Shown here: in pieces, positions 1 through 64,000 of the stretch
How the letters are laid out: each line of letters starts with the position of its first letter
How positions within the stretch are numbered: the first letter of the stretch is position 1
From: an uncultured Bacilli bacterium
GTDB lineage: Bacteria; Bacillota_I; Bacilli_A; RF39; UBA660
Direction: 5' to 3'
DNA length: 64,000 nucleotides
NCBI GenBank assembly: GCA_947631035.1
Contig: CANRJW010000001.1
Location: 5,254 to 69,253, forward strand
Notes under the pieces: generated by a model
The model's input: the letters and a program-made list of their open reading frames with translations, nothing else
The model's database searches: none
What the model was told of the DNA's origin: nothing
Position numbers and translations under genes: made by a program

Positions 1-1
1 T

Positions 2-196
2 AAAAGCATTGAAAATAAGTTAGACAATCCCCACTATTTTTTTAAAACCCATCAAAGTTGTATTGTCAATTTAAAGAACATTAAAAAAGTAAATTTTAAT
101 CAAAATATCATTTATTTTAAAAATAAAGAAATTAACTTACTTTCAAGGTATAAAAAAAAGGAATTAAAAGAAAGATTAGAAATTGGTATTGAGTAA
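2..196 (+). CDS. C-terminal fragment (64 aa) of a LytTR-family DNA-binding domain, response-regulator type; the 5' end lies outside the window
   Basis: Frame-2 translation ...HYFFKTHQSCIVNLKNIKKVNF...LKERLEIGIE* matches the LytTR signature (F.R.HRS.IVN...I); stop at 194-196. Confidence 0.6.
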   Translation, partial: KSIENKLDNPHYFFKTHQSCIVNLKNIKKVNFNQNIIYFKNKEINLLSRYKKKELKERLEIGIE

Positions 197-295
197 AATG
201 ACCAAATTTCACCTCATATCAACAAAATATCTTAGACTTTTTCTAAAAGTTATCGAATACATGCTATATTTTTATAGAAAGTGAGGTGGACAAAC

Positions 296-415
296 TTGCA
301 AAGTCGCATAGGAGGGATAGAAAACAAAAAAGAATATGGTTTTATCGAATATACCAATGAAGAGGAAATCTTTGTTCACAATTCTGTAATACTTTTAAAA
401 AAAATAGAGCAATAA
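296..415 (+). CDS. 39-aa mini-ORF resembling a degenerate, truncated cold-shock domain (TTG start, AGGTGGA Shine-Dalgarno 5 nt upstream)
   Basis: MQSRIGGIENKKEYGFIEYTNEEEIFVHNSVILLKKIEQ aligns with the Csp N-terminal half (KGFGFI / DVFVHFSAI) but loses the RNP1 aromatics and beta4-5; not in the ORF track because it is under 60 aa. Confidence 0.25.
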   Translation: MQSRIGGIENKKEYGFIEYTNEEEIFVHNSVILLKKIEQ

Positions 416-436
416 AGTAATGTTTATTGTTCTATT

Positions 437-2797
437 TTATTTCCATTCCCAATTGGTAACTTCAGGCATATCAATACCATACTCTTTAATATAAGTCTCG
501 TGTTTTTCAAGCATTTCAACACAATATTTTTGACATTTTTCTTTTTCTTTTGGATAAGAAGAAATATGGTCCAAAAGAAGTAAAACTAAGTGAAAACGGT
601 CCACTTTATTTAAAACACGCATATCAAAAGGAGTGGTAATACTTCCTTCTTCGTTGTAACCTCGAACATGCAAATTGGTATTGGTTCTTCGATAGGTTAA
701 TTCATGGATTAAATTTGGATAGCCATGAAAAGCAAAGATAATAGGTTTATCCTTTGTAAATATCAAATCATAGTCTTTATCGGATAATCCATGGGGATGT
801 AAACTTTCGGATTGTATTTTCATTAAATCGACGACATTAACAAAACGGGTTTTTAATTTTGGAATGTATTCTCTTAAAATACTAGTGGCAGCAAGTCCTT
901 CAAGGGTTGGCATATCTCCACAAGTGGCAATTACGGCATCGGGTTCACTATTTTTATCGTTGCTGGCAAATCCCCAAATGCCAATCCCTTGGGTACAATG
1001 TTTATCTGCTTCTTCCATCGAAAGCCATTGTGGTTTTGGATGTTTGCTGGCAATTAAAACATTGACATAATCCTTGGTATCAATAATATGATTAAAACAA
1101 GAGATTAAAGTATTCGTATCGGGTGGTAGATAAGCCCTTACAATACTTGCTTTTTTGGTCATGATATGATTTAAAAATCCTGGGTCTTGATGTGTATATC
1201 CATTATGGTCTTGTTGCCATACATGACTAGTAAGAAGGAGATTTAAAGAAGGAATTGGTTTGCGCCATGAAACTTCTTTGGCCATTTTAAGCCATTTAGC
1301 GTGTTGGCTTACCATAGAATCGACCACTCGAACAAAGGCTTCATAACTATGGAAAAAACCAAATCTTCCGGTTAATAAATACCCCTCTAACCATCCTTCG
1401 CAGGCATGCTCAGATAAATAGGAATCCATAACGACTCCATCATTGGCCAAATATTCATCTTGGTTTATGATGGTAGCATTCCATTTACGGTCCGTAACTT
1501 CAAATACATGATTCAAACGATTTGATAAAGCTTCATCTGGACTAAACATACGAAAATTACGATTTTCTTTATTGAGTTCAATTAAATCTTTAATATAAAC
1601 GCCCAGTTCACTCATGTCTTGTGCTATCACACGACCCGGTTTTGAAACTTGAACACCATATTTTTTAAAATCTGGCTTCTTTAAAGGAATTGTTAGTAAT
1701 CCACCATTGGCATTTGGGTTTGCACCCATTCGTTCAAAACTAACCGGTGCTAAATCTTTATAATATTTTTTTAAACGACCATCCTTATTAAAGAGTTCTT
1801 CGGGATGATAACTTTTTAACCATTCTTCTAGACGTTCTAAACTTTCTGGATGTTCTTTCGTCACTTCAATAGGAATTTGATGAGCCCGAAAACTTCCTTC
1901 AATTTTTTTGCCATCAATTTCTTTCGGACCTGTCCAACCTTTTGGAGTACGTAAAACAATCATTGGCCAAATGGCTCTTTCTGAGTTATTCGTCTTGCGA
2001 GCATGATTTTGAATTGCTTTTATTTTTTCAATTACAGTATCCATAACGGTTGCCATATCTTCATGTATTTTTAAAGAATCCTGTCCACTCACATAGAAAG
2101 GTTCCCAACCACAACCTCTTAAAAAGGCATCTAACTCAATATCACTAATACGAGATAAAACAGTAGGGTTTGAAATTTTATACCCGTTTAAGTGAAGAAT
2201 TGGTAAAACAGCACCATCTGTTATGGGATTTAAGAATTTATTCGAATGCCAACTAGTAGCAAGAGCACCTGTTTCGGCTTCCCCATCTCCTATTACACAA
2301 GCTGCAATTAAACTAGGATTATCAAAAACTGCCCCAAAAGCATGCAATAAACTATAGCCAAGTTCTCCTCCTTCATTGATAGAACCAGGAGTTTCCGGTG
2401 TTGCATGACTTCCAATCCCTTTTGGGAAACTAAATTGTTTACAGAGTTTTTTTAAACCTGCGATATCTTCGGTGATTTCCGGATAAAATTCACTATAACT
2501 TCCTTCTAAGTAAGTATTTGATACAACGGCTTGTCCACCATGACCTGGACCACAAACATAAATCATATTTAAGTTGTATTTTTTGATAACTCGGTTTAAA
2601 TGAACATAAACGAAATTTTGACCAGGAACAGTACCCCAGTGTCCAACAAGTTTTGCTTTTATATCATCAAAAGTTAACTTTCTTTGTAAAAGAGGATTAT
2701 CTTTTAAATAAAGTTGGGCAGCACTTAAATAATTAGCAGCTCTAAAATAACCATCTATTTTCTTTAACATTTCTTTAGATAAAGTTTTATCACGCAT
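437..2797 (-). CDS. xfp: xylulose-5-phosphate/fructose-6-phosphate phosphoketolase
   Basis: 786 aa; N-terminal GHWGTVPGQNFVYVHLNRVIKKYNLNMIYVCGPGHGG is the phosphoketolase TPP-binding signature; full-length. Confidence 0.9.
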   Translation of the reverse strand: MRDKTLSKEMLKKIDGYFRAANYLSAAQLYLKDNPLLQRKLTFDDIKAKLVGHWGTVPGQNFVYVHLNRVIKKYNLNMIYVCGPGHGGQAVVSNTYLEGSYSEFYPEITEDIAGLKKLCKQFSFPKGIGSHATPETPGSINEGGELGYSLLHAFGAVFDNPSLIAACVIGDGEAETGALATSWHSNKFLNPITDGAVLPILHLNGYKISNPTVLSRISDIELDAFLRGCGWEPFYVSGQDSLKIHEDMATVMDTVIEKIKAIQNHARKTNNSERAIWPMIVLRTPKGWTGPKEIDGKKIEGSFRAHQIPIEVTKEHPESLERLEEWLKSYHPEELFNKDGRLKKYYKDLAPVSFERMGANPNANGGLLTIPLKKPDFKKYGVQVSKPGRVIAQDMSELGVYIKDLIELNKENRNFRMFSPDEALSNRLNHVFEVTDRKWNATIINQDEYLANDGVVMDSYLSEHACEGWLEGYLLTGRFGFFHSYEAFVRVVDSMVSQHAKWLKMAKEVSWRKPIPSLNLLLTSHVWQQDHNGYTHQDPGFLNHIMTKKASIVRAYLPPDTNTLISCFNHIIDTKDYVNVLIASKHPKPQWLSMEEADKHCTQGIGIWGFASNDKNSEPDAVIATCGDMPTLEGLAATSILREYIPKLKTRFVNVVDLMKIQSESLHPHGLSDKDYDLIFTKDKPIIFAFHGYPNLIHELTYRRTNTNLHVRGYNEEGSITTPFDMRVLNKVDRFHLVLLLLDHISSYPKEKEKCQKYCVEMLEKHETYIKEYGIDMPEVTNWEWK

Positions 2798-2838
2798 ATT
2801 ATCAAACCCTATTCTATTTATAAGTATAACCGAAATTT

Positions 2839-2873
2839 TGAAAAAATAGAAGTCTAAAACGCTAAGACTTCTA
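2839..2873 (-). terminator. rho-independent terminator after the M23 peptidase gene; hairpin overlaps the stop codon
   Basis: tagaagtct-N9-agacttcta stem followed by a T-run on the minus strand. Confidence 0.5.
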
Positions 2874-3719
2874 CTCCTTTACTTTGATTTGGACAGCATC
2901 AATTTCCTTACCTAATATTCCAGCATAGCCAGAATTTGTATCGTCATATTTTTGTACCCATGATAACCAACTACCATTTTTTAAATGAACTCGATAAAGT
3001 AAAGTACAAGTATCGCTTTTCATTTGAATTCCATCAATGTTTTTACCAAGGTTTCCGGCATAGTCTTCCCTATCCTTTACATCAGGTAGCCATTTATTAT
3101 TCATTTCATGTACACGATACACGACATTTCCTTTTGTCAAGTTAATGGCAAGGCCACTCATGGCATTTCCTAAATTTCCAGCATAATCCAAATCATTAGT
3201 CACATTAGGTAACCATCTTTTTTTACGGCTATCATAAGACTGATAAATCACATCTATTTTTTCTATATCGTTAGGAAGATTGGCATCAATATAGGGAGTT
3301 GGGTTAATACGAACATCTTTATTATTTCGGACTTCAAAATGTAAGTGAACACCATAAGCTTTACCTGTTTCTCCCATTTCTCCTAAAATATCTCCCTGTT
3401 TTACTTGATCACCTTTTTTGACGTTAACATTTTTTAAATGGGCATATAAAGTATACATTCCATTATGATGTTTTAATTTTACATAATTTCCATAAGTTGC
3501 AGTACCCGTAGTATTTGTATCATGCTTTTGGCCTGTTGCTACTGAGACAACTTCACCATCACTATGAGCCATCACTTCCGCGATTTTATTTTTTTCTTTA
3601 ACAAGGTCAATTCCCTTATGAGTAATGGCATTGTACTTTTGGGTAACTTGATTTATAGCATTGTATAAGACTCTACTCAAATATATTCCTCCTCCTATGG
3701 ATAGAATATGTTGGAACAT
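2871..3719 (-). CDS. M23-family peptidoglycan endopeptidase with three C-terminal ~45-aa cell-wall-binding-type repeats
   Basis: GVHLHFEV (HxH) and YAHL motifs of peptidase M23; C-terminal repeats KWLPDVKDREDYAGNLG / RWLPNVTNDLDYAGNLG / SWLSWVQKYDDTNSGYAGILG. Confidence 0.8.
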   Translation of the reverse strand: MFQHILSIGGGIYLSRVLYNAINQVTQKYNAITHKGIDLVKEKNKIAEVMAHSDGEVVSVATGQKHDTNTTGTATYGNYVKLKHHNGMYTLYAHLKNVNVKKGDQVKQGDILGEMGETGKAYGVHLHFEVRNNKDVRINPTPYIDANLPNDIEKIDVIYQSYDSRKKRWLPNVTNDLDYAGNLGNAMSGLAINLTKGNVVYRVHEMNNKWLPDVKDREDYAGNLGKNIDGIQMKSDTCTLLYRVHLKNGSWLSWVQKYDDTNSGYAGILGKEIDAVQIKVKE

Positions 3720-3765
3720 ATTTTTGGTATTTGCATATGCACAGAAAAAGGTTGATTTTATAGTA

Positions 3766-5799
3766 TTAAATGGCTAGGACGATACGGAAACTACAATTTC
3801 CCCTCGCAATCCCATCTTCACCGAAAAAAGCAAATAAACCTCTTCGAATAGTATTTTGAAACTGTCCACCACGACAAAGCCACGGATGCGTAGTGTAAAC
3901 AAATACTGCATAATCTTGATAAAAATAACTCCAATGCCATCCTCCGCCAACATTAGTTCCTATAGGTCCTATTTCTCCTATTGCATCTCCTAAAATTCGA
4001 CGATTCCAATGGGTTTGGTCAGCCCAATATTGGTAACTATCATAATATTTAGAATCTGCAAAATCTATTTTTCCTCCTGAGCCATAATCAACTTCTTTAT
4101 TCCCCTCTTGTAACATCACTCCCGCTACATATTCCCATGAACCACCGGACATGTCGAAGATGCCTGTATTATTTTCTGTGGTACTTGCTTTTTGACTTGT
4201 TGGGTATACGTAGGAAACATTATTACTTTCCTTTGGAGTTGTAGTTGCATATTCGTCCTTAGAAAAACCTGTATCAGCTCCATTTATTGCTACTACACCG
4301 GTTACATAATTTTGACTATTATTAACATTTACTTCGGTACATTTACCATTATTACATCTTCCATAAATAGAATTTGTAAGATAAGCAACGGCTCCCCACT
4401 CTGTATTCTTCATCATATGACTTTCTAATTCTCTTTTATACCCATAACTTGTTTGATAGGCATTCGATACGTTTATATTTCTCCATGAATAAACATTTGG
4501 TTTTATGATAACTTGTTCTGATTTATTTTCATTTTTTTGGGCATCTTCCACTTTTGTAGCTCCTTTATATCCTGTTTCAAACTTGCCGACCCACAATCCT
4601 TTAGCTCCTTCAAAGGCTAGAAATGCTGGATGCGTCATCCAATCTCCATAGCCACAACTTCCTCTTTCTCCTGATTCTGTTGGGGTAGTACATTCATTTG
4701 GATTTCCATCATCAGTATCTTCTATTCCAAATCGTATCTCAATTGATGTCGTTGGACCTTTATTGGAAAGTTCACTGCTGGCTGGTAATGCTTCAGTATA
4801 TTCCCCTAACTTATCGTCAAATAACTTATAACTATATTTTGGTATCCATACAAAATAACTTTCGATATCTTTCTCTTCTATTGTTGCCCCTACGTCTGGT
4901 TCTTCTGCTCCATCTGTTAGTATAACAGCATTCGCCCATCTCTTCTCTTCATAGTTATACCAATCATGGGATAAATCTGCTCTAGTAACTGTTCCATTAT
5001 CACTTATAATGACAGGTATGAGTTTATCGTTTGGAGTTGGTTCTACTTCTGCTAGTGTATTGGTTGATAGTAAAGCAATTTCTCCTTTACTATCTTGATT
5101 TCCTAATACTGGGTCTGCTCCATGTAATTTTGGTTCATTATAAACTGCTAAATCATTCATACTTCCATCTACTACTATTTTACTAATAAAAATTTTATTC
5201 ATTGCTTGGTCTTCTATTGTAACACTTTCGTCCATCCATAGTTTTATTGTATATGTTTTTGTATCACTCTCATTTAATGTTCCTTTTATTAATTCTCTTG
5301 CTTCTACTGATTTATAATCTTCTCCTTCATAGGTACTTTTTCCTTTTGGATAATTGAATAGTAACTCTTTTTGGCCTCCATTAAACTCTACGGCTATATA
5401 TTCACTATTTAATAAATTATCTTCTTGGCCGTTTTTTTCCATTAACTTCTCTAGTTTTACTGTATAATCCACTGTTGTTTTACATATATTTGTGATTTTA
5501 AATTGATAAGGTGTCAAATTCTTGGCATCTTTATCTTCTATAGGATAAGTCTTTTCTAAACGGATATCATTTTTTTCTTCTGTTAAACTTAATTTTAAGC
5601 AACCACTTTGTACTTCATTAATTCCAGTTTGAGTTGCCGTTGTTGTCCACCAGGCATAACTTGTTCCTACTAAAATTAATAATCCTGCTATAATTCCTAT
5701 AAATATTATTTTGATTCGTCGTTTGGGTTCCTTTCTATTATTATCTAATATACCCCCCCCCCAGACGACTATTTTCACTGGTTGGGAGGTTCTTTTCAA
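3766..5799 (-). CDS. Phase-variable surface-protein candidate: SipW-type leader plus TasA/camelysin-like N-domain, with a C-terminal FGE-sulfatase (SUMF1/DUF323)-like domain. Coordinates follow the TTG-initiated track ORF; the Shine-Dalgarno-linked ATG at 5809 is out of frame across the G10 tract
   Basis: GTSYAWWTTTA resembles the TasA GGTWAAFND SipW-cognate motif; LKLSL..PIEDKD..YQFKITNI pattern as in TasA; C-terminus NTEWGAVAYL / SGGSWEYVAG / LCRGGQFQNTIRRG resembles FGE-sulfatase motifs; paralogous to 11848..13596. Confidence 0.6.
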   Translation of the reverse strand: MKRTSQPVKIVVWGGGILDNNRKEPKRRIKIIFIGIIAGLLILVGTSYAWWTTTATQTGINEVQSGCLKLSLTEEKNDIRLEKTYPIEDKDAKNLTPYQFKITNICKTTVDYTVKLEKLMEKNGQEDNLLNSEYIAVEFNGGQKELLFNYPKGKSTYEGEDYKSVEARELIKGTLNESDTKTYTIKLWMDESVTIEDQAMNKIFISKIVVDGSMNDLAVYNEPKLHGADPVLGNQDSKGEIALLSTNTLAEVEPTPNDKLIPVIISDNGTVTRADLSHDWYNYEEKRWANAVILTDGAEEPDVGATIEEKDIESYFVWIPKYSYKLFDDKLGEYTEALPASSELSNKGPTTSIEIRFGIEDTDDGNPNECTTPTESGERGSCGYGDWMTHPAFLAFEGAKGLWVGKFETGYKGATKVEDAQKNENKSEQVIIKPNVYSWRNINVSNAYQTSYGYKRELESHMMKNTEWGAVAYLTNSIYGRCNNGKCTEVNVNNSQNYVTGVVAINGADTGFSKDEYATTTPKESNNVSYVYPTSQKASTTENNTGIFDMSGGSWEYVAGVMLQEGNKEVDYGSGGKIDFADSKYYDSYQYWADQTHWNRRILGDAIGEIGPIGTNVGGGWHWSYFYQDYAVFVYTTHPWLCRGGQFQNTIRRGLFAFFGEDGIARGNCSFRIVLAI
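5753..5762. repeat. Homopolymeric C10 (G10 on the coding strand) tract inside codons 13-16 (WGGG) of the TasA-like gene; candidate slipped-strand phase-variation switch
   Basis: Read directly; the only long G/C run in an ~30% GC window apart from its twin at 13550-13559. Confidence 0.9.
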
Positions 5800-5995
5800 A
5801 TTCTTTCATTTGTTTTTCTCCTCCATATCTTAATCTAATTCTACCACAAATTTTCCTCTTTGTTCAACCAAACTTTTTTACTTTTTCCTATCATTATGCT
5901 ATCTTATATCGTTATGCATGACATTGATATCACTATGCAAGCATAATTTTATCTTAAAATAGTATATTATTGAAATAACCAAGGAGAAAATTTTT

Positions 5996-6178
5996 ATGAA
6001 CAAAGACGTTATATTTGTTAGAATTGATGAAGACTTAAAGAAAAAATTAGACATGATTGCCCTAGAAGAACAAAGAAGTTTAAATAATTTGGTAGTTCGA
6101 ATTCTTACTAAATTTATTATTGACTATGAAAAGAAATCTTTAAATGAAAAAGCAACCACCGAAACAGAAAAATCATGA
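5996..6178 (+). CDS. Small ribbon-helix-helix (CopG/Arc-like) DNA-binding protein candidate
   Basis: 60 aa; VIFVRIDEDLKKKLDMIALEEQRSLNNLVVRIL fits a beta-strand then helix RHH pattern; AGGAGA RBS; 3' end overlaps the convergent sigma-factor gene by 6 nt. Confidence 0.4.
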   Translation: MNKDVIFVRIDEDLKKKLDMIALEEQRSLNNLVVRILTKFIIDYEKKSLNEKATTETEKS

Positions 6179-6823
6179 TGCATAATATTCACGAATTTTA
6201 TCTATTCCTTTTTTTTCGTAACGTGAGACCATGACTTGGGTCTTTTTTAATTTTCTTGCTACTTCACTTTGAGTCATATCTTGAAAGTAACGATACTCTA
6301 AAATCTTTCGTTCTTCTCCACTTAATTGTTCTAGCCCTTCTAAAATGACTAATCTGTCTTCTATCGACATATTTTCATTTAAAGGAATGGTTTCATATAA
6401 ACTTCTTTCATCATCCATACTTTGGTCTAAACTACTTACCATGATAGACCCAGCAATAATGGCTTGTTCAAGTTCATAGATATCCATTTCTAAGAATTGA
6501 GCTAGTTCTTCATTTGTGGGAATTCTTCCCCATTTTTGAGCAAGACTATATCTAGAAGTTTCAATCGATTTATAAAGACGTAAATAATCACTACTTACTT
6601 TGATTTGTTTTTGCATAGCAAGTTTATACATTTCACCAAAAATAGATTTAAAAGCATAACTTGAAAACTTTGCCAAACTTTCTTCTTTATAATTTTTAAT
6701 AGCTTTTAAAATACCCAATACTCCGGCTTGGTATAAGTCTTCTCTTTCAATTCCATAAAAACTTCGATTGGCAATTTTATAAATCAATCCGGTATTTTCT
6801 TCAATTATTTTTTCAGTTGTCAT
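6173..6823 (-). CDS. Sigma-70 family alternative sigma factor (SigF/SigG/SigB-like)
   Basis: Region 2 (LIYKIANRSFYG..EDLYQAGVLGILKAIKNY) and region 4 HTH (ERKILEYRYFQDMTQSEVARKLKKTQVMVSRYEKKGIDKIR). Confidence 0.8.
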   Translation of the reverse strand: MTTEKIIEENTGLIYKIANRSFYGIEREDLYQAGVLGILKAIKNYKEESLAKFSSYAFKSIFGEMYKLAMQKQIKVSSDYLRLYKSIETSRYSLAQKWGRIPTNEELAQFLEMDIYELEQAIIAGSIMVSSLDQSMDDERSLYETIPLNENMSIEDRLVILEGLEQLSGEERKILEYRYFQDMTQSEVARKLKKTQVMVSRYEKKGIDKIREYYAS

Positions 6824-6831
6824 TTGTCCTC

Positions 6832-7173
6832 CTATATTTTAATAGTCTTTAAAGCAGAGAGTTCATTTTCTAATTCTTGAATATGTAAGTTCTTTATCCA
6901 CTTTTTAATGGTATCTTTTGCTTCACAAATATAAATTTTTCCTTTATTGATACGAATCGCACTTTTGGTATTTAAAAGAGCATTGACACCACTTTCATCG
7001 ATAGAATCTAATTCATATAAATTGTAAACTAAATATTTTATTTTATGCTTTAAAAGAACTGGAACTAAATAATTATTTAATTCGTAAGTCTTTTTGCTAG
7101 TTAAATTACCTTTCAAGCGAACAAATAAAATACCTTTATTGTACTCTACGTCCATTTGAAACATTTTTATCAC
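6832..7173 (-). CDS. STAS-domain anti-sigma-factor antagonist (SpoIIAA/RsbV-like)
   Basis: 113 aa; the LYELDSIDESGVNALL segment keeps the phosphorylatable Ser context (DxSG); immediately upstream of the sigma gene. Confidence 0.65.
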   Translation of the reverse strand: MIKMFQMDVEYNKGILFVRLKGNLTSKKTYELNNYLVPVLLKHKIKYLVYNLYELDSIDESGVNALLNTKSAIRINKGKIYICEAKDTIKKWIKNLHIQELENELSALKTIKI

Positions 7174-7257
7174 CTGCTATATGAATATAGTAAATTTTTA
7201 TAACTTTTTAAACACTTTCGACAAAACTTGTCAAAAGAAGTGGGTATAAAAAAAAAT

Positions 7258-7908
7258 TCATGCATTATGAATTTTCCTTTGTTTAATGTCTTTTATTTTT
7301 TTCGTCTTTCTTTTTTTTAAGAAAAGGAGAAGGAAAAAGAATAGTCCCATACTAAGTGTAGGAAGTACAATTAAAAACTTTTCTAATATATAAAACATAG
7401 GTGTATCAAAAGTATCTAAATAATAGATGCCAAAAATATCTTTACTATTTTCTTCTGTTACAATATCTTGTTCGAGAATTTTATTTAAACTGGACATGGC
7501 AGTCAGTTGTAAATCTTTGGGAATCACTTTGGCAATTCCTTTAATGGTAACACTACTTGGTGAATTTGTATCCACAGTATTATAAGAATACGTATAAATT
7601 TCTTCTAATTGCTTTCTTGTTTCTTCATTTAAGTCTACGAGATAAACATTTTTAGCATCCCAAATAAAATACGTTTTATGTTCTACTCCAGCATAATCAT
7701 GAATGGCAAAATAATCGGTCATAACAGAAGCTTCGATTTTAGCATATTGATTGCTTTCCTTGACATTTTTTAATTCTTGGGCAGTCGTAAATGTTTTTGC
7801 ATTCGTAAAATAAATATAGAAAAGAAAAACAACACTAATGGCAAGAAAAAGAATTCCCAAACAAAAGCATTGTTGATTGTTGATTTGTACTATTTTTCCT
7901 ATTTGCAT
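7258..7908 (-). CDS. Membrane protein of unknown function (N- and C-terminal TM helices flanking an extracytoplasmic domain)
   Basis: Hydrophobic segments CLGILFLAISVVFLFYIYF and LIVLPTLSMGLFFFLLLFL; no recognisable motif. Confidence 0.4.
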   Translation of the reverse strand: MQIGKIVQINNQQCFCLGILFLAISVVFLFYIYFTNAKTFTTAQELKNVKESNQYAKIEASVMTDYFAIHDYAGVEHKTYFIWDAKNVYLVDLNEETRKQLEEIYTYSYNTVDTNSPSSVTIKGIAKVIPKDLQLTAMSSLNKILEQDIVTEENSKDIFGIYYLDTFDTPMFYILEKFLIVLPTLSMGLFFFLLLFLKKRKTKKIKDIKQRKIHNA

Positions 7909-7975
7909 CTATATTCCTCATCCCCATAAAGAATATATCAAAAATTCATTTTATGGTAAATATTTTTTTAATAAA

Positions 7976-9460
7976 TTAAGCCTCTTCCATTAAGTTTTTA
8001 ATTTTTTCTTTGGCAACATTTACAGAATCGGTATCCGGTAGCATCACATAAGATTTGAGTGATTTATAAGAATACGTATAATCATAAGCATCTGTTCCTG
8101 CTAAAGTATATTTTTCAATCGTCCAAGAAGGCATTTCTTTTATTTGTTTTTTTACTAAAGAAGTAATATTATCCGTACCAATATTGGTGATAAATTTTCC
8201 ATCTAAAGCATTTAATAAATCATTATATTTTAACAGAATCTTTTTGGATAAAACTTTATTTAAAATTGCTTCTAGTAATTGTTGTTGATGTTTTACACGT
8301 CCGACATCTCCATCGGATAAGCTTTTTCTTTCACGGGCAAAGGCTAGTGCTTGTTTGCCGTTTAAATGATTCATTCCTTGTTGAAAAGAATAACTTACTA
8401 CTTCATCTTCGACATAATAGGCTTTAAAGGCTTTATCCACATTAACATCAATTCCCCCTAGTTCATCGACCACTTTAATTAAAGAAGTAAAGTTTACTTT
8501 GGCATAATAGTTAATGTCTATAGAAAGTAAGTCTTCTACTGTTTTAACCGATGTATCGATACCATGAATACCAGCATGGGTAATTTTATCATTTAAAGTG
8601 GTATTGATACCATGTAATTTGACATAATAATCTCTTGGAATACTCGTTAAAAGCACTTTATGGGTAACGGGATTTACCGAAACTACCATATTGACATCAC
8701 TTCTAGATACACTGGTTATTTTTCCATAAGTATCAATTCCTGAAATGAAGATATTAAAAGATTGTTTTGTTGTATCCACATTTTTCACTAGTTCGTCTTT
8801 TAGTTCTATATCAATCGAAAATTCATAAATAATTCTTTCTTTTGTTTTTAATTCATTGCTCATTTCTTCTAACATTACTTTTTGAGCATCTTCCATTAAT
8901 ATAGCATCAACTTGATAATTGTATAAAGCATCTAGTAAATGCTCTGTATCTTCTAATTCGATATATTCTAAAGAAGTTTTTTTATTTAAATGTTGTTTTG
9001 CTTCAGTAAGTTCTTCTTCATTGGATTTTACAAACCCTATTTTTTTATCTTTAATATCATTTAGTTTATTATAAGAACTGGTATTTAAAACAATAACATT
9101 ATAATTCTTTGTATTCATATTGCCTTTTCCTAAATTATGTAAAAAAAGAAAAGTATGAACAAAATAAAGAAGTAAAACAAAAGTCCCAATCATTTTTATT
9201 ATCGTAAGTACAGTAGCAAAGCATCTTCTTTTCCAACCTCTTTTTAAAGTTAAAGAAAGCATGCCAAAATCAAACAAAATAAGAAGTGCACCTAAAAGAA
9301 GAAAATAAAAAAGAGGTAAAACATTCAATAAAAAAACAGCAATGAGTAATAAAATGGTCAGTAAAAAAGAAGCCAAAAACAAACGACGATATGTTTTTTT
9401 CTTCACTCTTTTTCTTTTGGGATTGGTATTTTTGATATTTTCTTTACTAGTATTTTTCAT
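7976..9460 (-). CDS. LytR-CpsA-Psr (LCP) family cell-wall polymer transferase with a polytopic N-terminal membrane region
   Basis: VVSVNPVTHKVLLTSIPRDYYVKLHG...GIDTSVKTVEDLLSIDINYYAKVNF is the LCP domain core. Confidence 0.85.
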   Translation of the reverse strand: MKNTSKENIKNTNPKRKRVKKKTYRRLFLASFLLTILLLIAVFLLNVLPLFYFLLLGALLILFDFGMLSLTLKRGWKRRCFATVLTIIKMIGTFVLLLYFVHTFLFLHNLGKGNMNTKNYNVIVLNTSSYNKLNDIKDKKIGFVKSNEEELTEAKQHLNKKTSLEYIELEDTEHLLDALYNYQVDAILMEDAQKVMLEEMSNELKTKERIIYEFSIDIELKDELVKNVDTTKQSFNIFISGIDTYGKITSVSRSDVNMVVSVNPVTHKVLLTSIPRDYYVKLHGINTTLNDKITHAGIHGIDTSVKTVEDLLSIDINYYAKVNFTSLIKVVDELGGIDVNVDKAFKAYYVEDEVVSYSFQQGMNHLNGKQALAFARERKSLSDGDVGRVKHQQQLLEAILNKVLSKKILLKYNDLLNALDGKFITNIGTDNITSLVKKQIKEMPSWTIEKYTLAGTDAYDYTYSYKSLKSYVMLPDTDSVNVAKEKIKNLMEEA

Positions 9461-9562
9461 AAGTTCCTCACTTTATTCTAAAAACATTATAACATAGATA
9501 AAAAAAGGACTGCTAAAAGTTCACAATCCTTTTGTAAATTAAGAGTCAAATTTAACAGAGTC

Positions 9563-10708
9563 TTAGAAAACAAGACCACTGGTTATAAATTCAAATAAAC
9601 GGATGCCTAAATCCCAAAGACTTGCTTTTGGTACGTCTTCTTTAGCAATAACATTTACTTCTTTAATACGATTTCCGCCCTTGTCAAGAACTTCTAAATA
9701 GCCCAAAACATCGCCATTTTTGATTGGAGCATTTACGGGTTCTACCACGAGATTATAATGGTACTCTTCTTTGGCATCACTTACCTTTTTTAAAAGAGTG
9801 ATGTCTTGGTCAAGGTATACTTTAGTATTTAATTTTTTTCCTTTTTCAATAGAAACTTCTCCTAAATCGTTTTCTTTGGTAAGTAAAAGGTCTAACTTGT
9901 AAGTATTAAAGCCATAATTTAGCATACTTACTGTATCTTTACTTCTTAAATCACTCGTTTCGGCATTCATTACAACGGATAGAAGGCGCATGTTTCCTCT
10001 TTTCGCAGTGGTGGTAATACAATAGCCAGCTTGATTCGTAAATCCAGTTTTTAAACCATCAACCCCTTCGTAAAACCTGACCAATCGATTGGTATTGACA
10101 AGCCATACACTAGAACCATCTGGTTTTTTCAAGTAATCTTCATAAAGAGAAGTATATTCTAAGATACGTTCGTGTTTTAATAATTCTTTTGCCATAACCG
10201 ACATATCTCGTGCCGTTGTATAATGCGTTTTACTTTCTAGTCCATGGGGATTATCAAAATGGGTATTTTTAAGTCCTAATTCCTTGGCTTTTTCATTCAT
10301 TTTTTCAACAAAAGCGGAAACACTACCACTTACCTTTTCGGCCATCGCAACAACGGCATCATTGCCACTTGCAACAGCAATTCCTTTTAAAAGTTCATGA
10401 ACTTTATATTTTTCTCCGGTTTGTAAAAAAATTTGACTACCACCCATACTTGATGCTGTATCACTAATAATGACTTCATCTTCAAAAGAGATTTTACCTG
10501 AGTCAATGGCTTCCATAATTAAAAGCATGCTCATGACTTTAGTCATAGAAGCAGGAGCCAGTTTGGTATCGGCATTTTTTTCATAGAGTACTTTTCCCGT
10601 TGATACTTCAAGAAGTATGGCACTTTCACTATTTGGGGCTAATTCTTCCGCCTGCACTTTTCCAATAAAACAAAAACTTAAAAGAATAAGGATTCCAATT
10701 TTTTTCAT
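9563..10708 (-). CDS. dacA: D-alanyl-D-alanine carboxypeptidase (PBP5/DacA-type serine peptidase S11) with a signal peptide
   Basis: ASMTKVM (SxxK), SGNDA (SxN) and KTG motifs; C-terminal PBP5-C-like domain. Confidence 0.85.
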   Translation of the reverse strand: MKKIGILILLSFCFIGKVQAEELAPNSESAILLEVSTGKVLYEKNADTKLAPASMTKVMSMLLIMEAIDSGKISFEDEVIISDTASSMGGSQIFLQTGEKYKVHELLKGIAVASGNDAVVAMAEKVSGSVSAFVEKMNEKAKELGLKNTHFDNPHGLESKTHYTTARDMSVMAKELLKHERILEYTSLYEDYLKKPDGSSVWLVNTNRLVRFYEGVDGLKTGFTNQAGYCITTTAKRGNMRLLSVVMNAETSDLRSKDTVSMLNYGFNTYKLDLLLTKENDLGEVSIEKGKKLNTKVYLDQDITLLKKVSDAKEEYHYNLVVEPVNAPIKNGDVLGYLEVLDKGGNRIKEVNVIAKEDVPKASLWDLGIRLFEFITSGLVF

Positions 10709-10803
10709 AGTATCACCTAATAAAAACTATGTCTAGACAGGCAAAATATGACAAAACTCTCCAAACTTATTTTGTAGAATAAAAAGGAAAGAAGGTAGAA
10801 AAA

Positions 10804-11829
10804 ATGAAGAAAAAGGAATTTATTTTTGCATGTAGTATTACACTCGTTTTTATGAGTGTTTTTTCATATTTTATTTATCAAGAGAATAATAATAAGAAAA
10901 GGATTGTGAATGTAATGAATGAACAAGAACAAACCCTATTTTATATTAAAGATACGAAAGAATTTAAAGAAGAGTATCAAAATATGTATGCTCAAATCCT
11001 CTATCATGAAGAAGATAGTTTTTTTCATGAAATCAATTGTTTACTCCACTTAAATTATACCCCTCAAGAAATTAATAATCTTTACAATTATGTCCATCAT
11101 GAAAATATTGAAAAACTTTTAGATAATGAAAAAATAGATTTAGAAGCTTATTATGAAATTCCCAATTTTGAAGTGGATAAAATCCCTCGATATGAACAAT
11201 ATCAAGAAAAGAATAAAACATCTTTACAAGAAGCCGTTTTAAAAGTAAATATTGGTTTAGATCATGACTTTTATACACAAATAGAAGAAATCGAAGATAA
11301 AGAAGACTATCAGGTTTTGGTAAACAAATATCGTACTTTAAAAGAATATGAACCAAAGGATTTAAAAAGTTTAAGTTATGATGCCAGGTATCAATTAAGA
11401 GAAAAAGCAGCGGATGCTTTTGAAGAGTTGGTAAGTTTTGCTAAATTAGAAAATGTTTTTATAAGACCCTATAGCGCTTATCGCTCTTATAGTTATCAAC
11501 AATCTATTTATAATACTTATATACAAAAAGATGGGCGAATACTTGCAGATACTTATTCGGCAAGACCAGGGCATTCCGAACACCAAACGGGACTGGCTGT
11601 TGATGTTTGGAGTGAAGGAATGAATGACATTAGCGAAGAAGATGCCCTTTGGTTAAAAGAAAATGCCTATAAATATGGATTCATTGTTCGTTATCCAAAA
11701 GAATCGGAAAGCATCACTGGCTATATTGAAGAACCATGGCATTTAAGATATTTAGGAAAAGATTTAGCTAAAAAAGTATGGGAAAGTCAACTTACTTATG
11801 ACGAATATTATGACTTATATTTAAAGTAG
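10804..11829 (+). CDS. VanY-type D-Ala-D-Ala carboxypeptidase (peptidase M15B) with an N-terminal TM anchor
   Basis: SAYRSYSYQQ, SEHQTGLAVD and EPWHLRY motifs of the VanY family. Confidence 0.8.
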   Translation: MKKKEFIFACSITLVFMSVFSYFIYQENNNKKRIVNVMNEQEQTLFYIKDTKEFKEEYQNMYAQILYHEEDSFFHEINCLLHLNYTPQEINNLYNYVHHENIEKLLDNEKIDLEAYYEIPNFEVDKIPRYEQYQEKNKTSLQEAVLKVNIGLDHDFYTQIEEIEDKEDYQVLVNKYRTLKEYEPKDLKSLSYDARYQLREKAADAFEELVSFAKLENVFIRPYSAYRSYSYQQSIYNTYIQKDGRILADTYSARPGHSEHQTGLAVDVWSEGMNDISEEDALWLKENAYKYGFIVRYPKESESITGYIEEPWHLRYLGKDLAKKVWESQLTYDEYYDLYLK

Positions 11830-11847
11830 AAAAATCTTTTACTTTTT

Positions 11848-13596
11848 TTAATTATTTCCTAAATAGGTAATTCTAGCATAACCATCGCCTTGTTTAGCAT
11901 TTTGACTAATAGCCTCGCTACTTACACTATCCGTAGTGTAAGTTTTTGTTTCGTCTGCATCACTTGTTGTACATTGGTAGCAATACATAGCTTTATTAGT
12001 TAGAAGAGGATTTCCAATGTAGCCAGAACCTCCTCCACCTCCAGCGTGTCCTCGTGAAGAGCCCCCTCCACCGAAGTATCCTCCACCTCCTCCGGCGCCA
12101 CCACAACCACCAATACTTGAATCTATTCCGCATCTATCCCCCTCAATATAGTAATAATTACCTCCTTGGCCAAATTTACCCTTTGCATTCTCACTTTTTT
12201 TATGAATTTCATATCCACCCTCGTTTTGGCTTCCTCCAATACCAGTATAATTAGTTGAAGAATTATTAGGATGAGTATTTACAATATTATTATATCCATC
12301 TTTTCCTTTGAATCCACCACCTGAGCCACCGTAAATATCATTACCATAACTATAAGTTCCACCATTACCTCCGCCACCTCCAGCAACAATTAAGACTTGT
12401 TCTTTTTGAGATTCTAATGTTGATAACAATCCTGAAACTTTAGCTATATGGGTAGCGCCTCCGCCACCAAAACCAATTTGGCTTACTGTATTTCCTGTTC
12501 CTCCACCATTATATCCACCAAAATATTCATTATTATTTCGTATATTTGAACCTTGCCCTCCAACATTAACAAATAATGTATCACTTGAAGAAATTGTATA
12601 TTCTCCTACTGAATAACCACCTAGACCACCTATATTTTTGGCTTCTTCACTTTCTGCACCACCCTGAGCTCCCCATACTTCTAATTTGTAATTTCCTTTT
12701 GGTAAACTGATGGCTTCTTCTTTTCCTGTATAATCAAAATCAATGGTTGTGTCTTTCTCTAGTGTGGTAAACTCTATGTTACAACTTACTTGATTTTTCT
12801 CGATTCCGGTTATCTCGACTCCCCATGTTTCTTGATTCCATTTTCCACTTCCTTTATCACATTTTACTTCGACTGCATAGTTTTCTTCTTCCTTGTTTGG
12901 CATTTCTTCTTGCATCTTTCCATCTACTAACATTGCTAATTGTATATCTCCATCTTGTGCTATTTCATTTTGGTCTCCTGTTATTACTACCTTGGCTTCA
13001 AACTTTCCGTTTTGACTATCATTATCCGCACTTTCGTCCATCCATAATCTTACTTCATGTTCTACGTTTGCATAGGCAGTTAGAGTTCCTTTATATATGT
13101 TATAGGCTTCTATCGCTTCATAGTCTTCTGTCTCTATCTTTGATGTACTATATTCTTCTGTTAATTTTTTTTTAACTTTTTTATCTATCTTGACCGCGAT
13201 ATTCTTTGATTCGATTCTTTTTCCATCTATTTGTAGTACCTCTATATTTACTTTATAATCTACTCCGGTATTACAGATGTTTCTTATTCTAAAATGAAAG
13301 GGTTCTAGTTTTTCTCCTTCTTTATCGGTTAAAGGATAAGCTTTTTTTAAACTTATAGCTTCACTTAATTCGTCCATTTCTATTTTCAAGCAACTTGTTC
13401 CTAAGATATTCATTTCGTTTTGTTTTGTTGTTGTGGTCCACCATGCATAACTAAAAGACACTACTGTTATGAGTGTTACAATACTTATTAAACTTACTAC
13501 TATTTTCTTGAGTCGTCTTGGTTCCTTTCTATTATTATCTAAATAATAACCCCCCCCCCAGACGACTATTTCCACTGGTTGGGAGGTTTCTTTCAA
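11848..13596 (-). CDS. Paralog of 3766..5799: SipW-type leader plus TasA/camelysin-like N-domain, fused to a C-terminal ALK-type glycine-rich domain (GAQGG family). TTG-initiated track ORF; the Shine-Dalgarno-linked ATG at 13606 is out of frame across the G10 tract
   Basis: N-terminus MKETSQPVEIVVWGGG..SYAWWTTTT and the LKIEMDE..PLTDKEGEKLEPFHFRIRNICNTG TasA-like pattern; C-terminus LEVWGAQGGAESEE..GGLGGY..VGGQGS..GGGGG blocks typical of bacterial/ALK glycine-rich domains. Confidence 0.6.
   Translation of the reverse strand: MKETSQPVEIVVWGGGYYLDNNRKEPRRLKKIVVSLISIVTLITVVSFSYAWWTTTTKQNEMNILGTSCLKIEMDELSEAISLKKAYPLTDKEGEKLEPFHFRIRNICNTGVDYKVNIEVLQIDGKRIESKNIAVKIDKKVKKKLTEEYSTSKIETEDYEAIEAYNIYKGTLTAYANVEHEVRLWMDESADNDSQNGKFEAKVVITGDQNEIAQDGDIQLAMLVDGKMQEEMPNKEEENYAVEVKCDKGSGKWNQETWGVEITGIEKNQVSCNIEFTTLEKDTTIDFDYTGKEEAISLPKGNYKLEVWGAQGGAESEEAKNIGGLGGYSVGEYTISSSDTLFVNVGGQGSNIRNNNEYFGGYNGGGTGNTVSQIGFGGGGATHIAKVSGLLSTLESQKEQVLIVAGGGGGNGGTYSYGNDIYGGSGGGFKGKDGYNNIVNTHPNNSSTNYTGIGGSQNEGGYEIHKKSENAKGKFGQGGNYYYIEGDRCGIDSSIGGCGGAGGGGGYFGGGGSSRGHAGGGGGSGYIGNPLLTNKAMYCYQCTTSDADETKTYTTDSVSSEAISQNAKQGDGYARITYLGNN
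13550..13559. repeat. Homopolymeric C10 (G10 coding) tract in codons 13-16 of the second TasA-like paralog
   Basis: Read directly; same position and length as the tract at 5753-5762. Confidence 0.9.
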
Positions 13597-13693
13597 ATTC
13601 TTTCATTTGTCTTTTCCTCCTCTATTATTACTTTTTATTCTACTCTCTTTTTCGTCTTTTGACAAGACATGAAAAAAAGGCCTATACAAAAGC

Positions 13694-15874
13694 CTATTTT
13701 CTACTCTTAACTTTTTTCTCTTTTTCTACTTTCTTTTCTTCTTTACCTTTTGGTTTTGGTAAAGCTTCTTTACGAGATAAATTTAAACGTCCTCTATTGT
13801 CATAGCCTAAACTCTTTACAACAATTTGGTCTCCAACTTTAAATAAATCACTTGGTTTTTCAATTCTTTCATGAGCAAGTTGTGAAACATGTACCAATCC
13901 TTCACAGCCACTCCATAGTTCAACAAAGCAACCAAAGTCTTCTACTTTTGTAACCGTTCCAGTATAGATTTCCCCTTCTTCAACAACACGTACAACGTTT
14001 AAAATCATTTCTTTGGTTTTTTTAATAATTTCTGGGTCCGTATGATAAATAATAACTCTTCCATCATCTTCTAAATCCACTTTAACAGCATCTTTATCAT
14101 TTACCGTTGAAACATTGCTTGATTCTAAAATAATCTTGGTAATCATTTCTCCACCACGACCAATAACATCTTTAATCTTTTCTGGGTCAATAGTGAATGT
14201 TTCAATTTTAGGTGCATATGGAGATAATTCTTTACGTGGTTCTTTAATACAATCGGTCATAACATCTAAGATTTCAAGTCGAGCTTTTTTAGCTTGGGCA
14301 AGGGCTTCTTTTAAGATGTCTTTTGTAACGCCTTTAATTTTAATATCCATTTGTAAAGCACAGATACCATCTTTTGTTCCGGCAACTTTAAAGTCCATAT
14401 CTCCCATGTGGTCTTCTAAACCAGCGATATCGGTTAAAATAGTATATTTTTTACCATTGGTAATAAGTCCCATTGCAATACCTGCTACTGGCTTTTTAAT
14501 TGGAACTCCTGCGGCCATTAAAGATAAACACCCAGCACAAATGGTTGCTTGACTACTTGATCCGTTACTTTCTAATATTTCACTTACAACACGAATGGTA
14601 TAAGGGAATTCTTCTTCGCTAGGTATTACTTGAGCAAGGGCTCTTTCTCCTAAAGCACCATGGCCGATTTCGCGTCGACCTGGGGAACCATACCTTCCCG
14701 TTTCTCCAACAGAAAATTGTGGGAAATTATAATGAAGCATAAAACGTTTTGAATCTTCTAATCCAAGGCCATCAAGTATTTGATGTTCTCCTAAAGCTCC
14801 TAGAGTTGTTGTTGCTAGGCTTTGCGTTTCTCCACGTGTAAATAAAGCACTTCCATGTGGTCGAGGTAAAATATCAACTTGGGCATCTAAATGTCTTATT
14901 TCGTCCATTTTTCTACCATCTGGTCTAATTTTCTTATCAGTAATTAAACGTCTTACTTCGTCCCCTTCAATGGTATCAACAACTTTTTTAACATCTTTTA
15001 AAATTTGTTCGATGTTTTCGTCATTTGCATAGATTTCCGCAAAATTTTCTAAAGTCGCCGTTTTTACTTCTTCAATACGTTCATAACTTGCTAGTTTATC
15101 TTTAATTTGAATAGCAGCAAGCATATCTTTGGTTGCATAATCTCTTACAGCACGTTCTAATTCTTCATCGATGGATGCAACAGCAAGTTCTTGTTTTTCT
15201 AATCCAATTTCGTCAATAATTTTTTGTTCAAATTCACATAACGTTTTAATATGTTCATGACCAAACATTAAAGCTTCTAACATATCTTTTTCGCTTAATT
15301 CTTGAGCACCAGCTTCCACCATACAAATAGCGTCTTTTGTACCAGCTACTGTTAAATTTAAACTACTTTGTTCTAATTGTTCAACGGTTGGGTTAATAAT
15401 AAATTCTTTACCAATTTTACCAACGACAACTCCAGCCACCGGTCCATCAAAGGGTATATCGCTAATTCCTAAACATAAGCTTGAACCAAATAAAGCAGCC
15501 ATAATAGGAGAATTGTCTTGATCAACGGATAAAACCGTATTGATTACTTGAATTTCATTTCTTAAGTTCTCATCAAACATGGGTCGTATTGGACGATCGA
15601 TAATTCTTGCGGCAAGGGTTGCTTCATCAGTAGGTCGCCCTTCTCTTTTAATAAAACCTCCTGGTATTTTACCAATCGAATATAATTTTTCTTGGTATAA
15701 AACGGTTAGTGGAAAAAAGTCTGCGGTAATCGTATTTTTTCCCATAACACAAACAGATAAAATGACTGTATCTCCATAACGAACTAAAACGGATCCATTC
15801 GTTTGCTTTGCTAGTTCTCCTGTTTCTACAACTAAATCTCTTCCTAAAAAATCTAATTTATATACTTTCTTCAT
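13694..15874 (-). CDS. pnp: Polynucleotide phosphorylase (PNPase)
   Basis: 726 aa; two RNase PH domains, KH and C-terminal S1 domain ([20 protein letters not shown]); lysine-rich tail. Confidence 0.95.
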
Positions 15875-15925
15875 ACATTTCCTCCTTTACTAGCATAAAA
15901 AAAGACACTTTAAAAAACAAGTGCC

Positions 15926-16195
15926 CTATTTTCTTAAATTTAATTTTTCAATTAGATTACGATAAGATACAATATTATTTTCTTTTAAGTAATCTAATAA
16001 TTTTCTTCTTTTACCAACCATCATTAAAAGTCCTCTTTTGGAATGATAATCATGGATATGAACTTTTAAGTGTTCTGTTAATGCATTAATTTCTTTTGTT
16101 AAAATTGCAATTTGTACTTCAGTAGATCCACAATCTTTTTCATTTTTACCAAACTCTTTAATGATTGCTTGTTTTTCTTCTTTGGTAACTGCCAT
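15926..16195 (-). CDS. rpsO: 30S ribosomal protein S15
   Basis: 89 aa; [48 protein letters not shown]. Confidence 0.95.
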
Positions 16196-16486
16196 ATTTT
16201 TTCCTCCTTACTTTTTTAATCGGTTTAAACTGAGTAAGAAAACGAGGTGTCTTTCTAACTAAGATTAAACTTCGTTATTATTATATTATAAGTGTGATTA
16301 GAAATGCAATGATTTTTTGCTTTTAAACGTAAAATTAGAAAAAAATGCCCTTTTTTTAAAGTTTTTTTCACTTTTTTAAAGAAATTTGCTCTAAAAAAAA
16401 GGAAATCACGAATTTGCCTTGTATATATATAAGTAGAGGAAGTATTTTTTAGGATACTTCTTTTATATAGAACAAGGAGGTGAAAA

Positions 16487-17320
16487 ATGTTTACTCAAGA
16501 AGAACCAAAAACAATCAACTTGAAAAATGATTGGATGTTCAAAGCTTTCATGACTAAACCACAAAGTAGAAGTATGGTTGCAGGTTTGATTAGTGAAATC
16601 ACAGGTATCGATAGAAATCTTTTGTATCATGCCACATATATAGGTGGTGAAGAAATTGCCAAAAGGCAAGAAATACAAAAGAAGCAATCCACCGATATGA
16701 CCATTAAGATTACTGACCACATGCAAATTATTGTGGAAATGAATCAAGCATATCAAAAACATGTTTTTGAGAAAAACAGTTTGTATGCTATGAGTCGTAT
16801 TGTGGAAACTACCACATCCAAAAAAGAGTATACTTCTATTATACTGATTAATTTTGATAATTTTAATCAGTATGAAACAAGTGACCCTATCTTGATTTTT
16901 CAAATACAAGATAAAAAGGGACACATAGAAGTAAACAATTATATTTCTTATCATGTAATACTTGAAAATTGTTCTGATAAAAACTATAATGTAGGTAAAG
17001 AAATAAAGAAGTTTGCTAATTTCATAAAAGAAAAAAGAACAATCAAGCAATTAGAGGAAAAGTATGAGGGGGATGAGGAATATATGTCAGTAATAAGAAC
17101 AGTAGAAGAGTTAAGTAAAGACCCGGAGTTTGCGGGGTATTATGATATTGAAGAGAAGCATCGTCAACAACTAGAAGATGCCAAAGAAACGGGAATGGAC
17201 GAAGCAAACCTTTCTACTGCTAAAAAGTTACTGCAAATGGGTGTTAATACAATCGAACAAATAGCGGAAGCAACCGGTTTATCCCTTGAACAAGTTGAGA
17301 AGTTAAAGGAAGAAAACTAA
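16487..17320 (+). CDS. Rpn-family / PD-(D/E)XK nuclease-family transposase-like protein (TIGR01784-like)
   Basis: N-terminus NDWMFKAFM (family NDxxFKxxF motif); C-terminal LSTAKKLLQMGVNTIEQIAEATGLSLEQVEKLK helix typical of this family; AAGGAGG RBS. Confidence 0.65.
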   Translation: MFTQEEPKTINLKNDWMFKAFMTKPQSRSMVAGLISEITGIDRNLLYHATYIGGEEIAKRQEIQKKQSTDMTIKITDHMQIIVEMNQAYQKHVFEKNSLYAMSRIVETTTSKKEYTSIILINFDNFNQYETSDPILIFQIQDKKGHIEVNNYISYHVILENCSDKNYNVGKEIKKFANFIKEKRTIKQLEEKYEGDEEYMSVIRTVEELSKDPEFAGYYDIEEKHRQQLEDAKETGMDEANLSTAKKLLQMGVNTIEQIAEATGLSLEQVEKLKEEN

Positions 17321-17350
17321 CAATCCAAATAGTTTTCTTTTTTTATGATT

Positions 17351-17815
17351 TTATTTCATTACTCTTTTCTTACTATTTTTTTCTAAATCATTGATAATGC
17401 TCCAAAAAAAGCGATTTATTTCTTGATTATCTAAACAATTTAAGTCTTGATAATGCGTTACTCTTTTTAAAAAGGCTTTTTTTAATTCTAAACTTTCCAC
17501 ATCCGTAAAACATTCCATTATTTGTGGCAACCATTTTATTATCGATTCAATATCATCATCTAAAGTATTTTCAATGCAAGCAATATAACTATCCATTCCC
17601 ATAATACGCACAACACATACTAAGTGATAAAAATCATTTAAGTCTATAGAAAATTGTTCTTTTAATGAAACTGTATATATTTGACTTAAGTCCTCGTGAT
17701 ACAATAAAGCTTTTTCAATATCAAAGGGAGTAATATCTAATTTTTTATTTTTTAATTCTTTACAAATCTTATTATATAATACCAAAGAGATTTTTTTCAT
17801 TTCCATTTCATCCAT
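17351..17815 (-). CDS. Hypothetical protein; probable start at MDEMEMKK with a GGTGG RBS (shorter than the 182-aa track ORF)
   Basis: ORF only; occupies the position where ribF normally follows truB. Confidence 0.3.
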   Translation of the reverse strand: MDEMEMKKISLVLYNKICKELKNKKLDITPFDIEKALLYHEDLSQIYTVSLKEQFSIDLNDFYHLVCVVRIMGMDSYIACIENTLDDDIESIIKWLPQIMECFTDVESLELKKAFLKRVTHYQDLNCLDNQEINRFFWSIINDLEKNSKKRVMK

Positions 17816-17843
17816 ATAACCCACCAACTTTTTTAAAAAACAT

Positions 17844-18683
17844 TTATAAAACCAAACATGGTTTATAAAATTCCCCTTTTTTTTCATACAAAGCCACAAT
17901 TTCGTGATGATATTCCAATAAAATTTCTTCGCTTGTTTCAGGAAGATTTAAAGTATTGCCATTTTTTACTTTTTGATATTCTTCTGTTGTTAACGAATAA
18001 CGAGGACAAGAAAAAAGATTTTCTAAAGTGAGAAGTTGATAATTCTCCTTTTTAATCTCGTCCAATGTATAACTATTTTGAATTGTAAAATTTCCTTGTT
18101 TAATCCTTATTAAATCGGACATCGTTCCTAGAACTTGTAGTTTTTCACAAATATCGCGAATTAAACTACGAATATAAGTTCCTTTGGAAACAACACAAGA
18201 AAACGTTATATGATTGTCTTTATATTCTAAAAGTTTGATTTCTTTTACTTCAATTTCTCTTTTCGGAAGTTCAATACTCTTGTTTTCTCGAGCATATTCA
18301 TATAATTTTTTACCATTTATTTTAATTGCAGAATAACTAGGGACTTCTTGTTTACTTTTTCCTAAAAAAGAATTTAAAACATTCATAATTTCCTCTTCCG
18401 TTAGTCGTTGCGGTTCTTCTTTTTCCAAAATAGTTCCCGCGGTATCTAAAGTATCCGTCTTGATTCCTAAGGCAATGTTTGCAACATACTCTTTTTCATG
18501 GTTGGTTATTTTTTCAACCAATTTTGTATATTTTCCAATGCAGACTACAAGCACTCCACTTGCTATAGGATCAAGGGTTCCCGTGTGTCCTATCTTTTTC
18601 GTTTGAAAAACATGGTTTAAGACATTTACGACATCACGACTTGTATAACCACTCTCTTTATTCACAACTAGAATACCATTCAT
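17844..18683 (-). CDS. truB: tRNA pseudouridine(55) synthase
   Basis: GILVVNKESGYTSRDVV...GHTGTLDPIASGVLVVCIG catalytic Asp motif. Confidence 0.9.
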   Translation of the reverse strand: MNGILVVNKESGYTSRDVVNVLNHVFQTKKIGHTGTLDPIASGVLVVCIGKYTKLVEKITNHEKEYVANIALGIKTDTLDTAGTILEKEEPQRLTEEEIMNVLNSFLGKSKQEVPSYSAIKINGKKLYEYARENKSIELPKREIEVKEIKLLEYKDNHITFSCVVSKGTYIRSLIRDICEKLQVLGTMSDLIRIKQGNFTIQNSYTLDEIKKENYQLLTLENLFSCPRYSLTTEEYQKVKNGNTLNLPETSEEILLEYHHEIVALYEKKGEFYKPCLVL

Positions 18684-19033
18684 TCCTCGTCATCTTTCTT
18701 ATGAATTTCATCGATAATTTTTTCAATATGGGCCCCATATTCAATCGATTCATCATATAAGAATTTTAGTTTTGGGGTATTTCGTAAATCCATTTTTTCC
18801 GCTAATTTTTTTCGTATAAAAGGAGAAGCTTCTTCCATTTCATATTCTAATTCTTTATGGGTTTTATCTTCCACTAAACTAGTAAAATAAACTTTGGCAA
18901 AAGATAAATCCGTGGCGACTTCAGCTCCCGTAATACTAATCGTTTTTAGTAAGTCATCTCTTGCTTCTTCTAGTAGGATTTCGCTGATTACTTTGACCAT
19001 TTCACTTTCGATACGCTTTATTTTAATACTCAT
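18680..19033 (-). CDS. rbfA: Ribosome-binding factor A
   Basis: 117 aa; RIESEMVKVISEIL...ISITGAEVATDLSFAKVYFT. Confidence 0.9.
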   Translation of the reverse strand: MSIKIKRIESEMVKVISEILLEEARDDLLKTISITGAEVATDLSFAKVYFTSLVEDKTHKELEYEMEEASPFIRKKLAEKMDLRNTPKLKFLYDESIEYGAHIEKIIDEIHKKDDEE

Positions 19034-21141
19034 CTTTTAACCTCTACCATTTCATAAGATTTAATGGTATCTCCTTCTTTAATATCGCTGTAGTTTTCTA
19101 AAGTAATTCCACATTCAAAACCTTTTTTCACTTCTTTTACCGTATCTTTTTCTCTTTGAACACTGGCAATTTTTCCTTCATAAAGAACAATACCATCACG
19201 AATAAGTCTAGCAAGACTACCATTTTTGATAATTCCTTCTGTAACATAAGAGCCAGCGATATTTCCCACTTTCGAGAATTTGAATATTTTACGAATTTCG
19301 GCTTCACCTAGTTCATGTTCTTCGAATTCTGGATCGAGCATTCCTTTCATAGCAAGTTCCATTTCTTCTACCACTTTATAAATAATGGTATAAAGGCGAA
19401 TTTCAACGTTATATTCTTTAGCAATTTCTTTGGTCATTCCACTAGGACTGACATTAAATCCAATAATGATAGCATTGGATGCATTAGCTAGAACAACATC
19501 GCTTTCGGTGATGGTACCAATTCCACTACGAATCACTTTTACTTTGACGCCTTCGACATCAATTTTTTCTAGAGCATTTCGAACGGCTTCTTCGCTTCCT
19601 CTTACATCGGCTTTTAAAACAACATTAATTTCTTTTTGCCCTTCATTAATTTTATTAAATAAATCATCTAAAGATAAAGATTGTGGTCTATTCTTTTTAT
19701 CTCTTTCGGCATTTTTTCTTTTACTAGCAATTGTTTTGGCTTCCGTTTCGGTTTCAAAAGCCATGAAACGATCTCCAGCACTTGGGTTATCGGATAAGCC
19801 AGTAATTTCTACAGGAGTTGAAGGACCAGCACTAACAATGGATTCTCCTAAATCATTTTTCATGGTACGAATTTTACCAAAGCAAGTTCCAACGACAACT
19901 GGGTCTCCTAAACGTAATGTTCCATTTTGAATTAATAGTGAAGCAACACCACCAATATTTTTATCAACTCGACTTTCGATTACGGCTCCTACGGCGTAAC
20001 GATTCGGATTGGCTCTTAAATTACTCATTTCACTAATGGTTTGAATGGTTTCTAATAATAATTCGACTCCTTCACCTGTTTTAGCAGATATATCCACAAA
20101 TGGATACTCTCCACCCCATTCTTCTGGTGTAATACCGGCTTCACTCATTTCTTGACGAATTCTCTCTTTATTAGCATCTGGTTTATCAATTTTATTCACA
20201 GCGACAATGATAGGAACATTTGCGGCTTTCGCATGGTCAATCGCTTCTTTGGTTTGTGGCATAACCCCATCATCTGCAGCGACAATAATGATAACAATAT
20301 CTGTTACACTTGCTCCTCTGGCACGCATTTCTGTAAAAGCGGCATGTCCTGGAGTATCAATAAAGGTAATTTTATTGCCATTGTGTTCTACTTGATAAGC
20401 ACCAATGTGTTGGGTAATACCGCCAAACTCACTTTCCGTCACTTTAGAATGACGAATATAATCCAAAAGGGAAGTTTTTCCATGGTCAACATGACCCATA
20501 ATCGTAACAACCGGTGGTCTTGCTACTAAATCACTTTCATTATCGGTAATTTCATACTCTTCAAAATTGGCAACATCTTGCGTTTCTTCATTTTTAAGAG
20601 TCTTATTATATTCCATAGCAATCAAAGAAGCATTGTCAAAGTCAATAGATTGATTGACATTTACCATTAAGCCAAGCATCATAAGCTTTTTAATAATCTC
20701 GTTGGCACTTTCGTTTAATTCTTCTGCTAAATCCTTAACGGTCATATTTGATTTGTAAAGGATAACATTTTCGTCGACACTATTTGACATTAATTTTTCT
20801 TTATGTTTATACATTTCTTTACGTTTTGTCATGTATTCTTCTTGATTATTATTGAATTGATTTTTCTTTTTTAGCTTTTGCTTTTTTTCACCATCGTTTA
20901 TATTGGCAATAGAACTAGAACCCATTATTTCTTCCACAACTTCATCGATATCGTCATTATCTTCTAAAGTAGCTTCCGTATCGGTGCTAATCAAACTAAT
21001 CGCATTATCAAGAATAATGACATCATCTTCACTTAACTCATCTGTAGCATTTTTTACTTCAATGCCAATTTCTTGGGCTTTTTTAAGAACCTCTGCAACG
21101 GATAAATCAACGCTTTCAGCATATTCTTTTACATTCATCAT
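19030..21141 (-). CDS. infB: Translation initiation factor IF-2
   Basis: G-domain [17 protein letters not shown] and NKIDK motifs; C-terminal beta-barrel domains. Confidence 0.95.
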
Positions 21142-21416
21142 TTTACTTCACCATCCTTTTCTACAATTTTTATCATTTCTTCATAGATAGTTTCTGGAAC
21201 ATCCATCTCTAAAATTCTATCTATTATTTTATTTTGTTTGGCTTTTTTTATGACTTCAACCTCTTTTTTAACATAGGCACCTTTGCCATTCGCCTTGCCT
21301 GTTAAGTCAAGTTCAATTTGTTTATCTGGTGTTCGAACGACTCGAATCAAGTCTTTCTTTTCCAAGCGTTCTTTTGTTACCACACACATTCTTAAAGGTA
21401 TTTTTCTTTGTTTCAT
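21138..21416 (-). CDS. ylxR: YlxR/RnpM (DUF448) family RNA-binding protein
   Basis: 92 aa; RMCVVTKERLEKKDLIRVVRTPD...GKGAYV pattern between nusA and infB. Confidence 0.8.
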   Translation of the reverse strand: MKQRKIPLRMCVVTKERLEKKDLIRVVRTPDKQIELDLTGKANGKGAYVKKEVEVIKKAKQNKIIDRILEMDVPETIYEEMIKIVEKDGEVK

Positions 21417-21434
21417 TTGGATACCCCCCTTACT

Positions 21435-22553
21435 TTATTCGGCCTTATTTCCCTCTTCGTTAATTTGAGCAAGCGTTTTTACATCAATTTTATATTTCGT
21501 AAGACGACTGGCAAGTTTAACATTGCTTCCTTTTTTACCAATGGCTAAACTTAAATTTTCGTCATTTACAATTGCTAAGGCTTCTTTATTTTTCTCATCG
21601 GTAATGTTTACAATAACATCTTTTGCTGGACTCAAAGCATTTTTAATAAATTCTTGAGGATCTTCGCTATATAAGACTAAATCAATACGTTCGCCATTTA
21701 ATTCTTTTAAAATACTTCCAATACGACTACCACGTTCTCCGATACATGCTCCAATTGGATCTACTTTATCAATCGTGGAATAAACGGCAACTTTACTACG
21801 AATTCCTGCTTCACGAACCACGGCATATAATTCGATTGTTCCATCGGCAAGTTCGGGAATTTCCGCTTCAAATAAACGTTTAACAAAACCATAATGTTTA
21901 CGAGAAAGTAAAATAAGTGGTCCTTTGGTTGTTGCTTCTACTTTTGTAATATAAACCTTTATACTAGAGCCCATTTTAACAACTTCTTCGGGTATCATTT
22001 CACTTTTTGGTAATATTCCTCTGGTTCTTCCCAAATCAACATAATAATTTTTTGCATCTTCCATGGCAAGCATTCCCACCATCATTTCGCCTTCTTTGCC
22101 TTCGAATTCTGACATGATACTATTTCTTTCAGCTTCACGAATTTTTTGGTTGATTACTTGCTTTGCTGTTGATGTTGCAACACGGCCAAAATCTTTAGGA
22201 GTCACTTCACGCTCGATGGTTTCTCCAACCTTTATACCTGGAACAAGTTCCTGTGCATCCTCTAAAAGAATTTGGGCATCTTCATTAATAGCAGGTGGAA
22301 TTCTCACAATGTTTCCTTCTTCGTCGGTTGTTTCTGTTCCTTCATCGTAATCGTCGACAACGACATAATAAGAAATAACTTTAATGTCCCCTGTATTTGG
22401 ATTAATATCTACTCTAACGTTGGTTTTGGAATCAAAATTCTTTTTATACGCTGTAGTTAAAGCAAGTTCCATAGCTTCTAATACAACTTCACGGCTTATA
22501 TTTTTTTCTTCAACTATATGGTCTAACGCCTTTAAAAATTCTTTTGCATTCAT
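21435..22553 (-). CDS. nusA: Transcription termination/antitermination factor NusA
   Basis: 372 aa; S1 and two KH domains (GACIGERGSRIGSILKEL..; AIGKKGSNVKLASRLT). Confidence 0.95.
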   Translation of the reverse strand: MNAKEFLKALDHIVEEKNISREVVLEAMELALTTAYKKNFDSKTNVRVDINPNTGDIKVISYYVVVDDYDEGTETTDEEGNIVRIPPAINEDAQILLEDAQELVPGIKVGETIEREVTPKDFGRVATSTAKQVINQKIREAERNSIMSEFEGKEGEMMVGMLAMEDAKNYYVDLGRTRGILPKSEMIPEEVVKMGSSIKVYITKVEATTKGPLILLSRKHYGFVKRLFEAEIPELADGTIELYAVVREAGIRSKVAVYSTIDKVDPIGACIGERGSRIGSILKELNGERIDLVLYSEDPQEFIKNALSPAKDVIVNITDEKNKEALAIVNDENLSLAIGKKGSNVKLASRLTKYKIDVKTLAQINEEGNKAE

Positions 22554-22819
22554 TATTCTTCATTCCCTCTTTCTTTACTTAATACATCTAGAATGTATTC
22601 TTCGTCAATCAAATCCAATTTATCAAGAATCGGATTAATGATATTGGTTGCCATAACAATGGTATCTAAATCAATTCCATTTACTTTATCCAGTACAATA
22701 CGTAAAAAATTGTATTTTCCTTCATGTTCAAATGTTATGCTATCCACAATAATTTCTTTTTCCTTTAGTGTACTTTCTAAAGCTTCTTTTATTTTTTCTA
22801 ATTTAACTTCCATGTTCAC
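22553..22819 (-). CDS. rimP: Short RimP-like ribosome maturation factor (N-domain only)
   Basis: 88 aa; ...EGKYNFLRIVLDKVNGIDLDTI... resembles the RimP N-domain; precedes nusA with ATGA overlap. Confidence 0.6.
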   Translation of the reverse strand: MNMEVKLEKIKEALESTLKEKEIIVDSITFEHEGKYNFLRIVLDKVNGIDLDTIVMATNIINPILDKLDLIDEEYILDVLSKERGNEE

Positions 22820-22977
22820 CTCACCATTTCAATAATAAAAGTGGGAGTTATGCCCACTTAAATCTGTTAGTTGTATTTTAACAAAAGATAATTAAAAAAG
22901 GAAGTCTTTTTTTGCATTTTTGTTAAAAATAAGTTTATTTACATATTATATATAGGAAAGATATTAAAAAGAAGCAT

Positions 22978-23005
22978 TTGACTTCACAAGATTTTTGTGT
23001 ATAAT
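22978..23005 (+). promoter_or_regulatory. SigA-type promoter of rpsD (TTGACT-16-TGtTATAAT, extended -10), ~150-nt leader
   Basis: ttgacttcacaagatttttgtgtataat read directly upstream of rpsD. Confidence 0.5.
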
Positions 23006-23163
23006 TAATAAGTGCAATGAGTTAGGCAGAAGAAAGGAAAAAAGTAACGTGTTTATAAAGTTTCAAAGTATCAAAGCTGCCTTTTTGAGAAATGATTGAT
23101 ATAAACTCCCTATTTTTTAAATTTCATAACTTGTAGCAAAAATAAATAGAAAGGAGAAAATAC

Positions 23164-23766
23164 ATGGCAAGATATACAGGTCCTGCTTATAAAAAAGCAA
23201 GAAGACTTAATTTTTCATTACTTGAAAATGGTCGTGAAATGGCACGTCGTCCTTATGCTCCTGGTATGCATGGAGTTGATCGTCGTAAAAAAGTAAGTGA
23301 ATACGGAGTCCAATTACAAGAAAAACAAAAAGTACGTTTGATGTATGGTTTAACGGAAAAACAATTTAGAAAAACGTTTGAACATGCTTCTCGTATGAAA
23401 GGTGTTGCTGGTGAAAACTTACTTCGTTTATTAGAAAGTCGTTTAGATAATATTGTTTATCGTATGGGACTTGCTAGAACAAGACGTGGAGCAAGACAAA
23501 TTGTCAATCATGGTCATATCTTAGTCAATGGTAAAAAGGTAAACATTCCTTCTTATCAAGTAAAACCTGGAGATACAGTTAGTGTTAAAGAGCAATCTTT
23601 AGACCATAAAGCAATGAAAGAATCTCTAGAAGCAAATGTAAAAAGCCCTGCTTACGTGACATTTGATGCTAAGAAAATGTCTGGTACTTATGTAAGATAT
23701 CCAGATCGTAGTGAACTTAATAGTGAAATCGACGAAAGTCTTATTGTTGAATTCTATAACAGATAA
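23164..23766 (+). CDS. rpsD: 30S ribosomal protein S4
   Basis: [19 protein letters not shown]...; 200 aa; AAAGGAGA RBS. Confidence 0.95.
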
Positions 23767-23797
23767 AAAAAGCGTTCAGTTAATTGAACGTTTTTTA
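23765..23797. terminator. Bidirectional rho-independent terminator between rpsD (+) and the convergent membrane-protein gene (-)
   Basis: cgttcag-ttaat-tgaacg hairpin flanked by an A-run upstream and a T-run downstream. Confidence 0.6.
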
Positions 23798-24331
23798 ATT
23801 GCTATTATTGTTTGAAGAAGTTGATTCGCTTTTTTGTTCATTTGGCAAATTCGTTTGTTGCAGAATTTGTGGATTCGACAATTGAGTAGAATTATTCTTT
23901 TTTAACTTTATATATTTTATTATGGCGTAAATGAGTAAACCAACAATTGCTATATTATAAAACGTTTGTACAATTGACCTTAAACCTTCAGGTAAAATAG
24001 TGTGAACCGTTCTAACACCATTTATCGTTATTGAAAAAGTAGTAGTTAGAAAAACAACTCCAACTAAAATCCAACCCACAATTTTATTAAATGTTAACTT
24101 TCCTAATAGATAAATATTACATACAGGAATCCAAGCTAACGCTGTACCCTTCCCTGTAGTTAACTTATTCAATTTATTTAAAAATATAGCCAACGCAATA
24201 TGAGTAATAATACAAATAAGGAACAACAGAATTAACATTATAACAGAAATTACTATTAATCCAGAAAACGCCCCAAAAACAAATTTTCCTAATATTTCAA
24301 AACCCTTTATATCCATATCCATATCTATCAC
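23795..24331 (-). CDS. Polytopic membrane protein of unknown function (4 predicted TM helices, Ser/Asn-rich C-tail); own transcription unit downstream of essC
   Basis: Hydrophobicity pattern only. Confidence 0.35.
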   Translation of the reverse strand: MIDMDMDIKGFEILGKFVFGAFSGLIVISVIMLILLFLICIITHIALAIFLNKLNKLTTGKGTALAWIPVCNIYLLGKLTFNKIVGWILVGVVFLTTTFSITINGVRTVHTILPEGLRSIVQTFYNIAIVGLLIYAIIKYIKLKKNNSTQLSNPQILQQTNLPNEQKSESTSSNNNSN

Positions 24332-24415
24332 CTATTAGTTTAAGTATATCATGGTTGAATAAATCATTTACATTCTTTTGCACTTTATTGTCATTTAATA
24401 TACACAATCTTCCAT

Positions 24416-24449
24416 TGAAAAAGTTATGACCTAAACATAACTTTTTTTA
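24416..24449. terminator. Rho-independent terminator immediately after essC (aagttatg-acctaaa-cataactt plus T-run; an A-run precedes it, so bidirectional)
   Basis: Read directly. Confidence 0.5.
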
Positions 24450-24451
24450 AT

Positions 24452-27400
24452 CTAAACATTTGTGTCTTTTGCTTCAAAGTCAGTAAGTAATTTCACTTTA
24501 TAGAGTTTGGCATTATTAATGACATAACCATAATCATTTGGTAATTCTTCTCGATCATCTCTTGTAATTTTAGAAATTTTAAATAACGTTTGATCAGCAA
24601 TTCCACTACCAATCCATATTCCTTTGGTTAAATCAGCACCAACTTTAAACCATTCTTCATAAGTAAATGGTTTAATAACATCTGGATTATCAACAATAAC
24701 AAAAGATACTAAACCGATTTGGGCATCTTTTTTGATACACTCTCCAAACCTTTTTTTAATTTCCTCACTCAATTTATTCATAAAAGCATAGAATCCGTAA
24801 ATAAAGCAATACATTTTCTTTTGATTTTGAATGGATTCTAACTCCATATGATTTTGTTCATAAATGGTATAAACTTGGTCAATATAATCAAGGATTTTGG
24901 TAAGATTTTCTTCGATATTTTTAGTAATCAAATTCGTTGTTAAATTTTCATTTGTTAAGGCATGCTCCGAAGCATTAAAGAAATAAAGATTAGCGTACTT
25001 TTCATAACAAATTTGATTTATAAAAGCATTCAGAACTGCATCGACATTTTCTATGTCATAAGATGCAATAAAGTGAACAGCATTTTTAGAGAAGTTATAT
25101 TTTTCAATAGCAAGTGTATCTTTATTAACACCAACTGCAATAGAAAAATCATGAGTTAAAGCACTTTCAATGCTTGCAAAATTAACTGTCTCTGGTAATA
25201 CTGGAATTTTTTTCGCGCGATATTGAGAAGCTTTATTAAATTTTGTACAAATTTCTCTTATATATTCACTAGTATTTTCTTCTTTAATACTTGCTGTTTG
25301 AAATTCATAAATCTTATCTCTTTTGAATAGTCCTCTTCCTTTTATTTTAGCAGGTATCTTACCATGAACATTACCAAGAATACTTGAATAATCATAGTCG
25401 TTGTTTTGTTGTAGAGCATAAATCAAATTAAAGTTTTGCTTTAAACGCATACGAACACTGCTATCGCTCGTTGCTGTAAGAACAAAACAGATTCCATAAC
25501 GAGTAGCTTCTCTTGTAATTGTTGTTAACTCTTCATTCAAATCTTCAAAGTTTTCCAGAAAAGCTTCATAATTGTTCATTACAACGACAATATTTGGAAG
25601 AATCTTACCACTAGAACGTAAATAACTAATATAATTTCCACCAAAACTAGCAAATAATTTCTTACGAGATTGTAATTCTTCTTGAATCATTTTAAATAGA
25701 TTCATTATTTTATCCGTATCACTTAAGTATGCAATATCTCCAACATGTGGACAAGCTTCAAAATTTCGTAATGTCTCTGAACCAAAATCTAATAAATAGA
25801 AATTTAATTCTGCTACGGAATAAGTTGTCATTCCCGAGTAAATAAAGCTTTCCAAAAATTCTTCTTTACCACTATCAGCAATACCATAGATTAAAGCATT
25901 CCCATCTTCAAATAAAGGCATGGTAAGTAAATATTGATTTTGGCTATCTGGGTCATCATATTCTCCAATAATAGGATTTAATATATAATTTTGACGTTTA
26001 AAGTTATATTTGCTTTTTAAATTATCGATATAAATTTTGGCTGGTATTTTTTCTAACCATAATTTTTTAATTTGAATTTTTTCCGTTCTAGCAAGATCGC
26101 TTAAATATTTTACAATGTTAGAAAGTTCCTCACCATTGGCATTCACCACAATTTCTTTTTTGCTGTCTTTACTCATAGTGGTAATGCCAATATTATTAAT
26201 CATACTAACCGAAGTATCCACATCTTTTTTAAACATTTGACTTGGTATATATCTAGCTCCAGCCCAAGCTGATTGTCCTAAAGTAAAGACCTCGTCATAG
26301 CCCACTTGCAAATAAAATCTTCCGGTTTTCTTTAAATAAGCCGCATCGGGTTTTTTTAGGACTTCTTGAGAGTCTCCTGTATCTTGGACTTTTAAGCAAA
26401 TACGAAAACGGGTATTTGACCAAATTTGTTGGTCGACCACACCACCCGGTTTTTGCGTAGCTAGTATTAAATGGACTCCTAAACTACGACCCACACGGGC
26501 AACAGAAATTAATTTATCCATAAATTCCGGTTGTTGTTCTTTTAATTCAGCAAACTCATCACTAATAATGAAGAGATGGGCAATTTGTTCTTTTCCTGGT
26601 AAACGTCCTTCACGCCACAACTTTTGGTATTTATAAATATCAATTGTACTTTCATTGGTCATAACTCTTGCTTCATTAAATTCTCTTTGACGTCTTTTAA
26701 TTTCACTTTCGATAGAAGCAAGAGAACGCGTTAATTCACTTCCATCTAAATTGGTCATAATTCCCGCCAAATGGGGAAGTGTATAAGAATCATTTTGAAA
26801 AGCTAGAGCAAGTCCTCCACCTTTATAGTCAATTAAAATCACTTGCACTTCGTAAGGGCTATAATTCACTGCTAAAGAAAGCACATAAGTAATAATAAAT
26901 TCTGATTTTCCACTACCAGTAGTTCCGGCAATTAAACCATGAGGTCCATGATATTTTTCATGTAAATCCAAACTAATGACTTCTCCACCTTTACCTATTC
27001 CCACAGGAGTTTGTAAAGAAAGCATTGGATTACTTTTTTTCCATCGTTCTAATGAATTTAATTGTTCAACTTTCCCCACTTGATACATTTCTAAGAAATG
27101 ATAGACATCCGGTAGACTACTTTCTGTTTCACTTTTTATCTCGACTTTAATATTAGCAAGTTCTTTACTGCAATTATAAAGTTCGTCTAGAGAAGATAAA
27201 TCCATTTTAAAACTTTGGGCTTGTTCATTTAAAACACTTTTAAAAATAGCACATTCGTCTTGATTTACATGAATAAAGTTTTTACATTCATTAGGACAAG
27301 CAGAAACCCTGTCAACAAGCATAATAATACTAAATCCGTAGTTTTCAGAACTACCTAAAATATTTTTAATTAAATCATAATTATCAATAGATTTAATCGC

Positions 27401-29050
27401 ATCTGTAACAAGAACATAATGAGGAACATGTCTTTCTTTTTCCTTACTTTCACGTCTTTCATGGTAAATTTTATCTAATTGATAAATCATTTCTCTATAT
27501 TCGTCATTGGTAGAACCAAAAAAACGAAAAGTATGATCATTTGACCAACTATGAGGTAAGGTTTTTACATACTCCCATAAGGATTCATTTTCTGAAGAAG
27601 TAAAGGTAACAATTTTTACTTCATCATAACTATAATTACTCATGATTTGTAATAAAATTCGGTCAGCTAATTCTTTTGTTAAAGACGGACTTCCGACAAT
27701 TCCCGTTGCTTTATTCTCATAAAAAGAATACGTAATAGGAACATCTCTTAAAATTCGTTTCGTCTCCCCTAGTTCATGCACTAAATCAAGTAAATTATCT
27801 TCCGTTAGAGAAAAATGTTCTTCAGGGTATTGTACTTCAATCTCCATGGGAATATTGCCAAGTCCTACAGGAAGGTCTAAAAAATCTTCGTCGCCGATTC
27901 TTCTTTGCCACAAACGCACGTTATGAGCTCTTATAATATCAAGACATTCTGAAACACTTAAATTATTGGAAACCAATGAACTTTTTTGTTTATTCATTTC
28001 TATTTCAATTTCTTTTTCTTTTTTGTCTAAGTATTTTTTATAAAGTTTTTGACGTTTCTTCTCCCATCTTTTATCGGAAAATTTTTGATAAACTTTCGTA
28101 AGTGTTGGCCAAAGTAGAGAACTGGCAAGCATAACAATACACATAGCAATAGAGGTTGCAGAGTCACTTACTGTTCTTTCTCCTTTGTTAATGGCACTCA
28201 TTGTACTCATAAGCATCACAACGCTCATCATGGACATCGTAAGCATCGGTCCAACAGTTAAAATTGCTGGCGTTTGATTTTCCTCTTTTTTAGAAGGTGG
28301 TGCATCAATTTTTAAAACAAATTTATTGGTTCTTTCATAAAATCTCGGGGTACGATAAAAATAATCTTCGCCATAATAATCTTCGGTTAATTCTTCATAC
28401 TCTTCATTAAAATTAGAAATTTCTCCGGTACAAGTTGCATATAAAGCGGAAGGAGCCACAAGTCCACCCGGATTGTTTACCAAGAAATAATCAGCACCCT
28501 CCTTGCGCATTAAAATGAGTTTTAACCCAAAAACAAAAATAATATCCCCATACTCAATTTTTTTAATATGACGAACACGCTTTTGATTGACATAAACAAA
28601 ACTATTTTCATCAACTAATTTTAACATATAAGATTTCTCTTGTTTTTCAATAGTAAATAGGGTATTACTTAGACCTGCTAATTGATAATTAATTTTATTG
28701 TTATCCCCATTTCCCACTGAAACACTAGTATCTTTTAACATATTAAATTCTCTAAAAGATTCATCATAGAGTGGTGCACAATAAAGAAAATATTTTTCTT
28801 GTTTATAATTGTTTTTAATAGAAAAGAATTTCCATTCTTCCAATTTTACATAGGGAACCATTACTTCTTGATTATCGATAATAAAGGCTTCACGATTACT
28901 ATAGAGTATCCATCCTTCTTCTGTTGCATCAATATTCATTAAATTGATTTTACGGCCATTTTCAAAGTCACTAATCCAATAACTTCCTCTTCTGTTTTTG
29001 GGAAGTGTAAACACAATCAATTTGTTTTCTTTTATAAGAGTTATTTGCAT
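24452..29050 (-). CDS. essC: Type VII secretion system (T7SSb) FtsK/SpoIIIE-family ATPase EssC/YukB-like
   Basis: 1532 aa; N-terminal FHA-like region, two TM helices (~aa 255-310), three P-loop ATPase modules (GLIAGTTGSGKSEF.., LIYGIADSGKEEF.., third degenerate); the block TPVGIGKGGEVISLDLHEKYHGPHGLIAGTTGSGKSEFIITYVLSLAV is near-identical to YukB/EssC. Confidence 0.9.
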   Translation of the reverse strand: MQITLIKENKLIVFTLPKNRRGSYWISDFENGRKINLMNIDATEEGWILYSNREAFIIDNQEVMVPYVKLEEWKFFSIKNNYKQEKYFLYCAPLYDESFREFNMLKDTSVSVGNGDNNKINYQLAGLSNTLFTIEKQEKSYMLKLVDENSFVYVNQKRVRHIKKIEYGDIIFVFGLKLILMRKEGADYFLVNNPGGLVAPSALYATCTGEISNFNEEYEELTEDYYGEDYFYRTPRFYERTNKFVLKIDAPPSKKEENQTPAILTVGPMLTMSMMSVVMLMSTMSAINKGERTVSDSATSIAMCIVMLASSLLWPTLTKVYQKFSDKRWEKKRQKLYKKYLDKKEKEIEIEMNKQKSSLVSNNLSVSECLDIIRAHNVRLWQRRIGDEDFLDLPVGLGNIPMEIEVQYPEEHFSLTEDNLLDLVHELGETKRILRDVPITYSFYENKATGIVGSPSLTKELADRILLQIMSNYSYDEVKIVTFTSSENESLWEYVKTLPHSWSNDHTFRFFGSTNDEYREMIYQLDKIYHERRESKEKERHVPHYVLVTDAIKSIDNYDLIKNILGSSENYGFSIIMLVDRVSACPNECKNFIHVNQDECAIFKSVLNEQAQSFKMDLSSLDELYNCSKELANIKVEIKSETESSLPDVYHFLEMYQVGKVEQLNSLERWKKSNPMLSLQTPVGIGKGGEVISLDLHEKYHGPHGLIAGTTGSGKSEFIITYVLSLAVNYSPYEVQVILIDYKGGGLALAFQNDSYTLPHLAGIMTNLDGSELTRSLASIESEIKRRQREFNEARVMTNESTIDIYKYQKLWREGRLPGKEQIAHLFIISDEFAELKEQQPEFMDKLISVARVGRSLGVHLILATQKPGGVVDQQIWSNTRFRICLKVQDTGDSQEVLKKPDAAYLKKTGRFYLQVGYDEVFTLGQSAWAGARYIPSQMFKKDVDTSVSMINNIGITTMSKDSKKEIVVNANGEELSNIVKYLSDLARTEKIQIKKLWLEKIPAKIYIDNLKSKYNFKRQNYILNPIIGEYDDPDSQNQYLLTMPLFEDGNALIYGIADSGKEEFLESFIYSGMTTYSVAELNFYLLDFGSETLRNFEACPHVGDIAYLSDTDKIMNLFKMIQEELQSRKKLFASFGGNYISYLRSSGKILPNIVVVMNNYEAFLENFEDLNEELTTITREATRYGICFVLTATSDSSVRMRLKQNFNLIYALQQNNDYDYSSILGNVHGKIPAKIKGRGLFKRDKIYEFQTASIKEENTSEYIREICTKFNKASQYRAKKIPVLPETVNFASIESALTHDFSIAVGVNKDTLAIEKYNFSKNAVHFIASYDIENVDAVLNAFINQICYEKYANLYFFNASEHALTNENLTTNLITKNIEENLTKILDYIDQVYTIYEQNHMELESIQNQKKMYCFIYGFYAFMNKLSEEIKKRFGECIKKDAQIGLVSFVIVDNPDVIKPFTYEEWFKVGADLTKGIWIGSGIADQTLFKISKITRDDREELPNDYGYVINNAKLYKVKLLTDFEAKDTNV

Positions 29051-29064
29051 ATTACTACCCCTTT

Positions 29065-29319
29065 TTAATATAAAATTAATTTTGAGCCATTTCTAATCTT
29101 ACTTTCTTTTACATATTCTTCTTCACTTATTTTTTCTCCAGTTTCTTGGTCATATAAGGAAGAAGAATGAGTATCAATAAAAATATGGTCACTTTCTTCC
29201 TCAATAATTTGGGCAATTAAATTTTTAATTGTTCCAACTTTTTTCGTTGTTGGAATATAAAGGTCAAAACTTTTTTCTAACATAGGAACTGTGACAACAA
29301 CGTATAATTTACTATTCAT
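29065..29319 (-). CDS. esaB: YukD/EsaB-like ubiquitin-fold T7SS protein
   Basis: 84 aa; YVVVTVPM..KSFDLYIP..KKVGTIKNLIAQ...RNGSKLILY parallels YukD (IDITIDLK..FDLRL..VKKVIDIA...NGDRLEIL); 15 nt upstream of essC. Confidence 0.6.
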   Translation of the reverse strand: MNSKLYVVVTVPMLEKSFDLYIPTTKKVGTIKNLIAQIIEEESDHIFIDTHSSSLYDQETGEKISEEEYVKESKIRNGSKLILY

Positions 29320-29555
29320 TATGCCCTCCTAAAAAAACAAAGGAGCAAGACAACAACAAGTATGAAGACAAGCACACCGATTCCACAAAAAACAGCAAAA
29401 CGAATATTCTTTTTTTTGTTTTCTACTGTTGGTTCTATCTCTACTGTTTTATCAATTCCTGGAACATAAGAATGAGCAAGACTTAGTTTTGCTTTACAAT
29501 TGATACAAATTTGGTCCCCAGGATGGGTCTCATAACCACATTTTTCACACTTCAT
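29319..29555 (-). CDS. Small zinc-ribbon (CxxC...CxxC) single-pass membrane protein, T7SS-associated
   Basis: MKCEKCGYETHPGDQICINCKA plus C-terminal TM FAVFCGIGVLVFILVVVLLLCFF; stop overlaps the esaB start. Confidence 0.4.
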   Translation of the reverse strand: MKCEKCGYETHPGDQICINCKAKLSLAHSYVPGIDKTVEIEPTVENKKKNIRFAVFCGIGVLVFILVVVLLLCFFRRA

Positions 29556-29894
29556 GTTATCACCCTTTATTATGTATTTATTGTATCATAAGGGAAAAAG
29601 AAAGAAAAGAAAAACCAAATGAATTCACTTGATTTTTCCTATTTTTCTAAAAGAAAATTTATTCTATTTTATTTACTTCATTTAGAAACTCCATCACTTT
29701 TTAAATATTCTATAAATAGTTCACTTAAAGTAGTTTTATCACATCTTCTAATACCCATTGACCACTTTAATTAAAACCTTATATATTCATGTATTTCTAT
29801 ATAAATATTCCTCCATAAAAATTATAGAATATTTTATTTTTACAAAAATGAATTTGTAAATTTTTGGGCTCTTAAAACTAACCTTTTTTACAAC

Positions 29895-30620
29895 TTAAAC
29901 ATATGAATCAAGTAATTTTTTTAAATCATTTTTCATTTCAGTAATTGTTGAATATCTTATTCCTTCTTTTGAAGATGTTGCCTTTAAAATAATAAAATTG
30001 GCAAACCAAGGCGCATTAGAACTCTTAAAAGAATATTCCTTTTTTAATTGTAATAATTTATTTGTATCAACATCTCCAAAATTTAATTCAGAATATAACT
30101 CATATAACATAACTCCTAAAGCATATATATCAAAATAAACAGAAACTTTATTCAATTTCAACTGCTCTAAAGAACAATATTTTTTAGTACCATATGAAAC
30201 ATACTCACCAATTTTTCGAGTATTAGCATAATCTATTAAATACAATTTTCCATCATTGCGAATCATAATGTTACTAGGATTTAAATCACAATGTACAAAA
30301 CCATCTTTATGCAAAAATTCTAAAATTTTTGCAACCGAATATAGAATTTCAATATTTTTTTTTAAAGAAATACTATTTTTAATTTTATTATAAGATAACC
30401 CATTTATATATTGATAAACAATATATTTTTTATCAATATCATATTTATATATTTTAGGTAAAAAAGAATATTTTTTTATAATAGAATATACTTTAATTTC
30501 ATTTTTCAATTGTGAAATATCCTTTTCTTTTTTTAAAACCTTTATAAAATAATCGTGATTCGTTTCATTTATATGATAAAAAATACCATTTTGATTTTCT
30601 AATTTTTTTAAAATTTCCAC
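29895..30620 (-). CDS. Minimal protein-kinase-like protein (Ser/Thr-kinase fold without a canonical glycine loop); GTG start
   Basis: HCDLNPSNIM (HRDLKPxN catalytic loop), DYA (DFG-like), GTKKYCSLEQ (APE-like), DIYALGVMLYEL (DxWSxG). Confidence 0.55.
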   Translation of the reverse strand: MEILKKLENQNGIFYHINETNHDYFIKVLKKEKDISQLKNEIKVYSIIKKYSFLPKIYKYDIDKKYIVYQYINGLSYNKIKNSISLKKNIEILYSVAKILEFLHKDGFVHCDLNPSNIMIRNDGKLYLIDYANTRKIGEYVSYGTKKYCSLEQLKLNKVSVYFDIYALGVMLYELYSELNFGDVDTNKLLQLKKEYSFKSSNAPWFANFIILKATSSKEGIRYSTITEMKNDLKKLLDSYV

Positions 30621-30625
30621 TTAAC

Positions 30626-30892
30626 TTACCTTTCAATTAAAATTCTATCTTGAGGAGTAGTTGCAACAAACATTTCTGGAGAGATAAGTTCTTTATAAAA
30701 ACTTTCTATTTCATCTTGTTTTACATCTAAGAATTCAAGCATACCTATAACTGTATTTCTTGGAATCTTAAAAAAACAACCTTCAACACTTAATAATTCT
30801 AATAATAAATTCATTTTTTCTTGTTCCTCTTTTGTGTTAATTTTCTTTTTCTTTTCTTCAATTAAATAATCTAATTTTTCTAAAATATTCAT
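30626..30892 (-). CDS. 88-aa acidic protein translationally coupled (ATGA) to the end of the giant toxin gene; candidate immunity or accessory protein
   Basis: Position and overlap only; no motif. Confidence 0.35.
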   Translation of the reverse strand: MNILEKLDYLIEEKKKKINTKEEQEKMNLLLELLSVEGCFFKIPRNTVIGMLEFLDVKQDEIESFYKELISPEMFVATTPQDRILIER

Positions 30893-30894
30893 TT

Positions 30895-33800
30895 TTATCC
30901 TCCTATAACACCAATGCTCTGAATATAATTTTCATAATCCACATGATTATCAAACATTTTTTTGCCATTTTTTTGGTCATATACTATATAATCCGTACCA
31001 TTATCTTTAGATACTGTAATAATACAAAGTGGTATTGTTTTATCATCAGCTTTGATATATTCCGTTGCAGTGCTCACCTTTATATTATCTTGTTTATTAA
31101 ATAAAATATATTTCAAATTGCTAAAATAAACTCGAGCTTCAAATCCATCCATATATTCTGGAATTGGGGTATTTTCAAAATCTTTAATTAAATCAACAGT
31201 ATCAGTATTCTCCGTACTAGGTTTAAATACATTGTTGGCCTTTTCTAAAAGTTTATCAAAATATTCATTTTCTTTAACGCCAATTTTTTTATCCACATTT
31301 GCCCATGTTGTTCCATATTGTGCTAATACAGAATTATCCAAATTTACTAATCTTTTATGTGATAATTTATTCATATATCCATATACAAAACCAGCTGTAG
31401 CAAAACCACATTTGCAATTAACTAAATCATTTGATTTATTGATAGCATCGGTTGCATCAGCAACAATAACGCGATTTTCATCTACTTTAACTTCAACCCA
31501 TTTATGGGAACCCACACTATCACCACCAATAATGGATACATTTTTTTCTTCTATTCCACTAGCAATTAATAACTCGGCATATAACTGACTCCATCCTTTA
31601 CAAATGACATTATTGCTCTCTAAATTTTGAAAGTTAAGATTTTTATTATAAATAGTTGCCTTAATACCTAAATTTTCTTCATTATCATCCATAAAAGTTG
31701 TATCATAATGTACCCGTTTATTCAATTCATAATAAATTTTACGGGATTTTTCTAATATGGACCATTTTGAATCAATTAGTGACAATATTTCGTATTTTAT
31801 GTAATTTAAATTTTCTGTTGTAGTTGAATTGGTTGGATTTGAAATATCCCATTTTTCTGATAATTCTGCGCCTTCTATTTTATGTGCAACCTTATCATAC
31901 CAATCTCTAGCAACAATTTTTGATATTTTTTTCTCTTTTATAAAGTTGGCTAAATAAGAATTATCCCTGAAGTTTTCATAAGTATCATACTCGTATTTAG
32001 AAACTTTTTTATATTTTAGTTTACCTTCCTGTTGAACTAAAACAAAATATTCTTTTGAAGTAAATGCATTTTTTAAATTCCAATCCCCCTCATATATAAT
32101 AGCACTATCGTCTAGATTTCGAACCTTTAATTTTGAACTAGTAATAGTTTCTAAACCAGGATTTACTTTAAGAGCTGTAATTTTCACAGGTAAATCATTT
32201 AAATTTGTAGCCACTGCTCCTACTTCTGGAATACCAGCAAAAAATATTTTTTTACCAAAATTCATTACAGAATTACTATTTTTCAATAATTGACTCGACA
32301 TAATTTTATCAATATCTTTTTCACTAGAAAAATAATATAATCCTTCTTTTAAAATTTTATCATTCAAACCTTTAAAATAATTCGTGTCAGTATATATAAA
32401 TCTATGCATAGTCGAAATTAATTTATTGGACATTGCATTTAATACATTATGGCTTTGATAATTTGTTAATAACACATTCAAGTCAGGTAATTTCTTTTCA
32501 TTATTTAATGGTACTGTTACTTCTTCAGTAATATTTTCATCCGTATTTAAATTTTCTTCATTTGAAATAGTTATTGAATCTACTCGGATATCACTTTTAT
32601 CTTCTTTTAATTCTTCAGCATTATTTTCTTCTAATATGTCTGTAGCTTCATCAGCCTCTAGCACTTCTATTACATTATCATCCAATTTTTTGCTACTGCT
32701 AATAGAATTTTCTGCTATTTTGACATCAGGTCCTAAAGATTCAAAAGTTTTCTTTAACATATCACTGAACTCATCACCGAATATTTCTTTAAGAGTGGTT
32801 AAATATTTCTTATCTGTTAAAATTAAACTCGTATAAGTTGCAAACATCTCATGAAAAGAAATTAAATCACTTCCAATAGGATGATTTTCATAATATTCAG
32901 CACTATGACCATATCGAAGACGATATTTTTCATTTTGATTAAATGAAATCTCCGGATTTTTATAAACACTACAAATAATACTAGATAAATCTATTAAATC
33001 AGGGTATTTTTTAGACATATTCTCATAGGTTAGTTTTGTTATCTTATCGGATACCTCATAAGTAGCAACTTGCTCGCGTAATTCGGCACCACTTATATCT
33101 TTCAAATGTTCTTTTAAAGAAGGATGACGTTCAAATAAATTTTCTTTAATTTGCGTAAAATTTGTTTTATTGTAATTTTGTAATTCTTTAGTAACTACTT
33201 CATCTAATGTTGATACATTATATTGTTTCATGACACTTTTTTGGGCATCATTTAAACATTCATTGCGAGATTTTTCAATTTGTTCTTGTAATGAAATAAT
33301 TTTTTCTGAATTGACATTTTTTATAGCGCGTCCGATTATATTTTGATAATCGTCAGGTAATTTTTCATTTAATACTTTTTCAAAGAAGGCATGTCCCATT
33401 TCATGAAATAAAGCCCTAGAATTTTTCTTATCCGCATTAAGATAAACATTTCCGTTGTTTTCATAACTTCCTTCATTTGTTTCATAAAAATGAATTTGAT
33501 CTTTCATATTTAAAAGTAATTCTCTTATTGCTGTTGCTTCTGTATTGCCTTTTTTGGCAGAATCTAAAAGATAATCACTTACAAGTTTGACAAGTTTTGG
33601 ATCACTTTTTCCATCCTGAGTAAGCGTTTTTATAAAATGGCTTTCTTTCGATTCAAATATTGACTTTATCTTATTTTTGATTTTATCATCAATTTTTAAA
33701 TCCAGTATTGTATTCCCTTTTGAATTTGTTCTAATATTATATTTACTAGTATCCACTTTAGATAATTTTAAAATATTTTCTATAACAGAATAATCTATTT

Positions 33801-36800
33801 TTTTATCCGTTGTTTCAAACGTCATTTCATACATTTTAACGTTTCTTTGTCTTTGTTCTATTCCAAGAGCAAATCGTGCTACTGCCAAATTCGTTTCCTT
33901 TGTGGAAGGTGTTTTTGTTAAATTTTTAATAAAGCCTAATTTTTGCATTTGTCTTAATAACATAAAAGTATTTGCTTGACTTGTTGTTCCATATTTATGA
34001 TTTTTTTCTAATTGTTGGAAAGCATTTAAAGAACGAACCAAAAAATATTCTTGGGGATTATCTGAAAATCTAGATTTTATAAAATCATTATAAGAAAATA
34101 CATTTTGATTTAATTTTATAATTTGTTCCGTTTTACCATCAGCAGTCTGCATTTTAGAATCAGCAGTCATTAAAATACTATCTTTTATATTATTATTATA
34201 AAAACCATCATTCATTAAACTGATACTTTTTAAGGCAAGTGGTACACTTAAAACAGCCCCAATTGGACCAGAAGAAACTAAACTCGTGAAAGCAACAAGA
34301 CCTGCAGTTCCCCCTATCAGTTTTGCTCCTCGAACTGTAGCATTTTTAACTTGCTTAATTTTTAAAGGTTTAGAATCGTTTACTAACTCTAAAGTATTTT
34401 TATTTTCAAATAATGAATTTAAATAACTATCTTTTATCGATTGAACATTTTTTTTGTTATTAACATATTCTTCTATTTTCTTTCCTTCTTCGGTATTTTT
34501 ATAATGATCATATACATCTTTAGAAACTGATTCGTAGACTAACTCATCTTGTTTTTGTTTTAATACAAAATATTCTTTTGAAGCTTCCTGATTTGTCAAG
34601 TCAAATTTTCCATCATAACTAATGGCATGATCATCTAGATTTCGTATTTTTAACTTTGAACTTTCAATAATATCCGTTGTAGGCATAACTTTAACAGCCG
34701 TTGCTGTTAATGGCAAGTAATCCAAATTGGTTGCAAAAGCACCTACCTCTGGAACTCCTGAAAAGAAGAAAGTTTTTGGATTTCCATAAGAGGCATTAAT
34801 ACCGCTTGGCTTAATATAACCACTTTGCAGAATTTGATCTGCTGCACTTGTAAAATGATACAATCCATTCTTTTCTATTCCTTCATTTACACCAACAAAA
34901 TTATTTGTATTTTTGTATACATATTTTTTTAAATTTGACTCTAAAGTAAGTCGTATGGATTGTGGTAATGAAAAATTATTATATTTTAATCCATTTATTT
35001 TATCTTGAGTTTGAACTTTAGGCGTTTCCAATTTTTGTTTGTTCATTTGGGTATTTACTTCACTTATGACTAAATTTGGTGAATTTAAAATTCCACCTGT
35101 AATAGCTCCATAAATAGCACTCTTTTTGGCATTTTCAGTTACTTCTTGTAAATCAATATCTTCCTTAAAAATTCCATATCGTGTTAAGGCATCTACATAT
35201 TCTTGGGTTCCTTCTTCCACCCCTTCTTTTAACATGGATTGAGCAAACGTTTTTAATCCTGTTACATTAACATCACTTAATCCTGGTATTGCTCCTAAAA
35301 ATCTTTCCATTGTAGTTTCTGATACCCCTGATACCACTCCATATAAAACAGAATTTTTTAAATCCTTGCCTTCTACCATAGCACTATGGTAACTGCTACC
35401 TCCAGCACTAATTCCCATACTCACACTACCTACTGCTGGAGTACAAAGAATTCCTAAGGCCATACTTGGTATCATATTACCAATACTTTGTGATATTTCA
35501 TAATTATTATCAAGTATTTTATTGTACTTTTCCGTATTTTGTAAAGCTTCTAGGATATACATAGATTCATATTCATCTTCACTATAAATGCGCGAATCAC
35601 TTGCTAAATTATTTTCAATTCCTAAAAGGGAAGATGCATATGCCCCTACTCCTTTTATAGCATTTGCAAATCCGCCAAAAAAAGATTCTGTTCCATCTCC
35701 TAAACCTTTTCCTGCTACTTTTGCATGGTTTTCTAAAAAACTTGATAATTTCTTGGTAATTTCTTCGTTTGCTTTTTCATCTTCTAAACCATTTAAAAAT
35801 TTTTGGGCTTTTAAATATCCATTCATTTGATTGACATTATTTTTAGTAGCCAATAAATATTCTTCTGCTGCTTCTTCTCCTCTTTTTTCCCATAAATAAT
35901 TATACATTTTTGCTAATTCTGGATTGCTTTTGGAAGCTTTTAATAAACTTTCTAATTCTCCTTTATGTTCGATTGTAATTTGATCACGATTCGCATATTG
36001 GTTTAACGTTCTAAATTGTTCTAATGGACTTATCTCTTTCTTACCGATATCTTTAATACTGGCTTCTTTATAGTTATAATTTTGGTAATCTTCTGTCAAT
36101 GGTAATAATTCATACAAGGAACAACTTTTTAACTCTTTTGTTTTTTCAATAGAAGCTTCTAGTGTTGCTTTATCACTTTTTAGTTCATTTAAACGCTTGC
36201 TAAATTCTTGATAATTGGCAAAATTGGTTGATGCTTTTACAGCATTTGTTAAATCGGATTCACTTTTATTAACCGTTGCATACATCTTTTTGACATCACT
36301 ATCTTTTGCTTGACACAATTTTAATAATTCGGTTGTACTTAATGTTGCTAATTCCTTTTTGGTTATTCCCAGTTCTTTTAATTTAGAATCGGTACAGCCA
36401 AAATTTTTATAATCACTTATAAGTTTATTAATGTCTGCTTCTACCAATCTTTTTTGATTTTGGGCAAGTTCATTTGCTCGAGCAAATTGTTTTTCAAACG
36501 GAAGTAATTTGTTTAATTCTTCATTTACTGTGTCTAAAAGCCCATCATATTCCTCTATTTCTTTTTGATACATTTCTTCATATTCATGAAGTAAACTTTG
36601 AAAGGCATCACTTTCTACATTTTCCATATTGTCATATTGGGTATTATAAGCACCTAAATTCATTTTAAAATTTGCAAAAACAGCATTTAAGTTGTCCATG
36701 CCAAAAGAAGTTTTTTGAATTGAATTCAAATTGGGAATTATTAACGAAGAATGCTCTATAGGAAAAATTTTTTCGTCATATAATTTTAGTTTTGATAAAG

Positions 36801-37116
36801 AATTACGATATTTTCCAACAATACCCCTTGTGCTTGAATCAAATAATCCTTTTTGTCCACTATTACTTAAATTTTCTTCTATAGCCTCTAAATCAAAAGC
36901 ATATTCTCTTAAATACTCTGCAACATTTCCAATATTCTTAGCAATAGTTATATAATTTTTATTTATTTTTCCTAAATAAGTAGATACAGGTGTCCCGCTG
37001 GAACTATACGAATTGGGTATAAAATTTTTTTGTTTATTTTGATAGTAAGTTTGATAGTTTTTCATTGTATTAATATTGGTTGTAATAGCACTAGTGCTGG
37101 CAAATAACTTATCCAT
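30895..37116 (-). CDS. Giant (~2074 aa from ATG 37116) multi-domain polymorphic-toxin candidate in the T7SSb locus: helical LXG-like N-terminal region, glycine-rich PT-TG-like segments, duplicated ~150-aa domain, HExxH zincin motif, C-terminal transglutaminase-like Cys-His-Asp domain
   Basis: Track ORF starts at TTG 37155, but ATG 37116 has an AAGGA RBS. Gly-rich segments FFGGFANAIKGVGAYASS..MGISAGGSSYHSAMVEG and LIGGTAGLVAFTSLVSSGPIGAVLSVP. Internal repeats GLYHFTSAADQIL..FFFSGVPEVGAFATNL..SSKLKIRNLDD vs GLYYFSSEKDIDKI..IFFAGIPEVGAVATNL..SSKLKVRNLDD. HEMGH encoded at 33391-33405. C-terminus CKGWSQLYAELLIASGI ... GSHKWVEVKV ... VIVADATD resembles a transglutaminase/papain-like triad. Confidence 0.6.
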   Translation of the reverse strand: MDKLFASTSAITTNINTMKNYQTYYQNKQKNFIPNSYSSSGTPVSTYLGKINKNYITIAKNIGNVAEYLREYAFDLEAIEENLSNSGQKGLFDSSTRGIVGKYRNSLSKLKLYDEKIFPIEHSSLIIPNLNSIQKTSFGMDNLNAVFANFKMNLGAYNTQYDNMENVESDAFQSLLHEYEEMYQKEIEEYDGLLDTVNEELNKLLPFEKQFARANELAQNQKRLVEADINKLISDYKNFGCTDSKLKELGITKKELATLSTTELLKLCQAKDSDVKKMYATVNKSESDLTNAVKASTNFANYQEFSKRLNELKSDKATLEASIEKTKELKSCSLYELLPLTEDYQNYNYKEASIKDIGKKEISPLEQFRTLNQYANRDQITIEHKGELESLLKASKSNPELAKMYNYLWEKRGEEAAEEYLLATKNNVNQMNGYLKAQKFLNGLEDEKANEEITKKLSSFLENHAKVAGKGLGDGTESFFGGFANAIKGVGAYASSLLGIENNLASDSRIYSEDEYESMYILEALQNTEKYNKILDNNYEISQSIGNMIPSMALGILCTPAVGSVSMGISAGGSSYHSAMVEGKDLKNSVLYGVVSGVSETTMERFLGAIPGLSDVNVTGLKTFAQSMLKEGVEEGTQEYVDALTRYGIFKEDIDLQEVTENAKKSAIYGAITGGILNSPNLVISEVNTQMNKQKLETPKVQTQDKINGLKYNNFSLPQSIRLTLESNLKKYVYKNTNNFVGVNEGIEKNGLYHFTSAADQILQSGYIKPSGINASYGNPKTFFFSGVPEVGAFATNLDYLPLTATAVKVMPTTDIIESSKLKIRNLDDHAISYDGKFDLTNQEASKEYFVLKQKQDELVYESVSKDVYDHYKNTEEGKKIEEYVNNKKNVQSIKDSYLNSLFENKNTLELVNDSKPLKIKQVKNATVRGAKLIGGTAGLVAFTSLVSSGPIGAVLSVPLALKSISLMNDGFYNNNIKDSILMTADSKMQTADGKTEQIIKLNQNVFSYNDFIKSRFSDNPQEYFLVRSLNAFQQLEKNHKYGTTSQANTFMLLRQMQKLGFIKNLTKTPSTKETNLAVARFALGIEQRQRNVKMYEMTFETTDKKIDYSVIENILKLSKVDTSKYNIRTNSKGNTILDLKIDDKIKNKIKSIFESKESHFIKTLTQDGKSDPKLVKLVSDYLLDSAKKGNTEATAIRELLLNMKDQIHFYETNEGSYENNGNVYLNADKKNSRALFHEMGHAFFEKVLNEKLPDDYQNIIGRAIKNVNSEKIISLQEQIEKSRNECLNDAQKSVMKQYNVSTLDEVVTKELQNYNKTNFTQIKENLFERHPSLKEHLKDISGAELREQVATYEVSDKITKLTYENMSKKYPDLIDLSSIICSVYKNPEISFNQNEKYRLRYGHSAEYYENHPIGSDLISFHEMFATYTSLILTDKKYLTTLKEIFGDEFSDMLKKTFESLGPDVKIAENSISSSKKLDDNVIEVLEADEATDILEENNAEELKEDKSDIRVDSITISNEENLNTDENITEEVTVPLNNEKKLPDLNVLLTNYQSHNVLNAMSNKLISTMHRFIYTDTNYFKGLNDKILKEGLYYFSSEKDIDKIMSSQLLKNSNSVMNFGKKIFFAGIPEVGAVATNLNDLPVKITALKVNPGLETITSSKLKVRNLDDSAIIYEGDWNLKNAFTSKEYFVLVQQEGKLKYKKVSKYEYDTYENFRDNSYLANFIKEKKISKIVARDWYDKVAHKIEGAELSEKWDISNPTNSTTTENLNYIKYEILSLIDSKWSILEKSRKIYYELNKRVHYDTTFMDDNEENLGIKATIYNKNLNFQNLESNNVICKGWSQLYAELLIASGIEEKNVSIIGGDSVGSHKWVEVKVDENRVIVADATDAINKSNDLVNCKCGFATAGFVYGYMNKLSHKRLVNLDNSVLAQYGTTWANVDKKIGVKENEYFDKLLEKANNVFKPSTENTDTVDLIKDFENTPIPEYMDGFEARVYFSNLKYILFNKQDNIKVSTATEYIKADDKTIPLCIITVSKDNGTDYIVYDQKNGKKMFDNHVDYENYIQSIGVIGG

Positions 37117-37226
37117 ATTAATACATCCTTTCTTCTTAGAGGCATAGAAAAACAACCCTACTTTATTATTACTTAAATCTTATCATATTTTCAGGTTGTC
37201 TTCAATCATTTTAAATTCTTTATCTA

Positions 37227-37234
37227 TTTTGTTT
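37227..37234. repeat. 8-bp target-site duplication TTTTGTTT, left copy, of the IS66-family insertion
   Basis: Identical octamer abuts both ends of the element (second copy at 39026-39033). Confidence 0.8.
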
Positions 37235-39025
37235 GTTACAATTCACAGCTGAAATAAAAAGAAACTAGAAAAAAGAAAGAAATTCTAGTTTTTTAAATGT
37301 TAAAAGAATAGTTAATAAGTAGGTAAAATTTGTTCATAACTATAAGCATTATTTCTAGGTTAAACGGGCAATAAATGGTATAATTATCTTATAAAGTTGG
37401 TGGCAATAATGGCAGTAGAAACAAGTTTAAGTAAATTACAAAAGCAAGTAGATAAATTAGAAAAAGATAATTTAAAATTAAGAGATTTATTGGCAGAAAG
37501 AAAAGCAAAACAAGAACAAGCAGAAAAATCATTAAAATATTATAAAGAGAATATAGAAAAAATAGTAACAGATGCAGTGGAAAAAGCAACCACAGAACTA
37601 ATGAAAGAATTAAATAAAATAAAAGAAGAAAATGAACATTTAAAAAGGATATTAAACCATGATAGTAGTAATACAGGAATACCAACAAGTAAAACGAAAA
37701 TAGGAGAAGAAAAAAGAATACCGAATTCAAGAGAAAAAAGTAATAAATCAAAAGGTGGACAAACAGGACATAAAAAAACGAAGTTAGAAAAATTTAAAGA
37801 TAATGAAATAACAGATACCTATACATATGAAATAGCAAAACCAATCTGTAATGAATGTGGAGGTAAATTAAACTTAATAGGAAAAAGAAGCAAAGATGAT
37901 TTTGATATAGAAATAAGATTAGTAAAAAGAAGAAATGAATTTTGTATATATGAATGTAGTTGTTGTCATAAAGAAATAAAAGTACCAATACCAGATAAAT
38001 TAAAGGAAGAAAATCAATATGGAAGTAATGCTCAAGCACTAGCCATATCACTAGTAAATGAAGGATATGTATCCTTTAAAAGAACCAGAGAGTTAATAAG
38101 TGGCTTTACAGGTGGAGAAATGAATATGAGCGAAGGATACATAGTCAAATTACAAAAGAGATGTTATGAAAAATTAAAAGAATTTGACAATAGTCTTCAC
38201 CAAGAGATATTAAAACAATCCTTATTAAACTGGGATGATACAACAATAAGTATCAACGGAAAGCAATCATGCTTAAGATTTTATGGAAATGAAAATCTAA
38301 GATATTACAAAGCTCATGCAAAGAAAGATAAAGATGGAATAGATGAAGATGGAATACTTAAATATCTAAGTAAAGATACTATGGTAGTACATGATCACAA
38401 TAAAGTAAATTATAATGAAGATTATGACTTTACGAATGCAGAATGTTGTGTACATTTAATACGTGATTTAAGAGAACTAAATGATTGTCTTTCTAGAGAA
38501 TGGATAGAAAATCTCATAAAGTTATTAGTAGATACAAATGACAAAAGAAAAGAATATATAGATAAAAGTATTCTTCAATTTGATAGTGAAGTATCAGATA
38601 AAGTAATAGAAGATTATGACAAAATCATAGAACAAGCCAAAAAAATCAATTTAAAAGATTTCAATCAATATTATGGAAAAGAAGAAAGAACAATGATAAA
38701 GAGGCTTGAAGATTATAAAGAGAATTATCTATTATGGGTACTAAGATTTGATATACCATTTTCAAATAATCTAAGTGAACGAGCATTAAGAGGGAGCAAG
38801 ACAAAAATGAAAGTATCAGGACAGTTTGCAAATATACAAAATGCTGAATACTTCGCAAGAATAAAATCTTATATGGAAACTTGCAAATGTCATAATATTA
38901 ATCCTCACACTGCCTTAGTTCGACTTATAGAAGATAATCCTTATACTTTAGAAGAATTAAAAATAAACTAAGTTTTTGCTTAGTCTATTTTATGTTATTT
39001 TCTTTTCGGGGCTGTGAATAGTAAC
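37235..39025 (+). mobile_element. Intact single-ORF IS66-family insertion sequence (1791 bp) with imperfect terminal inverted repeats and a perfect 8-bp TSD
   Basis: IRL GTTACAATTCACAGCTGAAATAAAAAGAAA vs reverse complement of the right end GTTACTATTCACAGCCCCGAAAAGAAAATAA; flanked by TTTTGTTT on both sides; encodes an IS66-type transposase. Confidence 0.8.
37397..38971 (+). CDS. IS66-family transposase
   Basis: 524 aa; N-terminal leucine zipper/coiled coil; GGQTGHKKTK (IS66 GQPGHKG-like); C-x2-C...C-x2-C zinc-ribbon; WDDTTISINGK DDE region; C-terminal NNLSERALRGSKTKMKVSGQF..ETCKCHNINP matches the IS66 NNxAERALR tail. Confidence 0.85.
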   Translation: MVAIMAVETSLSKLQKQVDKLEKDNLKLRDLLAERKAKQEQAEKSLKYYKENIEKIVTDAVEKATTELMKELNKIKEENEHLKRILNHDSSNTGIPTSKTKIGEEKRIPNSREKSNKSKGGQTGHKKTKLEKFKDNEITDTYTYEIAKPICNECGGKLNLIGKRSKDDFDIEIRLVKRRNEFCIYECSCCHKEIKVPIPDKLKEENQYGSNAQALAISLVNEGYVSFKRTRELISGFTGGEMNMSEGYIVKLQKRCYEKLKEFDNSLHQEILKQSLLNWDDTTISINGKQSCLRFYGNENLRYYKAHAKKDKDGIDEDGILKYLSKDTMVVHDHNKVNYNEDYDFTNAECCVHLIRDLRELNDCLSREWIENLIKLLVDTNDKRKEYIDKSILQFDSEVSDKVIEDYDKIIEQAKKINLKDFNQYYGKEERTMIKRLEDYKENYLLWVLRFDIPFSNNLSERALRGSKTKMKVSGQFANIQNAEYFARIKSYMETCKCHNINPHTALVRLIEDNPYTLEELKIN

Positions 39026-39261
39026 TTTTGTTTTGCTTCTAAACAAGAGCCTTCACAATTTTCATTGTAGCACTTTGTTTCAAAAATTTTTATTTTCTTT
39101 TCTAGTGCTTCTTCAAGAATTTGGCAACGCACTTCATAACTCATAGAAGTCCAATCAAAAGGATATAAATCAGAATCATATTCTCCGACTTTTTCTTCTT
39201 TGTCAAACATTTTTGCATAAGCGGTTTGCATAAAATAGCATAACATTTTATTCTCATTCAT
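38995..39261 (-). CDS. Small Cys-rich protein (88 aa) whose last 9 codons are supplied by the IS66 right end; the ancestral ORF ended ...EAKQNR*
   Basis: Codon-by-codon reading across the IS junction at 39025/39026; seven Cys residues; no family assigned. Confidence 0.4.
   Translation of the reverse strand: MNENKMLCYFMQTAYAKMFDKEEKVGEYDSDLYPFDWTSMSYEVRCQILEEALEKKIKIFETKCYNENCEGSCLEAKQKLLFTAPKRK
39026..39033. repeat. 8-bp target-site duplication TTTTGTTT, right copy
   Basis: See 37227-37234. Confidence 0.8.
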
Positions 39262-39317
39262 ATTTTTCCAACTTTCCTATAAACCTATTTTTACTCTAGC
39301 ATATTTTTAAAGTATCT

Positions 39318-39812
39318 TCAATTGCTTAATAAACTATCAACCGTTTTTTCTAGAGTTTCGATATTACGATTTTTCGTAGCAACTAAATTATTTTTCGTAT
39401 TAATTTGATTCACTACCCCTTGGTCAAGCACCGTTCTTTCGTCTTCAAAGTGATTTCCATATTCATCGGTATAAGAATAAGTTTCTGTTCTATATTTATG
39501 GCGTTCTAAGCCTGAAATCTCTGTTTTTAAGTTTTTTACTTCTCTTTCCAAAGCCTGAATTTTTATAATATTCTCACAAGCGGTTTTTAAAGTAGTTAAA
39601 TTTTTTTTCAAAGTCGCTACGGAGCCAATTTTAGCACTGGCCATAATTTCACTCGTTTTTACTTGAATCACATTGGTAATGGAAGAATGTAAAACACCGG
39701 GATTTATTAAATTTTCCTTTATGGGATCAAGATTATAATTGGATAATTCACTTAAAGAAGATTCAATCATATTTTTTAAAGATTCTGCTGCAACATTCGA
39801 ATATTTACTCAT
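39318..39812 (-). CDS. Helical/coiled-coil small protein (164 aa), T7SS toxin-associated accessory candidate (Lap/DUF-type)
   Basis: Heptad-rich sequence; position in the pre-toxin gene array. Confidence 0.35.
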   Translation of the reverse strand: MSKYSNVAAESLKNMIESSLSELSNYNLDPIKENLINPGVLHSSITNVIQVKTSEIMASAKIGSVATLKKNLTTLKTACENIIKIQALEREVKNLKTEISGLERHKYRTETYSYTDEYGNHFEDERTVLDQGVVNQINTKNNLVATKNRNIETLEKTVDSLLSN

Positions 39813-39821
39813 AATAATCCT

Positions 39822-40109
39822 CTAAAATTTCATATAACTGCTAATTCCTTGTTCTGTTCTACGATAATTTTCAACTACCGTATCTAAATAGATTTTGATA
39901 TTATAAAATTTAGAATTAACACTTTCCATATTGGATAAAATTTCTTTAACTTGATTATAAAAATAATTCCTCGTTTGTGAATTCCAATTTGCAGAGTTAT
40001 AAATCACTTTATAAGAATCTTCTAATGCATCCATTGTGGTATTTATTTTTTTAAATATTGTATCTAAAATAACGGCATAATTTTCTAATTCATTATAATC
40101 GCAATACAT
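39822..40109 (-). CDS. WXG100-like small helical protein (95 aa)
   Basis: Two predicted helices around the NSANWNSQTRNYF turn; size and context. Confidence 0.4.
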   Translation of the reverse strand: MYCDYNELENYAVILDTIFKKINTTMDALEDSYKVIYNSANWNSQTRNYFYNQVKEILSNMESVNSKFYNIKIYLDTVVENYRRTEQGISSYMKF

Positions 40110-40121
40110 ATTGAATCCCTT

Positions 40122-40424
40122 CTATTCTATATTGACTTCTTTACTAGCATATTGAGTATCTAATGTTTCCTCTGCTTCTACATATCCTTTAACAAATTCA
40201 TTAAAAGAAGTGATTTGGTTTTGAAACATATCCAATTCTTTGATAAAACTATTCATTTTAGAAAAAAAATTAGTGTATTCGTCTTCTTTCCAGATGTCCC
40301 CTATTTCTAATATTGTTTTTTCAATATCTTTTGTATTACTTTCTAAATCTTTAATATAACTATCACATTTATTGGTTTCGCTGTGAAGTGTTTCTATATT
40401 AGCTAGAATTACCATATATTTCAC
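40122..40424 (-). CDS. WXG100-like small helical protein (100 aa)
   Basis: Helix-turn-helix hairpin around IGDIWKEDEYTNFF; size and context. Confidence 0.4.
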   Translation of the reverse strand: MKYMVILANIETLHSETNKCDSYIKDLESNTKDIEKTILEIGDIWKEDEYTNFFSKMNSFIKELDMFQNQITSFNEFVKGYVEAEETLDTQYASKEVNIE

Positions 40425-40492
40425 CCTTTTTTATAAATAAGCTTTTAAAATTTTAAAAGCTTATTTATAAAAACCACTTAAGTGGTTTTTAT

Positions 40493-41137
40493 CTATGCCA
40501 TATCAGCATTTTGGGCATTTTGAGCAGCTTGAGAAATGTTCTTTATACAGATATCTAAACTTTCTAATACACTATCCATATTTGTAGTTAATGTAGTCGT
40601 TAATTCTTCATGGGCACTTCCTGCGGCATCCCCATCCCATAAACCTGAGCCATCATTTAAGCGAGCAATTTCATTTTTTAAACTTTCATATACATCACTT
40701 AATTCTTGTTTAATCGTATTTAAACTCGTACCAATTTCTGAAATCGTGATATAGTCATAAACGACTGCTTCTTGAGCAATGGTACTTGGCGTAATATCTG
40801 AAATGTTTGAATAACTCAAATTCATTGAACTTCCAACATTTGTAGATGTTCCTAAGTTACTAACTTCCAAATTTGCTACATTCTTATTAACAGAATTCAT
40901 TGCTTCTTGAAAAGAAGAACCAAACGCATTAATAAATTTAATCAAAGCTTTATGGGTATCCGTAAAATCTTGATAATTTTGTGCTGCTGCTGCTCCTGTC
41001 CATACATTAGGCTCTGCTAATTTGTCCATTTGTTCCTTAAATTTAGTAGAACAATTTGCTACATTTTCATCTAAATATCTTGCAACTCTATTAGACCATG
41101 TATTAATTTCTATTGGGTCATATCGAAATATTGCCAT
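40493..41137 (-). CDS. Tandem (fused) WXG100/ESAT-6-like protein; first gene of the T7SS operon
   Basis: Two helical-hairpin halves, each with a W-x-G turn followed by an aromatic: VWTGAAAAQNYQDF (aa ~45) and LWDGDAAGSAHEEL (aa ~165); GGAAGG RBS. Confidence 0.55.
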   Translation of the reverse strand: MAIFRYDPIEINTWSNRVARYLDENVANCSTKFKEQMDKLAEPNVWTGAAAAQNYQDFTDTHKALIKFINAFGSSFQEAMNSVNKNVANLEVSNLGTSTNVGSSMNLSYSNISDITPSTIAQEAVVYDYITISEIGTSLNTIKQELSDVYESLKNEIARLNDGSGLWDGDAAGSAHEELTTTLTTNMDSVLESLDICIKNISQAAQNAQNADMA

Positions 41138-41204
41138 TTTTTTACCTTCCTTCTATTGTACTTATCATACATTACCTAAAGTGTAACATGAATTTTTAAA
41201 AATA

Positions 41205-41246
41205 GCAAAAAAAATGTAAAGAATTAGACTTTACTTTACATTTTTC
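41205..41246. terminator. Rho-independent terminator after leuS, separating it from the T7SS operon start (atgtaaag-N12-ctttacat; flanking A/T runs, bidirectional)
   Basis: Read directly. Confidence 0.55.
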
Positions 41247-43650
41247 ATTTCACAACAATATTCACAATTTTATTTGGTACCACAATGGTTTTCACGATTT
41301 CTTTTTCATCGAGGAATTTTTTCACATTTTCTTCTTTTAAAGCTTTATCTTTAATGCTCTCTTCACTTTCTCCACTAGCAATTAAAATCGTTCCACGTAC
41401 TTTACCATTCACTTGAACAGCAATTGTTTTTTCATCTTCAATGGTTTTTTCTTCCTCATAGGTTGGCCAAGGACTTTCACAAATAGGTTTAAAACCGATT
41501 TGTTCATTTAACTCTTCCGTGATATGAGGAGCTATTGGATTTAAAAGTGTTAATAAAACATGATATTCGTCTTTCGTAATATGAGCACAATCTTCATACT
41601 TGTTTACTAAAATCATAAGAGTAGAAACAGCGGTGTTATAGCCCATACTTCTTAAATCGTTTTCTACCTTTTTGATGCTTTTATGAATTAAAGTTTCATT
41701 TTCTTTTTGGTAACCGCTTCCTTCTTTAACTTTCTCTTTTAAACGAATGACTTTATCGATAAAACGTTTACATCCACGCAAAGAATCCGTACTCCATGGA
41801 GCATCTTGTTCATAATCTCCCATAAAAAGTTCATAAACACGTAAAGTATCTGCACCATATTCTTTAACTATATCATCTGGATTTATGACATTTCCTTTAC
41901 TTTTACTCATTTTTTCGTTATTCGAACCAAGCACCATACCGTGGCTTACACGCGTCCAAATCATTTCACTTTTTGGTACTAAGCCAATATTATGTAAGAA
42001 TTGTACCCAGAATCTTGCATATAACAAGTGTCTTGCCGTATGTTCCATTCCTCCATTGTACCAATCGACTTTTCCCCAGTAGTTCATGGCATCCTGACTA
42101 GCAAATTCACTCGTGTTATGTGGATCCATATATCTTAAGAAATACCAACTAGAACCAGCCCATTGAGGCATCGTATCGGTTTCACGTTTTGCGGGACCTC
42201 CACATTTTGGACATGTACAATTGACCCAATCCGTGATTTTAGCAAGTGGACTTTCTCCATTATCCGTAGGTTCATACTCCGTAACATCTGGAAGCACAAG
42301 TGGTAAATCTTCTTCATTCATTGGAACCCAACCACATTTTGGACATTCTATCATTGGAATTGGTTCTCCCCAGAATCTTTGTCTTGAGAAAATCCAATCA
42401 CGCATTTTGTAGTTATTTACACGTCTTGCAACGCCCATCTTTTCTAACTTTTCCGTGATTTTTTCTTTAGCATCTTCAACGATTAGCCCACTAAATTCTT
42501 CGGAATTTATTAATTTACAGTTCTTTCCTAAATAATCGTGTTTTTCAAAAGCATGGGTACTGATATCGCCACCCTCTATAACTTCAATGACTTCTAGGTG
42601 ATGCACTTTGGCATATTCATAGTCGCGTTCGTCATGGGCAGGAACCGCCATAACGGCCCCAGTTCCATAGCTTCCTAGAACAAAGTCTCCTAAAAATATT
42701 GGAACATGTTTTCCATTTATGGGATTAATGGCTTCTAATCCTTTAATTCTGCATCCCGTTTTTCCTTTATTAAGTTCCGTACGGTCCATATTGGATTTCT
42801 TTTTGGTTTCTTCGATATAAGCTAAAACTTCTTCTTTATTTTCAACTCTTGGAAGTAACTCTTGGATTAGTTTTCCATCAGGTGCTAGAACAAAGAACGT
42901 AATTCCATAAATCGTTTCAATACAGGTTGTGAAGATAGAAAACTTGCCACCACCAACGATTTCCACGTCCATTTCAACACCCGTTGATTTACCAATCCAG
43001 TTAATTTGCCCTAATTTTACTCTTTCAGCAAAGTTGGTATTATTTAATCCTTCTAGTAAACTTTCAGAGTAATCGCTCATGCGAAGCATCCATTGGGATT
43101 TTTCTTTTTGAATAACAGCTGTTCCACAACGTTCACATACGCCACCTTGACTATCTTCATTCGATAATACACTCTTACAAGTTGGACACCAGTTTACCGG
43201 AATCGTATCTTTGTAAGCCATTCCATGTTTATAAAATTGTAGGAATTGCCATTGGGTCCATTTATAATATTCAGGGTCAGTGGTTGAAAATTCTCTTGAC
43301 CAATCAAAAGAATAGCCTAAATCTTGCATTTGACCTTTAAACGTTTTGATATTTTCTTTTACGGCTTCTTTTGGATGGATATGGTTTTTAATCGCATATT
43401 GTTCAGCCGGAGCCCCAAAAGCATCCCATCCCATTGGGAATAACACATTATACCCTTGCATACGCATCATTCTTGCCATTGCATCATTTGCGGTATAACT
43501 ACGAACGTGTCCTACATGTAATCCACTTCCAGATGGATAAGGAAACTCTACTAGAATGTAATAAGGATTTGCTCCTTCATTCTTGGTTTCAAATGTTTTA
43601 TGTTCTTCCCAATATTTTTGCCATTTCTTTTCTATTTCTTTAAAATTCAT
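41245..43650 (-). CDS. leuS: Leucyl-tRNA synthetase
   Basis: 801 aa; HVGHVRSY (HIGH) and KMSKS motifs; GGGAGAG RBS; start overlaps the upstream ORF stop (TAATG). Confidence 0.95.
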   Translation of the reverse strand: MNFKEIEKKWQKYWEEHKTFETKNEGANPYYILVEFPYPSGSGLHVGHVRSYTANDAMARMMRMQGYNVLFPMGWDAFGAPAEQYAIKNHIHPKEAVKENIKTFKGQMQDLGYSFDWSREFSTTDPEYYKWTQWQFLQFYKHGMAYKDTIPVNWCPTCKSVLSNEDSQGGVCERCGTAVIQKEKSQWMLRMSDYSESLLEGLNNTNFAERVKLGQINWIGKSTGVEMDVEIVGGGKFSIFTTCIETIYGITFFVLAPDGKLIQELLPRVENKEEVLAYIEETKKKSNMDRTELNKGKTGCRIKGLEAINPINGKHVPIFLGDFVLGSYGTGAVMAVPAHDERDYEYAKVHHLEVIEVIEGGDISTHAFEKHDYLGKNCKLINSEEFSGLIVEDAKEKITEKLEKMGVARRVNNYKMRDWIFSRQRFWGEPIPMIECPKCGWVPMNEEDLPLVLPDVTEYEPTDNGESPLAKITDWVNCTCPKCGGPAKRETDTMPQWAGSSWYFLRYMDPHNTSEFASQDAMNYWGKVDWYNGGMEHTARHLLYARFWVQFLHNIGLVPKSEMIWTRVSHGMVLGSNNEKMSKSKGNVINPDDIVKEYGADTLRVYELFMGDYEQDAPWSTDSLRGCKRFIDKVIRLKEKVKEGSGYQKENETLIHKSIKKVENDLRSMGYNTAVSTLMILVNKYEDCAHITKDEYHVLLTLLNPIAPHITEELNEQIGFKPICESPWPTYEEEKTIEDEKTIAVQVNGKVRGTILIASGESEESIKDKALKEENVKKFLDEKEIVKTIVVPNKIVNIVVK

Positions 43651-44018
43651 TATTCATCTCTCCCTTGTAATTTTTTTAAATGTCTTCCATATATTTCATA
43701 TAATGCGTAAATAAGTAAGAATAAGAGGACGAAACCAATTCCTAATTGTAAAAAGATATAAGTATCGATATAAGAAACAAAGGTTCCGACTCCTGCAATA
43801 ATAAAACTATTGATTAAACACATCCATTTCAGTTCTTTCTTATAATTGATTTTGGTTGGGTCCAAATGAAATTTTTTAATCACATAGTTGGCAACCATAA
43901 TCGAATCGGTTTTCTTTTTCTTGATTTTTCGTAAATCAAAAAGGTATTGAATACTATAAATGGCAACAAACAAAACAAGAAAAAAACCAAATATAAAAGT
44001 TGGACTATTGATATTCAT
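43650..44018 (-). CDS. Small 3-TM membrane protein translationally coupled to leuS (122 aa)
   Basis: AAAGGAG RBS 8 nt upstream of the ATG; stop/start overlap with leuS; hydrophobic segments. Confidence 0.5.
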   Translation of the reverse strand: MNINSPTFIFGFFLVLFVAIYSIQYLFDLRKIKKKKTDSIMVANYVIKKFHLDPTKINYKKELKWMCLINSFIIAGVGTFVSYIDTYIFLQLGIGFVLLFLLIYALYEIYGRHLKKLQGRDE

Positions 44019-44039
44019 TTCTAAAACTCCTTTCTAAAA

Positions 44040-44300
44040 AAGAAAAAACACAGCATTTCTTAAGGACGAAAATGCCGTGGTACCACCTTAATTCCTAGTA
44101 AAACTAGCTTTCTTCATCTTCTATAGGAGATGACCCATTAAACTCCAAAAGCAAGTTCGTAAATTTTATTTGTTTACTTACACCCACCGTAAACTCTCTT
44201 TAAAATAAAGGTTTTACTACTACTCTTTTTTCAACGCTTTTAAGTATTATATTAAATTTTTCTTTTTTTTTCAATAGATTTCTTTTCATAACGAAAAAAA
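44040..44300 (-). promoter_or_regulatory. T-box riboswitch leader (tRNA-Leu expected) with terminator/antiterminator, upstream of the small membrane ORF-leuS unit
   Basis: Minus-strand AATTAAGGTGGTACCACGGCATTTTCGTCCTTAAGAAATGCTGTGTTTTTTCTTTTTT contains the T-box consensus (AANNNGGGTGGNACCGCGG-like), then GCATTT..AAATGC terminator helix and a U-run. Confidence 0.6.
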
Positions 44301-44311
44301 TAGGAAAGTTC

Positions 44312-45067
44312 CTATTTTCTATATTGTTTCATTAGATAGATACCACTAAGAAGTAAGCTCATAAAGGCAATAGCTGAAGCACCCACAACATCTCCTGTTT
44401 TTGGTACATCATCTTTTTTATCCTCTTTTTCTTCTTCTTTTGGTTCTTCTTTTTCTTCATTTGCTTTTTTTACTTCTTCATATTTATCAAAATTCCATAA
44501 GACTGTATCATCTTCTTTGGCTTGTAATACAACACCTGTTGGATTAATTTTCATGGTGACTGTTTGGTCTGTTTCTCCATTATGATCCCAATCAAATGTC
44601 CAAGTATAGGTAATCATTTTATTTTCAATTGTTGCTTTCTCTAAATGTTCTTCAATAACGGCTCCAAAGACATTAATAAAGTGTGGTTTACTTTGTTCGT
44701 TATAGTCTTGCTTTAGAGTATCTTGACTATTCCAAAACAATTGATCTTCGGAATTTCCAGATTTATAGGTGGCTTGTTTTAGTGTTTCAATGGAAATATC
44801 TTTTGGTGCAACAATTTGAGCACCAACCCAAGCCGCATCAATCGTTCTTCCAATACCCATATCTGCTGGAACAATTTTTAAGTTTGCAGCATTATAGGTA
44901 ATGGTAACATTGCTTGTTCCGTTACCAACCACTTCAGGAGTTCCACCTTTATAAGAATCATTTGCATTTAATACGGTAATATTTTCTAATTTTAAAGCAT
45001 GAACTTGTGGTATAAAAATAAAACCAATCAGAAGTAAAATATAGCCAATTAAATTGTATTTTTTCAT
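44312..45067 (-). CDS. Cell-wall-anchored surface protein with a sortase sorting signal (VPKTG + hydrophobic stretch + KQYRK tail)
   Basis: Probable start at MKKYNLIGYILLLIGFIFIPQVHA (GGAGGA RBS), not the longer track ORF; C-terminus DVPKTGDVVGASAIAFMSLLLSGIYLMKQYRK; acidic Lys/Glu-rich stalk. Confidence 0.7.
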   Translation of the reverse strand: MKKYNLIGYILLLIGFIFIPQVHALKLENITVLNANDSYKGGTPEVVGNGTSNVTITYNAANLKIVPADMGIGRTIDAAWVGAQIVAPKDISIETLKQATYKSGNSEDQLFWNSQDTLKQDYNEQSKPHFINVFGAVIEEHLEKATIENKMITYTWTFDWDHNGETDQTVTMKINPTGVVLQAKEDDTVLWNFDKYEEVKKANEEKEEPKEEEKEDKKDDVPKTGDVVGASAIAFMSLLLSGIYLMKQYRK

Positions 45068-45130
45068 TATTTTCCCTCCTGTTTTTAGTATGACAAAAAT
45101 CGCCAAAAATATACAAAAAAAAGAAGAAAA

Positions 45131-45976
45131 CTATTCTTCTGATTTTTCGGATTCGTTTTCTTCTTTTTGAATGGCTTCTATTTCGTCTTTGGTTAGACCA
45201 GTATATTTCATTATCAACTCGATGCTCATATTATCTTCTAGCATCTTCTTAGCTGTTTCTTTTTGATAGTCTTGTAGATATAGTTCTCGAATACCTTCTT
45301 CATCCAGTGCCTTCTTGTCATAGAATAAGTAAGCATCTAATGCTTGTTCGTAATCCTCTACCTTTTTATTCACTTTCTTCATCATTTCACTTCCACCATA
45401 AACCTCTTTGCGTAGCCTTTTATCTTCACATACAAAGATATACAATAGCCACTTTAAATCCCTTTCATTCATTTTCTCTATCTCATTATAATCCATTTTA
45501 CTTAATAAATCTAGATTGATATCATATATTTCGATATTTTTGTCTCTTACGATATGGTATTCTTCTTCCATTACATAACTATGGTAGATAAATTGATTCT
45601 TCTTATAATAGTCATAATTATTGATATTGATTTGCACAATTGGCTTTATTTGATACTTTTCTCCTGGTTTTACTTGTTTTAAATAAAGCTGAGCTATATA
45701 AGCACTATTCTTAATTTTCGATACTTTACTATTACGATAATTGATTTCGATATTGATATAGTTCTCTTTGGTATCATATACGGTATCTACTTCTTGATCT
45801 TTGACATTCTCATTGATATTTACATTAGGATTTATGAGGGTTAAATTCTCCATAACGTATTCTTTTTTTAAATTTAACACCACTGCTATAACACTTGCTA
45901 CATACTCCCTGCAATCTTCGCTTCGAAATATTTTTTTAGCATATTCGTCGTTTAGTAATTTTTTTTCAGTTAACAT
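45131..45976 (-). CDS. Second Rpn-family / PD-(D/E)XK nuclease-family transposase-like protein
   Basis: N-terminus LLNDEYAKKIF (NDxxxKxxF) and C-terminal IELIMKYTGLTKDEIEAIQKEE helix, as in 16487..17320. Confidence 0.6.
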   Translation of the reverse strand: MLTEKKLLNDEYAKKIFRSEDCREYVASVIAVVLNLKKEYVMENLTLINPNVNINENVKDQEVDTVYDTKENYINIEINYRNSKVSKIKNSAYIAQLYLKQVKPGEKYQIKPIVQININNYDYYKKNQFIYHSYVMEEEYHIVRDKNIEIYDINLDLLSKMDYNEIEKMNERDLKWLLYIFVCEDKRLRKEVYGGSEMMKKVNKKVEDYEQALDAYLFYDKKALDEEGIRELYLQDYQKETAKKMLEDNMSIELIMKYTGLTKDEIEAIQKEENESEKSEE

Positions 45977-46125
45977 AGTTTACTTCTCCTTTCATTTTTA
46001 TTCAACCAAAACCCCTGAAAAAAAGTTTTAAGTCGAATATGTCTTGCTATTATAAGTCTTCTTTTTTTCTTTTCAAGGCTTTCGACAAAACTAGAAGAAA
46101 CTTCTAATTATTCGACAAAAAGGGA

Positions 46126-46158
46126 TAAAAAAAGAACTTCAAACAAATGAAGTCTTTT
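46126..46158 (-). terminator. Rho-independent terminator at the GH31 gene stop
   Basis: acttca-aacaaa-tgaagt hairpin then a T-run on the minus strand. Confidence 0.4.
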
Positions 46159-48561
46159 TTATATTTCTTTAATGTACTCTAGTAATTTTAAAAACATTCG
46201 AACGAAGATTGGCTCTAAACCATCTTTCTTTAATTTACGTATTAAAATACGTTTTTTCTTAATTGGTTCTTCGCTAAAGAAAATATTGGCAATCTTGTCT
46301 TTTAATCTTGTTTCAATTTGTAAGTCACTAATAATAGAATCCACATCTTCATTAATAATACGAACAGCATCAATTTCAATGTCTTTTCCTTTACAATTAA
46401 TGGTCAATTGACTAATCGTAGGTACATCTTTTACTTCGACGATAAAGTCATTATCTTCAACATAATTGTTGGTAACTACAACATCTTTTCCAACATAGGT
46501 GATTACATCATCAGCTTCTCTCGTATTTCGAAAGCGAATTTTATAATCTCTTTTATCCGGAATAATACCGCTTTTTCCTTCGACTGGACGTATAATGAGT
46601 GTATAGTTGTTTTGTAAATAATTGTAATCGATATTAGTCATAATATAGTATCCTTGTTCAAACAAAGAAGAATATCCGTCATCTTCATATAATTTGTAGG
46701 AATTGCTTCTTCCTGGGAAAACATGAATTTCCATCTTTTTAGGGGGATTCGTCACATTGATATTTTCTTCCAAATCTGCTAAAGGAATAATACTTCCAGC
46801 TCTAGCAAATACAGGATAGTCTTCGTCTTTATAGAAGGAAACATAACGTTTATCTCCAGGAAATTTCTTACCTGTATTAAAGTCGTACCAGATACCATTA
46901 GGCAAGAAGATTTTTTCAATGGCACGATTCATGACTCTATCTTTTTTAACGGTAATCGGAGCAACGAACAATTCTCCACCAAAATAATATTCATTTTTAT
47001 ATAAAGGTTCATCATAAATTTCTGGATTTTGATAATAAAGCGGTTGGATAAGCGGAAGTCCCGTCTTATGATATTTATAAGCCTCTGCATAAAGATAAGG
47101 AATCAAACGATGTCTTAAAATACAATAATTTTTGACAATATTAAAGGTTTTGATATCCCAGCGCCATGGTTCTCTTTTGTAATAGTGACCATGTTTAGCA
47201 CTAAAACGGAAGATAGGACTAAAGGTAGCAAGTTCAACAGAACGAAGATATAATTCACCATCTTCAATACCATCTTGGTATCCTCCGACATCATGACTCC
47301 ACCAAGAAACACCAATATTACTAGCGGTTGAGTTAAAGAATGGTAAGAAGCGTAACGTATCCCAACTTACAGTGGTTTTTCCTGAATAATGAATAGGTGT
47401 ACGATGAGAAGCTACTAAAGAATTTCTAGAAAGAAGCATTCCTCTTCTAGTTGCATATTTTTTATAATCATTAAAGTGGTAATAGTTTAAAGCTTTTAGA
47501 GTATTTAAATCTTTTTTATTATAGTAATCAATGAAGAAAAAATCGGTTCCGATATCATTTAAAGGATTAATGAGTTCATGAAAGTATTCCATTAAAACAT
47601 TGGGGTCAAAAACATTAAACGGAATATTTCTTTCTTCTGTAAAGCCTAAATGATTTTTAATTGTTTCATATTTTTCTTCTTGACGACTAATTCCACCACT
47701 TGGGTCAATACTTAAACCAACTCTTACTCCACGTTCATGCATATATTTTATAAATTCTTCAGGATTTGGAAACAATGTGTGATTAAACGTATAACCGGTG
47801 CTTGGTAAATCCGTTTGTGTATGCCAGTTGTTTCCTAGTAACAATACAGAATAAGGAATTTCTTTACGAGCAAATGTCATTAATAATTTTTGTAAATCTT
47901 CAAAACTATAAATCTCATCTTTATTCCACCAAATTCCTAAAGCATAACGTGGAATTAAACTTGGAAATCCGGTAAGCATAAAGTAATCTCTTAAACATAA
48001 ACCAAAATCTCTTCGATAAATGAAAAGATAGGTATCCACTCTTTTTTCACTTGGTATGATAAGCTTGCCATCTTCTGTTAATAAAAGAGAAGTGGAATCG
48101 TCGATAGATGCAAAACCATCTGTTGAATAAAGACCTTTATGCAAACCAACTTTTGCACTATTTTCATCCAAACTAGATGCTGTTCCTCGAAAATTTCGTG
48201 CTTCTGGATGATTAAAGTACCATAATTTATCGGTATTTTGTAAAACCACTTTTAATGTTGCATCCGGGGCAATTTTACTTCCTACAAAAGGACGCTCTTT
48301 GACATAAGAAAGTTTAAAATATTTGGTAGCAATTTCTAAATACTTATTATCTTCTTTAACCGTATATTCAGGCACAGGAAAATCACGATTAATAACTCTT
48401 TCTGTCAAACCATCATAAAATTCGCCTTTTTCACTATATTCAAAGCGTATCAATCTTTCTGTTAAAATTGTAATACGATACTTTTGACCTTTAAAAACTA
48501 CATTCTCTTTTGCTTTGGCATGAGAATAATCAATTTTAAAATGCTCATCCATACTAGCCAT
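46159..48561 (-). CDS. Glycoside hydrolase family 31 (alpha-glucosidase/alpha-xylosidase)
   Basis: 800 aa; GIWWNKDE catalytic-nucleophile region and GVSWWSHDVGGY (WWSHDIGGF acid/base) signature. Confidence 0.85.
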   Translation of the reverse strand: MASMDEHFKIDYSHAKAKENVVFKGQKYRITILTERLIRFEYSEKGEFYDGLTERVINRDFPVPEYTVKEDNKYLEIATKYFKLSYVKERPFVGSKIAPDATLKVVLQNTDKLWYFNHPEARNFRGTASSLDENSAKVGLHKGLYSTDGFASIDDSTSLLLTEDGKLIIPSEKRVDTYLFIYRRDFGLCLRDYFMLTGFPSLIPRYALGIWWNKDEIYSFEDLQKLLMTFARKEIPYSVLLLGNNWHTQTDLPSTGYTFNHTLFPNPEEFIKYMHERGVRVGLSIDPSGGISRQEEKYETIKNHLGFTEERNIPFNVFDPNVLMEYFHELINPLNDIGTDFFFIDYYNKKDLNTLKALNYYHFNDYKKYATRRGMLLSRNSLVASHRTPIHYSGKTTVSWDTLRFLPFFNSTASNIGVSWWSHDVGGYQDGIEDGELYLRSVELATFSPIFRFSAKHGHYYKREPWRWDIKTFNIVKNYCILRHRLIPYLYAEAYKYHKTGLPLIQPLYYQNPEIYDEPLYKNEYYFGGELFVAPITVKKDRVMNRAIEKIFLPNGIWYDFNTGKKFPGDKRYVSFYKDEDYPVFARAGSIIPLADLEENINVTNPPKKMEIHVFPGRSNSYKLYEDDGYSSLFEQGYYIMTNIDYNYLQNNYTLIIRPVEGKSGIIPDKRDYKIRFRNTREADDVITYVGKDVVVTNNYVEDNDFIVEVKDVPTISQLTINCKGKDIEIDAVRIINEDVDSIISDLQIETRLKDKIANIFFSEEPIKKKRILIRKLKKDGLEPIFVRMFLKLLEYIKEI

Positions 48562-48685
48562 AGTTATGCACCCTCTACTCTAGATAATTTTATCATAGAA
48601 AAAAAAGAGTTGCAATGAAAGTTGTTTTTGTTTTGTTTTTAAACCCTAAAAAAATTAAAAAAAGATTAGAGTTTGCTCTCTAACC

Positions 48686-48780
48686 TACTTTTTTCACTGC
48701 CATTTACGAAGCTTTCTTCACTCACTTTTTTCGCTACCATTTAAGGCTGGTATCACCTACTTTTTTATAATATTTATAAT
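48686..48780. repeat. Three imperfect ~33-bp direct repeats in the GH31 upstream region
   Basis: CCTACTTTTTTCACTGCCATTTACGAAGC / CACTTTTTTCGCTACCATTTAAGGCTGG / CACCTACTTTTTTATAATATTTATAAT. Confidence 0.5.
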
Positions 48781-48787
48781 ATATTTT

Positions 48788-49810
48788 TTAGTTTTTGTCT
48801 ATACTTTTGTTCCTTATCAGTTTCCTATTTGCTATGTCTTTCTTTTGTTCTATTACTTCTTCTTCTAAATTTTGCCAAGTATAAGAAGGATAGTTATCTA
48901 GAATTGTTCTATCATATTCAATACTTTTTATAGCAATCTGCAACAATTGTTCTTGCATGATTTTAAAAGATTTCTTCATTTCTTGGTGACGATAATCAAA
49001 AAATTCAATTTGCTTTTCTAGTTTTTTTAATTCCTTTTGTATTTCTTCTAAAAGAATCGTCATTTCTACCGATTTTTGAATCATAGAGACTAACTTTCTT
49101 TGTTCTAATTTTTGCTTCATAAGGGATGTAAGTAAGTTTTCGGAATCTAAACTTTCAGGTAATTTTTTGGTGTCAAATAAAAGGGTATTCACGAGTATTT
49201 CATACAAATAAGGATTTTTTGAATCCTTGGTGGGAATTCTTTTAATACAATAAGGTGTCTCTTTACTTTGAAAGATTATTTCATCGGTTTTAGCCGTAGG
49301 AACAACTACTGGTTGATACACATAAAAGCAAGGTTTCTCTTCCTTTAAATCCCAAGAAAAAGTTTCCTTCGTTAAATCTCTATAAGTATCCAAACAAATA
49401 AAAGTAATTCCTAATGTCTTTAGTTTTTCTACAGCTTTCTTGATTTGTTCAAGTTCGGTTTGATGTATTTTTAAATAGGCGGAAAAATAAGAAATTGCAT
49501 CAAAATAACCATTTTCTAAATAATAAGTATTGTAATATTGATAAAATAGAAAATCAGAAATAGCATGGTCTTGATTCAAAAGTTCAATTGCTTTTTTATT
49601 TAATTCGTAATACTTTTGCACTTTATAGGAAAAGAAGCCTTTTTCTCCATTCATTAATTTATTTAATTGGTCTAAAGCTTTTTGAAATTGTTTATAAGTA
49701 TGCCATTTATGAACAAATTCTAGTGTACTAAAATGGAATATTTCATAATTAGGAACCTTTATTACATTTAATAAAAGGTCTATTGGAATACGATTATTGT
49801 TTTCATTCAT
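48788..49810 (-). CDS. Hypothetical protein (340 aa, coiled-coil C-terminus)
   Basis: ORF with a GGGGGA RBS; no recognisable motif. Confidence 0.4.
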   Translation of the reverse strand: MNENNNRIPIDLLLNVIKVPNYEIFHFSTLEFVHKWHTYKQFQKALDQLNKLMNGEKGFFSYKVQKYYELNKKAIELLNQDHAISDFLFYQYYNTYYLENGYFDAISYFSAYLKIHQTELEQIKKAVEKLKTLGITFICLDTYRDLTKETFSWDLKEEKPCFYVYQPVVVPTAKTDEIIFQSKETPYCIKRIPTKDSKNPYLYEILVNTLLFDTKKLPESLDSENLLTSLMKQKLEQRKLVSMIQKSVEMTILLEEIQKELKKLEKQIEFFDYRHQEMKKSFKIMQEQLLQIAIKSIEYDRTILDNYPSYTWQNLEEEVIEQKKDIANRKLIRNKSIDKN

Positions 49811-49934
49811 AAAAAAATCCCCCTAAATTTCGCTTTATTATACCTCTACTTTTAAATAATTGCTACCGAAAATAGTCAATTTTAGAAAAAAGTAAAATTA
49901 TGTTATAATAACCAAGATTAAGGAAGGAATATTT

Positions 49935-50864
49935 ATGTTTTTATACACTCTCGATAATAAAAGATATCATACTTTAAATTATGAATATCAAACCATTTTT
50001 CATAAAAAGGTATTTAAAGTAAGTTTAAATGCCAATTTTTCTTGTCCAAATTTTCAAAATGGTTCGGGTTGTATTTTTTGTTTGCATGGCAGTAATGATT
50101 ATGATATTACGAAAAATCAAGATTTGATACGCCAATTTTATGAAGTAAAAGACATTGTAGAACGTAAATGGCCCGATAGTTACTACATTGGTTATTTTCA
50201 AGCCAATACCAATACGTATGCACCTGTTGCAGTTTTAAAGGAAAAATTTGAATCCATTCTTGCTTTAGATAATGTTGTTGGTTTATCCATTGCAACAAGA
50301 AGTGATGCGATCACGAAAGAGTGTTTGGATTATTTAGAAGATTTAAATAAAAGAACGTATTTGACTGTTGAACTTGGTTTACAATCTAGTAAAGACGAAA
50401 CCTTGTCGTTGATTAAAAGAGGACATGATGTCGAAAACTTTAAAAATTGTGTTCTAGAACTTAAAAAAAGAAACATTCGGGTTGTTGCTCATATTATCAA
50501 TGGACTTCCTTATGAAACCAAAGAAGATATGATTACCACCGCTAAGTTTTTAAACGATTTAAAAGTGGACGGTGTAAAAATCCATATGCTTTCAATATTA
50601 AAAGGAACGGAACTTGCTCGTCTATATCAAGAAAAACCTTTTCCTATTTTAACAAAAGAAGAATACATCGACATTGTAATTGAACAATTAGAACATTTAG
50701 ATGAGAAAATTGTCATTCATCGTATTACAGGAGACCCTAAAGTCGAAGACTTAATTGCTCCTACTTGGCTTATTAAAAAATTTGGTGTTTTAAATGATAT
50801 CGATAAAGAAATGGTTCGTCGTAATGTGTATCAAGGGGATAAAGTTAACAATCACGTGTTATAA
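49935..50864 (+). CDS. Radical SAM protein, TIGR01212 (YhcC/YtqA) family
   Basis: KKVFKVSLNANFSCPNFQNGSGCIFC mirrors the family N-terminus (KISLDAGFTCPNRDG..GGCxFC). Confidence 0.7.
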   Translation: MFLYTLDNKRYHTLNYEYQTIFHKKVFKVSLNANFSCPNFQNGSGCIFCLHGSNDYDITKNQDLIRQFYEVKDIVERKWPDSYYIGYFQANTNTYAPVAVLKEKFESILALDNVVGLSIATRSDAITKECLDYLEDLNKRTYLTVELGLQSSKDETLSLIKRGHDVENFKNCVLELKKRNIRVVAHIINGLPYETKEDMITTAKFLNDLKVDGVKIHMLSILKGTELARLYQEKPFPILTKEEYIDIVIEQLEHLDEKIVIHRITGDPKVEDLIAPTWLIKKFGVLNDIDKEMVRRNVYQGDKVNNHVL

Positions 50865-51180
50865 TTTTTTCAATGCGAAATCCTTTTAAGTCTGCGGAGA
50901 TTCCTAATTCTTCACTTTTGCTTTTTATATAATTTACATTTTGTTTAATAAATTCTTTTACATCATGCTCAACATTGTTCCAAGAAATTGTTTTACAAAA
51001 ATCTTGACTACAAATTTGGCTTACTTTCCCGAGTAGGTCCTTTTCTTTAATATATGCTAGTAAGTTTTTTGAATTTAAATTTTCTATGGTCAATTCTTTG
51101 GTGCAATTTTCCGTCTCCATCGCTTGATAGGTATGTGTTATAAAGCAAAACACAAGAGCCAAAATGATTATTTTCTTCAT
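50845..51180 (-). CDS. Small secreted protein with a signal peptide, unknown function
   Basis: MKKIIILALVFCFITHTYQA signal; 4 Cys. Confidence 0.4.
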   Translation of the reverse strand: MKKIIILALVFCFITHTYQAMETENCTKELTIENLNSKNLLAYIKEKDLLGKVSQICSQDFCKTISWNNVEHDVKEFIKQNVNYIKSKSEELGISADLKGFRIEKIITRDC

Positions 51181-51266
51181 CCTACTTCACCTAAAAGGTA
51201 GTTTGAACAAATTTTTTAGAAAAAGACTCTAGAAAAGAAAAAAAGATTTACCAATTTTTAGTAAAT

Positions 51267-52481
51267 CTATTCCATATACATTACATCAATATCAACAGCA
51301 CCTTTAATCCCATCGACTCTTCCGTCATTACAATGTTGCCAAAAACGATAGGTTCCTTGATAAGTTGTTTTATCCACATAATGAGCAAGCCATGTTTCGT
51401 ATTTAGAAGGCATCCATAATTTTTCTAAGTAATTTTTACTGCTGTAAAGTAATCCGTCATACCCAGCATTATGAATGGTATCTAAAAATGTCTCCGCCAT
51501 CGAAGTAAGGCCAAAGAAACTTAGATGGTATTCATTAAATGTACTCCAATTTTCCCAATCATACGCAATGGGTAAATTGACTTTATAATCTTTAATTTGC
51601 TCTAAGACCCAATTTGCTTCTTCTTTGGCTTTTTCACTAGAACTTGCATAAGAATAAAAGTAAATACCCACATCCATATTTCTTTTATTGGCTTCGGTGA
51701 TGTTATAAACAAAGTTGTTATCAACGAAATATTCTTTATCACGGCCTCTTGTTCCTCCAACACGAATAATCACGAATTCTACACCAGCATTTTGTAAAGC
51801 ATCAAAGTCAATTTCTCCTTGCCAACTCGATACATCAATCCCTATACGGGTTTTATCATTTTTAAATTTTTTTACCACATCTTGAAATTCTGTATAAGAG
51901 GGTTCCGTATTGGTATTTGGTGTCGTATTCTTTTTCGGTTCGGTGACATTTAATTTAAAAGCCTGTTCGGTTCGATTACCACTTTTATCTATCGCAATAA
52001 AGGTAAGAGGATACATGCCAACTTTATCAGTATCGTATTCGCCTTCTACATAACAATTGGGTTCGTTATCTAAATCATCTCCGCATAAAATGTTTTCCGG
52101 ATGAAACGCATTTCCTTTCGTAATCGTATAACTACTTCCCAACCAAATCACTGGTTTTGTGACATCCGTTATTTCGACTTGATAGTTATAAGAAACTTTG
52201 ATGTTATCGTCATTTATAAATTTAAAAGAAATGTCCTTCTTTCCTAAAGAACTTGAATCAATTAGATAATCCTCTAAAATGGTACCATTGATACTGGTAA
52301 TAAAATCCGAAACTTTTTTTGTTTCTCCAAAAGGAATCGTTAAATCTTCTACTAAAGAAACTTCAATTTTAGCATTTTTAATTCGTAAATAACGATACAA
52401 AAAAGAACCTCCGACTATGAAAGAAATACTTACAAGAAAAATAAAACAAATCAATATTCTTTTTTGGAAATTCTTTTTCAT
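51267..52481 (-). CDS. GH25 muramidase (lysozyme) with an N-terminal TM anchor and Ig-like (DUF5011-type) domains
   Basis: C-terminus RIGIDVSSWQGEIDF..VEFVIIRVG..GIYFYSYA..IAYDWE is the GH25 signature. Confidence 0.8.
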   Translation of the reverse strand: MKKNFQKRILICFIFLVSISFIVGGSFLYRYLRIKNAKIEVSLVEDLTIPFGETKKVSDFITSINGTILEDYLIDSSSLGKKDISFKFINDDNIKVSYNYQVEITDVTKPVIWLGSSYTITKGNAFHPENILCGDDLDNEPNCYVEGEYDTDKVGMYPLTFIAIDKSGNRTEQAFKLNVTEPKKNTTPNTNTEPSYTEFQDVVKKFKNDKTRIGIDVSSWQGEIDFDALQNAGVEFVIIRVGGTRGRDKEYFVDNNFVYNITEANKRNMDVGIYFYSYASSSEKAKEEANWVLEQIKDYKVNLPIAYDWENWSTFNEYHLSFFGLTSMAETFLDTIHNAGYDGLLYSSKNYLEKLWMPSKYETWLAHYVDKTTYQGTYRFWQHCNDGRVDGIKGAVDIDVMYME

Positions 52482-52610
52482 ACTATCCCTCTTTTGGTTC
52501 TATTATAAAAAGATTTTGGGTTTTAAGCAAGCAAAATAACGTTACTTATCTATTTGTGCTTCAAATTTAAATAGTGTATAATAAAATTAATTATAAAAGG
52601 AGGAAAAATT

Positions 52611-53870
52611 GTGACTCAAAAAATAAATAGGAGAAAATATCTACTTTTAATCCTCAACATTCTTTTTTATTGCTTATTGGATTTTAAGTCCTTACCTCTT
52701 TTACTTCTTTTAATTCTGTTTACTTTTTTCTGTACCAATGTTAAAAAGTATAAAAAGTTTTTTGCTATTCTAGGTGTTAGTGTTACAGCACTTGTTTGGT
52801 TATTTTATAAATCTTATATCATGCGATTACCCCTAGGTTTATCCTTTTATTCTTTTAAAATCATTAGTTATATTCTCGATTGTTATAAAGGAAAAATTTC
52901 TTTTCAAAATCATTTTATTTCGTATTTTATTTATGTTACATACTTTCCAGAAATTATCTCTGGACCTATTTCCCGTGGAAATACAATTGTGAATCAATTA
53001 GAGCAATCTTTTACTTTTCAAAAAGAAAAATGGTTAAAAGGAATGCAACTCATTCTCTCTGGACTTTTTTTAAAGTACGTTATTGCCAATCGAGCTATGC
53101 TTTATGTTGATAAAGTTTTTGGAGATTTTTCTTCTTATACCGGTCTAACTCTTTTTATTGCTGCTATTTTGTATAGCATTCAAATTTATGGTGATTTTTC
53201 TGGATATTCAAATCTTTCTATTGGGGTATCCAATCTTTTAGGATTTGAGATTGAAAGAAATTTCAATCGTCCTTATTTTTCTAAAAGTATTAAAGAATTT
53301 TGGGGACGCTGGCATATTTCTTTATCCAGTTGGCTTAAAGATTATATTTATATTCCTTTAGGAGGAAATCGAAAAGGAAAACTTAGAAAATGGTTCAATT
53401 CTATGGTTACTTTTTTAGTGAGTGGATTTTGGCATGGGAATGGAACTGGCTATCTTTTTTGGGGATGCTATCATGGAGTTTTAAGTAATTTTTCTACTCC
53501 CAAGACGAAAAGTAAAATTAAAACTTTGGGTTTACAACTACTCACTTTTATTGAAATTACGATTGGTTGGATTTTCTTTCGAACCGAAAGTTTTACAAAA
53601 GGCATCCTTTATTTAAAACAAATGGTGACTACTTTTCGTATTGAGTATTCTACTGTTCTTTCAAGTATACTACCTTTTACAGGAGATAATTCCAGTATTG
53701 CCTTAGCGATTATTCTTTTCTTACTCGTTTTATTTGAATGGATTGTTGAAGTAAAACGTAAAGATGATTATTCTTCTCAAAACTATGGTTTGATTCTTTT
53801 TGTTTATGTTTTTTCTATTATCGTTTTGGGTGTTTTTGGGGTAAATAAATTTATTTACATGAATTATTAG
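52611..53870 (+). CDS. MBOAT-family membrane O-acyltransferase (AlgI/DltB/PatA-like)
   Basis: FWGRWHISLSSWLKDYIYIPLGG...FLVSGFWHG conserved MBOAT His region. Confidence 0.8.
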   Translation: MTQKINRRKYLLLILNILFYCLLDFKSLPLLLLLILFTFFCTNVKKYKKFFAILGVSVTALVWLFYKSYIMRLPLGLSFYSFKIISYILDCYKGKISFQNHFISYFIYVTYFPEIISGPISRGNTIVNQLEQSFTFQKEKWLKGMQLILSGLFLKYVIANRAMLYVDKVFGDFSSYTGLTLFIAAILYSIQIYGDFSGYSNLSIGVSNLLGFEIERNFNRPYFSKSIKEFWGRWHISLSSWLKDYIYIPLGGNRKGKLRKWFNSMVTFLVSGFWHGNGTGYLFWGCYHGVLSNFSTPKTKSKIKTLGLQLLTFIEITIGWIFFRTESFTKGILYLKQMVTTFRIEYSTVLSSILPFTGDNSSIALAIILFLLVLFEWIVEVKRKDDYSSQNYGLILFVYVFSIIVLGVFGVNKFIYMNY

Positions 53871-53880
53871 GAGGTGCGTT

Positions 53881-54792
53881 ATGAAAAAGTTCATTATTAT
53901 TCTTTTATCAACACTTTTATTTTCTATTCTCTTTATCGTTTTAAAAGATCAATACGAAAATAAATTACTAGCACATGCAGAATTTGGATTACCTTCTATT
54001 ATTCAAAAAGGAGAAATTGAAAATTTATTTATTGGTTCTTCGATGTTTCGTCAAGGATTGGATACTAAAGTATTAGAGGAAAATGGTTTAGAAAGCTATG
54101 TTTTATCTTATAACGGAAATACACCTATACTCGAACTATGGATTTTACAATATTTATTAAAACATAATGTTCAAATTAAAAACTTGTATATTGATTTATA
54201 TGCCTATTCCCTTTCGACCGATTCGATTCTAAGTGATAGCAAGATTTTAATGGAAACAGATATAAAAGGCAAATATGAGTTATATAAACTAGTGAGTCCA
54301 AACGGAAATATAAGTGATTTTTATTCTATTTTTGTTAGTAAAAATATGGAACAGCTTCTTACATGGCCCATTTACTATCCGATTATAAATTCTACTTATT
54401 ATAAAGGGGGCACAAAACTTGGTAAGGATGGCATTAGTGAAGAAAAACTGGCTTCTTTAGAACTATTTGAAGAAACACCTGTTCTTGATGAAAATGTTAA
54501 AACGATTCAAGAAATTATTCAGTTTTGTCAAAAGAACAACATTTCACTTTATTACATCGAAACACCAAAAACAAACCGAATTTTAGAAACGGCGTATTAC
54601 CAAAATTTAATGGAACTTTATAAAACGATTTTAGAAGAAAATCATGTCCCCTACTATTTAGCAAGTGATGTAAATTCTGATATTCAAAATCATGCATATT
54701 ATTTCTTTGATTTAATTCATTTATCCAATCAAGGAAGAAAAGAATATTCGAAAAATTTAGCAGAAACGATAAAGATGTCTCAAGAATTCTAA
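53881..54792 (+). CDS. SGNH/GDSL-like partner protein of the MBOAT (AlgJ/DltD/PatB-type role)
   Basis: N-terminal TM; LFIGSSMF (GDS-like block I) and FDLIHLSNQG (DxxH block V). Confidence 0.55.
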   Translation: MKKFIIILLSTLLFSILFIVLKDQYENKLLAHAEFGLPSIIQKGEIENLFIGSSMFRQGLDTKVLEENGLESYVLSYNGNTPILELWILQYLLKHNVQIKNLYIDLYAYSLSTDSILSDSKILMETDIKGKYELYKLVSPNGNISDFYSIFVSKNMEQLLTWPIYYPIINSTYYKGGTKLGKDGISEEKLASLELFEETPVLDENVKTIQEIIQFCQKNNISLYYIETPKTNRILETAYYQNLMELYKTILEENHVPYYLASDVNSDIQNHAYYFFDLIHLSNQGRKEYSKNLAETIKMSQEF

Positions 54793-54797
54793 CATTT

Positions 54798-54828
54798 AAA
54801 AACTGTAACCAAAATTTACAGTTTTTTT
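54798..54828. terminator. Bidirectional terminator between convergent genes
   Basis: aaactgtaa-ccaaaa-ttacagttt hairpin flanked by A and T runs. Confidence 0.6.
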
Positions 54829-54830
54829 AT

Positions 54831-55547
54831 TTAACAATTGTCTATACATGTGTTTTCTTCATTAAAAAAGGTTTGAAATAAATCTTCTTCGTCTTTTAAA
54901 ATTTCTTCACTAAGTTCCATAGAAGAAGATGTTTGTTTCGGACTTTGTCCAGTAGTTATGCGTTTTGCACTTCCCTTTTCAATATAGATAAAATTAGGAG
55001 CAAAAATACGTTTTTCTCCAACCTTTATTTCTTTTCCATTACTATCCGTAAGGGTATAATCTTCTAATACCGAAGATAAATAAGTCAGTAACGTTTGATA
55101 CTCTTTGGCACCTTCACTTTCTAAAACAACATTTCCTTTTTCATCAAGTTTATACGTATCTCTTAGAATCTCTTGATGGTCCCCTTCCCAAATATTTACA
55201 TAATAAATGGTATCAATAGAATAGTTATTCGCTACTTCAATAGATTTTTCTATGACACTTCGACACCAAGGACAATAAGAAGAGCCAAAATAAACATAAA
55301 ACGTTTCTTGATTCTCAATCTTTTTAATAATTTCTTCGGCGGTTGTATACACATAAGGATTGTTAGAAGGAATCGATACGCTTCTTCTTTCTTTTCCAGA
55401 TGTATTCACTGTACCATTTAAACTTTCATATTCTTTTTGAAAACGTAAGGCATCACTTTTTACTTTTTCTTTTCCACAACCAGCTATCAAAAATAAACTT
55501 ATACAACAAAAGACAATTGCCAATATTTTTTTTCTCATTTTTTCCAC
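54831..55547 (-). CDS. Thioredoxin-fold lipoprotein (CxxC)
   Basis: Lipobox LIAGC; YVYFGSSYCPWCRSV thioredoxin-like motif. Confidence 0.7.
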   Translation of the reverse strand: MEKMRKKILAIVFCCISLFLIAGCGKEKVKSDALRFQKEYESLNGTVNTSGKERRSVSIPSNNPYVYTTAEEIIKKIENQETFYVYFGSSYCPWCRSVIEKSIEVANNYSIDTIYYVNIWEGDHQEILRDTYKLDEKGNVVLESEGAKEYQTLLTYLSSVLEDYTLTDSNGKEIKVGEKRIFAPNFIYIEKGSAKRITTGQSPKQTSSSMELSEEILKDEEDLFQTFFNEENTCIDNC

Positions 55548-55623
55548 CTCTATCTACAATTTTACGGATAAAGAGAAAAAGTAAATAGCGTTTCGAGGTT
55601 GAATTTTCTCAACTTTAAGTTGA

Positions 55624-56310
55624 TTAAGAACAATTTTCTCCAAAAGAAAGCGGAATTTCATACATAGTGGTTGTATCATTTTCGTCGACGGCTTTGATTT
55701 CCAGTTTTAAAGCACCCTCTTTTACCATCCCACATGATTTGGAATAATGGTCCACTTTAAAGTTTACTTGTTTTAAAAAGTCTTCTAAAGTAATCGGTTC
55801 TCCTTCATAAACATTGTTATCAATCTCTTTTTTGGTCTTCTCGTCTATTTCATAAAATAAACATTCTAACTTTTTATATTTGGTCGAATTCGGTTCTCCA
55901 CAATAAGTAATATTGGAAATGTAAATCGATGTTTTACTATCATCATAAGCAATACTTCCCGAAAGTTCAAAAGCATCACATGTTGTTTTTAAGGTTTTCA
56001 ATTGAAATTCATGACGTTGAAACAAAAAAGAAATAAGAATTCCTAATAAAACTAGAAAAAGAATACCAATCAAAAGAATCTTTCTATTTGGTCTTTTAAT
56101 CGAAGGGAAATTTTCTAATAATTCATTGATATCTTTTTTATAATCTTTACAAATCTCTTTTAAAATAGCAATATCCGGTAAGTTTTTGCCATTTTCCCAT
56201 TTGCTAACTGCTTGATAGGTCACGCCATATTTTTCTCCAAATTTTTCTTGGCTTAAATGACTCTTAGTACGGACTTCTTTAATAAAGTCACTAATCTTTT
56301 CTTGATTCAT
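55624..56310 (-). CDS. XRE-family HTH transcriptional regulator with TM segment and extracytoplasmic domain
   Basis: SQEKFGEKYGVTYQAVSKWENGKNLPD HTH_3; TM LLIGILFLVLLGILISFLF. Confidence 0.75.
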   Translation of the reverse strand: MNQEKISDFIKEVRTKSHLSQEKFGEKYGVTYQAVSKWENGKNLPDIAILKEICKDYKKDINELLENFPSIKRPNRKILLIGILFLVLLGILISFLFQRHEFQLKTLKTTCDAFELSGSIAYDDSKTSIYISNITYCGEPNSTKYKKLECLFYEIDEKTKKEIDNNVYEGEPITLEDFLKQVNFKVDHYSKSCGMVKEGALKLEIKAVDENDTTTMYEIPLSFGENCS

Positions 56311-56312
56311 AT

Positions 56313-56642
56313 TTATCCTACTTTTTCCCCATTTTTTACTGGTTTATCTGGTGTTAATAAAACAACAGCGTCCCCATGATAAATGCCAAGAACAAGCACT
56401 TCAGATAGAAAGTTAGCGATTTGTTTCGGAGGAAAATTTACCACCGCTACAATTTGGCGTCCCACTAAGTCTTCTGCTCGATAAATTCCTGTAATTTGAG
56501 CAGAAGATTTTTTTATTCCTAATACTGAACCAAAATCAATTTCTAATTGGTAAGCCTTTTTTAAGGCACCCTCAAAGAATTTGGCACTGACAATTGTTCC
56601 AACACGAATATCTAATTTAAAAAAATCATCTATTGAAGACAT
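56313..56642 (-). CDS. csaA: CsaA/YgjH-type tRNA-binding (EMAP/Myf) domain protein
   Basis: FKLDIRVGTIVSAK...GIKKSSAQITG...QIVAVVNFPPKQIANFLSEVLVLG. Confidence 0.8.
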   Translation of the reverse strand: MSSIDDFFKLDIRVGTIVSAKFFEGALKKAYQLEIDFGSVLGIKKSSAQITGIYRAEDLVGRQIVAVVNFPPKQIANFLSEVLVLGIYHGDAVVLLTPDKPVKNGEKVG

Positions 56643-56812
56643 AAAACCACTTCCTTATTTCCTTTTATTATACATGAGAAAAAAGAAAAGAACAACAAAC
56701 CCCAATTGAATTATGAAAAACAGTTTTACATTTTCTATACATTTATTATGACTCTTATTTTACATTGGTCATACTTTATTATAAAGATATAAAACAGAAA
56801 GAAGGACAAAAA

Positions 56813-57169
56813 ATGGAAAACATAACTTTAGGACAAATTGCGGCGATTATTACGTTTTTAAGTATTTTTATCGGGGCTATTACAGCCATTATTACTTTTT
56901 CCAAATCGTTTATTTCTAAAATTTTGGTGCCAATCAATGAAAAAATTGACCATTTGGAAAGTGCTTCTTCCATGGGAAGAAATAATATTGAGTTAGAACT
57001 TATTAAAATCATTTTAATCAACTTTATCAACGATATAGAACAAGGGGTTCTAAAGACGCCCGTCCAAAAAAGAAATGCCTATGAACTTTACGACCGCTAT
57101 GTTTCTTTAGGAGGCAATTCGTATGTTCATGACAAATGGGAAGAACTAATTAGGGAGAAAAAGATTTAA
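56813..57169 (+). CDS. BhlA/UviB-like holin-family small membrane protein (N-terminal TM + charged coiled C-region); start at MENITLG (AGAAGGA RBS)
   Basis: Architecture and ..FSKSFISKILVPINEKIDHLESA.. resemble the BhlA family; weak. Confidence 0.3.
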   Translation: MENITLGQIAAIITFLSIFIGAITAIITFSKSFISKILVPINEKIDHLESASSMGRNNIELELIKIILINFINDIEQGVLKTPVQKRNAYELYDRYVSLGGNSYVHDKWEELIREKKI

Positions 57170-57170
57170 G

Positions 57171-57458
57171 ATGCAAATCAATTATGTACTCGTAGTGGCG
57201 ATGGTCACTTATATATTAGGAACATTTACCAAAACACTTTGGCCAAGCCTTCCCCATAAATACATCCCTTTACAAAATATTGTCATAGGGATTACAAGTG
57301 CTCTCATCTGTTACTTTACAAAACTTGAACCGAGTCTTATTGAAGCATTCACCCTTTGCTTTTCTGCTACTTTAGGAGCTGGAGGAATGCACGATTTGGT
57401 AACGAGTCTAAGTAAAAATACCGAAGTAGAAAATACAAAAGAGAATCCAACTTCTTAA
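57171..57458 (+). CDS. Holin-like small membrane protein (2-3 TM, polar C-tail)
   Basis: 95 aa; hydrophobic segments VLVVAMVTYILGTF / IVIGITSALICYF / FTLCFSATLGAGG; 1-nt gap after the previous gene. Confidence 0.3.
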   Translation: MQINYVLVVAMVTYILGTFTKTLWPSLPHKYIPLQNIVIGITSALICYFTKLEPSLIEAFTLCFSATLGAGGMHDLVTSLSKNTEVENTKENPTS

Positions 57459-57475
57459 AAAAGGATTCTCTTTTT

Positions 57476-58615
57476 CTATAAAAATCTTTCTAATTTTAAG
57501 TGTTTTACTTTTGCTGGGTCGACCTCTAAAAAAGCCGGATGAAGGGTTATAAAAAAGTTTGGAACATCGGATTTAAGATAGGACTTCGTTTCTCCTTTAC
57601 TTATTAGGATTTCTTTTTCTAAAAGTGGCACAATCCGTTTATCATAGACTTCACTTATTTTTCTTTTTTCGTTGTATAAGTGATAAATCATAATTAAATC
57701 CTTAGCTGTCTTGCTTCCATAAGAAAGAAGATACAAAATCATTTGCAAGTCCTCTTTCGTTAAAGAGGCATTGGCTTTTTTACTTAGTTCATGGAGGAAG
57801 TATTCTTTTTCGAGTTCCTTTTCCACTTGCTTTAACATGTATTTTAAAAACAAAGTAATATCCCCAACGACTCTTCCTTTTTGAATTGTTTCTTCATATT
57901 CTCTTTTGGCAAAAGCAATCGCTTGATTAAAGGTAATATAAGGATAATTTTGGTGGTTTAACAAATACCACATGGAAAGAGTTCTAGCGGTTCTACCATT
58001 CACATCAAAATACGGATGGACATAAACAAAGTAAAAGTGCATAATTTGCGATTTTATAAACACATCCATCGTATTTTTACTTTCTTCATTTTCATTGACA
58101 TAACAAAAAAATTGCTCCATCGTTTTATCTAACTTTTCATGTTCAAAACCTTTGTAAGGCTCTACATCCAAGCGACTTCCTTTTAAAATATAAACAGGTG
58201 CTTCTCGGTAGAAAGGCCCCATACGCCTTAAATCTTTTTCTTCTAAAAGAGCATGACTTAATAAAGCATAAAGTTCTTTTAAACTTTCCTTGTTGATTTC
58301 TTTATGACTTAAAATATATTGATACCCATGATACAAATTAATAATACGAATTTTTTCTTCCTCGCGAATCGGAATTTTTCTTTTTCTAATAACTTCTTCA
58401 ATGACCGATAAATCGTCTTTAATTCCTTCAATGGCATTATTGGATTTTATTTCTTGCCCCATCATCATTTTTTTAGCAAAGGCAAGGGTTTTCATATAGT
58501 CTTGTCCTTCTAAAACAGCAAGTAGTTCTTCTTCATAACTTTTTAATACTTCTTCATTATAAAAAAGTTGATTTCCTTGCATCGTCTTTAAATCCGTTTT
58601 TTTAATTGCACTCAA
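57476..58615 (-). CDS. Fic/Doc family protein (probable AMPylator)
   Basis: HPYFDVNGRTAR matches the Fic HPFx(D/E)GNGRxxR motif; N-terminal ..AIEG.. inhibitory-helix-like segment. Confidence 0.8.
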   Translation of the reverse strand: MSAIKKTDLKTMQGNQLFYNEEVLKSYEEELLAVLEGQDYMKTLAFAKKMMMGQEIKSNNAIEGIKDDLSVIEEVIRKRKIPIREEEKIRIINLYHGYQYILSHKEINKESLKELYALLSHALLEEKDLRRMGPFYREAPVYILKGSRLDVEPYKGFEHEKLDKTMEQFFCYVNENEESKNTMDVFIKSQIMHFYFVYVHPYFDVNGRTARTLSMWYLLNHQNYPYITFNQAIAFAKREYEETIQKGRVVGDITLFLKYMLKQVEKELEKEYFLHELSKKANASLTKEDLQMILYLLSYGSKTAKDLIMIYHLYNEKRKISEVYDKRIVPLLEKEILISKGETKSYLKSDVPNFFITLHPAFLEVDPAKVKHLKLERFL

Positions 58616-58636
58616 ATTTACACCCCCTAAAAAAGT

Positions 58637-60829
58637 TTATTTTTCTTTCTTTGCAACATTTCTTAATCGTAAAGCATTACAAACCACACATAAACTCGAT
58701 AACATCATGGCTCCACTAGCAATCATGGGATTAATACTTATTCCTTTATTTTCAAATAGACCCATCGCAATCGGAATCATAAGTAAATTGTAGAAGAAAG
58801 CCCAAAACAAATTTTCTTTAATATTTATTAATGTTTTCTTGCCCGTTTTTAAAAAAGATAGTAGCAGTAGAAGATTATCTTTCGTTAAAATAACAGAAGA
58901 AGAGTTGGTAGCAATATCCGTACTGCCTTTAAAACTTAGCCCAATATCTGCAGTCGTAAGAGAGGGAGCATCATTAATACCATCCCCGACCATCATAACT
59001 TTTTTACCCTCTTGTTGTAATTTTTTTATAAAAGAGGTTTTATCGCTTGGGAGTAAGTCGGCTTCGATATTAGAAATTCCTAATTCTTTACCAATTTGCG
59101 TTGCGGTATTTTTGTTATCACCGGTAAGCATGATTACTTCATACCCACCCTCTTTTAGTCTCTTTATCGTTTCTTTGGCACTTTCTCGTACCACATCTTT
59201 TACACCGATTAAACCTATAATGGTATTTTCCTCGACAACATAAAGAATGCTATTTCCTTCTTTTGTCATTTTTTCTTCGTCTTGTTGATATTTCTCTATG
59301 TTACCCGAAACCATCTTTCGGTTGCCTAAACAATAAGTTTTGTTTTTGATTTTGGCAGTCACACCTTTACCACTTTGTTCTTTATAATGTTCTACTTTTA
59401 ATTCTTTTTGGTAATAGTTTTGAAATGCTTTGGCAATCGGATGCGTAGAAAATTTTTCGATATTGGCAACTAGATTTAATAGTTCACTATCGGTATAGGT
59501 TGAACTATTTTTAATCGTACTTACCTTTAATTTTCCATAAGTAAGTGTTCCGGTTTTATCAAATAAAATGGTGTCAATGTGAGAAGCGATTTCCAAAGTT
59601 TCACTTGTCTTAACTAAAATCCCTTTTTTGGCTAGAGAACCAATCGAAACGACAATCGCAAGAGGGGTTGCAAGACCTAAAGCGCATGGACAAGCAACAA
59701 CTAAAACGGTTACAAAATGAATAAGGGCAGTAGAAATTTCAAATCCAAGAAGAAGATAGATGACAAAAACAAGACTCGCCAAGATAAGAATAAAAGGAAC
59801 AAAAATAGAACTAACCTTATCAGCAACTCTAGAAATAGGCATTTTGGAATTACTAGCTTCTAAAACCAAATGCACCATTTGGGAAATCGTCGACTTTGGT
59901 CCTATCTTTTCCGCTTGGTAAAAAACGACTCCATCGTAGTTAATTGCTCCAGCAACGACTTTATCTCCGACCTTCTTTTTGACTGGTGTCGATTCTCCCG
60001 TAATAAAGGATTCATCAAAATGAGCACTTCCTTGGGTAATGGTTCCATCCACCGCTACTTTCATTCCCGGTTTTACAAGTAGAATATCTCCAACGTTTAC
60101 TAAATCAATGGTCACTTCCTTTTCTCCACCCTTCGTAACTATTAAAGCACTTTCTGGAGTTACTTTAACAAGTTCTTTGATTGCTTCTTTGGTTTTTTCT
60201 TTGCGATTTTTATCAATCGTTCTTCCTAAACCTATAAAGAAAACAATCATACAAACGGATTCAAAATAAAGATGCATAGAAGCATTCGTATCTCCTTTAA
60301 AAAGAAGAAGGAGATTTACCAAACTATAAAGAAAACTGGTAAGCACACCAAGAGAAACGAGTGTATCCATATTGGGATGTCTTTTCTTAAGATTTTTTAA
60401 GCCATTTAATAAAATGTTTTTACCAAATACCAAATACGGAATTGTAAGAAAACATAAAGTTATGGCATAACGAAGTGGATACTTTTCCATATCCAAAAAA
60501 GGAATCACTGGTAAAGAAAGCATATGTCCCATACTTAAATACATAATAAAGAGAAGAAGGATGCCAAGAAAAACTAAATAATAGGGTGTGTTATCTTTTT
60601 TATTTTCTTCTTTTTCATCATAAACGCCACCATATTGATATCCAGAACGTGATATATAATCTATTAAAGTCTCAAGAGATATTGTATCTTCATAGTGAAT
60701 AAGGGCTTGACCAAGAACTAAGTTTACAGAAGCATCTAAAATACCCTCTTGTTTTTGTAAAAACTTTTCCACATGATTCGAGCAAGCACTACAACTCATT
60801 CCATTGACCTTTAAGATAATCTTTTTCAT
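58637..60829 (-). CDS. copA: Copper-translocating P1B-type ATPase
   Basis: N-terminal HMA GMSCSACSNHVEK; CPC in CPCALGLATP; DKTGTLT; GDGINDAP. Confidence 0.9.
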   Translation of the reverse strand: MKKIILKVNGMSCSACSNHVEKFLQKQEGILDASVNLVLGQALIHYEDTISLETLIDYISRSGYQYGGVYDEKEENKKDNTPYYLVFLGILLLFIMYLSMGHMLSLPVIPFLDMEKYPLRYAITLCFLTIPYLVFGKNILLNGLKNLKKRHPNMDTLVSLGVLTSFLYSLVNLLLLFKGDTNASMHLYFESVCMIVFFIGLGRTIDKNRKEKTKEAIKELVKVTPESALIVTKGGEKEVTIDLVNVGDILLVKPGMKVAVDGTITQGSAHFDESFITGESTPVKKKVGDKVVAGAINYDGVVFYQAEKIGPKSTISQMVHLVLEASNSKMPISRVADKVSSIFVPFILILASLVFVIYLLLGFEISTALIHFVTVLVVACPCALGLATPLAIVVSIGSLAKKGILVKTSETLEIASHIDTILFDKTGTLTYGKLKVSTIKNSSTYTDSELLNLVANIEKFSTHPIAKAFQNYYQKELKVEHYKEQSGKGVTAKIKNKTYCLGNRKMVSGNIEKYQQDEEKMTKEGNSILYVVEENTIIGLIGVKDVVRESAKETIKRLKEGGYEVIMLTGDNKNTATQIGKELGISNIEADLLPSDKTSFIKKLQQEGKKVMMVGDGINDAPSLTTADIGLSFKGSTDIATNSSSVILTKDNLLLLLSFLKTGKKTLINIKENLFWAFFYNLLMIPIAMGLFENKGISINPMIASGAMMLSSLCVVCNALRLRNVAKKEK

Positions 60830-60937
60830 GTTTTGAACTCCTTCTTTTTTTTCAAAAAAATTGTACCACTAAAGAAGTTCTTATGCAATTTTTTACCAAA
60901 AAAATAAATGGTTTTTTAGGCCACTTATTTAAAACTC

Positions 60938-61360
60938 TTAGTCTTCTATTTGAATGTATTTTTTCTCTGGTAATTCTTTCTTTTCTTCTTTTTTAGGAAC
61001 TTCTATTTGAAGCATTCCATTTTTGAAAGAGGCTTTAATGTCATCGCTTTGGATATCTTCTCCAACATAAAAACTTCTAGATGCTGAACCAACATATCTT
61101 TCTTTGCGAACAAACTTGCCTTCTTCTTTTTCTTCGTGCTTTGTATCCATTTCTGCATGTACAGTTAAATAACCATCTTCAACATCCAACTTAATGTTTT
61201 CTTTTTGATAACCTGGTAATTCAACATCGATAAGATATTTATCATCCTTTTCTTTAATATCCGTTCTCATAATACGGCTTTCATGCTCTTCAAAAAATGG
61301 ATCAGCAAACATACTATCAAGTAAATCAAATTCGTTTCTTCTTCTAGGTATCATCATCAT
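60938..61360 (-). CDS. Hsp20/alpha-crystallin small heat-shock protein (start at MMMIPRR with AAAGGAAG RBS)
   Basis: alpha-crystallin domain ..YLIDVELPGYQKENIKLDVEDGYLTVHAE....GMLQIEVPK. Confidence 0.85.
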   Translation of the reverse strand: MMMIPRRRNEFDLLDSMFADPFFEEHESRIMRTDIKEKDDKYLIDVELPGYQKENIKLDVEDGYLTVHAEMDTKHEEKEEGKFVRKERYVGSASRSFYVGEDIQSDDIKASFKNGMLQIEVPKKEEKKELPEKKYIQIED

Positions 61361-61456
61361 ATTAATCGACTTCCTTTCATTTTTATGTGTTGACACCATA
61401 AAGCACATATGTAAAAGTCTTTTATTTCTTTTACGAACTTATCGTACCACTTCTTT

Positions 61457-61483
61457 TTAGCACTGTCAATAGTTAAGTGCTAA
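61457..61483. promoter_or_regulatory. CIRCE operator (HrcA binding site) upstream of the Hsp20 gene
   Basis: TTAGCACTG-TCAATAGTT-AAGTGCTAA = 9-9-9 inverted repeat matching the TTAGCACTC-N9-GAGTGCTAA consensus. Confidence 0.8.
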
Positions 61484-61505
61484 TTTTTTATAAAATAGTG
61501 TCAAC

Positions 61506-62174
61506 TTATTTTATAAAATCTTTTTCATAACTCATTTGGATAAAACGATAAATCTCTTTGATGTCCATTCGGCCATCTAGAGGAATCGTAATCCAATGTT
61601 GTTTATTCATATGATACCCTAAAAATATATTTTTATTATCTACAATAAAAGGTATTTTTTCTTTGGGATATTTTAAATCCAAAATATCGATGGGTTCGTC
61701 CTCTTGTTCCCCCAATTTTTGTTTGGAAATTGTCATCATGATTCCATACCACTTTTGATTTTCGGGATGGCGCCATATCGCATTTTCAGGTGCTTTTTCC
61801 CAAAGATATTCTGCTTCATGATGATAAGTCTTTCGAATGTAGTCGATAACTTGTTTGGCCTGGCTACTTTGAAAAACGGAAAAATCAGTGCAAGTTTTTA
61901 CAATGTCTTCTAAAATAGAGGTATACTCTTCTCTTACTTTTCCACTAAAAGAACTCGCATTTTCAAAAACATCCACCAGAATATATTCCTCATTTGTTTC
62001 TAAGTCCATGACTTTAGAAACTTGTTTTTCTTTGGTAATATCGACTTGTACTTGAAAATGATTTAAAATGCTTTTTTCATAAAGGTAATGTTCACTCTGT
62101 TTTGTAAAACCATACTCGATTAATTTATCAAAATTAATATTTTTATTGGCAAATTCTTTCGTTAAATTTCGCAT
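61506..62174 (-). CDS. MmcQ/YjbR-family protein
   Basis: C-terminal ..FLGYHMNKQHWITIPLDG.. resembles the YjbR family HMNKKHW motif. Confidence 0.5.
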   Translation of the reverse strand: MRNLTKEFANKNINFDKLIEYGFTKQSEHYLYEKSILNHFQVQVDITKEKQVSKVMDLETNEEYILVDVFENASSFSGKVREEYTSILEDIVKTCTDFSVFQSSQAKQVIDYIRKTYHHEAEYLWEKAPENAIWRHPENQKWYGIMMTISKQKLGEQEDEPIDILDLKYPKEKIPFIVDNKNIFLGYHMNKQHWITIPLDGRMDIKEIYRFIQMSYEKDFIK

Positions 62175-62186
62175 TGTCCTTATCCT

Positions 62187-62666
62187 CTATTCTTTTATAT
62201 CCAAATGATAAAGACGTTCTATTGGAGAATCTTCTTTAAAGGTTTTTACTTCTTCTACAAAAGTAAAACCAAATTTTTCATACAAGCCGTTATGTTTTGT
62301 ATATAAATAAAGTTCCTTTAAACCTAGTTTTTTAGCATTATCATATACTGTATTTAAAAGCATCTTCCCTATTCCTTTTCCTCTATAAGCTTCATCAACA
62401 TAGACATTAATGAGCCATGGATATAAATCCGGACGACTTTCTAAATCTTCACACATGGAAATTTGATACATCCCAACCGGTTTATTTTCTAGTAAGGCTA
62501 CATAAGTTTGCGGAAGTCTTTCAGTATTTAAAGAATATTCTAAGTTGCACTTTACTTCTTCAAAACTTTTATGATTTCTTATCCCCCACCAATTGTAATT
62601 CCATTCACAAATTTTCGTAAAAATTTCATTATGGCTATCTTCTAAACGTATAATTTGAACTTTCAT
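62187..62666 (-). CDS. GNAT-family N-acetyltransferase
   Basis: VDEAYRGKGIGKMLLNTV acetyl-CoA binding motif. Confidence 0.8.
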   Translation of the reverse strand: MKVQIIRLEDSHNEIFTKICEWNYNWWGIRNHKSFEEVKCNLEYSLNTERLPQTYVALLENKPVGMYQISMCEDLESRPDLYPWLINVYVDEAYRGKGIGKMLLNTVYDNAKKLGLKELYLYTKHNGLYEKFGFTFVEEVKTFKEDSPIERLYHLDIKE

Positions 62667-62680
62667 TTTTATCTTCCTTT

Positions 62681-64000
62681 CTATTTCTGAGATACCATTT
62701 CTTTTTCTAATGCCTCGGCATATTCTTTAAAACTTGAATAAGTAACTTTGGTAAAGAGTTTGTCTAATTGTTTTACTTTTTGATAGAATTTTACAATAGC
62801 ATCCTTTAATCCCCATTGTTCTAACCAATCGTAAAACAAGTCATTGTTTATCAATTTATACAAATCTATAGAAATAGTGTAGCGGTCCTCTTTATAAAAT
62901 TGCTTCTTAAATTTTTCTTTAAAAGTAATAAAAGCTTTTGGTGTAATATAAGCCTCGAAAGAAAAATAACCAAAGAAACACTCAAAAAGTGTATGGGTTT
63001 CTGCCTCAATATAAGAATAGCCACAATTTTCCAGGTCTTTATAATTTAGGCTTTTGAAATGAAGAGTCAAACAAAAAAACTTAAAGAACGCATTTACCAT
63101 GCCTCGTTCATCTTGACCACTTGCATCATTTAAAAAGTGACGAACATAAGATTTCAAGAAATATTCTTTAAATCCTTCACTATCTACTTCAATACCTATT
63201 TTGCAAAATTCATTAAAATAATCGTCAAAAGCAAAACTAATTTGATTCAGTGGAGAATAAGAAAATACCAATTGTTCATAGATTTCTTTTTTATCTTCTT
63301 CCTTGGAAAGTAAAAGCGCAACAGCCATACAATAAATTTGTATACAAGGGTGAACAAAAGAAATCCACTTGCCCTGACGAATAAACAAATCACTATTCAA
63401 AATTTTCTCAAGGTTTTCCTTTTTTAAATTTTTAGTGTATTCGCATCTTTTTAAAGTATCCAAAGTAAAAACCATTTCATTTTCCCAAAGTGTTGCAAAA
63501 CCAATTAATACAACATCGGCAAGAGAAGTCCCTGTTTCTAAATTTTCTTTTTTTAACGCATATAAAATTAAATCCTGGCAAAACAAAGAAACACGTTCTG
63601 CTAATTTAGGATGTTCTTTATAAAAGGATAAAATGAGAGGTAAGGCATCACTTTCTAAAAAAGTTTCTAAGTATTCGTGACTTTCCTCTTGTAATTGGTC
63701 ATATAATTTTTTCTCCGTCTTTTTTATTTTTATCGTTTCTTGTTCTGTAAAATCTTTTTCCATATGTAAATAATGAAGAGCATATTTTTGAATATCTTTT
63801 ACATCTTCTAAAACTTCTGGCTTATCAAATTCTATTTCTAACAATTGGTCTTGTTCATCAAAATAACTATCGGGAAGTTCATAAAATTCTTTTTGTTCTA
63901 ATAATTCTTCATCATCTTTAATAAAGTCGAATAACTCTTCTTCTAGAAGAATCTGCAAATCTCTTAATGCTTGATACCTTTTTTGTTCATAAAAATCTGC
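62681..64000 (-). CDS. Hypothetical acidic protein, 5'-partial (ORF stays open to the window edge; the track start at 63958 is an internal TTG)
   Basis: In-frame reading continues ...ADFYEQKRYQALRDLQILLEEE without a stop up to position 64000. Confidence 0.4.
   Translation of the reverse strand, partial: ADFYEQKRYQALRDLQILLEEELFDFIKDDEELLEQKEFYELPDSYFDEQDQLLEIEFDKPEVLEDVKDIQKYALHYLHMEKDFTEQETIKIKKTEKKLYDQLQEESHEYLETFLESDALPLILSFYKEHPKLAERVSLFCQDLILYALKKENLETGTSLADVVLIGFATLWENEMVFTLDTLKRCEYTKNLKKENLEKILNSDLFIRQGKWISFVHPCIQIYCMAVALLLSKEEDKKEIYEQLVFSYSPLNQISFAFDDYFNEFCKIGIEVDSEGFKEYFLKSYVRHFLNDASGQDERGMVNAFFKFFCLTLHFKSLNYKDLENCGYSYIEAETHTLFECFFGYFSFEAYITPKAFITFKEKFKKQFYKEDRYTISIDLYKLINNDLFYDWLEQWGLKDAIVKFYQKVKQLDKLFTKVTYSSFKEYAEALEKEMVSQK

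Follow-up and report, generated by a model that had tools for sequence, protein, structure and literature searches.

We concluded that two genes of the window (the whole stretch of DNA analyzed here, 64 kb in length) are probably translational phase-variation (contingency) loci, as judged from their nucleotide sequence. A homopolymer of ten G's (G10) lies in the leader of each, and a slippage-driven on/off switch, which appears to be set to off here, is the most likely reading because relatives carry the same cassette on dozens of genes with 6–11 G's.

Leader, G run and reading frames

The features of gene 1 are as follows.
5838..5867, minus strand: promoter-like site, TTGAAC, 18 nt, TG-n-TAGAAT (consensus scan, 9/12 matches, TG present)
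5818..5824, minus strand: Shine-Dalgarno sequence (SD) GGAGGAG, 8 nt 5′ of the ATG, read from the sequence
5741..5809, minus strand: leader frame with G10, ATG, 22 codons MKEFEKNLPTSENSRLGGGYIR, stop TAA
5752..5790, minus strand: predicted hairpin, ACCUCCC-AA-CC with the G run and the next U, inner stem CCAGUGA/UCG-CUGG
5753..5762, minus strand: G10 homopolymer (C10 on the plus strand), the proposed switch
3766..5799, minus strand: body ORF, 677 codons from a TTG, +1 frame relative to the ATG

The first-pass annotation had described GGAGGAG eight nucleotides ahead of an ATG at 5809 and a G10 that leaves this ATG out of frame with the 677-codon ORF, and this arrangement was read directly on the minus strand. 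The ATG occupies positions 5809–5807, 16 codons (MKEFEKNLPTSENSRL) precede the G10, and the frame continues as CTG GGG GGG GGG TAT ATT AGA TAA, with the stop at 5743–5741. Two details of that annotation were amended: its ending GGG GTA TAT TAG after 21 codons needs G11, G10 giving the 22 codons and TAA listed above, and the run, which had been placed in codons 13–16, begins with the last base of codon 16 and extends through codons 17–19. Its proposal that G9 or G12 would fuse the ATG to the long ORF was borne out, giving ..SRLGGGILDNNRKEP.. and, at G9, a CDS that would span 3766–5809; the junction peptide across the fusion of leader and body would be ..SRLGGGILDNNRK... The promoter-like site may act as the promoter of gene 1, and the GTAGAAT..GGAGGAG block is also found 5′ of homologous leaders in L002, L025, and L091.

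The gene 1 locus is not unique. A paralog, gene 2 (11848–13606), is located 7.8 kb away, directly downstream of pnp, and has the same out-of-frame G10, with the following features.
13616..13622, minus strand: SD GAGGAGG, 9 nt 5′ of the ATG
13535..13606, minus strand: leader frame with G10, MKEFERNLPTSGNSRLGGGLLFR, stop TAA
13549..13587, minus strand: predicted hairpin, same fold as in gene 1
13550..13559, minus strand: G10 homopolymer
11848..13596, minus strand: body ORF, 582 codons, +1 frame

The leader DNA of the two genes is 94% identical over 66 nt, their proteins share 35% identity over 340 aa and an N-terminal architecture, and the two G10s fall at the same codon. Such runs are rare in this DNA: G10 occurred twice in the 64-kb window but in none of 100 dinucleotide shuffles, 0.0015 G/C runs of at least 10 were expected from base composition, and the longest other G/C run was 6, the two G10s being the only ones above that length. 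Both loci have two of the features by which contingency loci are recognized, namely an uninterrupted G/C tract (at least 7–8) in the 5′ coding region, and a repeat number that sets the frame of the start codon relative to an intact ORF, with an early stop when OFF.

A very improbable alternative is that the protein starts at the body-frame TTG (5799) or GTG (5778), the ATG leader being a separate mini-ORF to which the tract is irrelevant. Public gene calls do begin at the GTG (P0001, P0121, and P0122), and a GTG-started N-terminus would keep a basic stretch and the transmembrane (TM) helix. However, the sequence ahead of the GTG, CCUCCCAACCA, contains no SD, and the translated protein of in-frame homologs includes the leader. 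At most other out-of-frame loci there is no body-frame ATG, GTG, or TTG before the TM segment, the first one lying 55–463 nt past the run. A genuine TTG start, which the first-pass annotation had named as an objection to the switch, did not hold up, as the TTG sits 20 nt from the SD and other subfamilies have no early start. Both starts were thus rejected, and the body frame offers no usable substitute for the ATG. Gene callers assign wrong starts to cassette genes or truncate them, and public annotations therefore begin at the GTG or within the TM helix.

Protein architecture

The body of gene 1 was predicted by modeling to consist of a TM helix, a beta-sandwich domain, and a C-terminal C-type-lectin/FGE-fold domain, the last being its best fold match and resembling the variable proteins of diversity-generating retroelements (DGRs). 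On this model the product would be surface-exposed. Gene 1 had no Pfam or NCBIfam match, even when its N-terminal region was searched at E ≤ 10. The earlier label "TasA-like" was at most weakly borne out: neither a TasA/camelysin (Peptidase_M73) profile nor a SipW-type signal model from Pfam and NCBIfam matched gene 1, no SipW-type signal peptidase or TapA operon was found around it, and the strongest fold match was the C-type-lectin/FGE domain. Its neighbors encode an M23 peptidase, a phosphoketolase, a SigF-like sigma factor, and a STAS protein. The C-terminus of gene 2 is a glycine-rich ALK/LTK-type domain (PF12810). We also considered a DGR target and rejected it for the window, because a TR/VR repeat pair was lacking and none of the 18 scanned ORFs encoded a reverse transcriptase; the 3′ end of gene 1 takes part in no repeat within the 64 kb.

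The cassette family in related genomes

A genome scan recovered the leader-plus-G-run cassette in at least eight metagenome-assembled genomes (MAGs) of uncultured gut Bacilli, with 22 genes in one MAG. Some cassette matches lay at contig ends. Across 51 loci, the run was G6 once, G8 four times, G9 seven times, G10 38 times, and G11 once, and it was pure, uninterrupted G in every cassette; a locked (run-interrupted) version of the G10 tract would read, for example, GGAGGTGGCG. The body frame tracked run length (frame 0 at G6 and G9, +1 at G10, frame 2 at G8 and G11), bodies of 220–661 codons were open in all three frame states, and OFF frames ended 1–5 codons past the run. The same pattern, with a shorter run, was present in a distant lineage, where L089 is G6 and in frame and L090 is G7 and out of frame. 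Database proteins carrying the leader peptide in frame were P0021, P0033, P0080, P0242, and P0246, the in-frame alleles P0021 and P0246 being known from protein sequence alone. No in-frame allele of gene 1 or of gene 2, the latter queried in repaired form, was found in the protein collection.

The comparison of orthologs that had been suggested earlier revealed a difference in tract length at a homologous locus from different samples: L092 has an in-frame G9 and L093 an out-of-frame G10, and the two are 98.8% identical in DNA over 2383 nt, downstream gene included. The window loci and L001 were both G10, and this, like the lack of in-frame alleles of genes 1 and 2, was counted against phase variation. 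A slipped-strand switch in the N-terminal region, currently OFF, as the first-pass annotation had read it, was thereby supported, with runs from G6 to G11 among the 51 cassettes and a frame that follows their length. A scan of metagenome contigs with the leader pattern gave 29 matches, all rejected as chance occurrences in unrelated, mostly GC-rich DNA, and the same scan of viral contigs gave none.

Most copies are out of frame and a few bodies are short (72 codons in L014, 20 in L031, and 6 in L038), as would be expected if the G10 genes were pseudogenes or recently inactivated copies with fixed frameshifts and no switching back. This explanation is nevertheless highly improbable: about 20 G10 loci retain open bodies of 370–661 codons at ~30% GC, no lesion occurs anywhere but at the run, and L092 and L093 form an orthologous G9/G10 pair. 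A true G9 miscalled as G10 through assembly or sequencing error is extremely unlikely. Homopolymers are error-prone and the contigs come from low-coverage metagenome assemblies (2.5–10x), but a separate assembly (L001, ENA ERZ27249588) of essentially the same strain also has G10, differing from the window over 12.8 kb by one 18-nt indel and by 6 SNPs that all fall within 70 nt of the L001 contig end. Moreover, G10 recurs in data sets of different projects, and G6, G8, G9, G10, and G11 were all called within single assemblies, which argues that there is no systematic +1 bias.

The predicted leader hairpin and possible recoding

A hairpin in which the leader arm CCUCCCAACC pairs with the G run was predicted in all leaders. 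In gene 1, its dG was about −22 kcal/mol (z = −4.4 in a 111-nt context). The stability of the leader fold peaked at exactly G10, with −22.7 kcal/mol compared with −20.0 at G9 and −18.3 at G8. The natural linkers were more stable than shuffled ones in 29/29 leader variants (mean z −2.1); the outer stem was fixed by the search pattern and is therefore not independent evidence for the hairpin. Sequestration of the SD by CCUCC was rejected, as CCUCCC is taken up by the G run in the minimum-energy fold, in which the SD stays free.

G10 was the mode, at 75% of the loci and across several species, and in-frame loci numbered 8 of 51 where 1/3 would be expected (binomial p = 0.007). This excess of G10, together with a hairpin that fits G10 best, is not predicted by a simple neutral switch and was counted against phase variation. 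Since the modal length is also the one at which the hairpin is most stable, programmed recoding has to be weighed, though we consider it unlikely. Here G10 would be the normal, functional form, and a set fraction of full-length protein would be made without DNA change, either through RNA polymerase omitting one G in some transcripts, aided by a nascent hairpin ending in the run, or through ribosomes shifting +1 on the G run; it could also act atop DNA-level switching. The prevalence of G10, a needed correction that is always one G fewer, the folding of ACCUCCC-AA-CC onto the run in all leaders, and the stability of the linkers speak for it, and a stem-loop 5′-adjacent to the slippage motif has a precedent in a Roseiflexus IS element (PMC5009743). 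However, G8 and G11 alleles with intact third-frame bodies of 400–523 codons exist besides in-frame G9 and G6 alleles, and one shift cannot serve them all. The fold in the distant lineage was no better than shuffles (z +0.5 and −1.1), the outer stem was preset by the search pattern, and no slow codon or stop lies beside the run, unlike at classical +1 sites. Efficient slippage is, in addition, mostly on record for A/T runs, which was counted against recoding.

A two-tier leader is likewise a minor possibility. The pyrimidine arm, whose complement is exactly ten G's, would form the hairpin with the run and thereby cause RNA polymerase, or else the ribosome, to skip one G at a low, fixed rate, so that every G10 copy gives a trickle and the rare G9 full expression. 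The cassette would also be a landing site for a serine-recombinase mobile element, which may uncouple the promoter from the gene. As a separate observation, two kinds of recombinase-element junction may be linked by a 12-nt inverted match, with a score of 25 versus 19 for the control.

Proposed mechanism and significance

In the phase-variation model, which we prefer, the cassette would comprise a strong SD and an ATG behind a promoter of its own, followed by 16 leader codons and by the poly-G, which precedes a membrane-spanning segment. We infer that replication slippage alters the run by single G's and that this is reversible. At G9 (or G6/G12), the SD and ATG would be joined to the body, giving a protein with LGGG in its cytoplasmic N-terminal tail, and at G8, G10, or G11, ribosomes would halt 3–5 codons after the run and no anchored protein would be made. 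Because both window copies are G10, the consensus genome would have both set to OFF at the DNA level; G10, being the mode, may nevertheless be decoded in a leaky or programmed way. The cassette would be shared by a mosaic surface-protein family with up to 22 members per genome in related uncultured gut Bacilli. Since each member would switch independently, one by one, the subset expressed in a population would keep changing, and the benefit may be antibody or phage escape, or altered ligand binding.

One portable cassette would thus control as many as 22 mosaic surface proteins in a genome, and the lectin-fold and glycine-rich domain proteins of the family are plausible targets of IgA or phages. 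The ON/OFF pattern of the family could be read from metagenomic reads and could mark host or phage pressure. Furthermore, the G10 mode and the G10-tuned hairpin raise the question of whether secondary structure shapes slippage at the DNA or RNA level.

Comparison with known systems

Homopolymer phase variation is textbook knowledge in Neisseria, Haemophilus, Campylobacter, Helicobacter, and mycoplasmas. In our literature search, a genome-wide system of this kind in uncultured, spore-forming, low-GC gut Bacilli was not found described. The opa genes of Neisseria carry CTCTT repeats in the signal-peptide coding region. By textbook accounts they are similar to the present family in being a multigene family of surface proteins with a promoter for each copy, in which the frame is set by an N-terminal leader repeat and the majority of copies are out of frame at any moment. 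They differ in that their repeat is a pentamer, whereas a G homopolymer, unrelated proteins, and a predicted leader hairpin that includes the repeat are found here, in a host from a low-GC, spore-forming gut lineage of Gram-positive type. Among the variable surface proteins of Mycoplasma, vlp genes have poly-A in the promoter and P78 has poly-A in the coding region. This genus belongs, again by textbook knowledge, to a related bacterial class and switches surface proteins through homopolymers, with many paralogs per genome; in contrast, a poly-G run within the coding region would act here on translation rather than on the promoter, and the proteins are TM-anchored and multidomain, not lipoproteins. 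The DGR variable proteins (TaqVP, TvpA, and Mtd) differ in that they undergo sequence diversification, whereas on/off variation is proposed here.

In the Roseiflexus IS630 transposase, hairpin-dependent transcriptional realignment gives transcripts one nucleotide short (PMC5009743). The two systems have in common a run prone to slippage, with a stable stem-loop that reaches to its 5′ edge, and a correction of one nucleotide fewer (PMC5009743); the IS630 arrangement is fixed, with the motif T5C5, whereas the run here is polymorphic in length and known from DNA alone. In Campylobacter jejuni, modal poly-G lengths are attributed to an insertion bias at short runs and a deletion bias at long ones (PMC3401435), a precedent that was counted in favor of phase variation here. 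With its about 29 poly-G/C loci and a modal G9, C. jejuni is similar in having uninterrupted coding runs of 8–11, a low-GC genome, and a sharp mode. Its genes are unrelated, each with its own ON length, whereas one homologous cassette is used here, in which ON would be G9 family-wide and the mode, G10, would be OFF.

Results

A G10 Cassette Precedes Gene 1 and Its Paralog

In gene 1, a minus-strand gene for a predicted surface protein, a run of ten G's (G10) follows the 16 leader codons (MKEFEKNLPTSENSRL) and places the SD-linked ATG out of frame with the gene body, the long ORF after the run; sequence and frames agree with the first-pass annotation on this point. Translation from the ATG gives MKEFEKNLPTSENSRLGGGYIR and then a TAA stop, and one G fewer or two more (G9 or G12) would bring ATG and body into one frame, reading ..SRLGGGILDNNRKEP.., as had also been proposed. 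Two details needed correction: the tract occupies the third base of codon 16 and codons 17–19, not codons 13–16, and the reported ATG-frame tail GGG GTA TAT TAG was miscounted, as it would need G11. The tract had been noted at one locus; the G10 there is real, and a second one is present in the paralogous gene 2, where it likewise follows the 16 codons and leaves the body in the +1 frame. The features are as follows.

5824–5818, minus strand: SD GGAGGAG of gene 1, 8 nt before the ATG (5809), read from the sequence
5762–5753, minus strand: G10 tract of gene 1, 16 codons after the ATG at 5809
3766–5799, minus strand: body ORF of gene 1, 677 codons, +1 frame, opening (as first annotated) at a TTG that lies 10 nt past the ATG
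13550–13559, minus strand: G10 tract of gene 2, within the cassette at 13535–13622
11848–13596, minus strand: body of gene 2, with ATG at 13606 and SD GAGGAGG
5752–5790 and 13549–13587, minus strand: predicted hairpins, in which leader CCUCCCAACC pairs with the whole G run

The window holds two G10 runs, against none in 100 dinucleotide shuffles and 0.0015 predicted by base composition, and the next longest G/C run is 6. Because the leaders of the two genes share 94% DNA identity over 66 nt, the proteins only 35% over 340 residues, and the leader block is the only substantial repeat within the 64 kb, we infer that leader and G run are a conserved cassette rather than an accident of a single gene. 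Just upstream of gene 1 (6173–7908, minus strand) lie a SigF/SigB-type sigma factor, a STAS anti-sigma antagonist and a 216-aa ORF without family match, arranged as in L001, a near-identical strain assembly.

Encoded Proteins and Neighboring Genes

Pfam and NCBIfam returned no match for gene 1, which is part of a very large, unnamed family (5668 matches, chiefly gut metagenomes) whose members mostly begin with MKKK.., a TM segment and G-x-SYA-W/Y/L-W; the long leader is carried by the closest relatives only. An N-terminal TM helix is among the three parts of its AlphaFold model (58-sequence alignment, pLDDT 79.7, pTM 0.79). The earlier label "TasA-like" is weakly supported at best, and the description that can be defended is that of a predicted surface, ligand-binding protein. 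The C-terminal domain of gene 2 is a glycine-rich ALK/LTK-type domain. A diversity-generating system (DGR) in the window was considered and rejected, because the window contains no template/variable repeat pair and the ORFs scanned include no reverse transcriptase.

Elsewhere in the window, a 2086-codon ORF without Pfam match (30895–37155, minus strand) lies near the gene of a 1532-aa FtsK/SpoIIIE-domain protein (24452–29050, minus strand) and adjoins an IS66-family transposase gene (37397–38971, plus strand), all in the lowest-GC part (27–28%). An ordinary T-box leader (44059–44243, minus strand; 103.8 bits) precedes the leucyl-tRNA synthetase gene (41245–43650).

Run Length and Frame Across the Family

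One genome per species was scanned with the pattern AACCTCCCAAC-N12-21-CTGGGGGG, which returned 56 loci. Eight were chance matches with G6 in unrelated taxa, and the remainder were leader cassettes from a few uncultured gut MAGs (rabbit and mouse), labeled Bacilli or Tenericutes and, for two MAGs, Muribaculaceae; one MAG alone contained 22. At the 51 loci with a complete run, run length was set against the frame in which the long ORF downstream is read.

Table. Run length and body frame at 51 loci
G6: 1 locus, body in frame
G8: 4 loci, body in frame 2
G9: 7 loci, body in frame
G10: 38 loci, body in frame +1
G11: 1 locus, body in frame 2

The run was uninterrupted in all 51 loci, and open bodies of 220–661 codons occurred in all three frame states. 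Outside the window's own subfamily, no body-frame ATG, GTG or TTG appears until 55–463 nt past the run, and the SD-ATG leader is thus, on sequence grounds, the only credible start; in the in-frame database proteins P0021, P0033, P0080, P0242 and P0246 the leader is translated as part of the protein. The bodies under the cassette have at least three N-terminal architectures and several different C-terminal domains. Pseudogenisation of the out-of-frame copies is unlikely, because the run is the sole lesion in every case. Seven matches (L013, L018, L020, L027, L029, L033, L038) lie within ~280 nt of contig ends, and the repeated cassette or run-length heterogeneity may perhaps have broken these assemblies.

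Cluster look-ups found protein pairs at least 90% identical with unequal called lengths, and both contigs were retrieved for one of these pairs. L092 (ERZ27249481) reads ..AGTCTC-G9-TCATTAGAAAG, in frame, whereas in L093 (ERZ27249363) the same leader is followed by G10, and a stop ends the ATG frame four codons later. The two are 98.8% identical over 2383 nt, spanning ~35 nt upstream of the ATG, the gene and part of a downstream LysM gene, and are evidently one locus in two samples, with ON (in-frame) and OFF run lengths. Beyond ~35 nt upstream of the ATG the contigs (1–834 and 1–1128, respectively) are unrelated, a pattern suggestive of exchange or recombination at the cassette's 5' edge.

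Further out-of-frame G10 copies occur in L002, L091 and L094, and the design recurs with a shorter run in a more distant lineage (L089, G6, in frame; L090, G7, out of frame). L001, the only other assembly for gene 1, likewise carries G10; over 12.8 kb its differences from the window are an 18-nt indel and 6 SNPs, the SNPs all falling within the first 70 nt at the end of that contig. For neither gene 1 nor gene 2 did the protein collection contain an in-frame allele. That G10 is an assembly error is unlikely, because G6, G8, G9, G10 and G11 are all called within single assemblies, at different loci, and G10 recurs in an independent assembly.

Foreign DNA at the G Run

At three loci the cassette is interrupted at the G run by foreign DNA. 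In L003 (1652–3700) the leader is absent ahead of G9 and the gene body, and a large serine recombinase gene (664 aa) ends there instead, 24 nt before the run. In two different MAGs, L025 (2300–3459) and L054 (3316–4470, minus strand) show a complete leader and G7 or G8, followed by a conserved foreign end of ~68 nt and a C5 DNA methylase gene; a weak bAvd-like match (E=5e-5, below the curated cutoff) occurs in L054 as well. Together these resemble both junctions of a mobile element integrating in or next to the G run; they may correspond to attR and attL, with leader and G run serving as attB. A 12-nt inverted match is all that connects the two types of junction.

Discussion

The 51-locus tally and the G9/G10 pair support the slipped-strand phase-variation switch proposed in the first-pass annotation, and the probable reading is phase variation at the DNA level, in which the two window copies are OFF. 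The cassette architecture is unusually uniform and biased toward G10: 75% of loci are at G10, an OFF length, and 8 of 51 are in frame against an expected one third (p=0.007). The excess could come from a mutational equilibrium like the one put forward for the G9 mode in C. jejuni (PMC3401435), and selection against expression could contribute.

A hairpin is predicted in every leader, with ACCUCCC-AA-CC pairing with the run (the outer stem being fixed by the search pattern), and natural linkers fold better than shuffled ones in 29/29 variants; the distant lineage shows no such advantage over chance. Predicted stability peaks exactly at G10, the modal and out-of-frame length (-22.7 kcal/mol), compared with -20.0 at G9, -18.3 at G8 and -21.6 at G11 and longer. 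A stem-loop 5'-adjacent to a slippage motif causes RNA polymerase to make transcripts one nucleotide short (PMC5009743), exactly the correction that G10 needs, and programmed recoding is therefore kept as a rival to, or an added layer over, DNA-level switching. We consider it improbable, its main weakness being that intact G8, G11, G9 and G6 alleles occur.

Under DNA-level phase variation, a hypermutable homopolymer in the N-terminal coding region would determine in which frame an otherwise intact gene for a surface protein is read. Literature searches returned no description of such a switch in this lineage and protein family. The finding is real and the proposed switch is of a well-known kind, with the data fitting the classical contingency-locus design, repeated across a multigene family.

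Follow-up and report, generated by a model that had tools for sequence, protein, structure and literature searches.

The window analysed here, a 64-kb stretch of DNA from an uncultured, low-GC Bacilli bacterium, carries two paralogous genes on its reverse strand, which we call parA and parB and whose long open reading frames (ORFs) had already been recognized in an earlier note on the same DNA. The features of both genes and of their surroundings are listed below.

3766..5799, reverse strand: parA long ORF, 677 aa from a mechanical TTG start
3769..5142, reverse strand: parA C-domain, FGE-type C-type-lectin fold, TaqVP-like
5143..5652, reverse strand: parA N-domain, beta-sandwich of about 170 aa with two conserved Cys
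5653..5715, reverse strand: parA hydrophobic signal/anchor, ending VGTSYA/WW (AF2 helix 9-33)
5753..5762, reverse strand: parA G10 tract, 47 nt past the ATG
5807..5824, reverse strand: parA Shine-Dalgarno sequence GGAGGAG (5824-5818) and true ATG (5809-5807), from direct sequence reading and frame analysis
5838..5867, reverse strand: parA promoter-like site TTGAAC-18-(TG)TAGAAT, from a consensus scan
5996..6178, forward strand: HicB/ribbon-helix-helix-like ORF of 60 aa (PF05534, E 2.7e-5), divergent from parA
11848..13596, reverse strand: parB long ORF, 582 aa from a mechanical TTG start
11860..12711, reverse strand: parB C-terminal ALK/LTK-type glycine-rich domain (PF12810)
12949..13503, reverse strand: parB signal/anchor (13444-13503) and N-domain (12949-13443), homologous to those of parA
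13550..13559, reverse strand: parB G10 tract, 47 nt past the ATG
13604..13621, reverse strand: parB Shine-Dalgarno sequence AGGAGGA and true ATG (13606-13604), from sequence reading and frame analysis
13637..13665, reverse strand: parB promoter-like site TTGTCA-17-TAGAAT, directly past the pnp terminator-like hairpin (13678-13695)

Each gene would form a transcription unit of its own, with a promoter-like site, a strong Shine-Dalgarno sequence and an ATG; the TAGAAT box upstream of parA aligns with the one upstream of parB. From the ATG onwards, the predicted layout of both comprises a 57-nt leader ending in poly-G, a basic stretch, a hydrophobic signal/anchor ending SYA/W, the N-domain and a gene-specific C-module. 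A putative link between parA and the divergent HicB/ribbon-helix-helix-like ORF, for which a gene call also exists in the related locus L001, is possible. The neighbouring genes are those that the earlier note had described (STAS, a SigB/F/G-type sigma factor, LCP, PBP5/S11 and VanY), except for the M23 peptidase, which had been placed between the paralogs and is found at 2871-3719, downstream of parA and outside 3766-13596. The proposed cell-wall remodelling island does not travel with the family, whose relatives adjoin topA, dnaJ/rnhB or thrS.

The start of both proteins is revised here. The leader M-K-x-T-S-Q-P-V-x-I-V-V-W-G-G-G, formerly taken as shared by the paralogs, belongs to the wrong reading frame, that of the TTG ORFs, whose starts have no Shine-Dalgarno sequence at usable distance; the true ATGs (5809 and 13606) are situated 10 nt upstream, behind GGAGGAG and AGGAGGA, respectively. 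Because the leader had been read in the wrong frame, the poly-G switch had been missed. The ATG frame encodes MKEFE(K/R)NLPTS(E/G)NSRLGGG, and a frameshift at the G10 tract parts this leader from the long ORF, so that in parA the ATG frame hits a TAA after 22 codons (5809-5741). According to the frame analysis, G9 or G12 fuses the ATG to the long ORF, giving proteins of 680/681 aa for parA and 585/586 aa for parB, and G8, G10 and G11 lead to a stop after about 20-23 codons in either gene. A change of one unit in the tract thus toggles both genes between an intact and a truncated frame.

The two leaders are identical at 54 of 57 nt, with 55% nucleotide identity in the N-domain, and the rare codons CTC (3.3% of Leu), CTG (0.9%) and GGG (6.8% of Gly) are used in all eight of the distinct leaders; both the leader identity and the rare codons support selection on the leader at the nucleotide level. 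The LPTS(G/E) of the leader peptide was considered as an LPxTG-like sortase signal, but this reading was rejected: the motif is N-terminal of the anchor, where the peptide is predicted to be cytoplasmic, and the CCTCCCAAC that encodes it shows no nucleotide variation and uses rare codons. A leader-peptide profile had no match at E<=1 in a set of 5.8 billion proteins, a pattern scan of JGI metagenomes for the leader returned just two matches, both unrelated and high-GC, and no Rfam family was found in the leaders; the sole Rfam match, the snoRNA GlsR14 (E 0.011, inside parA), was taken as chance.

The two G10 tracts are the only G/C runs of at least 7 nt in the 64 kb, where 0.17 matches to G8 are expected and all those observed fall inside the two leaders, so that chance is a very poor explanation for them. 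Tract length differs at otherwise identical loci: at the parB locus, L024 is identical to the window over 3568/3568 nt and has G10, L025 differs from the window only in its G9, which opens the ATG frame, and L026, compared over 2906 nt, differs only in its G11. The contigs showing G9, G10 and G11 have only about 4x coverage, so homopolymer errors could account for some of these tract lengths. All three observations of the parA tract give G10, the same G10 being found in L001/L027 and in L028. Across several MAG lineages the tract recurs 44-53 nt past the ATG, either out of frame (OFF; G8 in L004, G10 in L006 and L020) or in frame (ON; G9 in L021 and L023, and also L022), and in more distant relatives a G10 is placed in the promoter spacer instead of the leader. 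Database proteins likewise begin with the in-frame leader (P0030, P0039, P0108, P0125, P0128), with an out-of-frame MKIVVWGGG (P0001, P0006, P0043) or at an internal Met.

It is very improbable that this pattern arises from errors made at homopolymers when intact genes were sequenced or assembled, or from pseudogenes, even though the low coverage of the comparison contigs (about 4x) and the treatment of parA and parB by gene callers as N-terminally shortened ORFs would suit such an explanation. The same G10 occurs in two paralogs and in independent assemblies, the position of the tract is kept among MAG lineages, the tract is maintained against a strong codon bias, the long ORFs carry no other lesions, tracts are also present in the promoter spacers of distant relatives, and a G run of at least 8 in a genome of 30% GC is not built by random error. 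Every OFF copy keeps an intact downstream ORF of 500-680 codons. Most copies observed are OFF, which fits contingency loci and fits decay too; by exact look-up, the predicted ON proteins are absent from the protein collection, in which this genome is represented by its OFF calls alone.

The predominance of G10 (parA in three observations, parB, L006 and L020) and the rare GGG codons that make up the run could also be accommodated if the tracts were fixed and transcriptional slippage or +1 ribosomal frameshifting provided a constitutive, low-level recoding in place of heritable phase variation of the DNA. A predicted hairpin, in which the invariant upstream CCUCCC pairs with the G run (z -4.5 and -3.9 versus shuffles in the window leaders), would suit recoding as well, but relatives show it less strongly (z -1.8 and -2.4) and, because its outer helix does not vary and covariation is seen in only 2 of 11 pairs, we treat it as a candidate structure. 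Lengths of 8, 9, 10 and 11 exist at the DNA level, including G9, G10 and G11 at the otherwise identical parB locus, and recoding is not required because in-frame G9 alleles exist; we consider it quite unlikely.

Downstream of the leader, parA and parB share the transmembrane/SYAWWTTT segment and the N-domain of about 170 aa, and diverge completely past about residue 200. The common N-terminal module with swapped C-modules that had been proposed for them is borne out by their shared N-domain and by the varied fusions among the 5172 cluster representatives (more than 5000 clusters at 50% identity) matched by the N-domain profile. This domain, for which Pfam has no model, always occupies residues ~27-190 of the matched proteins, and its fusion partners are DUF285 (the commonest C-module, in 13 of 80 proteins), LRR, Flg_new, GRD, Big_3 and PKD modules. 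A33 of the signal/anchor is nearly invariant in 75 relatives, and genes that lack the N-domain can have the same leader as those that carry it. Both genes are best explained as members of a large, unannotated family of cell-surface proteins in uncultured low-GC gut Bacilli, for which we found no experimental literature.

The glycine-rich, ALK-type C-domain attributed to parB is confirmed by a match of residues 296-579 to PF12810 (ALK_LTK_GRD; E 8.8e-38, 131.1 bits, cut-off 24.5) that spans positions 3-243 of the 243 in the model; unlike in other contexts of this domain, it is found here in a bacterial, membrane-anchored and apparently phase-variable protein. The C-domain of parA, for which an FGE-sulfatase-like domain had been suggested, has an FGE-type C-type-lectin fold, although neither window protein matches an FGE-sulfatase model (PF03781 in Pfam, E<=0.01; NCBIfam, E<=1); weak PF03781 matches occur in 23 of 75 relatives (best E 0.0017). 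The conserved Cys of the family, C354 and C366, lie in an insert and are not C-terminal. FGE-type C-type-lectin folds are those of TaqVP, TvpA and Mtd, variable proteins of diversity-generating retroelements (DGRs; PDB 5vf4, 2y3c, 1yu0; PMC6328139). That parA is itself the target of a DGR is close to refuted for this locus: no template-repeat copy of the parA or parB 3' ends is present in the 64 kb, the 3' region of parA differs between the window and L001 by a single 18-nt in-frame indel with no adenine-specific substitutions, and the family has no relatives in IMG/VR, INPHARED or PLSDB, which gives no sign of a phage or plasmid origin either. Unlike TaqVP, TvpA and Mtd, the lectin domain of parA is joined to a membrane anchor and to a sandwich domain at the N-terminus, and the family diversifies through paralogs and on/off switching instead of retro-mutagenesis.

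The earlier note had interpreted the paralogs as TasA/camelysin-like proteins with SipW-type leaders that form a variable fibre or surface layer with a switched tip chemistry. Such a model, in which a SipW-type peptidase would cleave the N-domain subunits, donor-strand exchange would polymerise them and the paralogs would supply alternative tips, is unlikely on the present evidence. Neither window protein matched a TasA/Peptidase_M73 model (Pfam, E<=0.01; NCBIfam, E<=1), PF12389 had no match in parA, parB or the 75 relatives, the N-domain profile retrieved no TasA from the PDB at E<=10, and hhalign against TasA gave E 0.12 with a probability of 0.5%. The SipW-type leader finds weak support in sub-threshold TIGR04088 matches in 11 of 75 relatives (best E 0.017), with none in parA or parB at E<=1. 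A SipW-like signal peptidase had been reported missing from the window, and accordingly a regular-expression scan of all six translated frames, crude and not HMM-based, found no box-B/box-D pattern in the window or in 14 related loci. Besides a TLxTC (sortase) pattern in a 60-codon open frame (61873-62052, forward strand), taken as chance, scanning the window for signal-peptidase and sortase motifs returned nothing. Unlike TasA/CalY fibres and archaeal bundling pili, to which no sequence-level relationship was detected, parA and parB have large C-terminal heads, neither a sipW nor a tapA partner gene was seen near them, and some family members lack the N-domain. They do not clearly belong to TasA-type fibres.

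Our preferred reading, to which we give a probability of roughly 70%, is that parA and parB are phase-variable surface-protein genes, switched on and off stochastically by their poly-G tracts and furnished with different C-terminal binding modules. Expression would be toggled when the G tract undergoes slipped-strand mispairing in replication, G9 (or G12) being the ON state, in which the ATG and the long ORF share a frame, and G8, G10 and G11 the OFF states, in which translation would end after about 22 codons; both genes would be OFF in the window. Switching is presumably frequent and reversible within the population. Judging from the domain types, the products would be surface exposed, cleaved at the signal and able to bind ligands, and independent switching of the paralogs would keep changing the set of surface or adhesive specificities that the population displays. 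The switched tip chemistry put forward earlier was right in spirit, as switching goes, although it would consist of a poly-G frameshift in each gene and not of a tip change on one fibre.

The poly-G/poly-C contingency genes of Neisseria, Haemophilus and Campylobacter, e.g. hmbR, nalP and mspA (PMC3786947, PMC3723659, PMC6321876), are surface-protein genes that have, as here, a G tract inside the 5' coding region that sets the frame and varies in length between otherwise identical sequences; several loci per genome switch independently, a property that parA and parB would share. Unlike those genes, parA and parB belong to an uncultured gut member of the Bacilli with about 30% GC instead of a Gram-negative pathogen, and their tract is in a leader nearly identical between paralogs with different bodies. 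The Mycoplasma Vlp, Vsa and Vaa proteins belong to multigene families in which the 5' region and signal are highly conserved and the exposed parts diverge; homopolymer tracts, placed either in the promoter spacer or in the 5' coding region, switch them. The parA/parB family resembles them in these traits and in having DUF285, a Mycoplasma-type domain, as its commonest C-module. It differs in that its proteins are not lipoproteins, its tracts are poly-G and not poly-A, folded binding domains (CLec, GRD, LRR) take the place of simple repeats in its exposed parts, and its organisms keep peptidoglycan genes.

A more tentative idea, improbable as it stands, is that the leader (Shine-Dalgarno sequence, ATG, invariant CCUCCC and poly-G) may be a portable module with two jobs, a translation toggle through slippage and, since it is nearly identical in many paralogs, a recombination site that lets chromosomal loci swap entire protein bodies, as well as a target of a large-serine-recombinase element. 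Hints in this direction are that in L026 the pnp-adjacent parB promoter and leader run into a different, FGE-type body, that in L002 the gene of a large serine recombinase directly adjoins the G tract, precisely at the point where homology to the leader begins, that the leader is found with and without the N-domain, and that metagenome contigs break inside family genes. If true, it would let uncultured gut Bacilli vary their surface combinatorially.

Phase variation driven by homopolymers is textbook knowledge for a few Gram-negative pathogens and mycoplasmas; to our knowledge, it is barely documented in commensal, uncultured gut Firmicutes/Bacilli, where attention went to invertible promoters and DGRs. 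Since gene callers mis-start or truncate its genes and assemblies break there, the family is systematically mis-annotated in MAG catalogues. The present analysis identifies it as a very large unannotated family whose members appear wired to poly-G in a coding leader or a promoter spacer, and the use of a DGR-type lectin scaffold without a DGR links paralogy, on/off switching and hypermutation as routes to surface diversity.

parA and parB both lie on the minus strand, each carrying a tract of ten guanines (G10) near its start:

3766..5799 (-), parA, ORF of 677 aa
5753-5762 (-), G10 tract of parA, 47 nt past the ATG
11848..13596 (-), parB, ORF of 582 aa
13550-13559 (-), G10 tract of parB, 47 nt past the ATG

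The two products have three parts in common, a basic stretch, a hydrophobic segment that closes with (V/F)(G/S)(T/F)SYAWWTTT (the anchor) and a beta-rich domain of ~170 aa (the N-domain), and no relatedness was found beyond about residue 200; the ORFs and their comparison thus bear out the earlier note, which had described two paralogs with a common SYAWWTTT segment and N-domain and different C-termini. In both genes the listed start is a TTG that lacks a suitably spaced Shine-Dalgarno (SD) sequence. An ATG lies 10 nt upstream of it (5809 in parA, 13606 in parB), preceded by GGAGGAG or AGGAGGA as SD and, further 5', by a TAGAAT promoter-like box, and the frame of this ATG differs from that of the long ORF. 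The leader MKxTSQPVxIVVWGGG that had been read as common to both is therefore a frame artefact, namely MKEFE(K/R)NLPTS(E/G)NSRLGGG in a reading frame shifted by one base. Frame analysis of both genes indicates that with G10 the ATG frame terminates after 22-23 codons, that G8 and G11 are likewise out of frame, and that with G9 or G12 the ATG continues into the long ORF (680/681 aa for parA and 585/586 aa for parB). Apart from these tracts, the window has no G/C run of at least 7 nt and no A/T run of at least 10 nt; chance would give just 0.17 G8 matches.

We propose, with a probability of roughly 0.7, that slipped-strand mispairing at the G tract switches parA and parB ON (ATG in frame) or OFF independently of each other. 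The ON state (G9 or G12) would yield full-length ParA or ParB, including MKEFEKNLPTSENSR, and the products would be anchored or secreted at the surface, each with its own predicted ligand-binding head. Both genes would be OFF in the window, and parB would be ON in sample ERZ27249588.

The PNPase protein of the window was found on three further metagenome contigs, with parB following pnp on each. One (L024) is identical to the window over 3568/3568 nt, with G10; another (L025) is identical save for a G9 tract, which opens the ATG frame (MKEFERNLPTSGNSRLGGGYYLDNNRKEP...); the third (L026) is identical across 2906 nt save for a G11 tract. For parA, the tract is G10 in the window and in two other assemblies; a fixed G10 combined with transcriptional or ribosomal slippage seems to us distinctly improbable. 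The same layout, an ATG, 44-53 nt with an invariant CCTCCCAAC and then the G run, recurs in other MAG lineages, where the related loci carry G8 (L004, OFF), G10 (L006 and L020, OFF), G9 (L021 and L023, ON) or an in-frame G10 variant (L022). Among the related database proteins, P0030, P0039, P0108, P0125 and P0128 begin with the in-frame leader and P0001, P0006 and P0043 with the out-of-frame MKIVVWGGG; an internal Met is the called start in many others of the family. All tract lengths were read from assemblies, not reads, and the contigs compared are covered just ~4x, which would suit sequencing errors or pseudogenes; however, intact ORFs of 500-680 codons are kept in all OFF copies, and we give this explanation very little weight. 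Two contigs end within these genes, L001 (1-70; window 12763-12817) in parB and L028 (4770-4819; window 5005-5055) in parA, and 6-8 mismatches cluster in their terminal ~50 nt, which suggests that parA and parB alleles co-exist in the samples.

parA and parB agree at 95% of the 57 nt that lead from the ATG to the last G of the tract; identity falls to 75% over the following 48 nt, 58% in the anchor and 55% in the N-domain, and is 36-56% upstream. The Leu codons CTC and CTG and the Gly codon GGG, which genome-wide account for 3.3%, 0.9% and 6.8% of the codons for their amino acids, occur in 8/8 distinct leaders collected. By these comparisons, the leader is constrained at the nucleotide level. 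In the predicted fold, CCUCCC is able to pair with the G run, enclosing a small inner hairpin, and the window leaders fold better than shuffled ones (z -4.5 and -3.9); a search of Rfam gave no family in the leaders. Given an invariant outer helix with minimal covariation, we advance a structural role for this hairpin as a hypothesis only.

Two loci raise the possibility of recombination at the leader. In L026 (2906-2996), behind the identical pnp, the parB-type promoter and G11 leader lead into another body ~38 nt past the tract, and its last 26 codons correspond to the N-terminus of the FGE-type relative P0004, not to the parB type with its ALK/LTK glycine-rich domain (GRD); this is either cassette replacement or an assembly chimera. 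In L002 (3646-3698), a gene for a 664-aa large serine recombinase (Resolvase, Recombinase, Zn_ribbon_recom) stops 24 nt short of a family gene that has lost promoter, SD and ATG, and likeness to the window leader starts exactly at TCT-G9; a mobile element may have integrated there. Both suggest that the conserved leader doubles as a recombination site; assembly effects could also account for both.

The C-terminus of ParB is a GRD, as had been claimed, and it is full-length (PF12810, 131 bits). ParA had been assigned an FGE-sulfatase module, and it gave no Pfam or NCBIfam match. Its AF2 model, built from 75 relatives (pLDDT 84, pTM 0.80), starts with a helix that reaches the SYA motif. A disordered segment leads on to a beta-sandwich (~48-200), which a disordered linker joins to a large C-domain (245-661). 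The FGE-subtype C-type-lectin fold of TaqVP serves generally as a scaffold for binding ligands, and its variable region occupies the extreme C-terminus (PMC6328139). In the C-terminal part of the ParA lectin domain, an 18-nt in-frame indel (3823-3840; GLFAFF) is the sole difference between the window and L001 over ~12 kb, mismatches at the contig end aside. We rejected parA and parB as DGR targets, a reading to which we assign next to no probability: within the 64 kb neither 3' end has a template copy, and that indel is the only allele difference in the 3' region of parA. Unlike DGR variable proteins, ParA would employ a DGR-type lectin domain without a DGR.

A TasA-type fibre with variable tips, as proposed in the earlier note, is in our judgement unlikely. 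Membership of TasA/camelysin was not borne out by sequence: Peptidase_M73 matched neither ParA, ParB nor 75 relatives, the N-domain profile retrieved no TasA chain at E<=10, and hhalign of the N-domain against a verified TasA sequence gave E 0.12 and a probability of 0.5%. By fold, the N-domain (model pLDDT 79) resembles TasA weakly. As to a SipW-type leader, the signal end G-x-S-Y-A (before W) gives TIGR04088 matches in 11/75 relatives, all sub-threshold, and a pattern scan for signal peptidases found none in the window or related loci, in keeping with the absence of a SipW-like enzyme noted for the window. On account of the missing sequence match, the weak fold likeness, the sub-threshold matches and the lack of a signal-peptidase pattern, we do not place ParA and ParB in the TasA family; they may assemble as TasA does, but this is unsupported.

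The surroundings had been described as a cell-wall remodelling island. Between the paralogs lie the HicB/ribbon-helix-helix-like ORF listed below, a SigB/F/G-type sigma, STAS, a 216-aa membrane protein, LCP, a PBP5/S11 carboxypeptidase and VanY; the M23 peptidase also placed there is instead downstream of parA. The order PBP5 ... STAS-sigma presumably resembles dacF-spoIIA of Bacillus. ORF sizes and order indicate a classical polC-nusA-infB-truB-rpsO-pnp stretch (only pnp and rpsO Pfam-confirmed), with parB inserted directly behind the terminator-like hairpin of pnp. Because relatives on other contigs adjoin topA, dnaJ/rnhB and thrS, we regard the island as a coincidence of position and not a conserved system. 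In L019, L020 and L021, small HTH_3 genes stand on the flanks of relatives, and these and the HicB-like ORF could be local regulators. PBP5 and LCP stand upstream of the STAS-sigma pair, and the syntenic contig L001 bears a CotZ-like gene. The features concerned, and others in the window, are:

2871-3719, M23 peptidase, downstream of parA
5996-6178 (+), HicB/ribbon-helix-helix-like ORF, 60 aa, divergent from parA, 6-nt overlap with the end of the sigma gene
6173-7173 (-), STAS (SpoIIAA-like) and SigB/F/G-type sigma, adjacent with a 9-nt gap and no anti-sigma kinase ORF between
29895-30620, Ser/Thr-kinase-like gene, flanking the next
30895-37155 (-), 2086-aa ORF, no Pfam match, internal duplication of ~250 aa (NFVGVNEGIEKNGLYHF... 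/ NYFKGLNDKILKEGLYYF...)
37397-38971, IS66 transposase, on its other flank
57476-58615 (-), Fic/DOC-domain protein, adjoining the next
58637-60829, heavy-metal P-type ATPase

A profile restricted to the N-domain retrieved 5172 representatives (50%-identity clusters) at E<=1e-3, in which the domain always stands right behind the anchor (residues ~27-190); these proteins are 190-1900 aa long. The C-terminal modules of 80 of these representatives include DUF285 (13), several LRR types, Listeria-Bacteroides repeats, GRD (3), Big_3 and PKD, which are typical surface/adhesin modules; the swapping of C-terminal modules behind a common N-domain, claimed from two genes, recurs in the wider family. In L020 (3125-3500) and P0107, P0108 and P0112, the poly-G leader and anchor run directly into a lectin-type C-domain without an N-domain. 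Host labels read uncultured Bacilli or "Tenericutes" MAGs and Candidatus Ventrenecus, and searches of IMG/VR, INPHARED and PLSDB gave no relatives. In more distant relatives (~38% identity), a G10 lies between -35-like and -10-like hexamers, flanked by TTGAC(G/A) and TATA(A/C)A...TAA(A/G)AT, and precedes the gene by 28-128 nt:

L009 77-86, promoter-spacer G10
L010 9797-9806, promoter-spacer G10
L015 9856-9865, promoter-spacer G10

Poly-G tracts thus accompany the family in two architectures, coding leader and promoter spacer. The earlier observation was real, although its most informative feature, the poly-G leader, had been misread: parA and parB are probably a fresh case of a known mechanism, poly-G contingency loci, in an unannotated and very large family of predicted surface proteins of uncultured gut Bacilli.

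Follow-up and report, generated by a model that had tools for sequence, protein, structure and literature searches.

A poly-G tract as a probable translational phase-variation switch in two paralogous genes of an uncultured Bacilli bacterium

Results

Architecture of the paralog B start region

The window, a 64,000-nt stretch of metagenome-assembled DNA from an uncultured Bacilli bacterium, carries two paralogous genes (A and B) on the minus strand, each with a run of ten guanines (G10) near its start. Paralog B follows a gene that was identified as pnp by its Pfam families, and its features are:

13678–13695, minus strand: intrinsic-terminator-like hairpin with T-run at the end of the upstream pnp (PNPase) gene, found by scan
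13637–13665, minus strand: promoter-like site of paralog B, TTGTCA, 17 nt, TAGAAT (consensus scan only, 10/12 matches)
13615–13620, minus strand: Shine-Dalgarno sequence GGAGGA, 8 nt 5′ of the ATG (13606–13604)
13535–13606, minus strand: short frame of the G10 (OFF) state, from ATG 13606 through 23 codons (MKEFERNLPTSGNSRLGGGLLFR) to TAA 13537–13535
13581–13586, minus strand: CCTCCC element in the leader (codons Leu-Pro, CTC CCA)
13550–13559, minus strand: G10 homopolymer (C10 on the plus strand), the slippage-prone switch
11848–13596, minus strand: body of paralog B, a 582-codon open reading frame (ORF) as listed from TTG 13596

The minus-strand start region agrees letter for letter with that quoted in an earlier sequence-only reading of this DNA. 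It runs in the order GGAGGA, 8 nt, ATG (13606), 15 codons, CTG and G10, with AAA GAA TTT GAA AGA AAC CTC CCA ACC AGT GGA AAT AGT CGT CTG after the ATG and GGG GGG GGG TTA TTA TTT AGA TAA after the CTG. Because the terminator-like hairpin ends pnp, paralog B is a separate transcription unit, and its promoter-like site lies directly 3′ of this terminator. The ATG had been placed 10 nt 5′ of the TTG that opens the 582-aa ORF, and the coordinates (13606 and 13596) were confirmed; this ORF is in the +1 frame relative to the ATG and ends at 11848. A stop codon had also been reported after the tract; the TAA is indeed present, but 3 nt beyond the interval first assigned to the switch.

The tract lies 16 codons 3′ of ATG 13606, within the part encoding the cytoplasmic n-region and ahead of the membrane helix or signal sequence. 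It is located between the Shine-Dalgarno-bearing start and the ORF body, so that changes by single units shift the frame. Rebuilding paralog B with G8, G9, G10, G11 and G12 gave ATG-initiated products of 21, 585, 23, 22 and 586 aa, respectively, which bore out the earlier expectation that G9 or G12 restores the frame; G10 and G11 are out of frame and reach a stop after 22–23 codons. No Shine-Dalgarno sequence precedes TTG 13596 or GTG 13575, the alternative starts of gene callers (sequence read directly), ATG 13606 is the only start codon of paralog B that has one, and the next in-frame GTG falls within the membrane helix. Judged from these sequence features, the true ON-state coding sequence of paralog B is the one that begins at ATG 13606.

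A second copy of the tract and its rarity in the window

Paralog A has the following features:

5838–5867, minus strand: promoter-like site, TTGAAC, 18 nt, TG-TAGAAT (consensus scan only)
5741–5824, minus strand: cassette with Shine-Dalgarno sequence GGAGGAG (5824–5818), ATG 5809, CCTCCC (5789–5784), G10 and OFF-frame TAA (5743–5741)
5753–5762, minus strand: G10 tract, in the same frame relationship as in paralog B
3766–5799, minus strand: body of paralog A, a 677-codon ORF

The proposal that the second paralog carries the same G10 switch in the same frame relationship as the first held when both layouts were rebuilt, and paralog A with G9 yields a product of 680 aa in silico. From the ATG through the tract, 3 of 57 positions differ between the paralogs and the leader peptide is conserved. 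The leaders are thus near-identical, as had been described, but a supposed indel, written 'gaaa[a]gaaacc', is a 2-nt substitution (AGA versus AAG).

Among the C/G homopolymers of the 64-kb window there are 12 runs of 5, one of 6, none of 7–9 and two of 10; the two runs of at least 10 compare with 0.0015 under an iid expectation. Windows of at least eight G's occur only at the tracts of paralogs A and B (0.17 expected in dinucleotide shuffles). Both tracts, at 13559–13550 and 5762–5753, have the length of a hypermutable repeat, for which a G/C run of at least about 7 is required. Chance cannot account for two such runs at homologous positions.

Predicted products and selection on the gene bodies

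The product of paralog B comprises a membrane helix/signal region ending in SFSYAWWTTT, a ~170-aa beta-sandwich domain, a linker and a glycine-rich domain; residues 299–582 correspond to PF12810 (ALK_LTK_GRD; E = 8.5e-38, 131 bits versus a Pfam gathering cut-off of 24.5). PF12810 is absent from paralog A, whose C-terminal region is unlike that of B and had no Pfam match. The two proteins share 35% identity over 344 aa overall (E = 9e-40) and 45% over the aligned N-terminal region of ~220 aa. One N-terminal helix followed by a beta-sandwich is predicted, suggesting a secreted or surface-anchored protein. The beta-sandwich belongs to a large, unannotated family with 3435 cluster representatives at 50% identity, and C-terminal regions are variable among the members inspected. 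A homologous-protein search with the N-terminus of paralog B found no match, a homolog search with an alignment query returned short proteins only, and a PDB sequence search with both paralog proteins found no match.

Comparison of paralog B with its homolog at L017 (handles of this form denote contigs or loci) gave a dN/dS of 0.27, and that of paralog A with its homolog at L016 gave 0.35, each at a dS of ~0.6; both homologs are likewise G10 and out of frame. This purifying selection indicates that paralogs A and B are not pseudogenes. Neither relaxed selection nor several disruptions was found in either gene: the long ORFs (582 codons in B, 677 in A) contain no disruption beyond the single frame change at the tract.

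Tract length differs in otherwise identical DNA

Contigs spanning the rpsO-pnp-B region were available from three metagenome samples: L001 (ERZ27249106), L002 (ERZ27249588) and L003 (ERZ27249325). Their paralog B tracts are G10, G9 (in frame) and G11, respectively, as consensus calls at ~4x k-mer coverage. L001 (3568 nt) and L002 (3567 nt) match the window over their full length with the tract as the sole difference; the first 2906 nt of L003 match in the same way, again differing only at the tract, and the contig diverges downstream of window position ~13512. The gene call on L002 begins at the ATG. Both ON and OFF lengths of paralog B therefore occur among otherwise identical DNA, on three consensus calls whose ~4x coverage means that G9 and G11 could in principle be homopolymer consensus errors. 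A look-up with rpsO found no additional contigs extending to the tract.

L004 and L005, from samples that also yielded B-tract contigs, have G10 at paralog A, and the A tract is constant in the contigs available (two read directly, three more deduced from gene calls that are identical). Sample ERZ27249588 combines an in-frame G9 at B with an out-of-frame G10 at A, which supports the suggestion that each paralog may be turned on and off independently.

Related cassettes and mosaic genes

A module of the form SD-ATG-leader-CCTCCCAAC-CTG-Gn was found at six more loci of related bacteria (L013–L017 and L021), in keeping with the earlier idea of a conserved switch cassette. A search for further copies of this 60-nt cassette in the rest of the genome had been suggested; copies were found in these relatives, and the 64-kb window contains only the two of paralogs A and B. 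A contig break at 5815, if read correctly, would imply at least three cassette-bearing paralogs in the source organism. The cassette is G9 and in frame at L013, G10 but in frame at L014 owing to a 1-nt difference downstream, and G10 and out of frame at L015, L016 and L017; at L021 it is decayed, with an interrupted tract (GGGAGAAGGG) that is in frame. Database proteins show N-termini of both the 'M..NLPTS..LGGG' (ON) and the '..WGGG' (OFF-frame call) form. Five independent loci (window A, window B, L015, L016 and L017) have exactly G10 in the same out-of-frame relationship.

The cassette had also been proposed as a substrate for inter-paralog recombination. Two mosaics are suggestive of this, L017, which combines an A-type 5′UTR with a B-type gene body, and L003, in which the B leader is joined to a third, A-like body, although L003 may be an assembly chimera. 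Scans of genome contigs with the exact cassette pattern and with a protein pattern (N-domain alignment) found no match, nor did the strict cassette DNA pattern in JGI metagenome contigs (0 matches). A loose pattern, CCTCCCAAC-N8-24-CTG8+, gave 46 matches in the JGI contigs, all unrelated and mostly GC-rich chance occurrences. The N-domain had no tblastn match in phage and plasmid collections, and there is thus no sign of a mobile-element origin.

An invariant CCTCCC element and a predicted hairpin

The CCTCCC of the leader is invariant in all eight cassettes examined, is absent elsewhere in the window and is able to pair with six G's of the tract; its Leu codon, CTC, is rare (3.4% of Leu codons). 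All cassettes are predicted to form a hairpin, with CCUCCC paired to the G run and an inner stem adjoining the tract. The stability of this hairpin (z −0.3 to −3.8 versus dinucleotide shuffles) is not clearly above that of the shuffles; the outer stem is invariant and so yields no covariation evidence, the inner stem has no unambiguous alignment, and an Rfam search at the cassette found no match. A role of the hairpin as an intrinsic terminator or attenuator was rejected, given a negative terminator scan at this position and a U-rich tail in B-type cassettes only.

Alternative explanations

In an RNA-level reading, G10 would be the normal state and full-length protein would be made nonetheless: RNA polymerase would slip on the C10 template and drop one G, perhaps aided by a nascent hairpin whose end lies at the G run and which then invades it, or ribosomes would shift +1 on GGG, with the DNA variation being secondary. 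All five out-of-frame G10 loci need the same minus-one-nucleotide correction, a run of 10 matches the RNA:DNA hybrid in length, and hairpin-stimulated forward realignment has a documented precedent (PMC5009743); the hairpin predicted in every cassette and the retention of CCTCCC, with its rare codon, point in the same direction. Yet the in-frame DNA alleles (G9 at L002 and L013, together with L014 and L021) would be needless, the tract varies among identical strains rather than being fixed out of frame, and the bacterial slippage sites on record are mostly A/T runs (PMC5009743), while the hairpin itself has the wide range of z values and the uninformative outer stem described above. In the case of ribosomal frameshifting, the run is followed by UUA, which is the most frequent Leu codon (59%), with the stop another 4–5 codons on, so that no hungry or stop codon of the prfB type occupies the A site. 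We therefore regard correction at the RNA level as improbable. The uniform G10 OFF state at five loci is compatible with an OFF-biased population and also with a conserved frameshift bypassed in RNA.

Sequencing or assembly errors at a homopolymer within in-frame genes, or pseudogenes inactivated at a mutable site, might produce the same picture, since errors arise easily at homopolymers of 10, metagenome assembly at low coverage produced the window and most of the related contigs, and A and B are both out of frame in the window. This account is very unlikely and has already been refuted in large part by the recurrence of out-of-frame G10 at five loci in independent assemblies (ENA, Logan-derived and two NCBI MAGs), by the occurrence of both shorter and longer tracts, which speaks against a systematic length bias, by purifying selection on ORFs of 582 and 677 codons that are otherwise undisrupted in a genome of 31% GC, and by two G10 runs at homologous positions beyond chance. 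Hardly tenable, finally, is the view that the 23-codon ORF is a regulatory leader peptide (uORF) with the main protein initiated in the other frame, at TTG or GTG, or through re-initiation past the TAA. Gene callers do start at GTG 13575 or TTG 13596, giving 'M..VVWGGG' proteins, and the leader peptide is conserved between the paralogs, but what is best conserved is the nucleotide sequence around the tract. Moreover, the TTG and GTG starts are without a Shine-Dalgarno sequence, the first canonical in-frame start after the TAA falls within the membrane helix, which would abolish export, and leader and body are naturally fused in frame at L002, L013, L014 and L021.

Discussion

Homopolymer contingency loci are textbook features of Neisseria, Haemophilus, Helicobacter and Campylobacter; to our knowledge, few have been described in uncultured, low-GC bacteria of Firmicutes type for which metagenomes are the sole source. 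Based on the structural and comparative data above, we propose, with a probability of about 0.75, that the G10 tract is a hypermutable simple-sequence repeat by which translation of a protein that is secreted or anchored at the surface undergoes phase variation (a contingency switch). Slipped-strand mispairing at replication would change the tract length, such changes would be frequent and reversible, and each cell lineage would stochastically show or hide each paralog, a state on which antibodies, phages or the niche might exert selection. Around the cassette lies a 120-nt island of high identity, which may be kept alike by, and may itself promote, recombination between the paralogs. In a tentative and on the whole doubtful extension of this switch model, the cassette would be a portable module (promoter −10, Shine-Dalgarno sequence, ATG, CCUCCC, a short hairpin, G10 and a stop codon in each of the two off-frames) that recombination transfers from one paralogous surface-protein gene to another. 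Pairing of the anti-SD-like CCUCCC with the G run would then tune slippage by DNA replication or by RNA polymerase, with G10 leaking some G9 mRNA, amounting to a two-layer genetic and transcriptional bet-hedging device of a Gram-positive-type commensal.

By analogy, the switch would be a slipped-strand poly-G of a well-known kind, comparable to those of Neisseria pilC, opa and Campylobacter. In the account of Jonsson et al. 1991 relayed in PMC5320596, pilC, a surface-structure gene, has a poly-G of 9–15 in strains within its 5′ coding region, and changes in its length turn the protein on or off through a shift of frame; as here, two paralogs (pilC1 and pilC2) each have their own tract, with lengths that vary between strains. 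That gene belongs to a Gram-negative pathogen of 50%+ GC and encodes an unrelated protein, whereas a G10 is far more anomalous in an uncultured bacterium of ~31% GC, and the tract is here accompanied by a conserved upstream CCTCCC. The opa genes (11–12 paralogues with a CTTCT coding repeat) resemble the present case in having several paralogous surface-protein genes with a shared repeat-bearing 5′ coding module, independent switching and inter-paralog recombination (PMC5320596), but their repeat is a pentamer instead of a homopolymer, and recombination is here only inferred from mosaic sequences. Interrupted 'locked' tracts are also known, for example pgtA GGGAGCGGG (PMC5320596).

In the low-GC Campylobacter jejuni, G/C runs of ~8–11, with modal lengths of 9–10, are essentially confined to phase-variable surface-related genes, and phage and host selection have been proposed as the driver (PMC8355987). 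Those tracts are scattered in unrelated genes and the phylum and gene families differ, while the tracts described here sit on a shared 5′ cassette. A further parallel is Gardnerella NanH3 and other cell-wall proteins with homopolymers in their 5′ part, where slipped-strand mispairing at a coding homopolymer reportedly affects an extracellular protein in a Gram-positive-type commensal (10.1101/2020.09.16.300947; PMC11287997); there the organism is actinobacterial and high-GC, and the proteins are unrelated. The closest model for an RNA-level event is Roseiflexus IS630, in which a stem-loop stimulates transcriptional slippage at a U5C5 motif in the transposase gene with invariant DNA (PMC5009743). 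There, too, a homopolymeric motif follows a nascent-RNA hairpin (predicted in our case) and the change needed is the loss of one nucleotide in RNA; in the present genes the DNA varies and the tract itself is part of the 3′ arm of the hairpin.

Within a large and unannotated family of secreted beta-sandwich proteins, members in one lineage thus appear to have come by a poly-G switch cassette that they share. Such a cassette suggests that these proteins are targets of fluctuating selection by antibodies, phages or the niche and are accordingly likely to be surface antigens, adhesins or receptors. CCUCCC, the conserved partner of the tract, may offer a simple and testable handle on the sequence context that sets slippage rates. 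At a practical level, gene callers mis-start or truncate these genes, which accounts for 'MKIVVWGGG...' and 'MSTWGGG...' entries in public protein sets.

Architecture of the two poly-G cassettes

Paralogs A and B, the two putative surface-protein genes of the window, each carry a G10 tract close to the 5′ end, with the following layout.

15874-13694, minus strand: pnp (PNPase) gene, upstream of paralog B
13695-13678, minus strand: terminator-like hairpin at the end of pnp
13665-13637, minus strand: promoter-like TTGTCA-17-TAGAAT of B, after the hairpin
13620-13615, minus strand: Shine-Dalgarno sequence (SD) GGAGGA of B, 8 nt before ATG 13606
13596-11848, minus strand: long ORF of B from TTG 13596, 582 codons, +1 frame relative to ATG 13606
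13559-13550, minus strand: G10 tract of B
13537-13535, minus strand: TAA ending the short frame of B
5824-5818, minus strand: SD of paralog A
5809, minus strand: ATG of A
5762-5753, minus strand: G10 tract of A
5743-5741, minus strand: OFF-frame TAA of A
3766, minus strand: end of the ORF of A

From ATG 13606, B reads AAA GAA TTT GAA AGA AAC CTC CCA ACC AGT GGA AAT AGT CGT CTG GGG GGG GGG TTA TTA TTT AGA TAA. Rebuilding B with 8, 9, 10, 11 and 12 G's gave ATG-initiated products of 21, 585, 23, 22 and 586 amino acids, respectively, so that G9 and G12 are ON (ATG in frame with the long ORF) and G8, G10 and G11 are OFF; paralog A rebuilt with G9 encodes 680 amino acids. Readout and rebuilding thus confirm the layout described in the sequence-only reading (GGAGGA-N8-ATG-leader-G10-stop) and its statement that G9 and G12 are in frame. 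The near-identity of the two 5′ ends, also claimed there, holds, with 3 mismatches in the 57 positions from the ATG through the tract, except that a supposed indel is a 2-nt substitution. Inspection upstream of the caller-used starts TTG 13596 and GTG 13575 of B found no SD before either, and the next canonical in-frame start 3′ of the tract falls within the membrane helix. Across the family, gene callers chose SD-less GTG or TTG starts in the off-frame (MKIVVWGGG.., MSTWGGG..), yielding ‘..WGGG..’ calls for proteins P0001 (paralog A), P0007 and P0154 and for genes of contigs L001 and L004, and truncated calls (P0002, P0003) stand in public protein sets; the family's database entries are therefore systematically mis-started.

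The GC content of the window is 30.6%. Its G/C homopolymers comprise 12 runs of five, one of six, none of seven to nine and two of exactly ten, against an iid expectation of 0.0015 runs of at least ten, and six G8 windows were observed versus 0.17 in dinucleotide shuffles. The 64 kb contain CCTCCC at two places, each 21 nt 5′ of a tract. The leader uses the genome's rarest codons (CTC and CTG, 3.4% and 1.1% of Leu codons; GGG, 7% of Gly codons).

Tract length across samples

Contigs were chosen for encoding PNPase, sigma factor, VanY, M23 peptidase and S15 proteins that match those of the window exactly. Three of them, from three ENA assemblies, cover rpsO-pnp-B and differ in tract length at B, the variation anticipated by the sequence-only reading, with coverage per contig of only ~4x k-mer as the weak point of these calls. 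L001 has G10 and 100% identity to the window across 3568 nt; L002 has G9, its sole difference being one G fewer, and the gene caller placed its start at the ATG; L003 has G11, one G more being the sole difference across 2906 nt. At A, the tract was read directly as G10 in L004 and L005, and three further places encode the same called proteins. Consensus error at two of three B contigs with none of five at A would be an improbable pattern. Sample ERZ27249588 combines an in-frame B with an out-of-frame A, again on contigs of ~4x k-mer coverage; this is the state expected for independent contingency switches, as had been proposed for the two paralogs.

The cassette at other loci

Searching 1.84 billion cluster representatives by HMMER with the N-terminal domain common to A and B returned 3435 relatives. 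Most start M-K-K-K, followed by a hydrophobic helix and G-x-S-Y-A-Y-W, without the leader; it is present in a minority, appearing as ‘M..NLPTS(G/E)..LGGG..’ in P0005, P0006, P0008 and P0151 and as the off-frame ‘..WGGG..’ calls in P0001, P0007 and P0154. DNA was retrieved for six leader-bearing loci.

L013: G9, in frame
L014: G10, in frame; downstream of the tract it is 1 nt shorter than its relative L015
L015 (NCBI MAG GCA_949032945.1): G10, out of frame
L016: G10, out of frame, a different locus with an A-like body
L017: G10, out of frame, a different locus with a B-like body and the glycine-rich domain; in this sample, the rpsO-pnp region shares 96% identity with the window
L021 (GCA_948716395.1): CTGGGAGAAGGG, in frame (‘locked’)

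All six keep CCTCCCAAC upstream and CTG immediately 5′ of the tract, extending to six more loci the cassette conservation first claimed from A and B. At L021:1480-1540, the tract has decayed to an in-frame CTGGGAGAAGGG (Leu-Gly-Glu-Gly), a ‘locked ON’ allele that retains CCTCCCAAC, the CTCCC of which perfectly complements GGGAG. Interrupted tracts occur alongside long variable ones in known phase-variable genes, as in pgtA, with (G)11-19 versus GGGAGCGGG (PMC5320596).

Distant family members (P0078, P0150, P0092, P0093, P0009 and P0041) begin MGGGL.., MPLGGG.., MEKNTCGGGL.. or MVEGG.., and these starts may reflect additional poly-G tracts located at the start codon or before it. In two distant relatives, the family gene overlaps at its 3′ end with a small XRE-type HTH_3 gene (L015:1852-2046, L021:2846-3046); A and B are not followed by one in the window.

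Mosaicism at the cassette

Counted from the ATG, A and B share 80-90% nucleotide identity between −15 and +105, compared with 40-60% outside this segment. L017 joins a B-type body (from +45 on, 90-100% identical to B) to an A-type 5′UTR (~30 nt the same as A), and its −45 to −15 window is 83% identical to A versus 37% to B. In L003, pnp and the B leader (G11) run on into a third body, of A-like sequence, near window 13512; the contig is either a true recombination product of leader and body or a chimera assembled across the common cassette. This body (L003:2907-2996; ERZ27249325) is 90.5% identical to A across 201 nt and by eye resembles L016, without being identical. Logan contig L006 ends at 5815, the exact divergence point of A-type and L017-type 5′UTRs, as expected if the same genome has a further paralog with an A-type 5′UTR; the break suggests such a cassette-bearing paralog outside the window. 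The L017 5′UTR (L017:3840-3900) matches that of A up to this position. All this is consistent with the paralogs recombining at the cassette. The sequence-only reading had named the cassette a recombination substrate, a proposal that the L017 and L003 mosaics favor, although low-coverage contigs may also be assembly chimeras.

In both paralogs, independent metagenome contigs also stop or diverge where the shared N-domain gives way to the variable C-terminal region, and this boundary is a possible second hotspot of recombination or variation. For B (window 12849-12902), both L001 and L002 stop at 12849, with L007 beginning at 12902; for A (window 5011-5079), the last 50 nt of L005 contain 8 mismatches.

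A CCUCCC element that may pair with the tract

In the minimum-free-energy fold of every cassette, (A)ACCUCCC pairs with six or seven tract G's; the inner stem is short and ends at the first G's of the tract, and the outer stem is invariant. The 111-nt RNA folds reach −25.7 kcal/mol (z = −3.8) for B and −25.3 kcal/mol (z = −3.7) for A, with z of only −1.8 and −0.9 for more distant cassettes; DNA folds range from z = −0.3 to −2.6. The rare CTC codon, found in 8 of 8 cassettes, suggests a nucleotide-level constraint. As candidate roles, CCUCCC might modulate replication slippage, stimulate RNA-polymerase slippage by analogy with the Roseiflexus IS630 type (PMC5009743), mask the SD-like G run in a structure, or simply encode a conserved Leu-Pro-Thr peptide.

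Probable mechanism of the frame switch

We consider slipped-strand phase variation at the poly-G tract the probable explanation (roughly 75%), as it agrees with the anatomy, the polymorphism, the presence of both in-frame and out-of-frame alleles among relatives, the locked variant and the dN/dS values. All four defining features of SSR phase variation that were tested were found. RNA-level recoding as the main route is unlikely: five loci have exactly G10 and are out of frame by the same amount, which speaks for it, as does the predicted CCUCCC/G-run hairpin, but in-frame DNA alleles exist and a hungry codon for +1 frameshifting is absent. The two mechanisms are mutually compatible. An artefact or pseudogene is poorly supported and highly improbable, and regulation through the leader peptide, likewise poorly supported, is the least probable explanation. 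Comparison of B with its L017 homolog gave a dN/dS of 0.27 (dS 0.58, 548 codons) and of A with its L016 homolog 0.35 (dS 0.65, 459 codons), all four alleles being out of frame in their assemblies. No further disruption was found in the 582 (B) and 677 (A) codons of this AT-rich genome, and pseudogene decay was rejected on these grounds.

Mechanistically, the proposed slipped-strand switching at the cassette is of the same contingency-locus type as Neisseria pilC and opa and the Campylobacter loci (PMC5320596, PMC8355987; PMC11868660 as a general review) and would not surprise a phase-variation specialist. The protein family is unannotated and its host an uncultured low-GC bacterium. Only the cassette that the paralogs share and appear to recombine, together with its CCUCCC partner, could go beyond an ordinary contingency locus.

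Protein products and genomic context

Residues 1-33 of B form a charged n-region that includes the tract-encoded Gly3. Next is a hydrophobic helix ending SFSYAWWTTT, and after it a ~170-aa domain, for which the AlphaFold model shows a beta-sandwich (mean pLDDT 75.7). A linker leads from this domain to an ALK/LTK-type glycine-rich domain (PF12810, E = 8.5e-38). What A has in common with B is confined to the N-terminal part (45% identity across the aligned ~220 aa; BLASTP, 35% across a 344-aa alignment), and its C-terminal 460 aa matched nothing in Pfam, NCBIfam or PDB sequences. The family members inspected combine the N-domain with many differing C-terminal regions. Proteins of the A and B type are thus probably exported and surface-associated, with exchangeable functional heads, and the tract would lie in the n-region of an export signal tolerant of Gly3 or Gly4.

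The neighbourhood is chromosomal (phosphoketolase, M23 peptidase, sigma factor/STAS, LytR-CpsA-Psr, PBP5, VanY, pnp, rpsO), and no relatives were found in phage and plasmid collections. Host features are of Firmicutes type, namely the sigma/STAS pair, LytR-CpsA-Psr and a T-box leader, which supports this assignment (RF00230; window 44059-44243, minus strand; the 103.8-bit match exceeds the gathering score). A PDDEXK_2 (Rpn/transposase-like nuclease) gene (window 16487-17320, plus strand) adjoins rpsO upstream of the pnp-B region and is also present in the strain 96% identical there (L018:106-987). In the ERZ27249588 strain, paralog A lacks 18 nt (LFAFFG) in a conserved C-terminal motif (window ~3800-3830) and is otherwise identical (L004/L010, P0001).

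Follow-up and report, generated by a model that had tools for sequence, protein, structure and literature searches.

A probable reduced type VII secretion system of T7SSe ancestry in an uncultured gut Bacilli bacterium

Relation to described type VII secretion systems

Type VII secretion system (T7SS) variants other than T7SSb, designated T7SSc to T7SSj, were described in 2024 from RefSeq genomes and lack EsaA, EssA, and EssB (Garrett, Higginson & Palmer 2024, PMC11217815). Genes for a DUF6382+FHA protein, a PP2C phosphatase, and a kinase define T7SSe, whose TseK protein consists of one transmembrane helix and a zinc ribbon, while a TPR tail on the kinase is ascribed to T7SSj (PMC11217815). 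T7SSg is a "relatively simple" variant with a short component list of two WXG100 proteins, a YukD-like protein, and an ATPase (PMC11217815). The locus studied here lies in a 64-kb stretch of DNA from an uncultured gut Bacilli bacterium, referred to below as the window. Its preliminary description as a type VII secretion locus was borne out, as was the presence of EssC and YukD, and we consider it probable from sequence comparison that the locus is a pared-down system of the T7SSe lineage, not of T7SSb, with a polymorphic toxin-immunity module alongside.

The EssC/TsxC protein (1,532 aa; positions 24452 to 29050, minus strand) is a membrane-bound FtsK/SpoIIIE ATPase. It passed the NCBI EssC equivalog model TIGR03928 with 1,030 bits (cut-off, 778), matched PF01580 at an E value of 9.6e-44, and has an intact Walker A motif (GTTGSGKS). 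Its best solved relative was YukB of B. subtilis (9qks; E 3e-125). The earlier label "T7SSb-like" did not hold for this protein, since its full-length identity was 38 to 39% to EssC of the T7SSe type and only 25 to 28% to four T7SSb EssC proteins, and the T7SSb references formed the outgroup to it in a neighbor-joining tree without bootstrap support. The window EssC fell in a clade of about 59 loci of uncultured gut "Bacilli" beside the T7SSe-type clade, a placement that holds among the best 80 of 579 genome matches and for a reference set without T7SSf, T7SSi, or T7SSj. The T7SSe-type reference locus L040 has genes for the DUF6382+FHA protein, the PP2C phosphatase, and the kinase, and its kinase has a TPR tail; the reference clade may be a mixture of T7SSe and T7SSj, so that the nearest EssC relatives recovered possibly belong to an e/j group. 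The absence of T7SSb parts is thus attributed to the non-b ancestry of EssC and not to loss from a T7SSb machine.

The N-terminal FHA region of the window EssC is degenerate, and all three phosphothreonine motifs are lost (GN, SNTL, and SF in place of GR, SxxH, and NG). These motifs were retained in the T7SSe-type loci (GR in 19 of 20, SxxH in 19 of 20, and NG in 20 of 20). They were found in only 2, 14, and 3, respectively, of the 59 sequences of the pared-down clade and in none of the six sequences of the window's own clade. A link between the phosphothreonine motifs of EssC and the presence of a kinase has been published. The counts obtained here match that link and add further support to it, suggesting that the phosphothreonine site and the kinase module were lost together.

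Besides the EssC relationship and the N-terminal FHA region, the locus resembles T7SSe in having a separate YukD-like protein (TsxB), two WXG100 units, a small protein in which one transmembrane helix is combined with a zinc ribbon, a pairing described for TseK, and toxin genes flanked by WXG100-like partner genes. T7SSe and some relatives encode the WXG100 units separately, but here they are fused. The locus also differs from T7SSe in having no match to the membrane Ser/Thr kinase TseD, the PPM phosphatase TseF, or the DUF6382-FHA protein TseJ, in the lost FHA motifs, in the reversed domain order of the zinc-ribbon protein, and in the position of yukD, which is upstream of essC here and downstream of it in T7SSe.

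T7SSb, represented by Ess of S. aureus and Yuk of B. subtilis, has in common with this locus an EssC that passes the equivalog model, YukD, WXG100 proteins, and an FHA domain without phosphothreonine-binding residues, and related loci encode DUF4176 proteins and large polymorphic toxins. In contrast to T7SSb, EssB/YukC, EsaA/YueB, and EssA/YueC were found neither in the window nor in 80 related loci, EssC is distant, and the WXG100 protein is a fused tandem instead of a homodimer-forming EsxA. The component list resembles that of T7SSg, but the FHA-less ATPase, the DUF5050 beta-propeller protein, and the adjacent Tad pilus genes of T7SSg were not seen here.

Gene content and transcription units

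The gene content and positions given in the preliminary description were confirmed by open reading frame translations and HMM matches; genes and hairpins given with coordinates below are on the minus strand unless stated otherwise. Upstream of the locus is the LeuS gene, followed by a hairpin with a U-tract (-8.7 kcal/mol; z, -3.05). The first gene of the locus (40493 to 41137) encodes a tandem WXG100 protein of 214 aa with WxG motifs at W46 and W167. It scored 48.6 bits against TIGR03930 (cut-off, 44.85) in two matched stretches, and the Pfam WXG100 match covered residues 131 to 212. In a single-sequence AF2 model of low confidence (pLDDT, 52), four long helices formed two hairpins with a disordered linker between them (residues 93 to 116). 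Homologous fusions occur in the related loci L002, L003, L030, and L091. A BLAST comparison of the two halves with the WXG100 genes that related loci carry as separate pairs gave no convincing match, and literature searches on tandem or fused WXG100 proteins returned nothing relevant. The protein may be a fusion of a TseA1/A2 pair. It is likely the core EsxA/TsxA equivalent and an intramolecular mimic of the EsxA dimer.

Three genes for small helical proteins follow. The 100-aa protein (40122 to 40424) gave weak WXG100 and ESAT6_2 matches and is kept beside the tandem protein in L002, L003, and L091. The 95-aa protein (39822 to 40109) matched PF06013 (E 8e-5) and TIGR03930 (E 5e-6) and is 76% identical in L091. 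Both are WXG100 related and are probable Lap-type targeting partners of the toxin. The 164-aa protein (39318 to 39812), for which family searches were empty, is syntenic with the toxin module and has homologues in L003, L078, and L091.

Downstream of these genes, a blastn comparison of the window with its close relative L091 revealed an insertion of about 2.09 kb with break points at about 39297 and 37206. It contains a Cys-rich 88-aa open reading frame (38995 to 39261) and an IS66-family transposase gene (37397 to 38971; PF03050, E 7.5e-16) on the plus strand, opposite to the rest of the locus. Plasmid matches to the transposase are annotated as IS66 family transposase, and the insertion was also present in two further metagenome samples.

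The large polymorphic toxin candidate (30895 to 37155) has 2,086 aa when read from TTG and 2,073 aa from ATG at 37116. Its N-terminal part of about 900 aa is 75% identical to a 1,692-aa protein of L091; toward the C terminus the two differ. Residues 1801 to 1900 gave a weak transglutaminase-core match, and Pfam at relaxed thresholds found no LXG or other informative match in the N terminus. From its genomic context, the toxin would be a substrate of the T7SS. Directly 3' of it is the gene for an 88-aa protein (30626 to 30892), a probable immunity protein. Its homologues are encoded after related toxin genes in L002 and L013, and L003 has one that is not directly after the toxin gene. Relaxed-threshold Pfam searches gave no informative match for the 164-aa protein, either 88-aa protein, or the 178-aa protein described below.

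The remaining genes are those for a 241-aa soluble Hanks-type kinase-like protein (29895 to 30620; PF00069, E 4.5e-22), a 78-aa zinc-ribbon protein with one transmembrane helix (29319 to 29555), an 84-aa YukD-like (EsaB/TsxB) protein, putatively ubiquitin-like (29065 to 29319), and EssC. The stop codon of the zinc-ribbon gene overlaps the start codon of yukD. A four-helix membrane protein of 178 aa (23795 to 24331), for which family searches were empty, is encoded beyond essC.

The locus had been described as one operon closed by one terminator. The LeuS gene and its terminator do lie upstream, and a hairpin does occur 3' of essC (24418 to 24446), but it is weak and AT rich (-9.7 kcal/mol; z, -1.69) and was unreported by the consensus terminator scan. 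The strongest terminator-like hairpin of the region, which has a U-tract and was picked up by the scan, is instead internal (29607 to 29640; -18.1 kcal/mol; z, -3.64; none of 200 shuffles folded as well). It lies in a 340-nt gap between the kinase-like and zinc-ribbon genes, with the toxin/kinase unit on one side and the zinc-ribbon-yukD-essC unit on the other. The strong internal terminator and the IS66 insertion divide the locus, indicating that it is not a single operon. At least three transcription units are likely: the WXG100 and partner genes, the toxin-immunity-kinase genes, and zinc ribbon-yukD-essC.

Missing components and the conserved core

HMMs for EsaA, EssA, and EssB, derived from four annotated T7SSb loci, were run against the six-frame translations of the window and of 80 related loci. 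They matched only the four reference loci, confirming the absence of these genes from the window that had been noted earlier. The EssB HMM gave no match below an E value of 1 in the window or the related loci, and the best nonreference matches of the EsaA and EssA HMMs were spurious (E 0.0077, to the 95-aa WXG-like open reading frame, and E 0.037). Among the best 80 of 579 genome matches, homologues of the T7SSe kinase, PP2C, and FHA proteins were restricted to the T7SSe-type clade; the exceptions were generic kinase matches to the 241-aa protein of the window and to an open reading frame of about 220 aa in L060. No gene for PP2C (TseF) or TseJ was found in the window or in the pared-down loci. 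Pfam scans of the window revealed no large signal-peptide Ig-like protein of the TseI type and no TseH/TseI candidates, and the remaining open reading frames were unrelated, mostly housekeeping genes. Literature searches on T7SS in RF39, Erysipelotrichales, or Coprovivens returned nothing relevant.

The proteins encoded within 10 kb of EssC were clustered for 61 loci. EssC (60 loci), YukD (56 loci), WXG100 (34 loci), and DUF4176 (18 loci) recurred, and nothing else did. The flanks of related loci consisted of different housekeeping genes, and at least 5 kb was available on both sides of EssC in 33 of 59 loci. This comparison of gene content shows that the conserved core of the lineage comprises EssC (TsxC), YukD (TsxB), and WXG100 proteins, the last represented here by a single tandem protein. 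The pared-down lineage, which is common in gut genomes, seems to keep only the motor protein, the ubiquitin-like helper, and small helical proteins. YukD of the window matched PF08817 with 24.5 bits (E 4.7e-5), under the gathering score of 27, but BLAST found its homologues, T7SSe-type TseB included, adjoining EssC in the 56 loci mentioned above. It is 87% identical in L091 (dN/dS, 0.09).

In addition to this core, the immediate clade of the window has the 78-aa zinc-ribbon membrane anchor. Its gene is directly upstream of yukD in L091, L092, L003, L004, L005, and L078, its CxxCG..PGDQxCxxC pattern is invariant, and its dN/dS of about 0.3 indicates purifying selection. The homologue search recovered four close clusters only. 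TseK-like proteins were found in T7SSe-type loci of clostridial metagenome-assembled genomes and have the same two elements in the opposite order; hhalign aligned the 22-residue ribbon only, at 89.6% probability. The earlier proposal that this protein belongs to the apparatus is favored by its synteny and constraint, but the gene is missing from the contig of L002, a locus of the closest clade. The protein is a candidate clade-specific T7SS component of TseK-like architecture.

We tentatively propose, at somewhat less than even odds, that EssC and YukD form a self-sufficient minimal T7SS in a large clade of walled, uncultured gut Bacilli, with WXG100 proteins and very large toxins as its exports, the 78-aa anchor having been added in the window's subclade. 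Such a system would operate without scaffold, wall-spanning, or regulatory subunits. As an eleventh arrangement of the T7SS, it would have arisen when a T7SSe-like ancestor lost its kinase-phosphatase-FHA control module. It is less likely than not that the apparatus is not minimal and that only its ATPase module is encoded here, with membrane components such as a TseI-like wall-spanning protein or an EssB-like scaffold at an unlinked site. The organism is walled: genes for PBP5, VanY, LytR-CpsA-Psr, an M23 peptidase, and a GH25 muramidase are present in the window (Pfam). By analogy with EsaA and EssH of T7SSb, one would expect a partner that spans or opens the wall. The search covered the 64 kb of the window and, in the relatives, the 10 kb flanking EssC on each side. 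However, core genes are clustered in all described T7SS types (PMC11217815), and no further gene recurred across the 61 loci with their varied flanks. The parallel loss of the FHA phosphothreonine site and the kinase module also has the look of a coordinated simplification, not of a scattering of genes. A wall-less organism was considered as an explanation for the missing EsaA and was rejected, as peptidoglycan and wall-polymer enzymes are encoded in the window.

Accessory genes, proposed mechanism, and implications

The best solved relatives of the 241-aa kinase-like protein were PknB and StkP (E 2e-14). The protein has no Gly-rich loop, its catalytic loop reads HCDLNPSN, with a K-to-N replacement, and its DFG motif is DYA. 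It was an orphan among 5.8 billion proteins searched and was absent from L092, L002 to L005, L078, and the rest of the clade except for the generic kinase-domain match in L060. L091 has a counterpart at the same position that is only 33% identical (dN/dS, 0.62), whereas EssC is 91% identical between the two loci. The gene co-varies with the variable toxin module. Judged by its conservation, it is an accessory, fast-evolving gene and not a conserved part of the apparatus.

Descent of this gene by decay from the T7SSe kinase TseD, or a continuing role for it in regulating the system, is improbable. A kinase was used by the ancestral lineage, and BLAST identities to T7SSe-type kinases were 26 to 33% (E 1e-4 to 2e-12), but this similarity is generic for Hanks-type kinases, and PknB scores equally well. 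The phosphothreonine site of EssC is gone, the PP2C and FHA partners are absent, and the gene follows the toxin module in its variation. The adjacency of the kinase-like and zinc-ribbon genes was rejected as an ancestral trait, since the zinc-ribbon gene of T7SSe-type loci follows the FHA gene and not the kinase gene.

The preliminary description had proposed a reduced apparatus in which the 241-aa, 78-aa, and 178-aa proteins together replace EssB, EssA, and EsaA. A reduced apparatus is a reasonable reading, but the proposed substitutes mostly fail, and their joint replacement of the three subunits is very improbable. EssB carries a pseudokinase domain, and the 241-aa protein indeed looks like a degenerate kinase, a kinase-like gene occupying the corresponding position in L091; synteny and constraint speak for the zinc-ribbon protein. 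As a stand-in for EssB, however, the 241-aa protein is contradicted by its soluble, Hanks-type nature with resemblance to PknB/StkP, by the silence of the EssB HMM, and by its orphan status, rapid divergence, and absence from most relatives. Its structure model (14-sequence alignment; mean pLDDT, 55), like that of the tandem WXG100 protein, was too poor for a fold search, so the choice between EssB and kinase was settled from the sequence. The 178-aa protein occurred in the window and in metagenome contigs identical to it but nowhere else, and it is absent even from the relatives with 91% and 75% identity (L091 and L092), rpsD being directly 3' of essC in L091. By this distribution, its gene is accessory and specific to the strain and does not belong to the conserved T7SS parts. 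Conservation data thus largely refute the substitution proposal, of which only the zinc-ribbon element survives.

Least credible is a degenerating, nonfunctional locus disrupted by IS66: the element does lie between the partner genes and the toxin gene, and many ancestral components are missing, but no open reading frame is broken, purifying selection on essC and yukD is strong (dN/dS, 0.06 and 0.09, respectively, versus L091), the element is intergenic with promoter-like sequence kept upstream of the toxin gene, and about 60 species-level genomes retain the same compact set of genes.

For the pared-down system, a mechanism may be sketched by analogy with the structure of B. subtilis YukB/C/D and other T7SSb work. 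EssC hexamers would form a membrane channel from their paired transmembrane helices and power export, and YukD would bind the FHA and DUF regions of EssC and stabilize the assembly. The fused WXG100 protein, as a ready-made EsxA "dimer," would engage the C-terminal ATPase domain of EssC and be exported. The 100-, 95-, and 164-aa helical proteins may bind the N-terminal helical region of the toxin and thereby target it for export, and the 88-aa protein encoded after the toxin gene would protect the producer cell.

Which parts of the T7SS are mechanically essential and which are lineage-specific additions is a long-standing question. If the proposal is true, a minimal system present in dozens of gut species would offer a small reconstitution set, namely EssC, YukD, and the fused WXG100 protein, with which it could be tested directly whether the channel is formed by EssC alone. 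The RefSeq-based variant catalogue of 2024 (T7SSc to T7SSj) would likewise be extended into uncultured gut lineages.

Gene content of the locus and its putative toxin module

Family scans bore out the gene list of the preliminary description for positions 24452 to 41137 on the minus strand. EssC (1532 aa, 24452..29050) matched PF01580 with an E value of 9.6e-44 and scored 1030 bits against the NCBIfam equivalog TIGR03928, whose cut-off is 778. The YukD-like protein (84 aa, 29065..29319) matched PF08817 slightly under the gathering score (E 4.7e-5), and a 241-aa protein (29895..30620) matched the protein kinase domain (PF00069, E 4.5e-22). A 78-aa zinc-ribbon protein with one transmembrane helix is encoded at 29319..29555, and the stop codon of its gene overlaps the start codon of yukD. 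The tandem WXG100 protein (214 aa, 40493..41137) has two WxG motifs and scored above the TIGR03930 cut-off, and two WXG100-like proteins of about 100 aa each were detected at 39822..40424. These genes are all on the minus strand; the IS66 transposase found by the family scan is on the opposite (plus) strand to the rest of the locus. Pfam scans placed LeuS upstream of the locus and rpsD and rimP-nusA-ylxR-infB downstream, and found no T7SS-related gene among the remaining open reading frames of the window. The description of the locus as a single operon fails because the strongest terminator-like hairpin (-18.1 kcal/mol, z -3.64) is internal, separating the kinase gene from the zinc-ribbon gene, and the hairpin 3' of essC is weak (z -1.69).

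The tandem WXG100 protein was modeled, with low confidence, as four helices in two hairpins with a disordered linker between them. In several other loci of the same EssC clade, proteins of about 200 to 240 aa beside EssC carry one WxG and a second W-T/Q-x-G motif. The second motif reads NWT(A/E)G or IWQSGG in the related loci L005, L045, L048, L060, L067, and L078. Their motifs suggest that these proteins form a second family of tandem WXG100 fusions. A literature search on fused WXG100 proteins found nothing.

The 2086-aa toxin candidate (30895-37155) has no LXG domain recognizable with Pfam at relaxed thresholds. A domain of about 180 aa is duplicated within it (residues ~712-890 and ~1566-1743), and the second copy shares 43% identity with the segment of the closest relative, L091, that aligns with the first copy. 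An HEMGH metallopeptidase-like motif occurs near residue 1250, and the C terminus weakly matches a transglutaminase core. Homologues of the 88-aa protein encoded after the toxin gene are also found 3' of related toxins in the relatives L002 and L013. Compared with L091, the Cys-rich 88-aa open reading frame and the IS66 transposase form one insertion of about 2.09 kb (37206-39297) that separates the 164-aa gene from the toxin gene. Its edges carry similar promoter-like sequences of about 25 bp, AAAATATGCTA.. and AAAATATGATA.., and two other metagenome samples contain this insertion as well. The toxin-immunity-kinase stretch (30001-34000) has the lowest G+C content of the window, 0.25-0.27 versus about 0.30-0.34 elsewhere, consistent with a cargo module that is mobile or turns over quickly.

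Elsewhere in the window, a 582-aa protein (11848-13596) strongly matched the ALK/LTK glycine-rich domain (PF12810, E 8.8e-38), which is better known from animal receptor kinases. Together, a sigma-70-family factor (216 aa) and the adjoining STAS-domain protein (113 aa) at 6173-7173 look like a sigma factor for sporulation or stress and its anti-anti-sigma partner, hinting that the organism may form spores.

Ancestry of EssC and the search for EsaA, EssA, and EssB

Relatives were taken from the best 80 of 579 genome hits in a genome-collection scan, and each locus extended at most 10 kb to either side of EssC. The EssC of the window belongs to a very large family in metagenome-assembled genomes (MAGs) of uncultured gut "Bacilli" from rabbit, Hadza, rumen, and mouse sources, some of which are labeled Candidatus Coprovivens or Erysipelotrichaceae. 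It is 38-39% identical to the EssC of loci from Neobacillus, Bacillus, Cohnella, and clostridial MAGs, compared with 25-28% to four T7SSb EssC proteins. In a neighbor-joining EssC tree, which carries no support values and no T7SSf, T7SSi, or T7SSj references, the T7SSb references were the outgroup, the Neobacillus and related loci formed one clade, and the window was placed in another clade, a larger one with about 59 loci. The original label, T7SSb-like, is therefore not appropriate.

The loci of the former clade encode a DUF6382+FHA protein, a PP2C phosphatase, and a membrane Ser/Thr kinase, the defining parts of T7SSe (Garrett, Higginson and Palmer 2024, PMC11217815), and Neobacillus is a named T7SSe host (PMC11217815). 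The kinase of one such locus, L040, has a TPR tail, a feature ascribed to T7SSj (PMC11217815), so that this T7SSe-type reference clade may be a mixture of e and j. In a cultured Lachnospiraceae, Agathobacter rectalis (L084, NZ_CP143948.1), YukD, a separate FHA protein, and EssC are annotated together with WXG100 and Imm59 genes. Its essC is apparently split, and EssB, EsaA, and EssA are not among the annotated neighbors.

Hidden Markov models (HMMs) of EsaA, EssA, and EssB were built from four annotated T7SSb loci (Listeria, Bacillus mycoides, Limosilactobacillus, and Enterococcus), where the gene order is esxA-esaA-essA-esaB-essB-essC. Against the six frames of the window they gave spurious matches only (best E 0.0077, to a WXG-like open reading frame), confirming that the window lacks these components as first reported. 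EsaA, EssA, and EssB do not belong to the component sets of the described non-b variants (T7SSc-j; PMC11217815), indicating that ancestry accounts for their absence here. The organism is walled, with PBP5, VanY, LytR-CpsA-Psr, M23, and GH25 genes encoded in the window.

In BLAST searches with the Neobacillus neighbors as queries, the T7SSe FHA protein, phosphatase, and kinase were found only in the T7SSe-type clade. The clade of the window yielded no homologue beyond generic kinase-domain matches, to the 241-aa protein and to an open reading frame of about 220 aa in L060. The phosphothreonine-binding motifs GR, SxxH, and NG in the second FHA domain of EssC followed the same split. They were retained in 19, 19, and 20 of the 20 T7SSe-type loci, respectively, but in 2, 14, and 3 of the 59 loci of the other clade, and none was present in the six loci of the window's own clade (0/6 for each motif). 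An association of the FHA motifs with the presence of the kinase component is also seen in Table S1 of the survey (PMC11217815).

Proposed substitutes for the membrane components

Three proteins had been proposed to replace EsaA, EssA, and EssB. Of these, the 78-aa zinc-ribbon membrane protein, which is syntenic and constrained (dN/dS ~0.3), is retained as a candidate component, whereas the 241-aa and 178-aa proteins are variable. Seven of the eight nearest-clade loci have the 78-aa gene immediately upstream of yukD, the exception being the L002 contig, and the CxxCG..PGDQxCxxC motif is invariant. TseK of T7SSe has one transmembrane helix and matches zinc-ribbon proteins (Supplementary Data 3, PMC11217815). 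The T7SSe-type loci of clostridial MAGs (L037, L039, L051, L055, L070, and L079) encode, usually 3' of the DUF6382-FHA gene, proteins of 82 to 107 aa in which a transmembrane helix is N-terminal and a zinc ribbon (CxxC..CPxCGT) C-terminal, and these are probably TseK. In the 78-aa protein, the order of these two elements is reversed. In a profile comparison, the 22-residue ribbon alone aligned (89.6% probability), a match too generic to prove homology. The 78-aa protein also weakly matches Staphylococcus aureus TcaA in the zinc ribbon and transmembrane helix at the TcaA N terminus (NF053815, E 7e-6, far under the cut-off). In five of the six clostridial loci, a single-pass membrane protein of about 740 to 810 aa follows the WXG pair, one gene further away in L079; L039 has none.

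The 241-aa protein is a Hanks-type kinase homologue with PknB and StkP as its best solved relatives, and the EssB HMM did not match it. It has no glycine-rich loop, its catalytic loop (HCDLNPSN) shows a Lys-to-Asn change, and DYA replaces DFG. A database of 5.8 billion proteins contained only its own cluster and one relative of 38% identity. In L091, whose EssC is 91% identical, this position is occupied by a gene for a 236-aa kinase-like protein. The two kinase-like proteins share only 33% identity, compared with 87% for YukD, 83% for the zinc-ribbon protein, and 93% for NusA and IF2. The dN/dS value against L091 was 0.62 for the kinase-like gene versus 0.06 for essC and 0.09 for yukD. The gene lies 3' of the polymorphic toxin gene; between the window and L091, the first 900 residues of the toxin are conserved and its C-terminal part differs. 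Neither the 75% relative L092 nor the rest of the clade has a positional counterpart of the kinase-like gene, the L060 match being generic. Judging by its low identity, its dN/dS, and its position after a variable toxin, this gene behaves as variable cargo and not as a component of the machine. The 178-aa polytopic protein can be dismissed, as it is restricted to the contigs of this strain and in L091 rpsD is directly 3' of essC.

Component set of the related loci and proposed mechanism

When all proteins predicted up to 10 kb from EssC in 61 loci were clustered, only four families recurred: EssC (60/61), YukD (56/61), WXG100 (34/61), and DUF4176 (18/61). No other recurrent membrane protein was found within this distance; at least 5 kb was present on both sides of EssC in 33 of 59 loci. 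Many loci of the window's larger clade are a bare essC-yukD-wxg-wxg cassette amid varied housekeeping genes. In L014, L015, L017, L021, L022, L025, L026, L047, and L054, essC and yukD occur with two unusually short WXG100-like genes (60-79 aa) downstream of EssC, and unrelated housekeeping genes flank them. The locus of the window is probably a pared-down system of T7SSe lineage, not a T7SSb, with an adjacent polymorphic toxin/immunity module. The earlier idea of a reduced apparatus survives as such an offshoot; the T7SSb origin and two of the three substitutes were wrong.

Gene content, conservation, selection, and FHA motif loss were observed, and the remaining mechanism is drawn by analogy with the core structure of Bacillus subtilis. 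There, YukB, the EssC of B. subtilis, is the central channel, and YukD contacts its FHA and DUF regions and a hairpin of its first ATPase domain (bioRxiv 10.1101/2025.01.24.634720). The best solved relative of the window EssC is this YukB (PDB 9qks). By analogy, EssC hexamers would provide both channel and motor, and YukD would stabilize their assembly. The fused WXG100 protein would act as a pre-formed EsxA-like pair, and the small WXG100-like and 164-aa proteins would target the 2086-aa toxin for export. The 88-aa protein encoded after the toxin gene would serve as the immunity protein.

The pared-down component list is unlike all ten described T7SS arrangements (a-j; PMC11217815). That survey drew on RefSeq (PMC11217815), which is likely why it did not cover these uncultured lineages. 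Judging from the loci compared here, the pared-down lineage is widespread among uncultured gut Bacilli.
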